A stretch of 64,000 bases of DNA from Monocercomonoides exilis PA203 (Eukaryota > Protista > Preaxostyla): contig LSRY02000003.1 in assembly GCA_001643675.2 (NCBI GenBank), positions 2,418,001-2,482,000 on the forward strand, written 5' to 3'. The notes under the pieces are model-generated. The model saw only the letters and a program-made list of their open reading frames with translations, did not search any database and had not been told where the DNA came from. Shown here piece after piece: positions 1 to 64,000 of the stretch; positions within the stretch are counted from its first letter, which is position 1; each line of letters starts with the position of its first letter. A program made the position numbers and the translations under genes.

Positions 1-40
1 CATATGTCGCAGCTATGATGATAACGTGCTGCGCACATAT

Positions 41-296
41 GAGTGATAATTTTTGAAATCATATTTTTTCAATCAAAAATTTCTGTTTGAGAATTCACTT
101 TGAATATTGATAAATGAACACTGAAAAGTTGTAACAACATTCAAACATTAAATTTTCTTGAAAATATTCTCAAATATCGTCATTAGAAGCAACTATCTCA
201 CATTTTTCTTTTTAAAGAATAATTCCTCTCTAAAAAAATTAATCCTTTGAAGAATCAACGCTCTGAAAAAAGTTATGATTTCAAAAAGAATTACCC
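41..296. mobile_element. MITE family A copy (~256 bp, Sola-like), TSD ATAT; mirrored at 2041-2296
   Basis: Imperfect TIR GAGTGATAATTTTTGAAATCATA ... TATGATTTCAAAAAGAATTACCC, flanked by ATAT at 37-40 and 297-300. Confidence 0.8.
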
Positions 297-2040
297 ATAT
301 GTTTTTATCTTCCGATTGTTTGAGGAAACTGTGGGAAAAATTGTTTTCAATTTTTGCACATTTCAAGAATCCTGGTCTATTTTGATTGAAACCAATAGAA
401 TTTTTTAGGATTTTTATTTATTCGCTTTATTTTAGGGTTTAACGTATTAATAACTTGCTAGTGTTGAATTCTGTTATTCAAATTTCCAGAATTTTCTTTT
501 TTAATGAATACTTAAACAATTATCAAAAAAGCTCTATTGATATTTGGGAACAGAAAAATGAAATCTATCCAAAGATTATTCGTGTACCCAATAATTAATT
601 TTCAATTATTGAACTGAATATTGTGCATGGTTTTCGATCATGGAATCTATTTTGATCGATCCCAAAAAATAATAATAAATAATTATATCCTAATTGAGTT
701 GTGAAAATATTTTTGCATTTAAGAAAATAATAATACAGTCAAAATCGGATATCATTACATCTGTTTTTTCACAACTTTTTGTGACTATTTCTGATTGTGA
801 TTATATGTGATGTGATATTACACAGAAAAAATTTTTAAATTTTTATTTATTTTATTTATTTTGGACCAGTTTTTTCTTTTCAGAAATTCTTCACAATAAC
901 TCGTTTTTTATCATCAAAAATAGACCTCTGCGACATGACAAGAGAATTTTAAAACAGAGACAAAATAACTGAAAAGATAATGACGATTTGTTAAAAATTG
1001 TAATTTTTAACTTTATTACTATTTTTGATAATGCAAAAATATTATTAATAAATCAACATATGTCAAACTTTTTTGAAAATGTTTATTTTCTTGTTTAATT
1101 TTCAAATATTATTTTAAATATAAATATTAATCATATTTCTGTTCACACTCATGCAAATTTTCAAAAATAGCAAATATAACATTGTTTTGATTTTGTTTTC
1201 ATAACATCGAAATATGAATTTTATATTATGTTTGAAAATTAAACAAGAAAATAAACATTTTCAAAAAAGTTTGACATATGTTGATTTATTAATAATATTT
1301 TTGCATTATCAAAAATAGTAATAAAGTTAAAAATTACAATTTTTAACAAATCGTCATTATCTTTTCAGTTATTTTGTCTCTGTTTTAAAATTCTCTTGTC
1401 ATGTCGCAGAGGTCTATTTTTGATGATAAAAAACGAGTTATTGTGAAGAATTTCTGAAAAGAAAAAACTGGTCCAAAATAAATAAAATAAATAAAAATTT
1501 AAAAATTTTTTCTGTGTAATATCACATCACATATAATCACAATCAGAAATAGTCACAAAAAGTTGTGAAAAAACAGATGTAATGATATCCGATTTTGACT
1601 GTATTATTATTTTCTTAAATGCAAAAATATTTTCACAACTCAATTAGGATATAATTATTTATTATTATTTTTTGGGATCGATCAAAATAGATTCCATGAT
1701 CGAAAACCATGCACAATATTCAGTTCAATAATTGAAAATTAATTATTGGGTACACGAATAATCTTTGGATAGATTTCATTTTTCTGTTCCCAAATATCAA
1801 TAGAGCTTTTTTGATAATTGTTTAAGTATTCATTAAAAAAGAAAATTCTGGAAATTTGAATAACAGAATTCAACACTAGCAAGTTATTAATACGTTAAAC
1901 CCTAAAATAAAGCGAATAAATAAAAATCCTAAAAAATTCTATTGGTTTCAATCAAAATAGACCAGGATTCTTGAAATGTGCAAAAATTGAAAACAATTTT
2001 TCCCACAGTTTCCTCAAACAATCGGAAGATAAAAACATAT

Positions 2041-2296
2041 GGGTAATTCTTTTTGAAATCATAACTTTTTTCAGAGCGTTGATTCTTCAAAGGATTAATT
2101 TTTTTAGAGAGGAATTATTCTTTAAAAAGAAAAATGTGAGATAGTTGCTTCTAATGACGATATTTGAGAATATTTTCAAGAAAATTTAATGTTTGAATGT
2201 TGTTACAACTTTTCAGTGTTCATTTATCAATATTCAAAGTGAATTCTCAAACAGAAATTTTTGATTGAAAAAATATGATTTCAAAAATTATCACTC
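2041..2296. mobile_element. MITE family A copy (palindrome mirror of 41-296)
   Basis: Reverse complement of 41-296, with ATAT on both flanks. Confidence 0.75.
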
Positions 2297-2636
2297 ATAT
2301 GTGCGCAGCACGTTATCATCATAGCTGCGACATATGTTAACTTAGGTCCCGGACGTATCTTGTGCATTAACTATGACTGGAAAGCTTAGAAAAATGAAAT
2401 TTCAAAAACAAAAACCGAAATATTTCTGAGAATAATAAACAAAATAAGGAAAACAAACAGTTAAAGAATTGTATTGAGATGGTGAAAGCGGTTCGTTAAA
2501 GTGCTGAAAGCCATTCGGAGCTTTTCAGAAGTTGGCTAACGAAAACAGAAAAAAGTGCCAATTAAGAAAAAATTTCCATTAAAAAGAAAATCCTTTTCGG
2601 GTTTATAAAATACGCTATTTCAATTTTTATGTATTT

Positions 2637-2893
2637 GGGTGATTATTTTTGAAATCATATTTATTCTTTAATAATTTTCGGTTTGAAAATTTCTTTTGAA
2701 TGTCAACAAATGAACACTGAAAAGTGAACAGACATATTCAAGACTTCTTGATTTTTATTTCAGATCATTCATTTGTTTTTGAAACAGTTGTGATAATTTT
2801 AGCATTTGAATACAAAATCTCTTCCCAAAGGAAAGAAAAACCTTTGAAAAATCAATACCCCGAAAATAATTATGATTTCAAAAATAATGACCC
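2637..2893. mobile_element. MITE family A copy, TSD ATTT
   Basis: GGGTGATTATTTTTGAAATCATA ... TATGATTTCAAAAATAATGACCC, with ATTT at 2633-2636 and 2894-2897. Interior is homologous to 41-296 (AAATGAACACTGAAAAGT). Confidence 0.85.
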
Positions 2894-3619
2894 ATTTTGT
2901 GAAAGAAATAGTTCAAGCAGATAAAACACGAATTAAAAATGGAGATGCGTTTTTTGCGTGATAATGAAACAAGCTATTCAACAAACTACATTTTTTTTCA
3001 AAAAAAAAATTATTTTTTATTTTGCTTTTGAAATGTTAAAAAAAGAAAAACAGAGAAATGAAGTTTTGAAAGTTAAAAATTGATTTAAAAAATATGAAAG
3101 TCTGAAGTTTTATATCAGCAAACATATTCAAAGTCATTAGCTCAAAACATTCTTTGAAAGACAAGTTAATTATGTATTTTTTCAGTTCCTTTCATAACTG
3201 AAGTTTTTTTTAAAAGAAAAACAATAAATAAGTCCGCAATATCAATGCTTTATCTTTCTTTAAAGTTTGCTATATGATATTTAACGGATTTGCTCCAAAG
3301 GATATTCAAGATGAAAATTTAGAGGTTCTTATTAAATGAAAAATAATTCCACAAATAACTTGCCCTTTTAAAAGACATTGCATATTTTATGTTCCCGGTC
3401 TCTTTCTTTTCATATTGCATCGCTAATCCATTCACAAACAAATTCTCAAGAAAAATTACTCATTGGAGTTGTATATTCTTTGTTTTTGATTATCAATCAT
3501 ATTTAAAAAAATGAATATCAAAAATTTTGTTCAATTCATACAAATTTCTGTTATTTTTCTGTTTCAGTATTCTTTCTCTTTCCTTCATGTCCATCGCTTA
3601 CACTCATCCAGCATAGTCC

Positions 3620-5849
3620 CGTTAACAGTATCATCATCCCCTCTCTCAACAGCCCATCCACATCCCTCTCTGCCTTCAATGCCTCTTTCCTCCACCAAAC
3701 ACGCTCTTCACCAAATGCTGCTGTTGAACACATTGGAACTGAATCTCAAAGAGAGAAACCTGGTAGACTGACTTCGTTTGATGTTGAAAGTCATCGCTTC
3801 GAGTGGTGTGAATGGAATAATTCAAATGGTGGAACTAGCCATGGAGGCGCACTTTATGTTAATTGCGTTAATGCAAACCTCACAATCATTTCGTGTTCAT
3901 TCAATAAATGCTCATCCAATGATCATGCTGGAGCGTTATATTGCGGAAATTTGCTGAAAATAAATGTCACAAAATCCAATTTCACAAGTTGTTCGGCATT
4001 ACATGGAGGTGCAGCACACTTGTACTATCCTCAATCCAATTCTGTTTGGAAATTTTCAGAAAATATAGTGGAAAGTTGTTCAATAACATATTGGTGTGGA
4101 ACTGGCTGGTATTTCTGGCTCAATGATATGCCATCAAATGCTCAATTCTTGTTCACAAACTGCAAGTGCATCGCAAATTCTGGCAACGATTCAACTGGCT
4201 CTCTCACGTTTCATTGGCCTCCGAATAACAAGCCCAACCTGTTTTCAATCGTTGAGTGTCAGTTCATCAATAACAAATTAACTTCTTCTTCCACATGGGG
4301 CGGAGCCGGAATATACTTTGATGGAACTTACTCTTGGATGAATGGAATAAAATTCATCACATTCTGTTTCTTCGATGGCAACACTGCGACGAATGGCAGA
4401 GGAAATGATGTGTTCTTCAATGGCAGCAGCATCACCCAATCCCCATTTGAGAATTGTGGCTCAACAACCCTATCGAAAAGGGTCTGGAATAACAATACAG
4501 CTGACAATGCTGTGTACAATGGCTGGCTCCCCCTAATCGCACAGAACAAAGTCGTTGCAAATGGTGGAACTGATGTCGATATCTGTGGCAGACCCCAACA
4601 GACCCCATGTGCCACCATCGAGTATGCCCTCACTGGCTTCATTTCCCTCCTCCAAGACGCCTCCCTCACCCTCCTCAGTTCAACATTTGTTCCAACTCAA
4701 ACACTCACTTTCAGCGCGGTTGATACCATAATCACTGGAAATGGCACAACTGCCACCACCATCGCCTCCAGTGGCATTCCCCAACCACCAATCTCATATT
4801 CACAGTCATCACAATCAACGTCATCATTTTCATCATTTTCATCTGCATCTTCTTCACCAGATCCATCTGCCTCGTCTGCCCTCTTCCAACAGATCCAGGG
4901 CTTCCTCACAGTCTCTGCCCTCGCCATCGCCCACAACTCCTCAAATCAAATCACCCCCATCCTCTTCCACCTCTCCGGTAACTCCCCTTCCCTCAACCTC
5001 AACACAACCACCATCACAGGAACAACCTCCATAACAATAAAAACTCCCCTCTTCTTCCTCACTGCTGGCTCCCTCGCCCTCAACCACACAGCAATCACCA
5101 GTCTCACCCTCAGCAGCCAAAGCATCTTCCACCTCACCTCCCTCACCGCTCCCCTCACCCTCAACTCCTCCAACATCACCCACATCATCTCCACTGCCGC
5201 CCCCACCAGCTGTGTCCTCTCCTCTGCCACCTCCCCTGCCCTCTCCCTCTCCCTCGCCAACTGCACCATCACCAACATCAACTCAGCTCCGCAAAACCAA
5301 CAGACTGCCACCAATGGCGGATGCATCTCATTCGCCTCATCTGCCTCTGCCAACTCATTTTCTGTGAGTGATTCCACCTTCTCCAGCTGCTCTGTGAGCG
5401 AGGATACAAGTTCTGGAGGAAGAGGCGGTGCTCTCATGATCGAGTACAAGGATGATTCACAAGTGTCAGAATCCTCCTTTTCCGTCGCCAATATCGTGTT
5501 TTCAGCCAACAAGGCCTGTGTCGGAAGAGATATGTATTTTGTGTGTAAATCATTTGTCGCTTCTGTGAAAGAGCCCTTGTTCGCCTTCATGAGAAGCATC
5601 ACTCAGAAAGACAACTCGGCTGTTGGACATGACAGAACAGAAGCACTTGGCGATTGGGATGTCGACTCATTCATATTTCTCAACGGGTATACAGCTGACA
5701 ATGCATGTGTGGATAGAATACTTGGCATCAAAGAAATGTATTGCTGGCTATCAAAGATGTCCTGCAAGAGCACACGCAATGCGATGGGTCTTCTGAAGAA
5801 GGTGCAGATCATAAGGCAGAAATCATTTCATCAGCTGACTTGTCGGTGA
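3620..5849 (+). pseudogene. Beta-helix family copy A: 5'-truncated open frame with core plus C-terminal Ser/Thr-rich extension
   Basis: Frame open from ~3507 with no ATG before the core. Motifs LNSPSTSLSAFN, EWCEWN, repeated GGA/FxxC, NGRGNDVFF and CGRPQQTPCATIEYAL. The 3' end looks degenerate after ~5650. Confidence 0.75.
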
Positions 5850-5899
5850 ATTTATGTGCAAGTGACGGTAAAATCGAAGAAAGTTGGGGAGATGGCACA

Positions 5900-6900
5900 C
5901 AAAATTGAAGAAAACATCTCATTTTTGCATTTGATGAAATCAACATTGCCTGTCGGGCATTTATTCTCTTCTTTCATAGAATTATCCATTAAATTTGCCT
6001 TTTCAAATAAATAAGTTTCCCTCATCGTTTCATCTTCTGAGACTTTTTGAAGGCATGTGGCCTTGCGAAATCTCTCGAAAACCATCCTTGCAACTGTTTG
6101 TTCAAAGAAATCTTTTCCAATCTTGTTCCTTCTTCTTCCTGTAATTCTTTCAATCTCAAAATAAATAATGCAGAGGCAACCTTCATGGATTGTGTGCCCG
6201 ATGATCGGCTATTCTTGATTTGACATTGAACCATTTCATTTGTAAAATAATTTTTAAAGATATTCCGTAAAACAACAAATATGCCTTTTATCTTTCTGAG
6301 TAAGAATGAAAGATGATGCTCGGCCCTGGATTTAACGGGAGTTGAATGAAATAGAAATAGGAATATTTTTAATTCGTTCATCGAAGAAGGCGTTGAAGAA
6401 GAAAAGGAGGGTCACAATTGTTGAAATGAAGATAGATGCTGTGCGAATGTGTGAACGAATGAGGAAGAATGAAGTTGAAGTTGAAGAAGGGGACGAAAGA
6501 GACGAAGAAGAGGAAGAAATGGTTGAGTGAAGAAGATTTTGTGTGTTTTTGGCTATGCGATTCATAACAGGCGTGCTTGTCGCTGAATAAACAGGTGAAT
6601 TGTGAGAAGGCGAATTTTGTGTTTGTAAATCAAGAAATGAGGAAGATGGTTGATTGAATGAAGGAGGATTATCTGAAGAAGAAGATGATGATCCCACGAT
6701 GACCACGAAGATGAAGTTCAAGTCGAAAAAATGTGAATATATGTGGTAATAGGGAAATGCGCAATCAGTCAATTGACATTCCTAAAGAAGACGTTGAGAT
6801 TAATTTGGGTGAAGTCGTTGATTGGGCCAAATATCGAATTCAATAAGTTGATTTGACAAAGAGCAAACAATCGTTATCGAAATATTTGTTGAAGGCCGAA
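5900..6900 (-). pseudogene. Degenerate companion gene/repeat convergent with the beta-helix copy; also at 10100-11200 (+), 17450-18400 (-) and 38340-39560 (-)
   Basis: Shared block like TTCATTCAACTCCCGT.AAAT.CAGGGCC.AGC.TCATCTTTCATTCTTACTCAGAAAGA, more diverged in the 38-39 kb copy. Frames are interrupted by stops. Confidence 0.5.
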
Positions 6901-7419
6901 GAAAATTAATTGATGAAAGATGACATCCTCAGTTCGTTTCTGCCTTTTTGAAATTGTTCTGCGCTTCACTGAGAAACCAAAAATGAAAATATTTCTTAAT
7001 TTCCTTTCCTTTCCATTCCCCTCTTCCATTCAACCCCCAAAATCATCAGAAAATATCATCCCTTCCTTTTCTTTATCTTTCCCATTCTCTTCCATAAAAT
7101 CTTTTCTTTTAAAAAAACACCCTTTTCCATTTGAACACTTCAGAATATTCTTCTTCTTTCAAGCTTTTGCCCTCTTTTCCTTTTTTTCAAATTCCATATC
7201 TCCAATCAACAATAATCACCTTCTTTATCGTCCCCAACTTTTTCTCTACATATTTTCTACATTTTCCTCTACAAATCTCTCCCTATCCTTCCCCACCCCC
7301 TTTGTCTCAGAATTTCTTTCATTCAAAAATCATTCTTGAAGCATTAACATTCTCAAAAATATACTCAACCCCCACCTTCTCTCACAAATAATCCTCTTCC
7401 ATCACTTGTATACGCCTTA

Positions 7420-8500
7420 TCCCTCATGTGCCTGGTGTTGATGAAATAAACGTGATATACTTCTTTGGGTGGTTGAGAATATTATTAAAGGAGAGGATCA
7501 TGAGAAAAACAAAAAAAACACATCCTGACAGGCAACACAATGTGTACGGGCTGAAAAGACCCTCCAGTAGGATACACGATGTATTTTGTGGAGGTGCATT
7601 CAGTGCTGAAATTTGACCATTCTGAGACTGAAATAAAGAGATTGGTTTTTTGAATGATGTTGGCTGTGGAAATGAGGCTGTTTGGCAAAAAACAGTCGAA
7701 GCGCAGTTTGGTCTTTATTTATTTTCTATATATGAATATTTATCTGTTGATTGTTTTTGTGTTTCTTTCAGGGCAGGAGGTGGAAATGAATGAAAATGAA
7801 TGAAAGCGGGATATCTTGTTGTGCAGGGTGACCACAGAGTTGGGAGAGCGAATTCATATGGAAAGTGCCCAGGGTGAAGGGATTGGGAAGGGAATTGGAG
7901 ATGATATTTTCAGATGAGAAATAGGATTATTTTCAATGATGAGAATGGAATTTGAGCAAAATGCATAAATCTCACATTTTTCAGAAGGACCAGAAATCGA
8001 TGCATTTGATGGATAAATGACTTATGGAAAGGATGGTTTGCGAATCAGATGATGAAACATTCGAAAACGAAAGGAATAATGAAATTGATAAAGAAAACAG
8101 GTGCCAACGGGATAAAATATAGTTATTGACTTGAGCATTGGTTCTGAAGGTTTGCTGATATATTTTTTGAAGTGATTGTTATTTTGTTTTTAAGAATGCT
8201 GAAAGAATGAGGGATTAGGTGGCTTTGAAGAAGAAAGAGAAAAGCAGGGAAGGAAAAATACAGACAGACATATGAAATTCAAGATATTTCGAAGATGCCT
8301 GGCATTAACCTTTGGCAAAGAATTATTTTTGAGGGAAGATGTTTTGAGTGAAAAAAGGGAAACGAAAAATTGAAAGAAATGGAATGAAAAAGAGATTGAC
8401 GCGTGCTTAGTATTTATTGTTGGAGAGAGAGAAAGAGATTGAGCTGAAAGTGAAAAGGATTCAGATGTTTCTCCTCTGCAGAAGAAAAAGAAACAGAAGA
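7420..8500 (+). pseudogene. Degenerate coding-like segment with an apparent GT-AG intron; duplicate at ~18970-20060
   Basis: Coding-like composition, GTTTGG...TTTCAG intron-like block at ~7706-7770, and many stops or frameshifts in both copies. Confidence 0.3.
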
Positions 8501-8960
8501 AGAGAATTTCAATGAATTTCTACGTTGATATTTATTGACTCCCATCTTCTCAATTTTCAACAATTAATCGTCTCATTCAATCCATTCATCATCATTACCA
8601 TCTTCTTCTTCTTCTTCTTCTTCAAATATATCAACAACATTTCACACAGCTTCTTCTTCATTATCATCATTCACATCATCTGATTGATTTTCTTCATGAT
8701 CTGTTTCATCATCAGAGATCATGAATGAAATGAAGAAAAAGAAGAAAATTTGCAGCTGAAGGAAATACTCTCAAATTAAAATGAGAAAAAGAAAGAGAAA
8801 GAAGAGGAGAAAGAGAAAGAGGGCTTTTGAATGAAAGGAAGAAGATATTTTTGATTTGAAATTTGAGTTGGGAGTTGAATTTGAAAGGAGAAGAAAGAAC
8901 TGTCAAAACAAAGAAAAGTATTTGGATAAATAGAGGATAAATTTGAAAAGTGGAACAACA

Positions 8961-10067
8961 TCAAGCAAGATGATGAGACGTAGAAGAAATCAAAAACATG
9001 TTAAGAGAAGAAAATAGAAAAGGCAAAAATGGATGGAAAAGAGAAGATAGTGAGAAAGGAATTCCATTGGAAGAATATGAAAAGAAAAGCCAAAACCTGT
9101 CATTTTTCTCAACGTTATCAGCAGTACCAGCTTTCCACACTCTTTTTGTTGGGGTTGTTGAATCACAATTCTCAAACGGAGATTGGGTGATGGCATTACC
9201 ACTGAAGAACACATCGTTTCCCCTGCCATTTGTGGCTGCGTTGCCATCGAAGAAACAGAATGTGATGAATTTTACTCCACTCATCCAGGAAAAAGGAGGA
9301 TAAAAACACATTGCGGCACCTCCATATGTGGAAGAGGCAGTCAGATTGTTGTTTATGAAGTGGCAATCATTGATTGAATACTGACTTGGTTTGTTGCTTG
9401 GAGGATGATAAAATGTGAGAGAACCAGCTGCATCTCCACCAGAGTTTGAAATGCACTTGCATTTGGAAAACAAGAATTGACCGTTTTCTGGGAAATAATA
9501 CATATTAAAATACCAGCCAGTTCCACACCAATCAGTTATTGAACAATTTTCCACTCTGTTTTCCGAGAATGACCAATCAGAATTTGATTGAGGAGCCCAA
9601 GAAGTGACTGCTCCACCATGAGCAGCTGAACAGCTGGTGAAGTTGGATTTTTCAATGTTTAATTTCAATAGTTGCCCACAGTATAATGCTCCTGCTTCCC
9701 CAGTAGTTGAACAATTGCGAAAAGAACAAGATTCTATTGTGAGATTTGCGTTTGTGCAGTTAACTATCAGCGCACCTCCCCAGGCACTTCCGCTATTAGA
9801 ATCATTCCACTCGCACCATTCAAAGCGATGGCTGTTCTCATCAAATGAAGTCAGTCTTCCAGGTGATTTTCTGTGAGTTTCATTTCCTACATATACAACA
9901 GCAGCATTTGGTGAAGAGCGTGTTTGGTGGAGGAAAGAGGCATTGAAGGCAGAGAGGGAAGTTGATGGGCTGTTGAGGTTGGGGAGGATGGCGCCATCGA
10001 TAGGGTTGTGGGTGAAGACAAAGATGGTTGAGTAGATGGAGAAGGAGGGATTGGAGGATTCTTCTTG
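8961..10067 (-). pseudogene. Beta-helix family copy B: ATG-less open core cassette; family homology ends ~9105 (ADNVEKN)
   Basis: Manual translation is open from the TGA at ~10068 through THNPIDGAILPNLN, EWCEWN and GRGNDVFF. No ATG before the core. Confidence 0.75.
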
Positions 10068-11205
10068 TCAGAAGAGCACGGAAACAAAGTTGAAAAACAA
10101 GAAATAACGATTTCAGCGAAACTCTCTGTTCAATTTGTTATCGTTCATTTCCGCAAATCTCGACCATCAATCAACTTGTTCTATTCGTTCATCATCCTCG
10201 TCTTCGTCTTCGTCGTCTTCGTCGTCTTCTCCTCCTCCTCCTTCTTCTTCTTTTCTTCTTCTTTTCTTCTTCTTCTTTTTCTTCACATTTTTAGTCTTCT
10301 TCATTAATATTTTTTCTCACTCCCTTCTGGGTCAGAGCATCGATCTTCAAATGCATTTATGCTATTCAATTCTGCAGAGCTACCAAATTAAGCCGAAAAT
10401 TGTTTCATTTCCTTTCCTTCGTCTCTGCAGTCAATCGATAAAAGAGCTTTCTTTTCATTTTTCAATCACGATTCCGACGAAGAAAATAAACTATCTGCTC
10501 AAATTCAGCTCATTTCATTTCCGTTGCATTCTTCTTCGATTTCTTTGATGATCAACAAAAATGATACTGTTTTTTTCATTTCATTCAACTCCCGTCAAAT
10601 TCAGGGCCAAGCCTCATCTTTCATTCTTACTCAGAAAGACAAAAGGATTATTCATTCTTTCACAGAATAACAGCTAATGTTATTTTACAAAGGAAATTGT
10701 TCAATGTTTAACCAAGAGAAGCTGATCATCAGGCATTCAACAGAAAACGGAGATTGAATCTGACTTTTTTGATTTTGAAGATCAAGCATCTGAAGTGAAA
10801 AGGAATGGGCATTGAAGCAATTCATTTATGAAATGGATGTGTTCCTAAATAGCCTTCTGCAGATTACACAGATACGAAACTGGAGCAAATTGTTGAAAAT
10901 GAAAAGAAAAGGAAAATTTAGAAGAGCATGTTGATATGCCTGAAGAAATCCTATTTGAAGAGATGAAAGCGATGAATCTTTTTTCTTGAGCTCAATTCAT
11001 ATTTGATGAAAAGGAGAAAATAGAGGAAGAAACGAAGAAGAAATGTTTTTATTTGAGCTGATGTTATGCTTTTTGAAAAAATAAGCGATGATATAGACTT
11101 CAAATGAAAAGAAGATGAAATCTCAAGAAATTTTCAAAGATATGGAAAATGGTGAAAATTGGAAACTGGTTGGAATTTTAATGAAATTACAAATAGGATA
11201 TAATT

Positions 11206-12305
11206 TCAAGTGATTTTTGTGTCAACCTCGCTGAAAGTGAGTGTTTGAGTTGGAACAAATATTGAGGAGAGGAGGGTGAGGGAGGCGTCTTGGGGATCTG
11301 TCATGCGAACAAGAGCGTGTTCTATTGTTTTGCATGGACTGAGTTGTGTGATTCCGCAGAGATCGGTGTTTGTCCCATTATTTGACACGATTTTGAATGT
11401 TGTTATGAGAGGAAGCCATCTGTTAAACTCAACATCATCAGCAGTTCCTGAATTCCAGACTCTTTTTGCTTGGGTTGTTGATCCACACTGATTGAATGGT
11501 GATTGGGTGATGCTGCTGCCATTGAAGAACACATCATTCCCTCTTCCATTTGCAGCTGTGTTTCCATCGAAGAAGCAGAATGTGATGAATCTAATTTCAT
11601 TCATCCAAACATATGTCCTGGTGCAATGAATGCCAGCGCCACCATAAATGGATGAAGCATTCAGTTTATTATTTAAGAACTGGCACTCTTGGAGCAAGCA
11701 CTGTTTTGGCTTTTCAGGTGGAAGCCAATTGAATGAGATTGCACCAGTCGCATCACCGCCAGTATTTGCAATGCAAACACAATTTTTGAATAGGAATTGA
11801 CTGTCTGATGTCATGTTATCGAGAACGATTTCCCAGCCTATGCTCCGCCAGTCTGTAATCGAGCATCTTTCGACTCTGTTTTGTTGAATTGTCCAAACAG
11901 AACTGGGTTGGGACCAGCCAACATAAGCAGCTCCGGCATGTGCAGCTGAGCAACTTGTGAAATTGGATTTTGCGATGTTGATATTCAACAAACTATGACA
12001 ATGCAACGCTCCGCCATATTCATTTGTTGAACAATTGAAGAATGAACACGACGTGATTGTGAGGTTAGCATTTGTACAAGTTACTGAAAGTGCTCCTCCA
12101 TTATTATTTCCTCCGCTGATTGAATTATTCCACTCACACCACTCAAAAAGATAGCTATTCAATTCTGTAAAGGATAATCTTCCAGGTGACTTTCTGTAAG
12201 TTTCATTTCCAATTTCCTTCACAGGATCATTTGGTAAAGATCGAGTTTGGTGAAGAAAAGAAGCATTGAAGGCAGAGAGAGAAGTGGATGGGCTGTTGAG
12301 GGAAG
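11206..12305 (-). pseudogene. Beta-helix family copy C: ATG-less open core cassette, the most divergent
   Basis: Homology runs from LNSPSTSLSAFN to FSEVDTKIT*. The ORF-track start is TTG in non-homologous sequence. Confidence 0.75.
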
Positions 12306-14949
12306 TGAAGAAATAGAAAGGAGTGAATGGAAAGAAAGAGAATGAATAATGCAATTAAATAAAATTGAGAATTTGCTTCAAAATATGAAAAGTGCTCAAG
12401 ATGAATATTTTCAGCATTTATTTGCATATAGTGTTGAGATTTTCAATTATTTTATCACAAACAATTTTCGATGAAATTTCTATGATGGCAAATATGAATT
12501 TCTTTTTGTTTCTCTTTTTGTCAAATCTTTTTAGAATTGATATCCTTTTGATTTCTGCAACAAATTGGAAAATCATAATTTTCTTTTTCACCCACTCATC
12601 AAAATACCTTTTGTATTGTTTTCTGAATGATCTTTTGGTAAATCGAAAATACCTATTTTGTTAAGAATGTTCTTCTTTTGTTTTGTTCTTCAGATAACAC
12701 AATTATCGGTATTGTTTTGCAACCAGATAATGAAAAATTGATTTTTAAAAACAATTATTTATTTTTGATTTAAAAACGAATCAATAGTCAAGTTCAACAA
12801 TAATTTGATAATCGAAAGGTTTTTTCTAAAAAAATCACAGTTATTCACTGGGAAAATATGTAAATTTGAATGAAAAATTTGGTATTGAAGAACTTCACTG
12901 ATTTTGATAATTTCTTCGTTTATTCACTTTTCGATTCTGTATTATTGGAATCATTTTTCAGAAAAACCAAGAACAAAGGATTCTCAAAAACAATGGATTC
13001 TCAATTTTATGTCGAAACAATCCAGTGATGTTTTGATTGATAGGGTGAGTTTATTCAAAGATGTTTCCACAAAATCATTCTTTTCAACTGAATAAAAAAA
13101 TATGAATTAATTATTTACATTCCAGTTATCATTTCATGAATATCCAATTAATATTTATCATCGCCTTTTTTGAATTCTTTTTCAATCGAATGTTATCACA
13201 GGTTCAAATATTCATTATCACAATTATTGTTCTTGTGAAATCCTTTTTTGACAAAAAATTTTTGTCTGTTCTTCTTCAAATGATTCGTTGTGAAGGCCAA
13301 GATTTTTTTCATATTCTGAACGAGAAAAGTAATATTCTCCATTATCACAGTTGTCTGTCCTTTACTACAACAGCTCAATACTGTGTGATTATCTTTGAAA
13401 TCATATCAATTGTCAATCTTTTAGTGTCATCCTTCAATTGTTTTTCAGACATTGTTTCTGGTAATGTGAATTTTTGAAGTGATGAACATTTCGAATAAAG
13501 ATAGAAAAATATTCAAAGAATGGTGAAGTCAGAATCGAATCTAATCACATCAGTTTTTGCACAGCTTAATGCGACTATATTCGATTGTGATGATATACGA
13601 TGCTGCTTAACACAGAAAAATATAAAAATTAATTAATTTATTTATTAAATTTGGTTCGTATTTTAAATTATTGAAAATTTATCATTAAAACGCATTTTTC
13701 ACTTGCGAAATCAATTTTTTCATTAATACACATTATTTAGACTTTTTTTAACATAATTTTGAAAAGAGAAAAATTGTGATTTTTGATCAAAAAACTGATT
13801 TTTCATTGAAAAATGAACCCATTAAAAAACAAAATACATATGAATATATTCAGCCCTGTGATTATTTGCGATGGAAAATGAATGAAAAAAAGAAAAAATG
13901 TCGGTGCATTGAAAAATTCGACTAAAACCGATTTCGATTTTATAAGATGAGAATATATCCGGCTTAGACTGTATTCCACTTTTATATTGCTGATTTTTTC
14001 CTTTTTGAAGAAAACAAAGTTGTAATTAATAAATATTTTTCTTTCGAATATTGAAAGACAAAAGATTAGTGATATTGGATCGAATAAAGATAACACTCAA
14101 AATGACAAAAGTTGTTTTCTTTTTATTCAATAAATTTCCAATAAAAACCTTTTTTTTTTCTTTGAGTTTCAAATAATAAAAGTCAAACGCATTGTAGAAA
14201 TGTTTGTGAAGCTTTTCCATTTCTTTTCTTTTTATGCAATTCCAAAAAAACAAAATCATTCATTTCATTTGAATATATCGTTTTGTTTACAAGAACATAA
14301 TTGCTTTTTTAATCAAAATGAAAACGTCTTATTTGATTGGCCAATGCAAATACAGAATCAAACATCAATCAATATTCAAATTGTTTCATTTTCCAGATAT
14401 TCTCATGAGTTTTAGAAAAATGATAAACAGTGGAAATATTCACGCCAAATGTTAATAAGAAAATGATTTTTCAGAATTAAATAATAAAGTCATCCTTTAA
14501 TTCTCTTTCATCAGTTGAATTCAAATAAAGTTATTCTTTCACAAATGAATGAAATGAAAAAATGAAATGATTTGTAAACACTTCTTTCCGCTGAGTTCTT
14601 TCCAGAAAATGAATACTGAATATGTGATTGGAACATTTCGATTTCTTGTTGAATTTTGTGTTTTCAGTTTTCTCAGAACTAAAAATTTTCTGATAATTTG
14701 ATATCATTGATTTTTGATGAAAACGCGAAAATGAAACAAAATGAAATTTTAATTATTGATTCAAAAATTCATTTCTATAATTTTTTAATTTTCATTTTCA
14801 TTGCAGATAACACAAGGCAATTTCTTTTCATCAAATGGAATGATTTAAAGGAAAAGTGAAACAATTTGAGCAATTTCATTTTCTTTAACACAAACATACA
14901 CAAAAGAATTTTAAAAATTTCTCTTTTCACTCTTCCTATACTCTCTTTT

Positions 14950-17222
14950 CAAACATCTCCTCATCCGAATCCCATCCACTTCAACAATCTCTTCCCTCTC
15001 ACTCACTCAACTCATCCGTTTCTGCCTCCTCAACAACCTCAACCACTTCTTCGCCTTCTTCCACAAACATCAACACAAATACAATCCCCTCTCATTCTCT
15101 TCATTCATCTCTCTCCATCCACTCAACCATCTTCCTCCGCACTCACAACCCCATCGATGGAGCCATCATTCCCCCTCTCAACAGCCCTGCCACTTCTCTC
15201 TCTGCCTTCAACACATCTTTCCTCCACCAAACACGATCTTCATCAAATGCTGCTGTTGTTCATGTAGGAACTGAATCTCAAAGAAAAACACTAAAAAGAC
15301 TGACTGCTTTTGATGAGAACAGCCATCTCTTTGAATGGTGCGAATGGAAAGATTCAACTGGTGGATCAAATCATGGTGGTGCACTTTATGTAAATTGCGT
15401 GAATGCAAATCTCAAAATCGTTTCGTGTTCATTTCACAATTGTTCTTGTACAGGAGATGGTCATGGCGGAGCATTATACTGTGCATATTTGCTGAATATT
15501 GATATCACTAAATCCAATTTCACAAATTGTTCAGCAGCTCATGGAGGAGCAATATGCATAGCTGGTCCTCAATCAAATTCTGTTTATTCATTCTCAGAAA
15601 ACAGAGTGGAAAGTTGTTCAATATCCGGTTGGTGTGGAACGGGTTGGTATTTTAATATGTATTATTTCCCAGAAAACGGTCAATTCTTGTTTTCCAAATG
15701 CAAATGTATTGCAAATTCTGGTGGTGATGCTGCTGGTTCTCTCACATTCAATTCTCCTCCAAGCAACAAACCAAATCAGTTTTCAATCAATGATTGCCAG
15801 TTTATAAACAACAAATTGACTGCCTCTGCCAATTATGGAGGTGCTGCAATGTTTTTTAGGAATACTTATTCTTGGATGAATGAAATAAAATTCATCACAT
15901 TTTGTTTTTTCAATGGCAACACTGCCACAAATGGCAGAGGAAACGACGTGTTTTTCAATGGCAATGCAATCACTCAATCTCCGTTTGAGAATTGTGGCTC
16001 AACAACTCCAACAAAAAGAGTGTGGAATAATGGACAAGATGATAACCCTGTGTATAATGGCTGGCTCCCCCTCGTTGCCCAGAACAAAATCGTTGCCAGC
16101 AATGGAACTGATGCTGATGTCTGTGGCAGACCCCAACAGACCCCATGTGCCACCATCGAGTATGCCCTCACTGGCTTCATTTCCCTCCTCCAAGACGCCT
16201 CCCTCACCCTTCTCACCTCAACATTTGTTCCTATTCAAACACTAACCTTCAGCGCGGTTGACACTAAAATCACTGGAAATGGTACAACTGCCACCACCAT
16301 CGCCTCCAGTGGCATTCCCCAACCATCAAACTCACTTTCACACTCATCACAACCAACATCATCATATTCATCATTTTCATCATTTTCATCAATATCAACA
16401 ATTTCTTCACCAGATCCATCTGCCTCGTCTGCCCTCTTCCAACAGACCCAGGGCTCCCTCACAGTCTCTGCCCTCGCCATCGCGCACAACTCCACAAATC
16501 CCATCACCCCCATCCTCTTCCACCTCTCCCAAAACTCCCCTTCCCTCAACCTCAACACAACCACCATCACCGGAACAACCTCCACACCAATAAAAACCCC
16601 CCTCTTCTTCCTCACTGCTGGCTCCCTCGCCCTCAACCACACAGCAATCACCAGTCTCCCCCTCAACAGCCAGAGCATCTTCCACCTCACCTCCCTCACA
16701 AATCCCCTCACCCTCAACTCCTCCAACATCACCCACATCATCTCCACTGCCGCCCCCACCAGCTGTGTCCTCTCCTCTGCCACCTCCCCTGCCCTCTCCC
16801 TCTCCCTCGCCAACTGCACCATCACCAACATCAACTCAGCTCCGCAAAACCAACAGACTGCCACCAATGGCGGATGCATCTCATTCGCCTCATCTGCCTC
16901 TGCCAACTCATTTTCTGTGAGTGATTCCACCTTCTCCAGCTGCTGTGTGAGCGAGGATACAAGTTCTGGAGGAAGAGGCGGTGCTCTCATGATCGAGTTC
17001 AATGAAGGCTCACAAGTGTCAGAATCCTCCTTTTCCATCACCAATATCGTGTTTTCAGCCAACAAGGCCAGCGTCGGAAGAGATATGTATTTTGTGTGTG
17101 AATCCCTTGTCGCTTCTGTGAAAGAGCCCTTGTTCGCCTTCATGACAAGCATCGCTCAGAAAGACAACTCGGCTGTTGGACATGACAGAACAGAAGCATT
17201 TGGAGATTGGGATGTCGATTAA
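14950..17222 (+). pseudogene. Beta-helix family copy D: 5'-truncated, core plus extension, premature TAA TAA at 17220-17225
   Basis: Homologous to copy E's Ser/Pro linker from ~14950. Core is open. Stops occur where A reads DVDSFIF, and homology continues past them. Confidence 0.75.
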
Positions 17223-20200
17223 TAAATCTTTATCAACGGGCATACAGCTGACAATGCATATGTGGAAAACATACTTTGCATCAGAGCAATGCATTGTTGG
17301 CTATCAAAGATGCCCTGCAAGAGCACACGCAACGCGATGGGTTTTCTGAAGAAGGTGCAGATCATAAGGCAGAAATCATTTCATCAGCTGGCTTGCCGGT
17401 GAAAATATGTGCAAATGAAGGCAAAGTCGAAGAAAGTTGGGGAGATGGCACACAAAATTGAAGAAAACATCTCATATGTGCATTTGATGAAATCAACATT
17501 GCTTGTCGGGCATTTATTCTCTTCTTTCATAGAATTATCCATTAAATTTGCCTTTTCAAATAAATATGTTTCCCTCATCGTTTCATCTTCTGCGACTTTT
17601 TGAAGGCATGTGGCCTTGCGAAATCTCTCGAAAACCATCCTTGCAACTGTTTGTTCAAAGAAATCTTTTCCAATCTTGTTCCTTCTTCTTCCTGTAATTC
17701 TTTCAATCTCAAAATAAATAATGCAGAGGCAACCTTCATGGATTGTGTGCCCGATGATCGGCTATTCTTAATTTGACATTGAACCATTTCATTTGTAAAA
17801 TAATTTTTAAAGATATTCCGTAAAACAACAAATATGCCTTTTATCTTTCTGAGTAAGAATGAAAGATGATGCTCGGCCCTGGATTTAACGGGAGTTGAAT
17901 GAAATAGAAATAGGAATATTTTTAATTCGTTCATCGAAGAAGGCGTTGAAGAAGAAAAGGAGGGTCACAATTGTTGAAATGAAGATAGATGCTGTGCGAA
18001 TGTGTGAACGAATGAGGAAGAATGAAGTTGAAGAAGTTGAAGAAGAAGAGGAAGAGGTTGAAGTCAAAGAAGAAGAAGAAGAAGAAGCAATATGTGACTG
18101 AATAAGATTTTGTGTGTTTTTGGCTATGCGGTTCATAACAGGCGTGCTTGTCGCTGAATAAGCAAGTGAATTGTGAGAAGGCGAATTTTGTGTTTGTAAA
18201 TCAAGAAATGAGGAAGATGGTTGATTGAACGAAGGAGGATTATCAGAAGAAGAAGAAGAAGGTGAAGATGAAGAAAAAGATGCAGTTGAGAAATGCGAAA
18301 ACAGTTGAACGACATTTCTGAAGAAGATGACGAGGGCACTTTGCGTGAAGTCGTTGATTGGCCAAAATGGCTCGCTTGCTGTATAAATTTCAGATTTGTT
18401 TGAAAAATTCAATCACAAAATGTGTGACGAATAGATTGTGAAAATCAATCTTGCTGTATTTCTTCAAAGTTTATTGACTTTCTTTTTGCGATTTCCTCTC
18501 CTTTCCCCTCAAAAATAGAAAATGTTGATTTTTCTCAATTTCCATTCCTTTCCATTCCACTTTTCCATTCAACCCCAAAAAATCATCAGAAAATATCAAT
18601 CCCATCCTTTTCTTCATCTTTCCCATTCTCTTCCAAATAACCTTCTCCTCTCAAAAAAAATACCCCCTTTTCATATGAACATTTCTCAATTTCCCTCTTC
18701 TTTCCCGCTTTTGCCCTCTTTTCCTTTTTTTCATAATCCATTTCTCCCATCAACATTAAACACCTTCTTTATCGTCCCCAACTTTTTCTCTACATATTTT
18801 CTACATTTTCCTCTACAAATCTCTCCCTATCCTTCCCCACCCCCTTTGTCTCAGAATTTCTTTCATTCAAAAATCATTCTTGAAGCATTAACATTCTCAA
18901 AAATATACTCAACCCCCACCTTCTCTCACAAATAATCCTCTTCCATCACTTGTATACGCCTTATCCCTCATGTGCCTGGTGTTGATGAAATAAACGAGAT
19001 ATATTGCTTTGGGTGGCTGAGAATATTATTAAAGGAGATGATCATGCCAAAAACAGAAAAACCCCTTTGGACAGGCATCATGCTGTGTACGGGCTGAGAA
19101 GACTCTCCAGAGAGATATACGATATATTTTGTGGAGACGCATTCCATGCTGTGTTCAACCATTCTGAGACTGAAATGAAGAGATTGATTTATTTTTTGAA
19201 TGATGATTGTTGTGGAAATGAGTGTGCTTGGCAAAAAACAGTCGAAGTTCAGTTTGGTCTTTATTTATTTTTCTATATATGAATATTTATCTGTTGAATG
19301 TTTTTGTGTTGTTTTCAGGGCAGGAGGTGGAAAAGAATGAAAATGAATGAAAGCGGGATATCTCGTTGTGCAGGGTGACTTTCGAGTTGAGCCAGCAAAT
19401 TCATATGGAAAGTGCCCAGGGCGAAGGGATTGGGAAGGGAATTGGAGATGATATTTTCAGATGAGAAATAGGATTATTTTCAATGATGAGGATGGAATTT
19501 GAGCAGAATGCATAAATCTCACATTTTTCAGCAGAGCAATAAATCGATGCATTTGATGGAGAAATGACTGATGAAAAGGATGGTTGGGGAATCAGATGAT
19601 GAAACATTCGAAAACGAAAAGAATAATGAAATTGATAAAGAAAACAGGTGCCAACGGAATAAAATATAGGCATTGGCTTAAAAATAGGTTCTGAAGGTTT
19701 GATATTGTTATTTTTTTGAATTTATTATTATTTTTTTTAAAGAATGCTGAAAGGATGAGGGATTAGGTGGCTTTGAAGAAGAAAAAGAAAAGCAAGGAAG
19801 GAAAAATAAAGACGGACAGACGAAATTCAAGATATTATGAAGATGCCTGGCATCAGCTTCGGTGAAGAATTATTTTTGAGGAAAGAAGATTTTTTGTGAA
19901 AGAGGGGAAGCGAAAGAAGAAGGCATGGAATGAAAAAGAGATTGACGCGTGCTTTGTATTTTTTGTTGGAAAGAGAGAAAGAGATTGAGCTGAAAGTGAA
20001 AAGAATTCAGATGTTTCTCCTCTACAGAAGAAAAAGGGATAGAAGACGAGAATTTCAATGAATTTCAACTTTGATATTTATTGGATCTCATTTTCACAAT
20101 CTTCAACAATTAATCACTCATTCAATCCATTCATCATCATTACCATCTTCTTCTTCTTCTTCTTCTTCAAACACATCAACAACATTTCACACAACTTCTT

Positions 20201-21640
20201 CTTCTTCTTCTTCATTCACATCATCTGATTGATTTTCTTCACGTTCTGCGTTTGCATCAGAGATTAAGAGAGAAATGAAAAGGAAACAAGGAAATGTATT
20301 GATGAAGGAAATAATCAGAAATAAGAATTAGAAGGCGAAAGAAGAGGAGAAAGAGAAAGAGAAGGAAGAGCATGTTTTACTGGAGGATTTTGAAAGGAAA
20401 TGGAATCGAGAAGATTGAAAATATTTTTGAATGAAAAGAAGAATACATGGAAGAAGAGGAGAGAAGAAATAGCAACTTACACAAAGAAAAGTAAATAGAT
20501 AAATAGTGGATAAATTTGAATGAAGAAATAGCAAATAGGGGTAAATGACTAAATGCAGAAGAAATCAAAAGTTTTGAATAAATGACTCAAAGAAGGAATG
20601 AGAGAAGAGGAGAAAATGGAGAAAGAGATAATAACAGGAAAAGAGAAGGGACATGAAAAGACATTTTATGGAAAAGCTAGAATTGGTCATTTTTTCTCAG
20701 CGTTATCAGCTTTATTTTTATTCCACACTCTTTTTGTTGGGGTTGTTGATCCGCACTGATTAAATGGAGATTGGGTGATGCTGCTTCCGCTGAAGAACAC
20801 ATCGTTTCCTCTGCCATTTGTTGCGGAATTGCCATCGAAGAAACAGAATGTGATGAATTTATTTCCGCTCATCCAGGAATAAGTTGCTGTGCAACACAAC
20901 GCAGCGCCACCATAGGAAGTTGATGAACTTGTCAATTTGTTGTTTATAAACTGACAATCATTGATTGAAAATTGATTTGGTTTATTTTGTGGAGGGTAAT
21001 GAAATGTGAGAGAACCGGCTGAATCACCACCAGTATTTGAAATGCACTTGCATTTGGTGAACAGGAATTTTGCATCTGATGGCATGCTGTCGAGCAAGAA
21101 ATACCAGCCAGTTCCAACAGTACCATTTATTTTACAACCTTCAACTCTGTTATCTGAGAATGAATAAGCAGAAGATGATTGTCTTCCATCAATGCAAATT
21201 GCACCTCCGCGAGTGGCAGAACAGTTTGAAAAATTGGAATTTGTGATGTTCACATTTGACAAATATAAACTGTATAATGCACCACCAGCATAATCACCTG
21301 TGATCGAACAATTGTTGAATGAACAAGAAGTGATGGTGAGGTTGGCATTTGTGCAGTTGACTTTTAGAGCACCACCATAATCATTTCCTCCATTTGAATC
21401 ATTCCATTCACACCACTCAAAGATATAGCTATTCAAATCAGTAAAGGGCAATCGACTTAATTCCTTTCTTTGAGATTCAGATCCAATATATTTAACGGGA
21501 TCATTTGATGAAGATCGAGTTTGGTGAAGAAAAGAAGTGTTGAAGGCAGAGAGAGAAGTGGAGGGGCTGTTTAGGTTTGGGAGAATGGAGCCATCAATGG
21601 GGTTGTGGGTGTGTTTGAAGATGGTTGAGTGGATGGAAAG
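15130..21640. repeat. Segmental direct duplication, unit 2 (copy D, spacer, convergent copy E)
   Basis: Collinear with 3630-10040 at an offset of ~11.55 kb. Confidence 0.9.
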
Positions 21641-22540
21641 AGATGAGTGAAGGGAGAATGAGGGAATTGAATTGGTGTTGGAGTTGGTGTTGGTGGAAGT
21701 TGAAGAAGAGGAAGAGGTGGTTGAGATGAATGAATTGAGTGAGTGTGAGGGAAGGGATTGAAGAGATGGAGGGGATTGAGGAGATGAGATGTTGGAGAAG
21801 AGGGTGTTTGAGAGATGGAGATTGAGGTAGATTTGGAGGTGGGGATGGGATTGGTGATGGATATGGAGAGGGGAAGGGGAAGAGAAAGAGGAAATAGAAG
21901 AGGAAAGGGAAGGGGAAGGAGAAGAAAAAGAAGAGGATGAGGATGAGGATGAGAAAGATGAAGGAGAAGGGGAAAGGGAAGGAGATGGAGAAGGGGATGG
22001 GGAAGAGAGGGAAGAAGGAGAAAAAAGGAAAGGCTGGACGAGGGAGACGAAGGAGGAGAAAGAGGAGTGGGAGATGGAGAAGGAGGCAGGGATTGGGGAG
22101 TGGGGATCTGAGAGGAGATTGTTTGGGGTGGAGAAGAGGGGGAAGGAGAAGATGGCAGGTTGGTGGGTGGTGAGGGAGAAGTTGGTGAGGGCGAGGGAGG
22201 CATGGGCAGAGAGGAAGAGGGGGCATTGGTGGTGGTGGTTGTTGGTGAGGGAAGGTGGGTGGATGGTGCAAGTGGAGGAGCAGATGGAGGCAGCGGAGTG
22301 GTGTTGGGCAGCGAGGAGTGGACAACCAGCGAGGGGGATGATGTTGAGATGGGTCACACACAAGGAGGTGTTGATGAGAGCGAGGCTTGTCTGAGCACCA
22401 CAGATGTGATCGCCAGATGCATATTCCACCTTGTGTGGGTGAGCGTCTCTGATGATGCTGTTTGCGATGTTCTCTCCACGAACCAGATTTATGGTGAGGA
22501 ATGTGATGAGTATTTGAGCTGATACTACGATCCTAATCAT
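20687..22540 (-). CDS. Beta-helix (pectin-lyase-like / Pmp-like GGA repeat) secreted or surface protein, copy E; the only copy with ATG and signal peptide
   Basis: ATG at 22540, MIRIVVSAQILITFLTINLVRG hydrophobic leader, Ser/Pro/His linker, then the core. Ends at ADNAEKK* without the extension seen in A/D and without a TM segment. Confidence 0.7.
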   Translation of the reverse strand: MIRIVVSAQILITFLTINLVRGENIANSIIRDAHPHKVEYASGDHICGAQTSLALINTSLCVTHLNIIPLAGCPLLAAQHHSAASICSSTCTIHPPSLTNNHHHQCPLFLSAHASLALTNFSLTTHQPAIFSFPLFSTPNNLLSDPHSPIPASFSISHSSFSSFVSLVQPFLFSPSSLSSPSPSPSPSLSPSPSSFSSSSSSSSFSSPSPSLSSSISSFSSPSPLHIHHQSHPHLQIYLNLHLSNTLFSNISSPQSPPSLQSLPSHSLNSFISTTSSSSSTSTNTNSNTNSIPSFSLHSSLSIHSTIFKHTHNPIDGSILPNLNSPSTSLSAFNTSFLHQTRSSSNDPVKYIGSESQRKELSRLPFTDLNSYIFEWCEWNDSNGGNDYGGALKVNCTNANLTITSCSFNNCSITGDYAGGALYSLYLSNVNITNSNFSNCSATRGGAICIDGRQSSSAYSFSDNRVEGCKINGTVGTGWYFLLDSMPSDAKFLFTKCKCISNTGGDSAGSLTFHYPPQNKPNQFSINDCQFINNKLTSSSTSYGGAALCCTATYSWMSGNKFITFCFFDGNSATNGRGNDVFFSGSSITQSPFNQCGSTTPTKRVWNKNKADNAEKK

Positions 22541-23674
22541 TTTCAAACTGTGATGCAATTTGATTGGAATGAATATGAATGAAGGCTTAATTGGTGGAAA
22601 GGGGAGAGATGCAACGTGAAGTGAAAATCGAAGAGGAAATCTTATGAATCGTTGATAATATTGTTAAATTCCTAACTTTTATACATGTGGATATCAATTT
22701 ATTTCTTGTTTGCATTCGTTTCTCTCGTGTGCGCTCAATTTTTTATTCGGAAATTAAATAGATTTTTTTTTTTTTTGAAACAATTATTTTTCGGCTGAAG
22801 AATTCATATTGATGAATAACTTGATGATTTATTTTCATGAAAGATGTAATTTCGATATTGCAGATAATGCCCCAACAATCTCCTCTATTAACTTGAGAAA
22901 TGGTTGAAATGTATGTTTTTGGAAATGGGGAAAATCTGAAACAAATATTGGCATCTCAAATAAATACATACTGTTTGGAATTACAGCCAATGACTGACAA
23001 ACAACAGTCGGTGATTTAAAAAAATATATATTTTTTAATCAAAAAAACTATAATCCACCGAAACATTTTTTTTTTCCTTTTCAAATACACTAATTATTCT
23101 TTTTTGAAATCCACAAATTTGAAAAATATTCTGTGAAATACAAAATTCAACTTTGTTATTAATGAATACCACAAAAAAAGAAAACAAGTGTATGAGAAAA
23201 AATAACATTTATAATGAAATATGAATAAACGAACAACGAAATGCATTTGTGGTGCTTCAAATATCTGAGGAGCTTTCGAAACAGTTGAGACTGCTATCGC
23301 ACATATTATTATTCAAAAGATATTTTCTCAAAAAATCTTATCAGAATTTCTTTGATGAATAAATCTTCTGAGAAAATCAGTTTTATTTTGGTTGAATGTC
23401 AGAAACGGAGTTTGATTTCATGTATTGATTATACTCGTGAAATTGATGAAAATTTTGAGTTTCTTCTTCAATTTTTTAAAAAAACAAACATGAGAACAAT
23501 ATTTCTTTCAAGAAACAATTACTTTTTCATCCCAAATGAATTCTGAAATGAATGAGATAATTGGAGAAAATTGGAGTTTATTTTTTAAATCATAACTTTT
23601 TTGGAGAGAGCATTTATTTTTTCAATAATAGTTTATCATATTAATGATTCAATAACTATTTATTCATCATATTA

Positions 23675-24497
23675 CACCAAAAATAATTCTATTTCGAAAA
23701 ATATTAATTCATATTCGAAAAAAATTAATTCATATTCGAAAAAAATTATTCAATTTCGTAATTAATATTTCAATTTAGGTGAAAAATAATTCAAATTCGG
23801 AATTAATAATTCATAATCGTAATTTATTTAATTCGATTTCGAAAAGGAATAATTCAATTTCGAAACGAAAATTTGTTTGATTAATGAAATTATTAACTTA
23901 CGTTTTACTGTCAAAATACTCTTTATTTTCATCTCGTGAGCACACTTTGTTCTTAAATATTAAAAATATAATGCAATTCCTTAAAAATAATTTCATTCAT
24001 TTTGATTGAAAATATAATAATTTGAAGTTTATTTGAAAAGAAAATGAATTCATTTTAATTTTTAAAAAATCGAAGTTTTTTCTAAAATTTCACCAAAGAA
24101 ACAAAAAATAAATCATTGGTCAAAAATTCTTGTATTTTGAAATTCAATAAATGTGATTGAAAAATACTATTTCCTTCAGATTATTCAAAATAATGAATTA
24201 TTTGCTATTAACTTATCATCAGAGTGATGATTTTTGAATAAAAAACTTTTTTCAATAAATTGATTTATTGATTGTTTCGAAATAAAAAAACAGGTTTTTT
24301 TTGAGTTTATATATATGAATGGTTTTGAATTAACTTGACATTTTCCCAAATCCATCCAAAAAAATTATAATTTTCAGTTTAAAATGAATTTCGAAAATGA
24401 ATTATTAATTTTCGAAATAGAATTATTCCTTTTCGAAATCAAATTATTTTTTTCCGAAATTGAATAATTTTTTTCCGAACATGAATTATTTTTGGTG
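23675..24497. mobile_element. Non-autonomous TIR element with subterminal ~21-bp tandem repeats, TA flanks
   Basis: TA|CACCAAAAATAATTC ... GAATTATTTTTGGTG|TA. Arrays of AATTAATTCATATTCGAAAAA-like units at 23680-23865, inverted at 24385-24490. Confidence 0.75.
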
Positions 24498-25725
24498 TAT
24501 TTAATAAAATTGTTGAACTTATCTTTCATAATTATTCAAACAAAGTATGTTTTTCATAAAAAGTGTTTTGAGATGAATTGGTTTTTGGATGAATGTTAGA
24601 AAAAAATGATGATTTGATATTCAGTCAACATTCGAAAAATGGATGAGAAATCGAGCCTCTGTTTGAAATATTTGTTAAATAACTTCAAAATATCCACTTT
24701 ATTTTGGGAAAATATTTTTTGCATGGAATCAATGGATTTTTAGTTGAAATTTTTTCAAATAAACTCAAACCAAATTCGAATATTAAATTGAATGTGATTT
24801 GGAGATTGAAAAGATTAAATAAAATTTTAATATCATTTACAAACACAATTATATCCAAATTAATAAATCATCGGTTTTTATTTTCATATTTTGAACTGTC
24901 AATAATTTCATTTTCCACATTTTCAGAAGTTGTTTCATTGACATTCATATCATCAGTTCATATTCAATGGGGGAATAATTCGTCTTATTGTCCAAATACG
25001 ACCATCAGTGGTTGTTGAGATAATTCCACTGCCCACAGTTTTTGAAATTGTCCACCCTTATTAACACTTTCTTTATCGTTATTTGAAATGAAACAATTTA
25101 TATTATCAACTATCGATAACTGAATCTTATTTCTCACAAATTCATCATTCATAAAATATTGTTTTATTTACTCTTTTTCGTGTATGATGAAACTTGAAGG
25201 ACATCAATAAAACCTTATAATATCATTTATTATTATTCTTCTGTTCTTTTTAGTCATTTTTGAAATTAAGGATAGTTTATTTGGGTGAAATAAATGGATA
25301 AATTGACAGTGAAGTTTTTTAAAAGAGAAAAAAATAACCAAAACTGAGAAATGAAAAAGTACACACAATATTTAATCCTTATATTTTGAATCTATTTCGT
25401 AATAAATGCATGCACATGTTAGACGTCTTTGAAAAATACTCTTATAAAAATTCAGAAAAGTCATATATCGAGAGAATTTTAAAATAGTAATTTTCTGATC
25501 AAAATGATCATTGGATCAACATTTTTTGTTTCAAAAATTTCAACACTCTATTAAAATTTAATATGTATTTTTTTTTTAATTTTTCATAACAAAGGGATTA
25601 TTATTAACTTAAATAACTTCAATTTTTTCCTGGAATGAAAAAATCGTGAAAAATAATTGATGAACTTTTAGTTGCAGTATGCCCTTTTTCGAGTAAAATT
25701 TTTCGTATCAAAGTTAAGAATGAAT

Positions 25726-25936
25726 ATTTGGCTGAATATTTTTGAAATCATTCAATCGTTCAAGTTTTTATCAAAATTCAATCTCAAAGGGATTACGAAA
25801 AAATGTGCTTTTGCTGTGAATATATACAGCACATGATGATGTTTTAAAGAAATATTATTTTTTCACAATCCCATTGAGATATAACTTTTTATAAAAACTC
25901 AAACAAATGTATGATTTCAATAAGGATTAGCCAAAT
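25726..25936. mobile_element. MITE-like hairpin with ~75-bp imperfect TIRs, related to family A termini
   Basis: ATTTGGCTGAATATTTTTGAAATCAT vs reverse complement ATTTGGCTAATCCTTATTGAAATCAT. An inner ATCTCAA.GGGATT block is also inverted. No clean TSD. Confidence 0.55.
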
Positions 25937-26404
25937 GAAACGAAATTTATTGTTTAATAAATTATGTTCCACACTTCACATTCCAAAAAATTTCTCTATT
26001 TATTTATTTTTCAGTTATTTTCAGCATCATTATGAAAGACTTTTTCTGATACAATTTCAGAAAAAGCTTGGAACAAATTGATATCTTTTTGAAAAACACA
26101 AATATTTTGTTCCATTTGAAAAACTTTTTCACATCCCTTCAAACATAAAGGAAATTGTAATTTCCGTTTTCATATGAAAGAAATTATGCATTATTAAGTT
26201 TTGAGAGAGATTTTGGTAAAGTGTAACTTATTGGGTCAGAGATTTTTCATGGAAATTATCTTGAATTATTTCTTTAATATACTTCATTGTTGAAAATTCG
26301 ATTAATAAATGTGTCATAAAGTTTCAACGATTAACAAATAAGTTGTGAGTTTCAGTGTCGTTACCAAAAATAAAACCAGAATTTTCAAATATTTATAGAA
26401 ACAT

Positions 26405-26662
26405 GGGTGATTGTTTTTGAAATCATATATTTTTTCGGGGTGTTGATTTTTCAAAGACAGTCAGTTTTTTGAAAGACAATTATTTTTTCAAAAGAAAAGA
26501 AGCATAATGATTGTTTCCAATAACTAATGGTTATTCCGAATCAAAGATTAAAATGTATTCAATAAGCCTTTTCACTTTTCAAAGTTTATTTATTGGTATT
26601 CAAGAAATATTTTTGCACCGAAATTTTTGAATGAAAAAATATGATTTCAAAAATAATCACCC
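26405..26662. mobile_element. MITE family A copy (opposite orientation), TSD ACAT
   Basis: ACAT|GGGTGATTGTTTTTGAAATCATA ... TATGATTTCAAAAATAATCACCC|ACAT. Confidence 0.85.
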
Positions 26663-27068
26663 ACATACAAAATTTTCTTCATTCTCCAACGTATTTTCTT
26701 CTCATATTAACTTTAATCAAAAAATCCTCAAAATAATTGTTGTTATAAACAGAATCTGCAGTTATTTCATCATCTTTGAAGTTTTCTTTTCATTATCCAT
26801 AAAAAATATTGAATAGATCTGTCCAACCTATTGAGTGATAATGATTTAAAAATAATATTCTGATAGGATTTTTCATAAATATCATAATTTTTTTTTCAAA
26901 AAATATCATTCGATGAATGATGATATTCAAATGTGTTAAATTTGGTGAAATATTGATAATAATTCACAATAAAAATCGGGACACAATATGTTACATCTTG
27001 CCGAGATTTTCTCATCTTTAAAGTTTTGAAACACAAAACATTCACTATTCTTTGAACTGGAACAATTT

Positions 27069-27712
27069 TTCTTGGTATAATCCGAAGATATCGTCATCCT
27101 CAGATCTTGATGAAATTTTGTCTGTAACTCATCAATGCATTGTACATTAATGTTACACTATTGTCGCATGTCGGAAGTTAATGGTTTTAGAATAATAAAT
27201 TTTTTTGATATTTTTATGATCAAAAAATGAATAGAAAATAATTTTTAGAGTGATATAATTTCATCAATTATACATGAAAAAGGTAATATTTAATAAAAAC
27301 GATGTGAAACAATAATCAACAATAATTTTAAAAATTCTTGAAAGATTAAATTTAATTTTCCTTTAAAAAGAAATAAATAATTTAATTATAGACTTCACAT
27401 TTATTTGTGATTTTTATAAATTAACACTTCAGATAAATCATTCAACAAATTATAAAATTCAAGATGCAAATGAATTAATTAAGATATTCCTTCTTTTTGA
27501 AAAACTTAATCTCAAAAATAAAAAAATAAATTTTGATCAAAACCCATGAAACAAAAAAATCGCTATAAATTGAGTGAATTATTTTAACCAGAAAAAAACA
27601 CATTTCCGAAACACAAAACAAAGATATTCGTTCTTGGAATATGTTAACAAGATAAAATAATTATGAATTAGTGTGTTTTGAAGATGACGATATCTTCGGA
27701 TCATGCCAAGAA
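27069..27712. mobile_element. Candidate MITE bounded by 34-bp inverted repeats (3 mismatches)
   Basis: TTCTTGGTATAATCCGAAGATATCGTCATCCTCA (27069-27102) vs 27679-27712; no clear TSD. Confidence 0.5.
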
Positions 27713-28176
27713 TTTAATTAGATTATTACTCTACGCATTTGATTTTGTTAAAAAACAAATTTTTTTTTTAATTTGATAATTTTTTCTATTCAACACCGAT
27801 TCCTTCAAATAGTCTGATGAAAAAGATAACTCCATTCATTTCGCAAAGCGGTCACCTTTTCCTCAAAACGCATTTATTTTCTAATTTTTAAAAAGTATTT
27901 TTGACTGAACAAAAATGCTTATTAAAAAAGCTATTTCTCTTCAATAATCTCAAATATTTATGAAAAATATTTCGATATCAACAAAAATATATTTATTGTA
28001 AAATAATAATTCGGAAATTTCCATTTTTGTTAATCCGTTACATCTTGGTCTTTGACTGATATGATAAGAATTAACAAACTTAGAGTTAACTCAAAACATT
28101 TTGTTGACAAATTTGAGAGTCAAAGAAATTACACAATCCACTCCAAGTCCAAAGACTGTATTACACATTTTTATCA

Positions 28177-28516
28177 TTAGAAAAATTTACCAATAATGTG
28201 AAGCACAAGAACAACTGCAACAAATCCGATGCTAAGACCAAGTACACCATTCGGACCACTTGAAAGTTTGAAAAGGAAAAAAGTTAAAAACAAAACAAAG
28301 AAAATTCATAACATTAACAAACACAGGAATTCCTGGAGCATCATCTTTCCCATATTGCTTAAACATTCCACTTCCTCCAAATGAAAGAGTTTTTGTCGCT
28401 TTTCCGGATCTTGAAGAACATATCAAAGAATTTTATCACATTCACCAAACAAATAATCATGTAGATACAGATAGAACCTTCTAAATAGAAACAAAACAAA
28501 AGGCAAACCCTGGCAT
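28177..28516 (-). CDS. SEC61B: Protein transport protein Sec61 subunit beta; exons 28516-28509, 28409-28323, 28258-28177
   Basis: Spliced translation MPGSGKATKTLSFGGSGMFKQYGKDDAPGIPVGPNGVLGLSIGFVAVVLVLHIIGKFF* fits the Sec61beta Y.DD.PG..VGP..VL..S..F...V..LHI.GK signature. The first exon is tentative. Confidence 0.9.
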
Positions 28517-28905
28517 TAAATTATCTTTATGATTAATGATCACAAGACCATAACAAGGATTAATTGATTTTCTCATCATTTAATTCAATTAATTCGAAAA
28601 GAATATGTCACAGCAAAACTGAAAATAAATGACTCAAACAAGGTTAAAGCGAAAATAAACATGTCTTCAAACTTGGCTTGAATTAATTATGAAATGAGAC
28701 TTATGAATTATAAATATATCTTTAATCAAAAAAATTCACAAATCATTCAATAAAAACTCACTTCGAATTAAAAAGCAGTGAAATGAGTGAAGTGTCAATT
28801 TATTCCAATTAAAAAAATAAACTTGAACTTTTTAATATTTAATTTTTTTTCATTGCAAACATCTTTCCAATCTATCTTCTTCAACATTCTATAACTGATC
28901 AGTAT

Positions 28906-29825
28906 CTACAAAGAACCTTCATCATCTGAAATACTTAAATCATCAACATCGCAATCAGAACTATCTGTAATATCGTCACAAGAATCTGCTTTTTTTGTGT
29001 GCAATTTTTTCTCTTTTCCTTTTTCTTCATGTTTGCAATTATGAGTTTCTTCTTCTTCCTCTTCATGAGAATGCCTAATTTTTCATCATCAAAAAAATTA
29101 AAACAAAAATAAAATACAAATTACTAAAAAAAACCCTTCTCCTTTATCTAATCTTCGTTGCACAGTCCTTAGAGTTCTTTCTGCTAGTCTTCCAGTTTCT
29201 TGAAGTTCTATATTTTCCAATAATGATAAAACTGTCTAAAATCATTTATACAAATTGCAAGCCTTTTTCGTACTCGGGAAAATGCTCAACAATTTCTTCA
29301 TAGCTCATTTCGTGGGCATCGTGACAACATTCCTCTTCATCTTTTTGTTTTGATTTTCCTTTTCTTGATGCAGGAGCTGGCCTTAACGCTCTTGATGATG
29401 CATAACAAAAGAAAACCAATAAATTGAAAGAATAAATAATAAAACAAATAATACTTTAACTGAGTTAAATTTTTAGCTGAACATTTTGCACAAATATCCT
29501 TTGCTTTGGCACAATTCTCGCAATGAAGCATATATGCAAATACAACAGTCTTCTCTGAACAAGAGGAGCTAAAAAAAATCGTTCATCATGCGTATATATA
29601 CAAATAAAGAACATACCATCTTCTTGGAACAGAAAGGGGCTTGTATTTCTTATACTGCTTTTTCCATTGAATAATTCCTTCACAAGATGGACATAAATAC
29701 TGAGACGTTGGTGCTTCCAGAAGTTTTTCTTCTATTGGAGAAAACTTCTTTTTTATCTTAAAAGCAAACGAGTTTTGATGCTTTTGTGGCCTTTTCCGAA
29801 CGGCATTTCCTTTCTGAGTGCTCAT
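28906..29825 (-). CDS. C9orf85 / DUF2039 family CxxC zinc-binding protein, multi-exon
   Basis: MSTQKGNAVRKRPQKHQNSFAFK...CPSCEGIIQWKKQYKKYKPL..PRRC|SSC...HCENC...ICAKC. Intron 1 is 29616-29569 (GT-AG, 48 nt). Later exon boundaries are tentative; acidic tail ends at TAG 28906. Confidence 0.85.
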
Positions 29826-30015
29826 AGATAATAAATAAATTATTATGGTTATTTATTATCAATTGAAGAGTTTCTATGATATATTTGATATATATACAAA
29901 ACAAAATTTTCATCTATTCATAGTTTATCAATAATTGTCATAAAGTATACTTTACGCGATCTTTTTGTGTGCATTGTTTAACCACCAAAAGCAAAAATTT
30001 TCGCATTTTTTGAAG
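29826..30015. promoter_or_regulatory. Probable bidirectional promoter region (~190 bp)
   Basis: Short AT-rich gap between head-to-head start codons at 29825 (-) and 30016 (+). Confidence 0.45.
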
Positions 30016-33000
30016 ATGTTTGTACTTCATACATTTTTTTTATTTATATATTTCACGGACACTTTTCCTGTTTTTTATTTCGCAGGTCTTTTGATCCTTC
30101 GAATTTCTACCCAGCAAATCATTTGGATAGTCCATTCAACGATCTAACTGAGCCTTACAGATATCTTTCACCCACTTTTGATGGCTTTCCACCACAACCT
30201 TCCTCGCCAATAGATGCGCTGTCAAGTTCTTTGTTTGCTCATTCTCCAAACGAAAAGACTCTTCAAACCTCGCCAAATCTAGTATTGAGCCCAAACATAA
30301 CAACGACACTTGAGCAAAGCAACACTCAAGAATCAAATGATCTTGAAGGACAAAAGATTTTTTCTAATAGTTCGACAAGTCAGGAATTTTCCGGAAATTT
30401 TCCTGATTTTCAAAAATATACTCCTACCGAGTCGGCTGGTGCACAAATCAACGACGATGAAGATAAAAGAGGGGATCAAGATTGTAAAGCATTAGAGGAT
30501 TGGCCACGTTCCTTAATATCGGAGGACTTCAATGAACTATCACAGAATAAATCAATCTCGGAAATTTCTTCAATGACTACTTCATCATCTAAAGGGTCTT
30601 CGAGCATACCAGCAATGCAAATGAATGAAAAGCAATCTACGAATACATCCCCTATTTCATTCAACCCATCTACACATTCATCTTCATCACCTGTCACATT
30701 TTTGCATCCATCTCCGCATAAGAATATTTTTGAGGAAATTTCCTTTGAGCCAGCGTCAAGTCGGGACCTCAATTGCTCTCCAACGTCGTCTTCGCCGCCC
30801 GCCGCGGGAACACGCCCAATGAACTCCCTTGCCTCGTCGTCCTTCCAGCCAGGCAGAAATTCCGGCTCATACACTGAGCCCTTCTATGGCACGCCATCAG
30901 CTGTCTCGGCTCCCAGCAGCGTTTCTGTGCCTTCCACAAGCTTCGCATACCCCCTCTCAATGCCCTCGCTCCGCAGCCAGGCGCTGTCAGAGGCAGCCAA
31001 CCCAGACTCCCCCGTCATCGGCGTCTTCTCAAACAATTCTTCTGCTCTTTCATCTTCCAACTACCCTTCTTCCTCTCTTCTGAACACATCCTCTTCACCT
31101 CAGTCCGCTCAGCCTCTGCCGCTGCAGCTTCATCTGCCGCCTTCCCCGCCTTCCTCGTCGTACATGCTCAACAGCTCATATGATCCTGTTGCAAATTCCC
31201 CGGATGCCTTTCCTTCTTCTTCTATCTCTCCTTACTCTTCCTCTTCCTCTTCTACCTCTTCTTCCTCATCTTCCTCATCCTCTTCTTCCTCTTCCTCCTC
31301 CTCTTCCTCCTCCTTCTCCTACTCATTCCCCCTCTCCCACTTCTCCTCCGCGTCCAAAGCGCAGAGTCCACAGCCCCCTCAGAACATTCTGCTTCCTCCG
31401 CCTGGCCTTTCTCTGCCTTCTCCTCAGCCAGCCTCTTACACAAGACAACAAACAGCTCAAATGAACAATCAAATGAACAATCAAATGAACAATCAAATGA
31501 ACAATCAAATGAACAATCAAATGAACAGCCAATTGTCTTCACAATTGTCCTCTCAAATCTCTTCTCCACAGGCCCCAATGTTGAGCATGCCATTTGCTCT
31601 GCCTTCTTCTCACCCTTCGCCCGCCCTCCCTCTTCCTGCAGCGCCCACATTCTGCGCGGCGCGGGAGCACCCGCTTCCGCCTTCTTCTTCTTCTTCTTCC
31701 ACCTCCTCTTCTCTCTCTTCTTCTTCTTCCTCTTCTTCCTCTTCTCTCCCACCAGCAGCCACTCAACAGCAGCTGATGCATTTGTCTATGTTCACCAAGC
31801 TTCCCTCTGTTCTTCCTTCTCAACTGCCTCAAAAACCAGAAATGAGAACTAATTACACGCAATCACAAGGACGTGGCATAAATACTTTTACTACTTTTTC
31901 TTCTTCTTCTTCTTCTTCTTCTTCTTCTCCCTCTTCATCCTCTTCCTCTTCTTCCTCCTCCTCTTCTCCTTCTCTTTCTCAGCTTCAAACACAAACTTTG
32001 CCTGTGTCTCAATCTCATATGGAATATCCAACAGACTCATTCGAAGCAAAGCCATTCAAAATCGGCTCTTTACCTCCTGCCCCTTCCATCTCCCCTTTCT
32101 CTTCCGTTCGTTCTTCTATGCCTTCTTCTTCTTCTTCTTCTTCTTCTTCTTCTTCCTCCTCCTCTTCCTCTCATCCCTTTAGAGCTGTTTTGTATGTTGC
32201 TGAGTCTTCTCCTTCAACAAGAGCCAGTTCTGTTTCAGTTGCTCAGCAAACAAGACGATTTCCTCAGCCACAGCCAATTCCAGTGACGATGGGGAGAACG
32301 GGACACGGGAAGATGATGGGGATGGAGAAGGAGAAAGAGAGAGAAAAAGAAGGAAAAGAAGCAAATGAACAAATCAACAGTTCGATTTCTAGTCTTCCTC
32401 CATCAGCTTGTCTTCTTCCTCCTCCTCTTTCGTTTGACCCAACAAAGACAACAATGGAGAGATCAGCCAGCAGCACATCGCTCATTCAGCATCTTCATGC
32501 AGACTTAAGAGCAGAAATGAGAGATGGAACAACTTCTTCCTCTTCTTCCTCTTCCTCTTCTTCCTCTTTCTCTTCCTCTTCTTCCTCTTCCTCTCCTTCT
32601 CCTTCTTCTTCTTTTTCTTCTTCGATTTATTCCTCTGCTTATGTACCTTCGTATGTTTCTACTTCCTCTTCTTCTCCTTCTCTCTCTGTTTCTTCGATTT
32701 CTCCTTCCATTTCTTCCATTTCTTCTTCCTCTTCTCCTTCTCTTTCCTCCTCCTCCTCCTCCTCCTCCTCTTCTTCCTCTTTCTCTTCTTCTTCTCCTTC
32801 CATTGAAACTAACCTCCATTCTCTCCCTTACCCTCACTCATTCAAACCTTCTCTTCAGAAGTTTCTGCCTATGAAAGCGCAACAACAGTCGCGCTTTCGC
32901 CATCCTTTTGGCGCTACACAGAAATCTTCTTCTGCTTCTTCAAATTCTTCTTCTTCTTCTTTTTCCTCTTCCTCTTCCTCTTCCTCTTCTTCTCGTTCTT

Positions 33001-33722
33001 CTTCTTCTTCCTCCTCCTCTTCTTCTTCCTCCTCCTCCAAAAACACTCACAAGCTCCCCGTCGAAGACATCATCCCAGAGGCCAAGCAGAAGCAGATGGT
33101 CTCTTCTTTGCCACTCCCCATGCAGCTGCTGATCAACAAGAAGGACAAAGCCTTTCTCAATCATTATCTCATTGCCCTGCCTTCTTTCCAGTCGCAGAGA
33201 AGACACAAAGGTTACTTCAAAGCCACGCTCTCGAGAGAGAGACAGACGGCGTGGATTTCGTGTGGGGAGGTGTGAAGGAGAAGAGAGAGAGAGAAAAAAA
33301 AAGACAGTTTATTTTATTCATTTTTTCGATGAAATTTTAATTAATAATTATTTTCCTATTTATAAACACATATTTATTCTTTCAAACAAAAATATTTTAT
33401 TAATTAATTAATTTATTTATTTTTCTTTTCTTTTCTCTTTCTCATTCTCTTTCTCTTCTACCAGTTCCCCGATAACGTCTTCTGTGACCTTCGCAAAGTG
33501 TCTCCCTCTCAGCAGAAGCTGCTGGAGCCAGGCTATGCGGTCGAGTTCAACGTAGTCCTGAACCAAAAAGAGCAGTCGTATTTTGCGGCGGAGCATGTTG
33601 TGATATTCTCCCCTGAACAAGAAGCACCCGATGAAAAGGAAAGATACGTATGTATTTATTACCAGACTCCGAAGGGATGCAGAAAGGGAGCAAACTGCCC
33701 GTTTATACACCCGAAGGTGTAA
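30016..33722 (+). CDS. Ser/Pro-rich low-complexity protein with C-terminal cold-shock-like OB domain and CCCH zinc finger (putative RNA-binding); introns 30018-30085 and 33270-33464
   Basis: The 1050-aa ORF joins in frame via GAG|GTGTGA...CCAG|TTC to FPDNVFCDL...LEPGYAVEFNV...AAEHV and CIYYQTPKGCRKGANCPFIH (C-x8-C-x5-C-x3-H). Confidence 0.8.
31458..31526 (+). repeat. 12-bp coding tandem repeat (CAAATGAACAAT)n = (QMNN)n, ~5.8 units
   Basis: Directly visible. Confidence 0.9.
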
Positions 33723-35280
33723 GGGGGGAGGGTGGGGGGAAGAGGAGGAGAGTGAGGGTGAGAGGAGAGGAGAGGAGGGAAGGGAATGGAAGAGAAAGAA
33801 GAGAAGGAGAAGAGGAGGAAAGAAAAAGAGAGGAAGAGTTGAATACGAAGTGAAGGGTGATAGAGTAAAGGGGAAAGAGATAGAGAAGGGAAGTTAGAGA
33901 GAAAGAGAAGAGAGAGAGAGAGAGAAGAAGGGGTTAGATTGGAGTACTGATCGACAGATCATATCTTATTTTTCTTAATTTTCTTGTTTTCTTAATTTTC
34001 TTCTCTCTCTCTCTCTTCTCTCTTTCTCTCTTTCTCTCTCTCTTTCTCTATTTCTTCTCTCTTTATTTTGTTCTCCGTCAATTTCTTATTCTATTTCTTA
34101 TCTTTATCTACATATATATATTTCTCTTCTTCTTCTTCCTTTTTTTATTGTTATTCCATTCGTTCTCCTTTCTATTTGTTATTGCTATTAATCTTCTATT
34201 GTTATTCTTCTGTTGTTCTTTTTCTCTTCTTCTGTTGAAGAAGTTTTTTTGTTTCTTTGTGTATTTCTCATTCTTCTTGTTTCAGTGAGTGAATGATAGA
34301 GAGGGAGAGAAAGAGAGAAAGAGAGGGAAGAAGAAATGAAGAGGGATGTGTCATTGCCAAAAGACAATGAAATTCTTCAGAAAGAGAGAGAAGGAAGGAA
34401 GGAAGAAGGAGGAGAAAGAAGAAGAGGGGGAAGAAGGAGAAGGGGGAGGAGGGGCAGAAATCACACCTCTTTGCAGAAATGATTGATTTTCTTGCAATCG
34501 ATTGAAGGACATCACTTTGATTTGATTACAACACTTAGATTACACAGACAAGGATTCATTCATTTGATTACTGCAGTTACATTGCATTGACATATCAATC
34601 AGAATGTTTCATACACTTTCATCAGTTTGATTTTATTATTACGTCAATAAGATTCCCATCACACCAAATCCAGCTAAATCAATCCATTTGCATCAATTGT
34701 ACTACACCTGACTTGCAACTCTTTCCAATGCAGGGACGTTCTTTATGTTATCTCCATGTTTATTTATATTCAGAAAAAGAAAAAGGAAAAAAAAAAAGAA
34801 TCAATGAAAATTCATCAAATTAAAAGAAGAAGATAAAAAAGGTAAGTTTTTTTTTTAAAATTAAATTTTATGTTTTTATAAAGTGCGAATTGTTATGATA
34901 TTCCATTCGAAGCGGTTTTTGAGGCTGTTATTTGTTTGGCTGATGATGTTATTGATAACATTAATCAGACAGACAAGAAAAGCAAATGTTCGGAAATTTA
35001 AAACAATTTTATCGAAAACTGCTTCTTTTGGGTTGAAACAATATCTGCTTTAAAATGAAAATTCATTCGTTTTGTTTTCTTTTCTTTGCTTTTTTTTTAC
35101 TTTTGCTTTATTTTTAAAATTTAATCTTTTTTGTTACTTGCCTAAATGTCTGCTTTTTATAAATTGATAATTCCATTTCGTTCATTTGTCAAACACATCT
35201 TTGCATTCTTTATATGATTTTATTTCAGAGTATTTTTCCTTTCATTAACATGTAAATTTATTTTTATTTAACAAAACCGT

Positions 35281-35335
35281 ATTTTATTTTATTTTATTTT
35301 ATTTTATTTTATTTTATTTTATTTTATTTTATTTT
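35281..35335. repeat. (ATTTT)n microsatellite
   Basis: Directly visible. Confidence 0.9.
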
Positions 35336-35792
35336 GCTTTCATATAATTTTCTGACAGATAATTATAATCCCTTTTTTCGCTTTTGTTTTTTTTATCCGT
35401 TCATTCTTTTTAAATCAAATCGCTTTTTTCTCAGTAAAATTGTTAGATGTTGGTATTTCATCAATGTAATTGATGATTTATTTAATTTAATTTAATTTAA
35501 TTTGGATTTATTTTATTTTATTTTTGTTTTTATCTTGTAGAAGTTCATGTTAAGCTTGATATTTTTTCAATGCAGACGCATAAAGCGCATTATGTTTGTG
35601 TGTTAGATTGTTCCTTTTTCTTCTTCCTTACAGTTTTATAATCATCTTTACACCACGAATCAAAAATGTTGACTTGTGAGCTTTAACTTCCTTATAGGTT
35701 TATTTTTATTTTATTTTATTTTGTTTTATTTTGAAATTTCTTTGATGTTATTTTGATGTCTTTTTATTTTTCTTCCCTTGTTCTTTCTTCAA

Positions 35793-35908
<116 letters not shown>

Positions 35909-37009
35909 TCCTTCTTTTTTTATCTTCCTTTTTTATCTTTCTCGTATATATATTTTTTCCCTTTCTGTTTCTTATTAACTTTGCCTTTTTCTTGTTCTAT
36001 CTCAAACTCTCCCCTATTTCCTCTTTCTTTTTTAATTTACTCATTTGTTCTGATTATCTTTTTATTCTCCTTCTTTATGTTCTTCTTCTTCTTCTTCTTC
36101 TTCTCGCCCTTCTTCTTTGCTTTCGTTCAAATTTACTCTTTTAATTTTTTTATTAAAAAAAGTGGTTAACGTTTGTGTTTTTTGTATCTAAGCATTTTCA
36201 TCACCTTGAGTGGTTGTATTTCTAACGATAAAAAAATTTTAATAAAAAAAATATAAATTTTTAAAAGATTGAATTTTCCACTCATTGATATTGACTGAGT
36301 TTTTGCGATGATTCTCTTAATTGCAAATGTCGTGTGATGTTGGTCTCTACTTTTATCTGGCTGCAAATGAACCATTCTGAGCATCGAACCAGACTTCTCA
36401 TTTCTCTGGCCATTCTGCTTTCGGGGCAATGGTTGTTTAAGAGCAACTCCTTTTCTTTGCTAAGTCATATTCTTCCTGTTTTTTCTTTTCTTTTTTTTAT
36501 AAAATATATCAGATTTAACCACTATCTTGAATATTTTTTAAACATTTTCATTTTCTTCTGTAAGATTTTGTTTTTACATAATCATTTTTCTTTCTTATTT
36601 AAAAAGTTTTTTTCTTGAAACAAGTTTAATAATACTCCAATCTTTATTCAATTACTGATATTTTCTATTTGCTTAGTGTCTCTTATACACGTGTTGTTAT
36701 GTAACTCTTTAACATATTGCATCATTATTAGAGCTAACTTTTTTTTTCCAAATGTGAATCCGATGAAATTGCACAAGCAAAAAAAAAAAAAAAAGATAAT
36801 AAAGTTGAACTTCTATTTCTCTAAACATTTTTCGTTTTCATTGTAGAAAACATTTGCAATCATATAATAATTTGGATAAAAAATGTATTGAAGGAATAGT
36901 GAAAGGATTTGAACAGTTTCATTTTCTTAATCAAAACAAACCACAAAAGTTCTAAAATAAAATCAAGCAGTTTTAAAGCATCTAATTCATTATTCGATTT
37001 CCTTCTCGT

Positions 37010-38331
37010 TCCATCTCTCACTTCCATCACTTCCTTCACACTCACTCAACCCATTCACCTCAACCACCTCTTCCTCTTCTCTCTCTTCCACCAACACCAA
37101 TGTCAATTCAATTCCTTCATTCTCCCTTCACTCATCCCTCTCTATCCACTCAACCATCTTCCTCCACACCCACAACCCCATCGATGGAGCCATTCTCCCC
37201 AACCTCAACAGCCCCTCCACATCCATCTCTGCCTTCAACACCTCTTTCCTCAGCCATACACGTTCTTCCTCTAATGATGTTGTAAGATATAACGGATCCG
37301 AAACTCAAAAAAAGGAATTAAGTCGATTGCCCTTTACTGATTTGAATAGCTATCTCTTTGAGTGGTGTGAATGGAATGATTCAACTGGTGGATCAAGTCG
37401 TGGAGGTGCACTTTATGTCAACTGCAGCAATGCCAATCTCACAATCACTTCTTGCTCATTCAACAAATGCTCATCTAGTAATGGTCATGGAGGAGCATTG
37501 TATTGTGAAAGTTTGTTGAAGATAAACATCACCAAATCAAATTTCTCAAACTGCTCTGCAGTTCATGGAGGTGCTGTCAACACATGGTATCCGCAATCAA
37601 ATTCTATTTTTCACATTTCGGAAAATAGAGTTGAAAATTGTTCAATAACATATTGGTGCGGAACCGGTTGGTATTTCTTGTTAAATGACTTGTCTGCATC
37701 TGGTCAATTCTTGTTCACAAACTGCAAGTGCATCGCAAATTCTGGTGGTGATGCTGCTGGCTCTCTCACGTTTCATTGGCCTCCGAATAACAAGCCCAAC
37801 CTGTTTTCAATCGTTGAGTGTCAGTTCATCAATAACAAATTAACTTCATCATCCACTTATGGCGGAGCCGGAATATACTTTGATGGAACTTACTCTTGGA
37901 TGAATGGAATAAAATTCATCACATTCTGTTTCTTCGATGGCAACACTGCCAAAAATGGCAGAGGAAACGATGTCTTTTTCAATGGCAGCAGTATCACCCA
38001 ATCTCCATTTGAGAATTGTGGCTCAACAACTCCAACAAAAAGAGTGTGGAATAATGGAACAGCAGACAATGCAGTGTACAATGGCTGGCTCCCCCTCGTT
38101 GCCCAGAACAAAATCGTTGCCAGCAATGGAACTGATGCTGATGCCTGTGGCAGACCCCAACAGACCCCATGTGCCACCATCGAGTATGCCCTCACCAGCT
38201 TCATTTCTCTCCTCCAAGATGCATCTCTCACCCTCCTTTCCTCAACATTTGTTCCAACTCAAACACTCACATCCAGCGCAGTTGACACAAAAACAACAGG
38301 AAATAATGACTTTTTTCTGATTCTCATATAA
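37010..38331 (+). pseudogene. Beta-helix family copy F: ATG-less open cassette, strongly mosaic
   Basis: Linker homology from ~37010, core open to AVDTKTTGN. The ORF-track start is TTG. Confidence 0.75.
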
Positions 38332-39639
38332 ATTCTTTCATCTTCAAATTTTGAATATTTTCCATATCTTTGAAAATTTCTTGAGGTTTCATCTTCTTTT
38401 CAATTGAAGTATATACCACTTATTTTTTCAAAATCCTAACCATCCGCTCAGATAAAAACATTTCTTCAAAATCTCTTCATCTATTTTCTCCTTTTCATCA
38501 AAGGCAAATTCAGCTTGTTGCTTTACATCATCTATTTCATCTCTCAAATAGCATTTCTTCAATCATATAAGAAAGTTCTTCAATTATTATATTTTCATCA
38601 GCTTTCATGTTTCAACATGCTTGTATCCGATTCGCTCAACTATCTCTTTGAAATTTCCCTTCAAATATGCCTTTTCCTCAAAATTGCTTTCTTTCTTTGT
38701 TTCATCTTCAATGGCTCATTAAAAGTGTATCACATTGAGAAATCTCTCAAAGATCATCCACATTATAATTTGTTCCAAATAACGTCTTCTGCCCTGCTCC
38801 TTCTATTTTCTGTGAATTCTTTCAACTTCCAAAATAATAATTCAGATTTAATTTCTATTTTTTATTGTGCACTTTGTGGTCGGCTTTTCTCGATAGGATT
38901 TAGAATCATTTCCTTTGTAAAATAATTTCTGATGATATTCCGTGATTGAATGAATATTTCTTTTGAATTTCCAAATTGATGCAGAAGGCGAAGCCTTCCT
39001 TCCAATCTGAGAGTTGTTGAATGAAATGAAAAAAACAGTTTAATTTTTGTTGTTCATCGAAGAAAGCGTTGAAGAACATTTGAATGAAAAGACAAATTTT
39101 TTTCTTGTCAGAATAATGAATGAAACATAAAATAATGGCGTATGCGGTGAATGGACGCTGAGAGGAAGAATTGTGAATGATAAAATTGTTAGTTCAATTT
39201 TGCGATGCACTGATTGTACAGCTTAAATGCATCAGGAGGTCGATGACCTGATCCAATGCCAAGTGATTGAAAACGGCATTGAAGAAGCAGAAGATAATGG
39301 TGAAGATTTAGCAGTTCGTTGGAAAGAAGAAGAAAAAGAAGAAGAAAAAAGAAGAAAAAAGAAGAAAAAAGATGAAGAAGAAGTTATTGAGAGATGAACA
39401 ATCAGTCAAATAACATTTCTGAAGAAGATGATGAAAATGACTTGTATGATGTTGTCGGATGATGAAATGTCACATTTGATAAGTTGACTTCGAAAGGAAT
39501 ATAAAACCCCAATAACAAATAATATTGGCCAATTCGCATTTATTTGTCTGTGAAGATCAAATCTTCAGTTCATTTGCAAACTTTGAGTGGTTTCATTTCC
39601 CTTCTCTTCAAAAACAAAAAATAATGATGTTTGTCCATT

Positions 39640-40277
39640 GGCTCTGAAAATACAAAAAGCATCAAATGAAAATGCAAGTGAAGATGAATGCGAAGACGAA
39701 GAATCAGCAGAAGAAAAAGAAGATTGAGAAAAAGAAAAAGAGGTCGAAGAAGGTGAAGAAGGTGAAGAAGGTGAAGAAGGTGAAGAAGAAGAAGAAGAAG
39801 AAGAAGAAGAAGAAGAAGAAGAAGAAGAAGAAGAAGAAGAAGAAGAAGAAGAAGAAGAAGAAGAAGAAGAAGAAGAAGAAGAAGAAGAAGAAGAAGAAGA
39901 AGAAGAAGAAGAAGAAGAAGAAGAAGAAGAAGAAGAAGAAGGTGAAGATGAATAAGAATAAAAAGAAGAAGGTGAAGATGAAGAAAAAGAAGAAGAAGAA
40001 GAAGAATAAGAATAAAAAGAAGAAGGTGAAGATGAATAAAAAGAAGAAGAAGAAGGAGAAGAGGTAGAAGGAGAAGGAGAAGGAGAAGGAGAAGGAGAAG
40101 GAGAAGGAGAAGGAGAAACAAAAGTTGTTCAGTTGATGATTGAAGGAGTTGAAACAAACGACTCTGGGAAAAAGTTGATTGGCGCGTGCTCATCAATCGC
40201 TGATTCCATTGGAGAAGATGCTGCACAGTTTGAAATGTCTGTTAATGAGGAAGAAGGTGAAGAAGAAGAAGAAGAAA

Positions 40278-40321
<44 letters not shown>

Positions 40322-42150
40322 AATATTAAACAGTTGAATATGCCAAATCATATTCAATCTCATTCAATCTCATTCAATTCTGCTCTGTGTGTGACTGCCA
40401 CAGCATGTCGAGCAGTTTCTGTTGCCTCATCTGAAATCCCACAACAAGCAGTCGATTGCAACAAGACACCAAACAGCACAACAAATTGTCCCTCCTCTCC
40501 TCTCCTCTCCTCTCCTGAGTCTGTCAACACATTCACCCAGCCACAAGCAGATTGTCTTCCTCATTCCCACCGTTCAGAAACAGCCTGCTCCTCTCCCACC
40601 AAAAAAACTGCACCCAGCCAACCTGCTGCTCCAATCACATTCAGACAATTCAAATGTTCGCATGAAAATAATATCAATCGCTTCGCATTCCAATTCCGAG
40701 CAGGCGCTCCTCAAAAAATGCTTGTTCCATCATCTCCTGCAGCACCTGCGCCGCAGACTCGCCCCCAATCCAAAACTCGTCTGAATCCTGCAATTAATTC
40801 GCATCTCCCGCTGCCTCAGGCGCTTCTCCCCGGCTGCCCATCGCTTCCTCTCAGCAGCAGCGTCTTCCCCATTTTTTGAGGCATTTCCCCTTCAGCAAGA
40901 AGATTCTCGATGCCTTCACCAAAGCCTGCCTCTGCCACAATCAACAAATCTCACTCAATTGAGGCCGGCTGGCCAAAAGCAGCAAAACAAGCTCCAGAAA
41001 ACATAACACAGAACAAAACCAAACTCTCTCCAGATTGCACTCAAAATGCATCGCTTCTCCAACGACAAGCAAAATCGCCCCAACAAAATCGGCCTTCCTG
41101 CCTGAAACGTCCCATCCAGTCACAAACATTCGCTGATCGCCATCCAAAAATAAAATAAAAATAAAAAATAGTTGCATTTCTCCGCTTCTTCGCATCTCAC
41201 ACTCCAAAAAGCTGCTTTTCTCGTTCATCTGCCCCTCTTTCCCCATTTTGTTTGCTTGTTTGTTTGTTTGTTTGGCCTCTCAATCCATGCTGCCCCTCTT
41301 TCCTCATATTTTCTTCTTCAACAGCAAAATAACAGCCCTCGCAAATTCGTGCTGAATCGCCCCGCATGCGGAGCAAGTGACCCCCCTGCTGCCAGACTTG
41401 CCTTCCCAGCACATCTCCTGCCGTGCCCCAACAAAGGCAGAGCATTCACATTCGAACTGAAATTACCCTGCAGCAATCGCCTTGTCGCTGGCACTTGTGC
41501 TCCAACAGCATCTGCAGCTCCAAGCACCCGCTCTATTCCTGTCGCTTTCATCGCCACAACACTCCTTTCCAACAAAGAGCTCTCAGCAACCGCTGCAGCT
41601 GCACCCCGCCGGTTCCAATGACAGAATCTCCCTGATCCAACGTTGCAGGCACAGCCCTCAATTTCGAACTCTTTTGCAGCAGGTCTAATGGCATCATCCA
41701 CTTGCGCCTTAGCAGTGATTCCATCGTCCAGATACATCGCCCTTATGCTTCTCCAATTCGCATGCCCCAAGGGCTCGTTTCCCCCTCCCCGAGGTTAATG
41801 CGATCCAGAACAACTCTTTCAAACATTTCCTTTGCGCGCTGCTTGCTCACCAATCACAAAAACGAATCAATCCTTAAGGGGAAGTTTTTTCAATAATGAT
41901 TTTATAGCATTAATCGAACTATTCATTGCGTTGCCATACACAGCTGGCTCACTGCCGAGCGCACAAATTAATTCTTCACAAGAACGCAAACCCAAACCCA
42001 ATTCAAGGATGGCCACGCTTTGCTTTGCACCCATGTTAGAGAAAAAAGTGGAGCAATATATCTCCAAAGCCAATCCCCTTGCCGGCGATACAAATAGCAT
42101 CAGTGACGCCATGACAGAGGAAAGAAGACGAAGACAGCACATTCAATGAG
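39640..42150 (+). pseudogene. Degenerate acidic/Pro-rich coding-like region, family unassigned
   Basis: Elevated GC and fragmented ORFs (40133-40879, 40910-41158, 41172-41621) with no recognisable domain. Confidence 0.25.
39740..40120. repeat. (GAA)n microsatellite (~39782-39940) with GAAGAAGGT and GAAGGA variant arrays
   Basis: Directly visible; (GAT)n follows at ~40279-40320. Confidence 0.95.
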
Positions 42151-45100
42151 ACAGAAGAATTTCAAGCATAAAAGCTTCTTCTCAAGCCCAAAAGTGAAAA
42201 TGCTCTCATAGAATTCATTCGTTGCACGAGTAATGCAGTTGTAGAATGTAATGATTTCCTTGTTGCGATAAATCAGCATCCGGATCTGCGTTCTCACACA
42301 AAAACAACCAAATAAACTGCTCAAACAAATAGAAGCTCATACCACAAAAACGGCGTATCTTCGCTGCACGTAATGATTTGTGCTCTTGCAAAAGGAACTG
42401 GTTTGATGATAATACATATTTTCGTTAGGAGGCAGCTCGTTTCGGGCAAAACTTGCCCATCTGAACTTCTTTAAAGTTTTCCTTTTACACACTACTTCCG
42501 CGCACTTGCCTCGCACAATACAATTTTGTTCATTCAATTCTATCGCAATGCAATGCTGCGGTCTGGTTTGAATCATCAGCCAGCTGATTTAAATCATTCT
42601 GCACAATGCCCGATTCGTTCCAAGGTTCAGCGCAATCAGCTTTCACGAAAATATATTGGCGCAAATTTTACATTTCTAGACAAACAGAGAAAAGCATATT
42701 ATGCGCGTAAAACGACTCAAAACTCGCATAAAAATTCAATTAAGTGTTTCGTATTGGATTATGGTTATAAATGCATCATTATCGAGCATAGCATGGGAGC
42801 TATTCGTGGTAATATTTGTTAATAATTATCAGCAACAAATGAAAAGCAAATATTGTTTTCGGAATCAATCGAACATTCGTTATGAAAAAAATGGATTATG
42901 ATCATCAAAATGCTTTTGTATTGCATTTCCAGTGGCTGTTCAGAATGGTGTCTATTTCGTTGGTTATGCCGAAGCAACTCGTTTTAAAGCTGGATGAAGT
43001 ATTAATATTTGTGTTTGCGAGTTATTTTTCATGCTTTGTTGCACATGAATGGAAACAATTCATCTACAGAATGAATGATGCGTCAGCGCAAAGCGCTGCA
43101 CCTGTACAGCAATAGACGAAGGACAATGTTACTCTACAAATGTTGCTAAGGTTCGCATTGCAATGGGCCCGGAAGAAAGATTTGAAGATGGAAAGTCTTT
43201 ATGAATGGTAATTATTCAGAATATTGGAGAATACGAAATTAAAGAGGGGGACGAAAAATATCCATTTGAACATACGAAAATAATACTTTTTTCGATAATG
43301 ATGAAGTTATGTTTGTACGATGATCCAGATGGATATGCTTCGTTTTGGTCATCATATATTTTCAAGCTAGATTGAGCAAAGAGAAAGAGAAAAAGAAAAA
43401 CAGGGAAATGTGGAAAAGAAGAAATTAAAGAATTGTTTGAGCAAAATGAAAAGCTCAAACACTCAAGCCAGTCTAGCACGACCATTGAAAAGGGATAAAG
43501 GCAAATGGATAACTGCAAAGAAAAATAAAGGAGGCAACAATAACAAAAGGAGTACGAATAAGAAAAAATGAAGGAAGGGAACTACCATTTGCGAATGACA
43601 AAACAAGTGGTTGAAAAGGCGACGAATTTGATTACAGTCAATGAGCAAGGCAAGGGAATGTTTTGTGTTTGCCTGTACCAAACAAAGACAGCAAGCAGCA
43701 ATATCTGCTGAATCGACTGCTTATTTCATTCATTTGTTCTTGACTTGTTTGCCTCAGCTGCAAATCCAATAAAGCAACAGGGCTTACAAACGCAGTTGTC
43801 TGGCAAAAACAAAAGGACTTATTTTTGCAGAGCGAAACAACGGAACACGAAGCAAGTTTGAAGGGGTAAAAAATCCGCCTTCAAGACAGCCACGAGTTAC
43901 AAAGCATGGCAGAGTATCCCAACAGAGAAATGATTCATTACAACAAATAGACATGAAAATGAAAAAGGGAAGAATTGCCAAAAGAGACGGATGACAGGGC
44001 ATCACAAGAGGAAAGCAAAGAAGAAAATGAAAATATTTGCCAACTTTGTGATGCAAATGTGAAAGAAAAATGGAAAAGATGAAGAAAACTGCGGAAAAGT
44101 GAAAGACTTGAGATTGATTCTAAATGAACAGGAAACATCGAAGCAAAACACGATAAAGCGAAATGAACGCGAGCGTGGCAGCGACAAAAAAAGAGAAATG
44201 AGCAGAAGAGATATTTCAAGCAAACGAAAAACAGCACCAAAGTGAATCAAAAACAAACAAGAAAAGAAAAGAAAAAAAATGCCAGTTTGGATTTGATTGA
44301 AAAGAAAAATGCGGCAGTGTCGAACAGTTGGCTCATCGTTGCTATCGTCCTTTTCTTGTCCTTCTTCAGATCAACTGAGTGTGCTTCAAAGTGTATCAAA
44401 TGCTTGCTGCTTGTTGTTGCATGCTATTCTTTTCATCTTCACAGGCTTTTTTGTTTTGTCTCGTTGCTTTCCACTTTTCTTTTCCAGAAAAAGCTCAATC
44501 TTGTGTTGCTCTCCCCTGCTCACTTCCGAAGCATTGATATTTATCAACGCTTTTTGCCTCAAACTACATTGGCATCGAAAGGTGTTTGCACAACTTAAGC
44601 TTCGTGCGACAATCACATGCTAATAATAAGTGATGGCGAGGGTTATTCCACTTCCCCCATTCCTTCGTTTTCTGCTTCCTTTTCCTCCTCATTTTTATCA
44701 AACTTCTGCGACATCGTCTCAAGTATTCCACCTAACAAATCACATTTCTGTTGTTTGTGATGCCTTTCATCTTCGTCATCCTCACTCACTTCCATGGATA
44801 TCAAAAATATTGTTATTTTCTTCCCATCAAAATCCATCAGATTCAATGACGGGCCTTATCTCCTGTGACTGTTCAGGAGCACAACACTTATTTTCAATCT
44901 GTCGCAACCAGCGGTCGAGTCTGTGTAGGAATGGAAGTGATGCTATTTTAAGCCAAGAAAAGTCGATCAGGGCGCACAACAAAAAACAGAGAGAGAGAGA
45001 GAGAGAGAGAGACGATTCTTTCTTTTTCATTTGGAGGTTGAAGGGTATGCAGAAGAAAAAGAAGGAGGAGGAGGAGAAGCTGTTCAGAATGAGTGATTTG

Positions 45101-45426
45101 ACAGTGCCTTTCGAGAGATTTTGCAACTTCATGTGCATTCAACGAGTCGCGAAAAATAAAAAGAGAAGACGAACTGAATTTGAAGGAGAAGTACATTCAA
45201 ATGAGAATTTACGAAAGCGGGGCATGAATAGCATGCAGACAAATTGGAATGGAAAAAATGAAGAAATTATAATTTATGTGAAACTACAAGATATCATCGA
45301 AGAAATACTCTTTTGAAGAAAGGAAAAAGATAATACCTTCGCACTGAGGGCTGACTCGAAATTGAAGAAACAAAATTAGAGAAACTTATGAGGATATATT
45401 TTTTCTGCGTTGATGTTATTCTTTTT

Positions 45427-46760
45427 CTAAGCAAATAGTAGCATATATGCCATTTGAAAATGGGATGAAAGCTCATGAATTTGGCAATGATACGGAAAAT
45501 ATTCAAAAATTAAAAGAAATAATGATAGAATATTAACTGTTTTATATGATGAAAATAGAAGGAATAATAAAGAAATCAGACAAATTTCATCATTTCCAGT
45601 GATTTTTGTGTCAACTGCACAGAAAGTGAGTGTTTGAGTTGGAACAAATGTTGAGGAAAGGAGGGTGAGAGAGGCGTCTTGGAGGAGGGAGATGAAGGCG
45701 TTGAGGGCATACTCGATGGTGGCGCATGGGGTCTGTTGGGGTCTGCCACAGGCATCAGCATCAGTTCCACCATTTGCAACGATTTTGTTCTGGGCAATGA
45801 GTGGGAGCCAGCCATTGTACGCAGCGTTATCAGCAGTTCCTGCATTCCACACTCTTTTTGTTGGAGTTGTTGAGCCACAATTCTCAAATGGAGATTGGGT
45901 GATACTGCTGCCATTGAAAAAGACATCGTTTCCTCTGCCATTTGTGGCAGTGTTGCCATCGAAGAAACAAAATGTGATGAATTTTATTCCATTCATCCAA
46001 GAGTAAGTGACATCCAAATAGATGGCAGCTCCTCCATAACTGGCAGATGCAGTCAGATTGTTATTTATAAATTGGCAATCATTAACCAAAAACTGAGTTG
46101 GTTTATTTTGTGGGGGATCATTAAATGTGAGAGAACCAGCAGAATTGCCCCCTGTATTAGCAATGCACTTGCATTTGGAAAACAAGAATTGAAAATTTGT
46201 TGGAATTCCTTCAAGCGCAAAATACCAACCCGTTCCACACCAGTATGTTATCTTACAACTTTCCACTCTATTTTCTGAGAACGTCCAAACAGAATTCGTT
46301 TGAGGATACCTGATGCAATTTGCTCCTCCATGGCCAGCCGAGCATCCCGTGAAATTTGATTTTGCCATATTTATTTTCAACAAGTAATGACAGTATAATG
46401 CCCCTCCACCACTATCACTTCCTGGACAATTGCAATTGAAAAACGAACAAGAAGTGATTTCGAGATTGGCATTTGTGCACTCGACATGAAGTGCACCGCC
46501 ATTATCACTTCCACTATTTGAATCATTCCATTCACACCATTCGAATCTGTGGCTGTTCTCATCAAATGAAGTCAGTCTTCCAGGTTTCGCTCTTTGAGAT
46601 TCAGATCCGATATGCACGACAGCAGCATTTGGTGAAGAGCGTGTTTGGTGAAGAAAAGAGGCATTGAAGGCAGAGAGAGAGGTGGATGGGCTGTTTAGGT
46701 TGGGGAGAATGGCTCCATCAATGGGGTTGTGAGTGTGGAGGAAAATGGTTGAATTGGAGG
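45427..46760 (-). pseudogene. Beta-helix family copy G: ATG-less open cassette; homology ends ~45590 (AVDTKITGN)
   Basis: Runs from STIFLHTHNPIDGAIL through the core. The ORF-track start is TTG in non-homologous sequence. Confidence 0.75.
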
Positions 46761-47427
46761 ATTTTGTTAGTAAGAAGAACACACAAAAATGAAAGAAGAA
46801 AACCAGATAAAAATGGAAAATCAAATATCTCGGTATTTGTTTATTTATTTATCTTCATCATTCTCAGCTTCAATCAACTCACCAACTCATTGCATGCTCT
46901 TCAAATTCTTCTTCCACTTCATCATTCACTTCATCTATTTTGAATTTCTTCAAATTTGATATCTACGTCAGAGATCGTGAATGAAATGAAGAAAAAGATG
47001 AACTTTTGCAACCGAAGGAAATATTCAGAAATAAGAAAGAGAGGAAGAAGAATGAAAGAAGACGAAAGAAGAGGAGAAAGAGAAAGAGAAATAAGATTCT
47101 GATTTTTAGGATAATTGATAAATGGAAATGAGATTGAGAGGGTTGAAGAGATTTTTGTGTTAAAGAGAGAAGATGTTTCGAAGAGGAGATTCGAGTTGAA
47201 TGTTGAATTTGGGAAGAAAAGTATTTGGATAAACGGAGGGTAATTTTGAGAAGCGATATAGCAAACAAGGATGAATGACAAGATTCAAGAAATAAACTAT
47301 CAAATTTGAGAGAAAAGAAGGAATGAGAGAAGAGGAGAAAATGGAGAAAGAGATAATAACAGGAAAAGAGAAGGGACATGAAAAGACTTTTCATTGGAAA
47401 AATTAGAGAAGGAAAGATAAGCTACGG

Positions 47428-48355
47428 TCAGCCATTATATTCAGCATTATCAGCTGTTCCTTGATTCCACACTCTTTTTGATGCTGTTGTTGAGCCACAA
47501 TTCTCAAATGGAGATTGAGTGATATTACTTCCATTGAAAAACACGTCGTTTCCTCTGCCATTTGTGGCAGTGTTGCCATTGAAAAAACAAAATGTGATGA
47601 ATTTTATTTCATTCATCCAAGAATAAGTATTCCTAAAAAACATTGCAGCACCTCCCCATGAAGTTGAATTTGATGTCAATTTGTTATTTATGAACTGACA
47701 ATCATTGACCAAAAACTGACTCGGTTTGTTTTGTGGAGGATTATTGAATGTGAGAGAACCAGCGGAATCGTTACCTGAATTTGAGATGCACTTGCATTTG
47801 GAAAACAGGAATTGACCGTTTTCTGGAAAAGCACCAATATAAAAATACCAACCAGTTCCGCACCAGCTAGATATTGAACAATTTTCGACTTTGTTTTCTG
47901 AATGGTAATAAGCAGAATTGTGCTGTGGATTTGTTGTATGAACTGCTCCTCCATGAGCAGCAGAACAATTTGTGAAATTGGATTTTGTAATATCAATTTT
48001 CAACAAACTATTACAGTATAACCCTCCACCTTGCCCCTCTCCGGTGCATGAACAATTGTTGAATGAACAAGAAGTGATTTCGAGATTTGCGTTTGTGCAA
48101 TTGACTTTAAGCGCACCTCCATCACTTGATCCACCAGTTGAATCATTCCATTCGCACCACTCAAAGCGATGGCTACTTGCATCGAATGAAGACAGTCTTC
48201 CAAGTGATTTTCTGTGAGTTTCAGTTCCAATATGAACGATAGGTGCATTTGATGAAGATCGAGTTTGGTGAAGAAAAGAAGCATTGAAGGCAGAGAGAGA
48301 AGTGGATGGGCTGTTGAGGTTGGGGAGAATGGCTCCATCGATGGGGTTTTTGGTG
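47428..48355 (-). pseudogene. Beta-helix family copy H: ATG-less open cassette
   Basis: NPIDGAILPNLN to ADNAEYNG*; downstream flank is shared with copy E. Confidence 0.75.
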
Positions 48356-49713
48356 AGCAAAAGAATAAATCAATAGAAAAAGAATAGAGTTATATTTGTG
48401 AAGCGTGCATTCACAATGATGATTATGAAATAGATGAGAGATTGATCATTATTTGAATCTGAATATGATAATTGCTTTTTTTTCGGGGTTTTCTTTGGAA
48501 AATTGTTTTTGAATGAGTGAGTGATCCAGCAAGAGAAGAAGAAAAAGATTTTCATTAGAGTGTGAATTATTTTGTCGAAAGAATGAGTGCTGTTTGAAAT
48601 TGGAATAGTGTGTTTGCTCAGAGCATTTGTGTTTGTTGAGCAGTTTCATTCTGTTTGCCTTCTGAACGATTGTGCTTTCTGTGGTAAAGGCATAAAAAGA
48701 TTGATAAAAAAATATCTGTTCTTTGTTTTTCTTTTTCTTAGTATTTGTTGCACAATAAAATAATTTGAAATGAGAATTTTTGTGCATGAAATGGTGAGCT
48801 TGTGGTTTGCCATTGTCGAATTTTGAAAGTGTTGTTAATTGTTGTTGTTCTCGAAACGGAGTTATTTGTTTGTTCTGATTTTTTCAAAAATGTTATTTTT
48901 CTTGGAGCGTGAATAATTGTGGATATCTTTGTGAATATTCAATCCTCGCAACAATTATTGATATTTATTTGAATTAGTGTTTTGATGTTTTTATTTTTAT
49001 TTTATTTTTTTTTTTAATAAATAAAATAAATTATTGGCAAACCCATACCGCCATTGGTGATTGTGATTTCACTGCTTCTGCAACATCCATATTAAAGACA
49101 GAAAAATACTTCTTTTTATTGAATTTTTTTTTTTTCAATAACAAAAAACACCAAAACAATCTAAAATACTGATTGCTTATGAATTCAATTTTTGAATATA
49201 TTGTTTTTCATTTTTTTCCTCATTTTTGAAATTCTATTTTGTCTGTCAAACATTTCGGTTTGAAAATTCATTTTGAATATTTGGAAATGAACACTTGAAA
49301 TTGATAACTTCTTATCAATAGACCATATCCTTTCTTTCATCTCAAGCATTGACTTTAACTGTAATAACTATATTTCAGACATTTTAATATGGATTGATAA
49401 ATAAATGGGAAAAAAACTTGCAATAATCCACACCCCCAAATTTAAGTCATTTCAAAAATAACAACAAAAATTATTGAAGTTAGAAATTTAATGATTAAAT
49501 TTGGTATAATAATCTTTATCATAATTTATTATTCAAAATTGATAAACTATTTGGGGAAAAATATGGACTTCCAAGCTTTTGATGAACAAATCATAAATAA
49601 TTTGTTTCACTAATAACTATTTGAAACTTGTCAGATTTCAAAATAAATTGGATTTTTTTATCAAAACATCTGCGTCACCTTGGAAAAGGCGAGACAAAGT
49701 CATTCAGTGCACG

Positions 49714-49717
<4 letters not shown>

Positions 49718-49776
<59 letters not shown>
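49718..49776. repeat. Poly-T tract (mirror poly-A at ~58934-58986)
   Basis: Directly visible. Confidence 0.95.
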
Positions 49777-50654
49777 CCTGAGAAAAACCAACAATTTTAA
49801 AAAATTTTGCTAGGAAAAGGATAAAACATTTACCAATAATTCAAAATTCTCATGACAAAAATTTTTGCACAATTTTTAATCAATTAACTTTAATTAAATA
49901 TTAATTTATTACTATTCTTTTTCACACTTTCACATAAATTATAACTTTCACTAAAAATGTGCAACAAGATTGTTTAATTTGTTTGTTAATGTTTTTGAAG
50001 AATTGTTTTCTGTTTTGCATTTTTATTAATATTCATTTTTGAAAAGAATAAAACTTCAGTGTGTATTAATATTGGAAAAAATATTATCTACAATAGACAT
50101 ATTTCATGATTCTCCATATTGATTCTTGTAATTTGCAATAAAAAATTTATTCATTTTTGTTAAGAATAGTTTGTTTCGACAAAAATAAAAATATTGCGAG
50201 TTTTAAAAAATAAATTTGAATCAAGGAAATATTTTCCATGAATAAAGAACAAAATTCTTTCTTGTTACATATATTAAAAATGATTTCAAAAATTATAAAT
50301 TATTTTGTTTTCTGTATCCTAAATTTGTTTCTTTGTTTTCATTTGAAAGTTGCTCCTCTCCTTTTTGTGAAAGTTTCTTTGGATGAATAAAAAAAATGCA
50401 CGTCATTGCTATTCATTTTGATGGTTCTGATTAACTTCCTCGTTTTTTAACATTCATCATCGTAATCATCACTATCTCATTCTTTTTCTTTCTTTTCTTT
50501 ATTGAATTCTTCGTCTTCTCCTCTTTATTATTTCCCCTCCTCCTCTTCTCATCTTTTTTGCTGTTTCAATTTCTATTTCTTTATCTTTATCTTATTCTTA
50601 TTCTTATTCTTATTCTTATTCATATTCTTATTCTTATTCTTATTCTTATTCTTT

Positions 50655-52240
50655 TTCGCAAGTCGCACTGCCTCTGCACTTGCCCTCCGCTCCCTTTTCC
50701 TCCTCACTTCCACGCAGTCCATTCACGTGAACAGCTCCAGCTCCTTTTTTCTGCGGATCCCGCTTCTTTAAGGTTGCACATCTCTTCGTCGCTTTCCACA
50801 TCCCGCAACGCCATCACATCCTCCCCGTTCACCATTTCTTCCAGCTGGCTTATGTTCGGAAGCAGCACCTCCGTCTCCCAGCTCCGCAGGATGTGATAAC
50901 ACCCGTGCACCACACAAAACACAACTTTCTTTGAGTATTACTCACAGTGAAGCAGCTCCAGCATCCGTCCCACATCCAAATTCGCAACTCCAAACAATTC
51001 TCTCGTTTGATGTTCATAATTATCTTCCTCTTTCTAAACACCACTCTTCCCCTCCTCTCTTCCGTTTCCACATCCTCCATTCCCTTTTTTTTCATCATGA
51101 ACATCCATCCTTCCTCACCACATTCTTCTCCAGTTCTTCATTCAATTCCTTCAATGTTTTCTCAGCATCCACTCCACACTTTGCTCTTCTGCTTTTCCTC
51201 TGCCATCTCCTTGGGATGCACAAGTCTCTGATCCTGCTGCTTCCTCTGCCGACGCTTTCGCACGTGGAACCCCACAGTAATCACCACCACTATTACACAC
51301 ATTGTACTCACTTCAATATGCAGTATGATCGTCTTCCCATTCAGCTCAAGCAGGCTCTGCCCCCTGCCTATACCTTCCTTTCCTCTTTCCAGTGTAATTG
51401 CTGCTGTCTCGTTGAACTTTTTTCCTTCACTTACGTCATCCTCCCCTGTCTCCTCCCCTGTTCTCCACACTCCCCCTTCCCCGCCTCTCCGCTCCTCCAC
51501 AGCCAGCTCCTCGCTCAAATACACCACATTCGCCAGCACCTCCTCATCTGCCCCTCTCTCCTCAATCACCCCCGCCCGATTCTCCCGAACCCCCGCCGCT
51601 CCGTGTTCTGCCCTGTGCTCTCAAAACTGTATGTCCTCACACGCTGGCCCCCATCTGCCCCACGCACAATTATCTGGAAGTACAGCCCGCACTGCACCAG
51701 CTCCTGCACCACGAACTCCAGCCGCGCCTGCCCCCAGCTGCATGTCCAGCTGACGTTCGAAAGCACGGAGCAGAAACACATACCAATTGCGCCTGCTGTT
51801 TAACCATCCTGTTCAGCTCGCATCTGCTCCCCGGACCAAACATATCGCTCACTGCTGTGCTCCCCACCTCCGCACGCTCCCTCCTCTGTTGGAACACCTG
51901 CATATCGATCTGTCTCAGCTCATCCCCAATCGCCACACACTCCTCAACCACCAGCACGCATCTCTCTTTCCTCCTCAATCTCACATTTCCATTTTCAAAT
52001 GTCATTGAAAATATTAACAACTGTGACTCAATCACCACAAACCCTGCTGCTGCTCTGTGCTTTTCAACATCTCCTTCCTGCTAAAAAATTCTCTCAGCAC
52101 CGCGCAGGCAACAACACGTTCTATTTTCTCCGAACCGTTATTCGCTTCTGATCCTCAGCCTCTAAACTCCTGCCATTGTCTAAGTTTTGATAAGCACATC
52201 TTTTGTCCGCTCCATGTCTATGTGAAGAGCGTGCTTTAAA
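50655..52240 (-). pseudogene. GC-rich degenerate gene fragment, possibly the C-terminal part of a type I membrane protein (mirror at 56465-58050 +)
   Basis: Frameshifted ORFs. One encodes hydrophobic IILHIEVSTMCVIVVVITVGF followed by basic RKRRQRK, a TM/stop-transfer pattern. Confidence 0.4.
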
Positions 52241-53646
52241 GGTTGAAATAAGTTTGTAAAAAAATATAAGAAAAAAATGAAAATATAAAAATTTTTCACA
52301 AACGATAAATACAACAATTTTTTAAAGATGAAAATTTATATAAAGACATTTTTTAAAATTAAAAATACAAACATTTGAAAAAATGGACTGTTGACTTAAA
52401 TCACTTCAGCGACAGACAGTGACGTGAATTCTGTGGTATATATTCTTTAAAGAAATGATCACGACACAACCCATTGTTTCATAAAAAATTGAAAATGAAC
52501 GTATGAAAAAAAAAAATTAAAATCAATTATTAAACAAAAATAAAAATATTTTACCACTTATCAATTATTCTTTATGTTATCAGTTTCAAACAAAAAAACA
52601 ACATAAAAATGAGTGAATAAAATATTTTTTCAGTCATATCGCGTCACTCCAATAATGTTCACGTCAGAAGGCATGCGACGCAGATGTTTATTCATATCTG
52701 TAAACAAACGTCATTGACATACAAGCAAAATGTTTTGTAACCTTTCATGTATTTAGAAAAATAAACACTTTTCTTTCAAATTATTTGATCACAGAAAGTT
52801 TATCTTGGATGCATAATTCTTCAATGAAAATGCCTGAAGCCAAATATTTGGCATAAGTGTAACAAACTACCTCTTTCAATTAAACAACTTTTTTCGTTTC
52901 AACAACATATTAATCAATAACATAAAAAATTAACACATTTGGGTGGAATAACTTTTTGAAATGTCAACGAAAAATTTCAAAAAAGAATTGTTGTGATCTA
53001 TACCATAATTAAATCCTTGTTTATATCTTTTTCGTTAAAAACGTTAATGATTGTGATTTGAAAGTTTATTGATGTTCTAATTACTCAATACTTGAAATGT
53101 CACAAATAAAGTTTGAAATTGAACAATCTTTATCATTATTTATGTTGTATTTTTTCTGTTTATATTGATGGAATTCTTGGAGTCACATTCAGTTCGTTTA
53201 TAAAAATGCCAATTCAATTATTAATAAACGAATGCATTGGAGCTCGAACAAGTTATACTTGTTTTCATATTTTTTTTAACAAAAATTGTTGTTTGTTAAT
53301 TGAACTTCTTTTTTTCTGACTGTTTTTCACACTGAAATACGGGCAATTATTTTTTAATATTTGTGAATAATATTGGATCAACGTTTTCTGAATATGTTTG
53401 TTGTTGTTAATTACGCTGTAGTGAAGTTGTCACATTGAGTTTTGAAATTTTTTCAAAATAACCAAAAAAATGATCAGCAAAAGTGATTTTGACTTTTTTG
53501 TTTCTTCATAAAGTTTCAATGAAAAGAACAAACAGTTGTTTTCAGAATGAAAACATATAATGAAATTTTTTGGAAAGAAGAATGAAGATATTTTGAATTT
53601 TTCTTGTGATATGAAAAATACAGTAATTCAAAATTCTCATTCAATC

Positions 53647-53678
<32 letters not shown>

Positions 53679-54555
53679 GTTAAATTTAGAAAGACAATTT
53701 AATACAAATCCATCACTGCAAACAGAAAAGCAATCTAACAACGCAAATAATATATTTTCTTTCTCCTTCAATCTCACCTTTTGCCTCTCATACTCCTTTT
53801 CAGCCTCTTTTTCTGATCCAATATGCAATAGAATCAAAAGAGGATCTCTTTGAATTATGCTATATAATGTAATATCAATCAGAGAAGTATTCAAAAATGT
53901 GGGTTTGAATAAAAAAGCTGTCGATTAGAGGAGGTTGTATCAGTTTGAGGAAGGAAGAAGGTTCATTTCGTCAATGAGACACTTCATGTTCTCCGCAGTT
54001 AATGTTCTATCCACAATTCACTGAAGCGAATTTTTTACGTGAAAAAGTTAGGAAGAATGATGTACATGAAAGACTCAGAGCAAGGCATGTTCGCAGCTGT
54101 CTCTCATAACAAAGTTGGTCATACTCAAGGTGCAACTTGGAGGATACGCTTGTTAAGCTGGAAAAGCTGGAGATACATTTTTCTGTTGTTGAAGTTAATG
54201 ATTCGCAGGAGCTTGGTTTCGTTCAGTCAGATTGAGCCTGTGAAGAAGATGAGTCGAACTTCCAAGAAGTCTTTTTCGATAAAGAAAATGGAATAATCAT
54301 TCAAAGGCATGCGCATCAAAGGTGAGACGAGGTTGACAGGAGGAAAGAAAAGATAACTGAGAAGTCGATGAATGGATATTGAAGATCTCGTGGAGAGAAA
54401 TGAGGAGAAGGCGGAGAAGAGGAAGTTGTTGAGGAGGAAGATGAGGAAGATGAGGAAGATGAGGAAGATGAGGAAGATGAGGAAGAAGGAGAAGGAAATG
54501 ATGTTGATCGTAATGGTTGTGTTTGTGGTTGTAATTATGGTCAGAGTTTGTCACT

Positions 54556-55285
54556 TAAGGTAATGGTGGAGGTTGAGCCATTTCCTGTGATTTTAGTGTC
54601 AACAGCATTGAATGTGAGTGTTTGAGTTGGAATATATATTGAAGTTAGGGGGGTGAAAGAGGCGTTTTGGGTATCTGTCATGCGAACAAGAGCGAATTCG
54701 ATTGTTTTGCATGGACTGAGTTGTGTGATTCCGCAGAGATCGGTGTTTGTCCTATTATTTGACACGATTTTATAAGTTGTTATGATGGGGAGCCAAACAT
54801 TATATGCATCGCTATCTGCGGTTGCTGCATTTCACATTATTTTTGTTGGATTTATTGTGTCATACTTATTGAATGAAAATTGGGTGATGTTGCTTCCATT
54901 GAATTAGACATCATTCCATCTTCCATTTTTGGCAGCGAAGCCATCCAAGAAACAGAACGTGATGAATATTACACTATTCATTTTAGTGAAAGTGTTTGTG
55001 CAACACAGGGCGGCTCCACCATTGGAAGTTGATGAACTTGTCAATTTATTATTGATGAAGAGACACTCAACGATAAAAAACATGTTGGGCTTGTTATTCG
55101 GAGGTTAATGAAATGTGAGAGAGACAGCATAATCACCATATGAGTTTGGAATGCACTTGCATTTTGAAGATAAACATTGAGCACATGTTGGAAAATCAAC
55201 AATGTTAAAATGCCAGCCAGTTCAACACCAGTTTGTCATTGAACAACTACCCACTCTGTTATCTGAAAACGTTGAATTAGAAGTG
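54556..55285 (-). pseudogene. Beta-helix family copy I: decayed, in the inverted-repeat spacer
   Basis: Homologous to the 3' half of the core (GW.F, KCKCI, GRWNDV*, TDLCGITQLSPCKTIE), with in-frame stops. Confidence 0.85.
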
Positions 55286-56464
55286 GATGGCGATCAAGCT
55301 GACAATTCACTCATTTATCTACTGTCAAGAAACTTGAAAAATTGTATTTTGTTTTTTCAGCATTTTTCAAAAATTTCTAGATCATGAATGTTAAACCTTT
55401 GTCTTTTAGAATTCAGTGACATTTTAGAATCAACAGTATGTCATCGAACATTGCTCTCTCATGATTATATTGTAAGGCATTTTGTTATGATTGATCTTTG
55501 AAGGGATAATACTTAATTTACAGAAGTTATTGCGATATTTTATATTTCAGTAATAACAACATAAATAATGATAAAGATTGTTCAATTTCAAACTTTATTT
55601 GTGACATTTCAAGTATTGAGTAATTAGAACATCAATAAACTTTCAAATCACAATCATTAACGTTTTTAACGAAAAAGATATAAACAAGGATTTAATTATG
55701 GTATAGATCACAACAATTCTTTTTTGAAATTATTCGTTGACATTTCAAAAAGTTATTCCACCCAAATGTGTTAATTTTTTATGTTATTGATTAATATGTT
55801 GTTGAAACGAAAAAAGTTGTTTAATTGAAAGAGGTAGTTTGTTACACTTATGCCAAATATTTGGCTTCAGGCATTTTCATTGAAGAATTATGCATCCAAG
55901 ATAAACTTTCTGTGATCAAATAATTTGAAAGAAAAGTGTTTATTTTTCTAAATACATGAAAGGTTACAAAACATTTTGCTTGTATGTCAATGACGTTTGT
56001 TTACAGATATGAATAAACATCTGCGTCGCATGCCTTCTGACGTGAACATTATTGGAGTGACGCGATATGACTGAAAAAATATTTTATTCACTCATTTTTA
56101 TGTTGTTTTTTTGTTTGAAACTGATAACATAAAGAATAATTGATAAGTGGTAAAATATTTTTATTTTTGTTTAATAATTGATTTTAATTTTTTTTTTTCA
56201 TACGTTCATTTTCAATTTTTTATGAAACAATGGGTTGTGTCGTGATCATTTCTTTAAAGAATATATACCACAGAATTCACGTCACTGTCTGTCGCTGAAG
56301 TGATTTAAGTCAACAGTCCATTTTTTCAAATGTTTGTATTTTTAATTTTAAAAAATGTCTTTATATAAATTTTCATCTTTAAAAAATTGTTGTATTTATC
56401 GTTTGTGAAAAATTTTTATATTTTCATTTTTTCTTATATTTTTTTACAAACTTATTTCAACCTT

Positions 56465-58050
56465 TAAAGCACGCTCTTCACATAGACATGGAGCGGACAA
56501 AAGATGTGCTTATCAAAACTTAGACAATGGCAGGAGTTTAGAGGCTGAGGATCAGAAGCGAATAACGGTTCGGAGAAAATAGAACGTGTTGTTGCCTGCG
56601 CGGTGCTGAGAGAATTTTTTAGCAGGAAGGAGATGTTGAAAAGCACAGAGCAGCAGCAGGGTTTGTGGTGATTGAGTCACAGTTGTTAATATTTTCAATG
56701 ACATTTGAAAATGGAAATGTGAGATTGAGGAGGAAAGAGAGATGCGTGCTGGTGGTTGAGGAGTGTGTGGCGATTGGGGATGAGCTGAGACAGATCGATA
56801 TGCAGGTGTTCCAACAGAGGAGGGAGCGTGCGGAGGTGGGGAGCACAGCAGTGAGCGATATGTTTGGTCCGGGGAGCAGATGCGAGCTGAACAGGATGGT
56901 TAAACAGCAGGCGCAATTGGTATGTGTTTCTGCTCCGTGCTTTCGAACGTCAGCTGGACATGCAGCTGGGGGCAGGCGCGGCTGGAGTTCGTGGTGCAGG
57001 AGCTGGTGCAGTGCGGGCTGTACTTCCAGATAATTGTGCGTGGGGCAGATGGGGGCCAGCGTGTGAGGACATACAGTTTTGAGAGCACAGGGCAGAACAC
57101 GGAGCGGCGGGGGTTCGGGAGAATCGGGCGGGGGGTGATTGAGGAGAGAGGGGCAGATGAGGAGGTGCTGGCGAATGTGGTGTATTTGAGCGAGGAGCTG
57201 GCTGTGGAGGAGCGGAGAGGCGGGGAAGGGGGAGTGTGGAGAACAGGGGAGGAGACAGGGGAGGATGACGTAAGTGAAGGAAAAAAGTTCAACGAGACAG
57301 CAGCAATTACACTGGAAAGAGGAAAGGAAGGTATAGGCAGGGGGCAGAGCCTGCTTGAGCTGAATGGGAAGACGATCATACTGCATATTGAAGTGAGTAC
57401 AATGTGTGTAATAGTGGTGGTGATTACTGTGGGGTTCCACGTGCGAAAGCGTCGGCAGAGGAAGCAGCAGGATCAGAGACTTGTGCATCCCAAGGAGATG
57501 GCAGAGGAAAAGCAGAAGAGCAAAGTGTGGAGTGGATGCTGAGAAAACATTGAAGGAATTGAATGAAGAACTGGAGAAGAATGTGGTGAGGAAGGATGGA
57601 TGTTCATGATGAAAAAAAAGGGAATGGAGGATGTGGAAACGGAAGAGAGGAGGGGAAGAGTGGTGTTTAGAAAGAGGAAGATAATTATGAACATCAAACG
57701 AGAGAATTGTTTGGAGTTGCGAATTTGGATGTGGGACGGATGCTGGAGCTGCTTCACTGTGAGTAATACTCAAAGAAAGTTGTGTTTTGTGTGGTGCACG
57801 GGTGTTATCACATCCTGCGGAGCTGGGAGACGGAGGTGCTGCTTCCGAACATAAGCCAGCTGGAAGAAATGGTGAACGGGGAGGATGTGATGGCGTTGCG
57901 GGATGTGGAAAGCGACGAAGAGATGTGCAACCTTAAAGAAGCGGGATCCGCAGAAAAAAGGAGCTGGAGCTGTTCACGTGAATGGACTGCGTGGAAGTGA
58001 GGAGGAAAAGGGAGCGGAGGGCAAGTGCAGAGGCAGTGCGACTTGCGAAA
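56465..58050 (+). pseudogene. Mirror copy of the GC-rich degenerate membrane-protein fragment
   Basis: Matches 50655-52240; the difference noticed is a G-run length at ~57130. Confidence 0.4.
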
Positions 58051-58933
58051 AAGAATAAGAATAAGAATAAGAATAAGAATAAGAATATGAATAAGAATAA
58101 GAATAAGAATAAGAATAAGATAAAGATAAAGAAATAGAAATTGAAACAGCAAAAAAGATGAGAAGAGGAGGAGGGGAAATAATAAAGAGGAGAAGACGAA
58201 GAATTCAATAAAGAAAAGAAAGAAAAAGAATGAGATAGTGATGATTACGATGATGAATGTTAAAAAACGAGGAAGTTAATCAGAACCATCAAAATGAATA
58301 GCAATGACGTGCATTTTTTTTATTCATCCAAAGAAACTTTCACAAAAAGGAGAGGAGCAACTTTCAAATGAAAACAAAGAAACAAATTTAGGATACAGAA
58401 AACAAAATAATTTATAATTTTTGAAATCATTTTTAATATATGTAACAAGAAAGAATTTTGTTCTTTATTCATGGAAAATATTTCCTTGATTCAAATTTAT
58501 TTTTTAAAACTCGCAATATTTTTATTTTTGTCGAAACAAACTATTCTTAACAAAAATGAATAAATTTTTTATTGCAAATTACAAGAATCAATATGGAGAA
58601 TCATGAAATATGTCTATTGTAGATAATATTTTTTCCAATATTAATACACACTGAAGTTTTATTCTTTTCAAAAATGAATATTAATAAAAATGCAAAACAG
58701 AAAACAATTCTTCAAAAACATTAACAAACAAATTAAACAATCTTGTTGCACATTTTTAGTGAAAGTTATAATTTATGTGAAAGTGTGAAAAAGAATAGTA
58801 ATAAATTAATATTTAATTAAAGTTAATTGATTAAAAATTGTGCAAAAATTTTTGTCATGAGAATTTTGAATTATTGGTAAATGTTTTATCCTTTTCCTAG
58901 CAAAATTTTTTAAAATTGTTGGTTTTTCTCAGG

Positions 58934-58991
<58 letters not shown>

Positions 58992-60345
58992 CGTGCACTG
59001 AATGACTTTGTCTCGCCTTTTCCAAGGTGACGCAGATGTTTTGATAAAAAAATCCAATTTATTTTGAAATCTGACAAGTTTCAAATAGTTATTAGTGAAA
59101 CAAATTATTTATGATTTGTTCATCAAAAGCTTGGAAGTCCATATTTTTCCCCAAATAGTTTATCAATTTTGAATAATAAATTATGATAAAGATTATTATA
59201 CCAAATTTAATCATTAAATTTCTAACTTCAATAATTTTTGTTGTTATTTTTGAAATGACTTAAATTTGGGGGTGTGGATTATTGCAAGTTTTTTTCCCAT
59301 TTATTTATCAATCCATATTAAAATGTCTGAAATATAGTTATTACAGTTAAAGTCAATGCTTGAGATGAAAGAAAGGATATGGTCTATTGATAAGAAGTTA
59401 TCAATTTCAAGTGTTCATTTCCAAATATTCAAAATGAATTTTCAAACCGAAATGTTTGACAGACAAAATAGAATTTCAAAAATGAGGAAAAAAATGAAAA
59501 ACAATATATTCAAAAATTGAATTCATAAGCAATCAGTATTTTAGATTGTTTTGGTGTTTTTTGTTATTGAAAAAAAAATTCAATAAAAAGAAGTATTTTT
59601 CTGTCTTTAATATGGATGTTGCAGAAGCAGTGAAATCACAATCACCAATGGCGGTATGGGTTTGCCAATAATTTATTTTATTTATTAAAAAAAAAAATAA
59701 AATAAAAATAAAAACATCAAAACACTAATTCAAATAAATATCAATAATTGTTGCGAGGATTGAATATTCACAAAGATATCCACAATTATTCACGCTCCAA
59801 GAAAAATAACATTTTTGAAAAAATCAGAACAAACAAATAACTCCGTTTCGAGAACAACAACAATTAACAACACTTTCAAAATTCGACAATGGCAAACCAC
59901 AAGCTCACCATTTCATGCACAAAAATTCTCATTTCAAATTATTTTATTGTGCAACAAATACTAAGAAAAAGAAAAACAAAGAACAGATATTTTTTTATCA
60001 ATCTTTTTATGCCTTTACCACAGAAAGCACAATCGTTCAGAAGGCAAACAGAATGAAACTGCTCAACAAACACAAATGCTCTGAGCAAACACACTATTCC
60101 AATTTCAAACAGCACTCATTCTTTCGACAAAATAATTCACACTCTAATGAAAATCTTTTTCTTCTTCTCTTGCTGGATCACTCACTCATTCAAAAACAAT
60201 TTTCCAAAGAAAACCCCGAAAAAAAGCAATTATCATATTCAGATTCAAATAATGATCAATCTCTCATCTATTTCATAATCATCATTGTGAATGCACGCTT
60301 CACAAATATAACTCTATTCTTTTTCTATTGATTTATTCTTTTGCT

Positions 60346-61272
60346 CACCAAAAACCCCATCGATGGAGCCATTCTCCCCAACCTCAACAGCCCATCCACT
60401 TCTCTCTCTGCCTTCAATGCTTCTTTTCTTCACCAAACTCGATCTTCATCAAATGCACCTATCGTTCATATTGGAACTGAAACTCACAGAAAATCACTTG
60501 GAAGACTGTCTTCATTCGATGCAAGTAGCCATCGCTTTGAGTGGTGCGAATGGAATGATTCAACTGGTGGATCAAGTGATGGAGGTGCGCTTAAAGTCAA
60601 TTGCACAAACGCAAATCTCGAAATCACTTCTTGTTCATTCAACAATTGTTCATGCACCGGAGAGGGGCAAGGTGGAGGGTTATACTGTAATAGTTTGTTG
60701 AAAATTGATATTACAAAATCCAATTTCACAAATTGTTCTGCTGCTCATGGAGGAGCAGTTCATACAACAAATCCACAGCACAATTCTGCTTATTACCATT
60801 CAGAAAACAAAGTCGAAAATTGTTCAATATCTAGCTGGTGCGGAACTGGTTGGTATTTTTATATTGGTGCTTTTCCAGAAAACGGTCAATTCCTGTTTTC
60901 CAAATGCAAGTGCATCTCAAATTCAGGTAACGATTCCGCTGGTTCTCTCACATTCAATAATCCTCCACAAAACAAACCGAGTCAGTTTTTGGTCAATGAT
61001 TGTCAGTTCATAAATAACAAATTGACATCAAATTCAACTTCATGGGGAGGTGCTGCAATGTTTTTAGGAATACTTATTCTTGGATGAATGAAATAAAATT
61101 CATCACATTTTGTTTTTTCAATGGCAACACTGCCACAAATGGCAGAGGAAACGACGTGTTTTTCAATGGAAGTAATATCACTCAATCTCCATTTGAGAAT
61201 TGTGGCTCAACAACAGCATCAAAAAGAGTGTGGAATCAAGGAACAGCTGATAATGCTGAATATAATGGCTGA
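60346..61272 (+). pseudogene. Beta-helix family copy H' (mirror of H; -1 T frameshift at ~61061-61065)
   Basis: T5 here vs A6 at 47635-47640 in H. Confidence 0.75.
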
Positions 61273-61939
61273 CCGTAGCTTATCTTTCCTTCTCTAATTT
61301 TTCCAATGAAAAGTCTTTTCATGTCCCTTCTCTTTTCCTGTTATTATCTCTTTCTCCATTTTCTCCTCTTCTCTCATTCCTTCTTTTCTCTCAAATTTGA
61401 TAGTTTATTTCTTGAATCTTGTCATTCATCCTTGTTTGCTATATCGCTTCTCAAAATTACCCTCCGTTTATCCAAATACTTTTCTTCCCAAATTCAACAT
61501 TCAACTCGAATCTCCTCTTCGAAACATCTTCTCTCTTTAACACAAAAATCTCTTCAACCCTCTCAATCTCATTTCCATTTATCAATTATCCTAAAAATCA
61601 GAATCTTATTTCTCTTTCTCTTTCTCCTCTTCTTTCGTCTTCTTTCATTCTTCTTCCTCTCTTTCTTATTTCTGAATATTTCCTTCGGTTGCAAAAGTTC
61701 ATCTTTTTCTTCATTTCATTCACGATCTCTGACGTAGATATCAAATTTGAAGAAATTCAAAATAGATGAAGTGAATGATGAAGTGGAAGAAGAATTTGAA
61801 GAGCATGCAATGAGTTGGTGAGTTGATTGAAGCTGAGAATGATGAAGATAAATAAATAAACAAATACCGAGATATTTGATTTTCCATTTTTATCTGGTTT
61901 TCTTCTTTCATTTTTGTGTGTTCTTCTTACTAACAAAAT

Positions 61940-63273
61940 CCTCCAATTCAACCATTTTCCTCCACACTCACAACCCCATTGATGGAGCCATTCTCCCCAA
62001 CCTAAACAGCCCATCCACCTCTCTCTCTGCCTTCAATGCCTCTTTTCTTCACCAAACACGCTCTTCACCAAATGCTGCTGTCGTGCATATCGGATCTGAA
62101 TCTCAAAGAGCGAAACCTGGAAGACTGACTTCATTTGATGAGAACAGCCACAGATTCGAATGGTGTGAATGGAATGATTCAAATAGTGGAAGTGATAATG
62201 GCGGTGCACTTCATGTCGAGTGCACAAATGCCAATCTCGAAATCACTTCTTGTTCGTTTTTCAATTGCAATTGTCCAGGAAGTGATAGTGGTGGAGGGGC
62301 ATTATACTGTCATTACTTGTTGAAAATAAATATGGCAAAATCAAATTTCACGGGATGCTCGGCTGGCCATGGAGGAGCAAATTGCATCAGGTATCCTCAA
62401 ACGAATTCTGTTTGGACGTTCTCAGAAAATAGAGTGGAAAGTTGTAAGATAACATACTGGTGTGGAACGGGTTGGTATTTTGCGCTTGAAGGAATTCCAA
62501 CAAATTTTCAATTCTTGTTTTCCAAATGCAAGTGCATTGCTAATACAGGGGGCAATTCTGCTGGTTCTCTCACATTTAATGATCCCCCACAAAATAAACC
62601 AACTCAGTTTTTGGTTAATGATTGCCAATTTATAAATAACAATCTGACTGCATCTGCCAGTTATGGAGGAGCTGCCATCTATTTGGATGTCACTTACTCT
62701 TGGATGAATGGAATAAAATTCATCACATTTTGTTTCTTCGATGGCAACACTGCCACAAATGGCAGAGGAAACGATGTCTTTTTCAATGGCAGCAGTATCA
62801 CCCAATCTCCATTTGAGAATTGTGGCTCAACAACTCCAACAAAAAGAGTGTGGAATGCAGGAACTGCTGATAACGCTGCGTACAATGGCTGGCTCCCACT
62901 CATTGCCCAGAACAAAATCGTTGCAAATGGTGGAACTGATGTCGATGCCTGTGGCAGACCCCAACAGACCCCATGCGCCACCATCGAGTATGCCCTCAAC
63001 GCCTTCATCTCCCTCCTCCAAGACGCCTCTCTCACCCTCCTTTCCTCAACATTTGTTCCAACTCAAACACTCACTTTCTGTGCAGTTGACACAAAAATCA
63101 CTGGAAATGATGAAATTTGTCTGATTTCTTTATTATTCCTTCTATTTTCATCATATAAAACAGTTAATATTCTATCATTATTTCTTTTAATTTTTGAATA
63201 TTTTCCGTATCATTGCCAAATTCATGAGCTTTCATCCCATTTTCAAATGGCATATATGCTACTATTTGCTTAG
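61940..63273 (+). pseudogene. Beta-helix family copy G' (mirror of G)
   Basis: Protein identical to G except DVD vs DAD at 62941-62943. Confidence 0.75.
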
Positions 63274-64000
63274 AAAAAGAATAACATCAACGCAGAAAAA
63301 ATATATCCTCATAAGTTTCTCTAATTTTGTTTCTTCAATTTCGAGTCAGCCCTCAGTGCGAAGGTATTATCTTTTTCCTTTCTTCAAAAGAGTATTTCTT
63401 CGATGATATCTTGTAGTTTCACATAAATTATAATTTCTTCATTTTTTCCATTCCAATTTGTCTGCATGCTATTCATGCCCCGCTTTCGTAAATTCTCATT
63501 TGAATGTACTTCTCCTTCAAATTCAGTTCGTCTTCTCTTTTTATTTTTCGCGACTCGTTGAATGCACATGAAGTTGCAAAATCTCTCGAAAGGCACTGTC
63601 AAATCACTCATTCTGAACAGCTTCTCCTCCTCCTCCTTCTTTTTCTTCTGCATACCCTTCAACCTCCAAATGAAAAAGAAAGAATCGTCTCTCTCTCTCT
63701 CTCTCTCTCTCTGTTTTTTGTTGTGCGCCCTGATCGACTTTTCTTGGCTTAAAATAGCATCACTTCCATTCCTACACAGACTCGACCGCTGGTTGCGACA
63801 GATTGAAAATAAGTGTTGTGCTCCTGAACAGTCACAGGAGATAAGGCCCGTCATTGAATCTGATGGATTTTGATGGGAAGAAAATAACAATATTTTTGAT
63901 ATCCATGGAAGTGAGTGAGGATGACGAAGATGAAAGGCATCACAAACAACAGAAATGTGATTTGTTAGGTGGAATACTTGAGACGATGTCGCAGAAGTTT

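Follow-up and report, generated by a model that had tools for sequence, protein, structure and literature searches.

Known variant reservoirs and the M. exilis array

The 'functional pseudogenes' of Anaplasma marginale msp2/msp3, the cassettes of Borrelia vls and the segmental gene conversion of Babesia bovis ves1 are systems in which expression is confined to one or a few sites and the flanks are nearly identical in DNA. In the subtelomeric VSG archive of Trypanosoma brucei, most of the members are disrupted by stops or frameshifts. On the human Y chromosome, large ampliconic palindromes carry multi-copy genes on inverted arms that are more than 99.7% identical and undergo arm-to-arm gene conversion. 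Here, we describe an array of truncated receptor heads in Monocercomonoides exilis, a gut commensal protist that is a model eukaryote without mitochondria. The analysis is centered on a 64,000-nucleotide stretch of contig C25 (2,418,001-2,482,000; hereafter the window), which the original prediction had interpreted as a store of silent donor cassettes serving an expression locus.

The array shares with msp2/msp3, vls and ves1 doubly truncated, start-less but open-framed copies that have segmental patches in common; it differs in its numerous full-length genes (at least 90), in having ~17 short genes with a leader and in end blocks that are synonymously variable. Like the T. brucei VSG and Pneumocystis MSG arrays, it is very large, resides on a chromosome arm and evolves through mosaics; unlike in the VSG archive, the cores are clean, and the search here turned up nothing like a 70-bp repeat or a UCS-like unique element. 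The large, high-identity inverted repeats (99.75%) with multi-copy cargo resemble the human Y palindromes, but the cargo consists of truncated modules and arm-to-arm conversion is suggested by arm identity alone. The similarity to Chlamydia Pmp-type beta-helix surface proteins (PF02415, PF13229) involves the fold (Z 15-18), the style of the repeat and distant profile matches, whereas the window proteins fall below every Pfam threshold and the family has a eukaryotic receptor architecture.

In M. exilis itself, the 'protein tyrosine kinase' (TKL-like) expansion is the largest gene family and overlaps the 'unclassified repeats' (PMC6759080, PMC8767320). This repeat class makes up ~35% of the genome, and its tie to kinase genes is only tentative in the genome paper. 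The family analyzed here overlaps that kinase family: full-length members related to the window copies share its transmembrane (TM) segment and kinase C-lobe, but the kinase part is absent from the window copies. Text searches of PMC6759080 and PMC8767320 found no mention of truncated head-only modules, open frames, palindromic blocks or mosaicism, and the strings 'pseudogene' and 'palindrom' each have 0 occurrences in PMC8767320.

Truncated head modules in the window

A full-length (FL) paralogue of 3046 aa (L037:753-9890) was taken as the family reference, and a tblastn search of the window with this query detected 11 family loci, with 60-78% amino acid identity to the reference over 300-900 aa (54% for copy I). 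These correspond to nine distinct head copies, the number originally predicted, and two palindromic twins (tblastn range first, then the annotated part):

A: 3612-5822, open frame 3507-5846 (780 aa), plus strand; FL aa 356-1086, core and extension
B: 9087-10046, part 8964-10067, minus strand; FL aa 344-663, core only, without an early ATG
C: 11203-12300, part 11209-12354, minus strand; FL aa 367-734
D: 14916-17591, part 14889-17591, plus strand; FL aa 282-1160
E: 20696-22558, part 20690-22540, minus strand; FL aa 1-658, 617 aa
F: 37012-38304, part 36961-38328, plus strand; FL aa 301-734, without an early ATG
G: 45592-46761, part 45430-46848, minus strand; FL aa 346-734 and its own flanks
H: 47431-48354, part 47431-48369, minus strand; FL aa 355-661, stop at the B/E/H breakpoint
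I: 54565-55287, minus strand; FL aa 499-739, 53-54% identity, 4 stops
H': 60347-61269, plus strand; palindromic twin of H
G': 61939-63108, part 61852-63270, plus strand; palindromic twin of G, from which it differs by 1 aa

As predicted, none of the copies is full length: with the FL query, no homology past FL aa ~1160 and no TM or kinase matches were detected in the window. All copies from A to H span a common core of 307 codons, which extends from the NPIDG/LNSPSTS block to the FITFCFF..GRGNDVFF..QSPF..VWN block and contains 0 stops and 0 frameshifts, again in agreement with the prediction, so that 8 of the 9 distinct copies have open cores. Copy I, located in the 2.4-kb palindrome spacer, is the only decayed one. 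The most diverged open copy is C, with 61% amino acid identity to the FL reference. The first methionine of A, B, C, D, F, G and H lies 161-314 residues inside the open frame, and an early ATG is absent from the frame of A. The open frame of D (14889-17219, 777 aa) is followed by stop-containing homology to 17591. Only E has an ATG (at 22540), which is followed by a signal-peptide-like leader, an N-terminal domain, a Ser/Pro-rich linker and the core; the frame stops at FL aa ~658. This agrees with the original prediction for the window, but E is not unique genome-wide, where ~17 E-type copies exist.

Several of these modules share breakpoints and flanks. The 3' breakpoint and the downstream flank are common to B, E and H, and C and F have ~310 nt of downstream flank in common. 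The flanks of G reappear at other loci (L003, L020, L029 and others), and the tandem two-core block H-G is also found in L003, L007, L026/27 and L024. H' differs from H by a 1-nt deletion in an A6/A5 homopolymer, reflecting either a genuine frameshift or an error of the assembly.

Architecture and fold of the family

Each full-length member is a single open reading frame (2500-3100 aa) that encodes a signal peptide, a beta-helix ectodomain (~2500 aa), a TM segment and a kinase-like tail; in the full-length genes related to the window copies, the C-terminus consists of the TM segment and a match to the PK_Tyr_Ser-Thr C-lobe. Database matches of the family are exclusively M. exilis proteins. A Pfam search identified no family in the A, D and G proteins and, for E, only a sub-threshold match to Pentapeptide_4; in a profile search, distant relatives bear Chlam_PMP (PF02415) and Beta_helix (PF13229) domains. 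The core consensus displays a GGA..F..N/C style repeat. Structure prediction supports a right-handed parallel beta-helix fold for the window cores: the AF2 model has pLDDT of 75-94 across residues ~66-325, and VIA-align yields Z scores of 15-18 across 230-265 residues, with all of the top 50 matches being right-handed parallel beta-helices. The Foldseek matches are weak (E ≥ 0.03). The beta-helix assignment in the original prediction thus appears to be correct.

Intact full-length genes are abundant elsewhere in the genome. A search with the N-terminal part gave at least 90 matches within open frames 2000-3100 aa long, all of which have a leader of their own, and nearly all of the best 93 matches to the TM/kinase-like tail fall in long frames, the largest measuring about 4200 aa. 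The proposal of one expression locus is not supported, given these genes and the ~17 copies of the E type. The original prediction had itself named many intact full-length genes, together with neutral decay of the fragments, as an outcome that would speak against it; the former were found, the latter was not.

Palindromes and the megabase array

The window contains several duplications:

3632-10040: left unit (A to B) of a direct segmental duplication; its partner (D to E) is at 15164-21637
44700-64000: large palindrome with arms 44700-53148 and 55556-64000
53149-55555: palindrome spacer, contains copy I
1-2336: second palindrome, centered at ~1170, with arms reaching at least copy A and its twin upstream of the window

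Copy D is the syntenic twin of A within the 6.5-kb direct duplication. The inverted twin of A (C25:2416103-2416303, minus strand), outside the window, is 100% identical. The arms of the large palindrome are 99.75% identical, with 21 differences that are mainly homopolymer lengths but include substitutions. The window is part of an array of ~1 Mb on the right arm of C25, from ~1.49 Mb to at least 2.51 Mb. Among the best 91 core matches, 52 map to C25 beyond 1.5 Mb, all but one of these in short frames. Many of the array copies are identical inverted twins, and palindromic twins with differing spacers are present at many sites in the array.

Retention of open frames

The flank downstream of the shared breakpoint of B, E and H served as an internal neutral control:

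46870-47428, minus strand: non-coding flank 3' of the B/E/H breakpoint, with homologues at 8540-9086 and 20100-20686

This flank has diverged to a JC distance of 0.34-0.48 and has accumulated 6-9 gap events per ~500 nt, of which 19 of 23 are not multiples of 3, so the predicted decay of neighboring duplicated sequence is evident. In contrast, the equally diverged cores of B, E and H contain 0-2 gaps, all multiples of 3. The fragments closely resemble the full-length genes in dN/dS (0.23 and 0.25, respectively), in GC content at all three codon positions and in site entropy (r = 0.90), with the fragment sample from outside the window consisting of best-scoring matches and hence biased towards intact copies. 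In a simulation of neutral decay, envisaged in the original prediction along with the dN/dS comparison, at least 8 of 9 open cores had P < 0.003 from 1.25% divergence per lineage onwards. Among 105 private substitutions of the fragments (4.2 per core), there are 0 nonsense changes, with ~4.8 expected at 4.6% nonsense. The N/S ratio of private substitutions is ~2.8 in both classes, compared with 3.4 under neutrality; the most recent changes therefore look near-unconstrained, or else include sequencing errors. Altogether, the retention of open frames in the cores is not neutral.

Mosaic cores and gene conversion

In three comparisons of duplicated blocks, the flanks are 87-100% identical whereas the cores are only 62-83% identical. 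Between the A-B and D-E units of the window, the respective values are 84-100% for the spacers and 63-79% for the cores, and high flank identity combined with low core identity is likewise seen between E and its relative L004. Conversely, blocks of 97-100% identity are embedded in pairs of copies that are otherwise 50-80% identical. The variable segment of G (46200-46400) is 99% identical to a non-syntenic core of the L003 block, and F and L020, whose identity is ~80% elsewhere, have blocks in common that match at 100%. Full-length gene L043 and fragment L027 share ~240 nt at ~96% identity, a transfer that may have run either way. Alike flanks, unlike cores and 97-100% patches between non-syntenic copies together point to gene conversion that reshuffles the cores, although the high identity of flanks could instead result from homogenization of the flanks themselves. 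The core tree is star-like, with no clustering of full-length or fragment copies. Linkage between variable sites falls off over 25-50 nt, and 0 of 300 permutations reached the observed PHI-like value; this test overstates recombination because recurrent mutation at dS ~0.8 contributes to four-gamete violations.

Exact tracts between fragments reach 100-252 nt, and those between fragments and full-length genes at most 77 nt. The best full-length match for the variable segments of G and A is 83-85% identical, and for two full-length genes, no sequence in the genome matches the variable segments at more than 93%; hence conversion, at the rate that can be bounded, may not remove disruptions fast enough unless direct selection acts as well. 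At synonymous third positions, diversity amounts to 0.29-0.38 in the FITFCFF..GRGNDVFF..QSPF block, 0.23-0.29 in the 5' block and 0.18-0.44 elsewhere. Being synonymously as diverse as the rest of the core, the end blocks are conserved solely at the protein level and are not DNA-level recombination guides.

Interpretation of the array

What is observed is the anatomy of the modules, the non-neutral retention of their reading frames, the patchy mosaicism of the cores and the large number of intact full-length genes. The explanation we favor, with a probability of roughly 55%, is a recombining array of truncated paralogues that is at most an evolutionary reservoir, with cores overwritten by conversion. 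Under this scenario, the C25 array would have arisen by segmental duplication, both direct and palindromic, of truncated heads from the giant beta-helix receptor-kinase-like family, with a few ancestral truncations amplified as multi-kb blocks; the 5' truncations are located within or just past the Ser/Pro-rich linker and the 3' truncations at FL aa ~661, ~734 and ~1160. The ~300-codon core, which is homologous to hundreds of paralogues, would be overwritten patchwise by ectopic gene conversion, and this would render cores more different than their flanks, produce fine-scale mosaics and impart the coding signature of full-length genes. A minority class on C25, the ~17 E-type copies, retains the leader of E together with a conserved upstream region, the ATG and the signal peptide, and may therefore be expressed as short secreted proteins. 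Being readable and swapping DNA patches, the copies resemble a slowly recombining variant reservoir. At most, the array would be a germline reservoir that trades head variants with expressed genes across evolutionary time, the open frames being maintained by exchange, weak selection on the fragments, or both.

A stronger version, possible although unlikely, is that the array is a selected germline library of 'functional pseudogenes', in which ATG-less heads are kept open by short-tract conversion into the ~17 E-type genes and ~100 giant receptor genes. If true, this would be a palindrome-housed, many-donor, many-acceptor diversification of a eukaryotic receptor family, different from antigenic variation with a single expression site; we know of no comparable system described for oxymonads.

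We consider it unlikely that the modules are independent functional genes under purifying selection, translated via an unrecognized upstream exon, a non-AUG start or read-through. Such genes would account for the fact that the fragments are indistinguishable from full-length genes in dN/dS, in the pattern of gaps, in GC2 and in variability per site. Furthermore, the E-type copies have an ATG and a signal peptide, and 15 of the 17 have an open frame, 612-836 aa long. In addition, some such fragments were called as genes by annotators (e.g., MONOS_18537, 7706 and 9953), but these short models begin at an internal methionine, lack signal peptides and stop at truncation points, and database searches found no window copy among annotated proteins. 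The ATG and leader are missing in 7 of the 8 open copies, and copies occur in both orientations within the palindromes. The only candidate mini-exon and intron, spotted by eye upstream of G, is out of frame, and no GT..AG joints were seen on the RNA stretch examined; the RNA evidence, short Logan contigs from one small metatranscriptome study, is uninformative.

About equally unlikely is the original proposal in its programmed form, namely, silent cassettes copied during clonal growth into E-type or some full-length loci, resulting in variation of surface or secreted proteins. Much of its anatomical basis stands, that is, doubly truncated, ATG-less copies with non-neutrally open frames, scrambled cores and mosaic patches. 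Moreover, the 5' modules of E and L004 (660 nt upstream, leader and N-terminal domain) are 89-99% identical at a distance of 890 kb, with cores that are only 61-81% identical and 3' ends of different truncation classes. E and the ATG-less G-type fragment L030 have ~150 nt in common at mostly 97-100% identity, again with either direction of transfer possible. What does not stand is the single or rare expression locus, given the full-length and E-type genes, and the guide flanks, given the lack of DNA-level conservation in the end blocks. Furthermore, the variable segments of the two full-length genes examined lack a near-identical donor, the longest exact tracts join fragments to each other, and RNA contigs specific to E are no deeper than the adjacent spacer. 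Nothing in the sequence points to a switchable single-gene antigen system.

That the array is functionless debris, with pseudogene fragments open through youth or passive overwriting by intact paralogues, seems improbable. Some block flanks are 95-100% identical, which makes those duplications recent; the fragments clearly receive conversion tracts, private substitutions are few, and copy I shows that decay occurs. Nevertheless, the B/E/H class is old by the divergence and frame-breaking gaps of its flank, and its cores are clean; within the window, the disruption density of cores is already well below that of flanks. The rejection of neutrality from ~1.25% divergence per lineage, the lack of private nonsense changes and the 15-17% distance of the tested variable segments from the nearest full-length templates all argue in the same direction. 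Finally, it is very improbable that the near-perfect palindromes, and hence some copies, are long-read assembly artefacts: the assembly is ONT-based and the arms differ mostly in homopolymer lengths, but substitutions also separate the arms, twins with different spacers recur across the array, the assembly was checked against Illumina reads (PMC8767320), and an artefact would delete only G' and H', leaving the nine distinct copies.

Implications

These findings identify a part of the M. exilis 'unclassified repeat' as ordered arrays of receptor heads that recombine patchwise and do not decay like junk. Annotation is affected as well, since a number of these fragments are at present listed as proteins. 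If the fragments feed expressed genes, the array would give a commensal protist of the gut a new way of diversifying its receptors or surface; otherwise, it would be a clear case of non-gene open frames preserved by family-wide gene conversion.

Truncated receptor-head copies in the window

The window (C25:2,418,001-2,482,000) is located 66-130 kb from the right chromosome end on contig C25 (2,548,433 bp), in a genome of 82.3 Mb and 101 contigs that also include C17 (1,379,369 bp). For the ONT assembly of M. exilis, 101 contigs, an N50 of 1,379,369 and a largest complete chromosome of 2.54 Mb have been reported (PMC8767320). A tblastn search with a full-length protein of the family maps 11 loci in the window, namely nine distinct copies (A-I) and the palindromic twins of two of these (G' and H'), in agreement with the nine copies of one gene core in the original prediction, the description of which is accurate. 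None of these copies is full length, that is, none extends past aa 1160 of the full-length paralogue. The 307-codon common core is open, with neither stops nor frameshifts, in all eight copies A-H; the core of copy I contains 4 stops, and between H and H' there is a single-base difference in an A6/A5 run. As predicted, only one copy in the window combines an ATG with a hydrophobic leader:

20690-22540 (-), copy E, 617 aa

In the frames of the other copies, the first Met is found 161-314 residues downstream of the frame start. A candidate intron upstream of G (ATG..GTGAGT donor, TACTAAC box), read by eye, was rejected given that the joint is out of frame and conserved residues would be lost. 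The translations of G and H contain LLTK just upstream of the core (window 46780-46800 and 48355-48369, minus strand); the G DNA at this stretch includes the branch-point-like TACTAAC, with no in-frame acceptor after it in G.

The parent receptor family and the fold of the core

Many genomic matches to copy G are located in uninterrupted frames of 2500-3100 aa, one of which was used as the full-length reference:

L037:753-9890, full-length paralogue, 3046 aa, with a signal-peptide-like leader
aa ~215-345, Ser/Pro-rich linker
aa ~346-734, segment homologous to the window cores, followed on the C-terminal side by a long repetitive ectodomain
near aa 2598-2621, TM segment
C-terminus, PK_Tyr_Ser-Thr match, E = 3e-9

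The parent of the window copies is the M. exilis 'protein tyrosine kinase' family, described in the genome papers as the largest family in this organism and as overlapping with unclassified repeats that amount to 28.9 Mb (PMC6759080; PMC8767320). The protein database hits are all 'uncharacterized proteins' of M. exilis. The receptor tail of the L037 paralogue, which is encoded on C25, may be a pseudokinase because the Pfam kinase match (L037:8520-9887) is restricted to the C-lobe and the catalytic-loop region, inspected by eye, reads LRDLSPHIVLL instead of HRDLKPxN. The cytoplasmic tail of a paralogue on C17 (L034/L035) shows only 24-41% identity to the C25 tails.

A Pfam search of the fragments (the truncated head copies) and the other window ORFs produced no match. 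The core is predicted to adopt a right-handed parallel beta-helix fold: in an AF2 model, pLDDT is 75-94 at residues ~66-325, and VIA-align yields Z scores of 15-18 across 230-265 residues, with beta-helix proteins making up all of the top 50 matches, whereas Foldseek by itself gives weak matches. A profile built from 42 cores retrieves 2726 proteins at E <= 0.001, and the non-M. exilis matches that were checked contain Chlam_PMP and Beta_helix domains. The core is not the uniquely hypervariable part of the full-length genes, its identity among three of them (72-79%) being similar to that of several other ectodomain segments. The 2095 first-pass core matches were rejected as a copy number because internal repeats of the ectodomain match as well.

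Architecture of the array

Self-comparison of the window reveals a 6.5-kb direct duplication, [A..B] versus [D..E], and two palindromes:

44700-53148 / 55556-64000, palindrome with 8.4-kb arms, 99.75% identical
centre near 1170, second palindrome, with arms that contain A and, just beyond the window, its 100% identical twin

The arms of the first palindrome differ at 21 positions; because most of these are changes in the length of T or A homopolymers, the differences, including the apparent frameshift in H', suggest residual long-read errors or slippage. No element common to both palindrome centres of the window was detected at E < 1e-5.

Copies B, E and H are all truncated at one identical nucleotide, after AATGGCTG (aa ~661 of the full-length paralogue), and have ~550 nt of downstream flank in common; C and F also share a flank. 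The 5' junctions are class-specific, yet all fall within or just after the Ser-rich linker. The two-core H-G block recurs at other loci of the genome (L003, L007, L024 and L026/27). Part of it, namely G together with the flank downstream, is also present on another contig (L029). Genome-wide, 52 of the 91 best core matches are located on C25 past 1.5 Mb, all but one of them in short frames and many as identical inverted pairs; counts beyond the window are based on the search tables and 50 loci. Given these shared breakpoints and flanks, recurring blocks, clustering on C25 and inverted pairs, a few truncated ancestors appear to have been amplified as blocks, giving rise to an array of about 1 Mb. 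Within the fragment array, one full-length gene is intact (C25:1,902,292-1,904,223, frame of 2914 aa), and among full-length sequences this gene matches the variable segment of G best (83%).

Several other frames in the window were noted:

29982-33272 (+), 1097-aa open frame composed of 30% Ser and 10% Pro, containing NQM repeats and long stretches of poly-Ser
50772-51800 (+), open frame of 343 aa in one palindrome arm
56622-57932 (-), its twin of 437 aa in the other arm

For the Ser-rich frame, no Pfam family scores above threshold; the frame may represent either a genuine gene of low complexity or a reading frame that is open by chance in repeat DNA. The twin frames are one 1-nt indel apart, at about 51568, and, aside from a weak resemblance to the receptor family's Ser/Pro-rich linker, show no family match.

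Reshuffling of the cores

Cores and their surroundings differ in identity. Between [A..B] and [D..E], the spacers are 84-100% identical whereas the cores are only 63-79% identical; similarly, when the H-G block of the window is compared with L003 and L029, the flanks are 87-100% and the cores 62-87% identical. Within G, the 200 nt with the highest variability are 99% identical to the non-syntenic core of the L003 block, whereas the identity between the G core and the syntenic core of that block is only 65-82%. Identity profiles contain sharp blocks of 97-100% within pairs that elsewhere are 50-80% identical (E/L030, A/L020, F/L020 and H/D, as well as 360 nt in L021/L027), and the full-length gene L043 matches the fragment L027 over ~240 nt at ~96%. 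The core tree has a star-like shape in which full-length and fragment copies do not cluster by label (14 changes versus 16.4 when shuffled). Linkage among variable sites decays within 25-50 nt, and the PHI-like value is matched by 0 of 300 permutations, a signal that, at dS around 0.8, is in part due to recurrent mutation. The sequence comparisons indicate that cores are reshuffled.

Open frames and neutral decay

The B/E/H class provides an internal control, in which the common flank can be compared with the cores. In the flank, JC distances are 0.34-0.48 and ~500 nt contain 6-9 gap events; of 23 such events, 19 have a length that is not a multiple of three. The cores, at JC distances of 0.27-0.34, are free of stops and contain only 0-2 gap events, each a multiple of three in length. 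In a simulation of neutral decay with the indel rate taken from the flank, the probability that at least 8 of 9 cores stay open is 0.003 at 1.25% divergence per lineage and 6e-7 at 2.5%. Thus, the open frames of the cores exceed chance, and the original prediction holds on this point.

Fragments and full-length genes carry the same coding signature. Pairwise dN/dS amounts to 0.23 within the fragments and 0.25 within the full-length genes, with 0.24 for pairs across the two classes (0.24-0.32 in fragment-only cherries). At each of the three codon positions, GC content does not differ between the classes, and site-wise amino-acid entropy is correlated at r = 0.90. Nonsense changes are absent from the 105 substitutions that are private to single fragments, with ~4.8 expected at a 4.6% nonsense rate. 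Passive overwriting by intact genes would have to be frequent to account for the open frames, yet the variable segments that were tested, those of G and A, differ by 15-17% from their best full-length match. This gap points to direct selection on the fragments, to short-tract exchange below resolution, or to both, and it is probably by one or both of these routes that the cores are kept open.

The question of an expression locus

The original prediction proposed that silent donor cassettes are recombined into an expression locus. One point against this is that the E leader is shared by ~17 copies, each of them located on C25 in the interval 1.49-2.44 Mb; in 15 of these copies the frame is open over 612-836 aa, and protein identity to E is 77-91% (86-91% for the 15 best). 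E (window 20690-23200) and L004 (C25:1545711-1549985), 890 kb apart, are 89-99% identical across the leader, N-terminal domain and linker as well as the 660 nt that precede the ATG, and the identity drops to 61-81% in the core. The E-type genes thus combine differing cores with a conserved 5' module, which comprises the leader and N-terminal domain, the ATG and at least 660 nt before it. The 3' truncation class also differs among them (661 in E, 734 in L004).

A cassette and expression-site system is also argued against by the finding that ~90 of 150 N-terminal matches are located in frames of 2000-3100 aa, and by the lack of unique variability of the core among three full-length genes. Of the 93 best TM/kinase matches, nearly all fall within frames of 2000-4200 aa, distributed over many contigs, so that many intact full-length genes, named in the original prediction as part of an outcome contrary to it, do exist. 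The conserved end blocks were rejected as recombination signals at the DNA level: in a synonymous-site test, they are conserved at the protein level only. Exact runs of at least 100 nt in the variable part connect 6 fragment-fragment pairs and 3 pairs of closely related full-length genes; none occurs in 575 full-length/fragment pairs (maximum 77 nt), and for two full-length genes, the variable segments match nothing in the genome at above 93%. Accordingly, the donor-archive reading finds partial support in its anatomy and recombination, whereas its expression-locus mechanism is unsupported.

RNA contigs from one small metatranscriptome study (short Logan contigs) were compared with window 16700-22700. 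Exact contigs cross the unique core of E at a depth of 7-37, comparable contigs cover non-coding spacer at a depth of about 5-25 with 0-3 mismatches, very high depths are confined to parts common to paralogues, and no GT..AG joints were seen in this interval; transcription, DNA carry-over and cross-mapping cannot be told apart as sources of the contigs over E. The 617-aa product of E is absent from the protein collection, protein searches found no window copies as annotated proteins, and no gene record was found for the product of MONOS_18537; annotated short models elsewhere in the genome are plain ORF calls on fragments.

Altogether, the array is best explained as a recombining, palindrome-rich set of truncated receptor-head paralogues, which is possibly a germline reservoir of variants.

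Follow-up and report, generated by a model that had tools for sequence, protein, structure and literature searches.

Copy F, an open frame on the largest chromosome of Monocercomonoides exilis, is a mosaic of short DNA patches that are common to many sister copies of one gene family. The window, i.e. the whole stretch of 64,000 nucleotides analysed here (C25:2418001-2482000, in a genome of 82.3 Mb and 101 contigs), contains eleven copies of this family according to a self-comparison (Table 1), and F sits in a region crowded with them. The mosaic is very probably the product of ectopic, mostly non-crossover gene conversion on a fragment that encodes the head of a receptor-kinase-like protein, combined with the membership of its 3' part in a palindrome arm.

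Table 1. Family copies, shared tracts, patches and palindrome parts (window positions unless a contig is named; nearest relatives refer to a genome-wide search)
Feature	Position	Strand	Description
Copy A	3632-4742	+	sharer of the 37704-37949 tracts
A/L024 patch	4436..4941	+	two-sided, 118 differences in 506 bp
Copy C	9133-10040	-	
Copy B	10891-12311	-	
Copy D	15164-16280	+	sharer of 38080-38143
Copy E	20698-21637	-	sharer of 37311-37384
Copy F, open frame	36961..38331	+	456 codons, no ATG near 5' end
Copy F, core	37135-38322	+	from self-comparison
Nearest relative	37150-37450		87%, inverted pair at C25:1.63 Mb (best 40 of 383-613)
E-type tract	37311..37384	+	51 polymorphic sites, at most 1 mismatch, p<3e-4
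Nearest relative	37451-37756		90% C47:1548038; 88% L008; F2 outside best 40
L008 tract	37541..37596	+	56 nt exact; 41 concordant polymorphic sites, global p 0.01
L008 itself	C25:2111148-2112293		
A-type stretch	37704..37949	+	exact 42, 91 and 89 nt with A and mirror copy L024
High-identity left arm	37757..53151	.	holds F, G and H
Nearest relative	37757-37950		97% A and L024; 96% L003 and F2 (best 40 of 383-613)
L003 tract	37840-37943	+	104 nt exact; overlaps A-type stretch
Micro-patch, F vs F2	37869..37887	+	8 substitutions within otherwise identical arms
Nearest relative	37951 onward		F2
G-type tract	37953..38052	+	100 nt exact with G and G'; also in F2
D-type tract	38080..38143	+	64 nt exact with D; also in F2; weakest of five
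L013 tract	38110..38195	+	86 nt exact; 42 sites, global p 0.008
Copy G	45574-46752	-	left arm; sharer of 37953-38052
Copy H	47429-48355	-	
Spacer	53152..55551	.	2.4 kb, holds degenerate copy X (22 in-frame stops)
Copy X	54445-55288	-	degenerate
Right arm	55552..64000	.	continues past the window to window-equivalent 71802, site of F2
Copy H'	60346-61271	+	
Copy G'	61948-63126	+	right arm, mirror of G

The original prediction described F as a four-way patchwork of its paralogues A, D, E and G'. The four exact matches claimed with A, G' and D were all reproduced by direct comparison with 0 mismatches: F 37757-37847 and 37861-37949 correspond to A 4195-4285 (91 nt) and A 4299-4387 (89 nt), F 37953-38052 to G' 62757-62856 (100 nt) and F 38080-38143 to D 16056-16119 (64 nt). 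The match of 74 nt between F 37311-37384 and E 21394-21467 has its single mismatch as a reverse complement, because E is on the minus strand, but the same comparison as written on the plus strand gives 55 mismatches and was ruled out. The count of four partners was too low. F also has significant tracts in common with L003 (104 nt exact), L008 (56 nt), L013 (86 nt) and, most of all, a copy beyond the window, F2 (L002), with which it shares 332 exact nt in the core followed by ~15 kb of near identity. L013 lies on contig C17 within an open frame of at least 1965 codons. Over the whole core, the identity of other copies to F is 69-83%.

Mosaicism was tested on up to 25 full-length cores, comprising window copies and loci from the rest of the genome. 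The observed PHI statistic was 0.756 vs 0.842 +/- 0.005 under permutation (0 of 1000 permutations as low); it was also significant in each half of the core, and third codon positions alone again gave 0 of 1000. Run-length tests with GENECONV logic, in which the order of sites was permuted or, separately, per-site conservation was held in place, were also positive, the D tract in the pairwise comparison only. The four exact tracts with A (two), G' and D contain 54, 47, 39 and 31 polymorphic sites, about half of them third codon positions, and the runs of concordant sites are 2-3 times the expected length. These runs extend over 54 sites between F and A (global p 4e-4), 63 between F and L003 (global p <2e-4), 39 between F and G (global p 0.018, in-place p 3e-4) and 31 between F and D (pairwise p 8e-4, global p 0.13, p 0.0018 with conservation in place), the last not being significant alone once corrected for many pairs. 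With conservation in place, the longest run expected is 14-18 sites, and p is at most 3e-4 for A, G, E, L003, L008 and L013.

Trees built from successive blocks of the core conflict with each other. The sister of F is L027 in 37150-37450, L008 in 37451-37750 and in that block only (support 100/99), and F2 in 38076-38300 (98/92), and in 37751-37950 F falls in an unresolved group of 10 rows (80/98) where L003, A/L024 and F2 are nearest. A does not differ from its mirror copy L024 over the first three blocks, but the two fall in separate 100/100 clades in the last. The AU test, in which the groups come from trees already inspected for other blocks and are not fully pre-specified, rejects F+L008 in 37751-37950 (p 1.4e-5) and in 38076-38300 (p 3.7e-5), F+L027 (p 1.2e-5) and F+F2 (p 0.016) in 37451-37750, and A+L024 in 38076-38300 (p 1.3e-5). 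The windowed synonymous difference is 0.00-0.12 within tracts and 0.4-0.8 beside them, with extremes of 0.00 and 0.84. Between F and A it is 0.44-0.64 up to 37686, 0.31 at 37687-37761, 0.00 at 37762-37839 and 0.41 after; for F and G, a value of 0.84 is followed by 0.07. PHI, run lengths, block trees with AU tests and synonymous windows agree that the nearest relative changes over short distances, synonymous sites included, as the original prediction had it. These data support the view that duplication and divergence does not predict the shifting nearest relative of F.

A search of the genome returned 383-613 first-look candidates, of which the best 40 were scored, and closer donors are possible beyond these 40. 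Among them, the 5' 600 bp of F have no close donor (best 87-90%), which makes this part an old mosaic and not a recent patchwork, and the recent events lie in the 3' part of the copy. The nearest relative in 37451-37756, at C47:1548038, lies within an open frame of at least 2407 codons. For no whole patch was a 100% donor present among the best 40 of the 383-613, exact identity being limited to sub-tracts. We infer the direction of the individual transfers, which are presumed to be non-reciprocal.

F2, the closest relative of F beyond the window, is found at C25:2488371-2489543 on the minus strand and is 88% identical to F overall. The two copies belong to a palindrome with arms of 16.3 kb, in which 36891-53151 pairs with 71802-55552 (window-equivalent). 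F is the outermost part of the left arm, in which high identity sets in inside the gene at 37757. Homology of the arms at the family level (~79%) already starts at 36891: F and F2 show 180 differences in 36897-37756 (~21%), then 8 at 37869-37887, where F is of the A/L003 type and F2 of the G/G' type, and near identity after. Outside 36897-37756, the arms differ by few clustered substitutions and by single-base indels. A simple repeat at 39782-39941 shows 18 indel differences between the arms at 39782-39849. The 3' third of F had been read as G-like and then D-like; these tracts are real, but this part of F is primarily a palindrome arm near-identical to F2. Since F2 has the same G- and D-type tracts, they predate the origin or the most recent homogenisation of the arms.

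Inverted near-identical arms around a unique spacer are what is expected of a palindrome maintained by conversion, and their near-identity, seen in one strain, fits both ongoing homogenisation and recent origin. The boundary at 37757 may be the end of an arm-to-arm tract, a fold-back junction of inverted paralogues, or the edge of a later replacement of 36897-37756. Like the palindromes of mammalian sex chromosomes, this one has multi-kb inverted arms that are >99% identical outside few patches, a unique spacer and amplified family members. Unlike them, its arms measure 16 kb (there up to megabases), its identity boundary lies inside a family gene, and its arms are punctured by patches from ectopic paralogues. 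Rozen and colleagues are said to have found in 2003 that arm-to-arm gene conversion preserves the identity of the sex-chromosome arms.

Another palindrome, which has its centre near window 1168 and arms of at least 6.8 kb, holds copy A in its right arm. It was observed across window 1-8000 and C25:2412340-2420336 (L032), A and L024 facing apart, and its central 62 bp (1169-1230) contain 45 differences between arms. A comparison of 800-1540 with 52900-55800 gave no similarity, and a shared element at these two palindrome centres is not supported. From 1231 to 8000 the A/L024 arms are identical except for the 506-bp patch, which is the cleanest conversion tract in the region. Two-sided patches in an otherwise identical background are present in both palindromes (A/L024 4436-4941 and F/F2 37869-37887). 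Within the larger patch, exact sub-tracts connect A with L026/L047 (194 nt) and L024 with L008 (180 nt) and L051 (144 nt); among the best 40 of 383-613 candidates there was no complete donor for either version, the best reaching 90% and 93%.

A mechanism based on break repair would explain these observations. A double-strand break or gap in one copy would be repaired by homologous recombination with other copies as template, giving ectopic conversion tracts of ~20 bp to several hundred bp. The arm from 37757 would be kept near-identical by arm-to-arm conversion, or would derive from a recent fold-back duplication, and later ectopic patches (37869-37887, possibly the whole of 36897-37756) would then make the arms differ. 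Three layers make up the pattern: two-sided patches of ~20 to ~500 bp, multi-partner mosaics, and arms that are near-identical except at patches. Karnkowska et al. 2019 (PMC6759080) report that M. exilis lacks end joining and encodes homologous recombination repair, from which we infer that ectopic repair by homologous recombination is the expected route. It is unlikely that replicative template switching (break-induced or microhomology-mediated, with fold-back copying) or reciprocal crossovers acted instead of short-patch conversion. Although the F/F2 identity edge inside the gene at 37757 resembles a fold-back or crossover junction of inverted paralogues, two-sided patches in identical arms need a non-crossover event or a double crossover, and crossovers between contigs or inverted copies would rearrange chromosomes. 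Both versions of the A/L024 patch have several partners, with exact sub-tracts of 144-194 nt, as might result from one multi-switch repair event, and palindromes are common around the family, the 42 best matches including at least 10 inverted pairs; as regards template switching and conversion as such, sequence alone cannot separate these routes.

The physical linkage of the F tracts rests on the published assembly, which was made by Canu on ONT reads and polished with Nanopolish and then with Pilon using 2x300-bp reads (PMC8767320). With such a procedure, polishing by Pilon or Nanopolish might have introduced the short tracts into F from paralogue reads, and the palindrome might reflect fold-back chimeric nanopore reads, an explanation that we consider very improbable. 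Tract lengths of 64-100 nt do resemble read size. Nine public runs contain part of 36900-38700, and the Logan unitigs over F measure 70-270 nt, being short because the family tangles the assembly graph; in the stretch 36000-39700, none of these 70-270 nt unitigs is seen to bridge a tract junction. However, exact matches to stretches specific to F occur in unitigs of the 2016 and 2022 DNA runs and of the 2024 RNA runs, and the 2016 DNA and 2024 RNA runs are independent data. The loose ends of the unitigs at 37757 and 37888 carry the sequence of paralogues that diverge from F there. A 2x300 bp read derived from A and covering a 90-nt tract would have ~20% mismatches in its flanks on F and hence should map to A. 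Moreover, the same mosaic is present in every copy across several contigs, F and F2 have their G- and D-type tracts in common, and unique spacers (2.4 kb with X) together with clustered substitution patches are unlike fold-back chimeras. Conversion is the reading that we retain, and it is scarcely credible that the tracts are simply the most constrained coding segments, kept by conservation and chance: conservation is indeed higher in the 3' half of the core, the longest identical runs of many pairs fall at 37870-37920 and 38100-38200 and the family dN/dS is 0.25, but the tracts hold 31-54 family-variable sites, about half at third positions, the run lengths for A, G, E, L003, L008 and L013 keep p<=3e-4 in the in-place simulations, synonymous divergence is 0 inside tracts vs 0.4-0.8 beside them, and constraint cannot yield different nearest relatives per block at 98-100% support.

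Two further observations were made in the public runs. A contig from an RNA run differs from the unique block 37478-37733 of F at 5 of 256 positions. An allele, or a near-identical copy of F missing from the assembly, could account for this variant; in a DNA run of the source strain, 37540 A>T and 38930 T>C also appear as minority bases. In the upstream flank, 36118-36766 is covered without any difference by contigs of two 2024 'synthetic metagenome' RNA runs (depth 17-40), which reflect either transcription of the flank or DNA carry-over in the library.

F is a head-only fragment of a giant receptor-kinase-like gene and is not an intact member of the TKL kinases. It lacks a start codon, a signal peptide, a membrane anchor and a kinase, and its frame ends after the head at 38331. 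Its 3' end is shorter than those of A and D and enters unrelated sequence ending ...TTGNNDFFLILI before the stop; F2 has the same 3' end. Full-length relatives carry a signal peptide ~270-300 residues ahead of the start of the homology with F, and the two long open frames on C17 and C47 that include a family core start with methionine followed by a hydrophobic segment resembling a signal peptide. A profile search against 1.84 billion representatives gave 624 hits, led by long M. exilis proteins with the F domain at the N-terminus (P0018, 2226 aa; P0025, 2581 aa), both with a C-terminal match to PF07714. F is best explained as a silent copy of this N-terminal beta-helix 'head', an interpretation that shares the very probable standing given to conversion above.

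No Pfam match was found for F, A, D, P0003 or seven other ORFs of the window. The AlphaFold model of F, obtained from a 24-sequence family alignment, has a pLDDT of 74; in residues 31-260, the value per 10-residue block is 78-94, except in single blocks of 74 and 77. Residues 1-260 align by VIA-align to right-handed parallel beta-helix proteins with Z of 14-17, and the rmsd is 2.8-4 A in most top matches (~3 A over 190-250 residues). Foldseek of the model against the PDB was weak, with no match of E below 0.14. A distant metagenomic relative matches PF20585, a pectate lyase-like adhesive domain of Pfam. The head of F is predicted to adopt the right-handed parallel beta-helix (pectin-lyase) fold. 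The structures matched by the model are tailspikes, pectate and alginate lyases and the adhesin PfbA, whereas F and the tested M. exilis proteins, unlike beta-helix adhesins and tailspikes, have no Pfam beta-helix match; a modelled likeness of fold would by itself be no proof of function for the head.

Mosaicism is not special to F, as the same pattern occurs in every copy examined. Many of the 383-613 family candidates lie at 1.2-2.5 Mb of C25. This contig carries TTAGGG repeats at its end, which places F ~92 kb from a telomere; the telomere array (L033, C25:2540434-2548433) includes a few irregular units. Of 39 aligned copies, 28 have a core without stops, and the median dN/dS of the family is 0.25 at a dS of 0.69, indicating purifying selection. 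The sequence is thus kept coding, whether through selection or through ongoing exchange with functional genes. According to PMC6759080, protein tyrosine kinases form the largest gene family of M. exilis, and unclassified repeats, suspected to be expanded protein families, make up 35% of the assembly (PMC8767320).

Other features of the neighbourhood and of the genome were also recorded. Among the 42 best matches of F, at least 10 are inverted pairs of equal score, and palindromes would thus be the usual housing of the family on C25 (e.g. 1584097/1587948, 1520566/1528510, 2121028/2127806, 2050350/2065103 and 2500278/2505456). A direct segmental duplication of 6.5 kb, 83% identical, relates 3632-10040 to 15164-21637, with two copies per unit (A..C and D..E). 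The cores at C98:3895-8892 are identical to those of the palindrome at C25:1584097-1589118, one with a 1-base indel, and this small contig may be redundant or represent an alternative haplotype. P0010, annotated as 'putative nuclease HARBI1' (764 aa), combines a Harbinger-type DDE transposase (PF01609, PF13359) with the C-terminal half of a family member, and is probably a transposon inserted in, or mis-joined with, a receptor gene. The 1050-codon ORF at 30123-33275 was considered as a relative of the family and rejected, being serine-rich, of low complexity, unrelated and without a Pfam match.

Mosaic segmental conversion with silent archives is known from the VSG genes of Trypanosoma brucei, ves1 of Babesia bovis, msg of Pneumocystis, vlsE of Borrelia and pilE/pilS of Neisseria. 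The M. exilis family resembles these systems in its many diverged paralogues, many of them truncated, without start and located towards a chromosome end, in its short exact patches with different partners, in the open frame that is kept, and in full-length relatives with a signal peptide. F itself lacks the start and signal peptide, as silent cassettes do, and patches are common to cassettes and complete genes, as seen in the 86 nt that F shares with L013 in its frame of at least 1965 codons. In contrast to those systems, the full-length genes of M. exilis are receptor-kinase-like and do not encode coat proteins, the copies are housed in palindromes, and the organism is a gut commensal for which antibody selection is not known. 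An expression site, one-way transfer into an expressed gene and switching are features of the archives, to which the M. exilis family is likened by its sequences only. Ordinary interlocus conversion, as in MHC genes, globins and plant clusters of NLR or receptor-like kinase genes, likewise leaves tracts of tens to hundreds of bp, incongruent trees and synonymous co-conversion; the scale in M. exilis is larger, with 383-613 first-look candidates on many contigs, and most of the partners seen are fragments. Our literature search found no paper on gene conversion in Monocercomonoides. F is a solid and well documented case of a process that is known in kind and undescribed in this organism.

To conclude, one tree per gene is not valid for this family, and many of its gene models are fragments, which matters for annotation. 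The results are also relevant to break repair in a eukaryote reported to be without end joining. The receptor-like TKL kinases, which are the largest gene family of M. exilis, and much of the 35% of 'unclassified repeat' appear to evolve by constant exchange of patches between complete genes and truncated copies. It is possible, though doubtful, that the hundreds of head fragments, which stay readable and sit in palindromes near chromosome ends, are a selected store of variants which feeds the ligand-binding heads of expressed receptor kinases by short-patch conversion. If true, a commensal protist would possess a system that diversifies its sensory or adhesive receptors, with a logic like that of VSG mosaics or of lamprey VLR assembly but directed at signalling receptors, and use of the fragment store would be a new case of cassette-based diversification outside pathogens.
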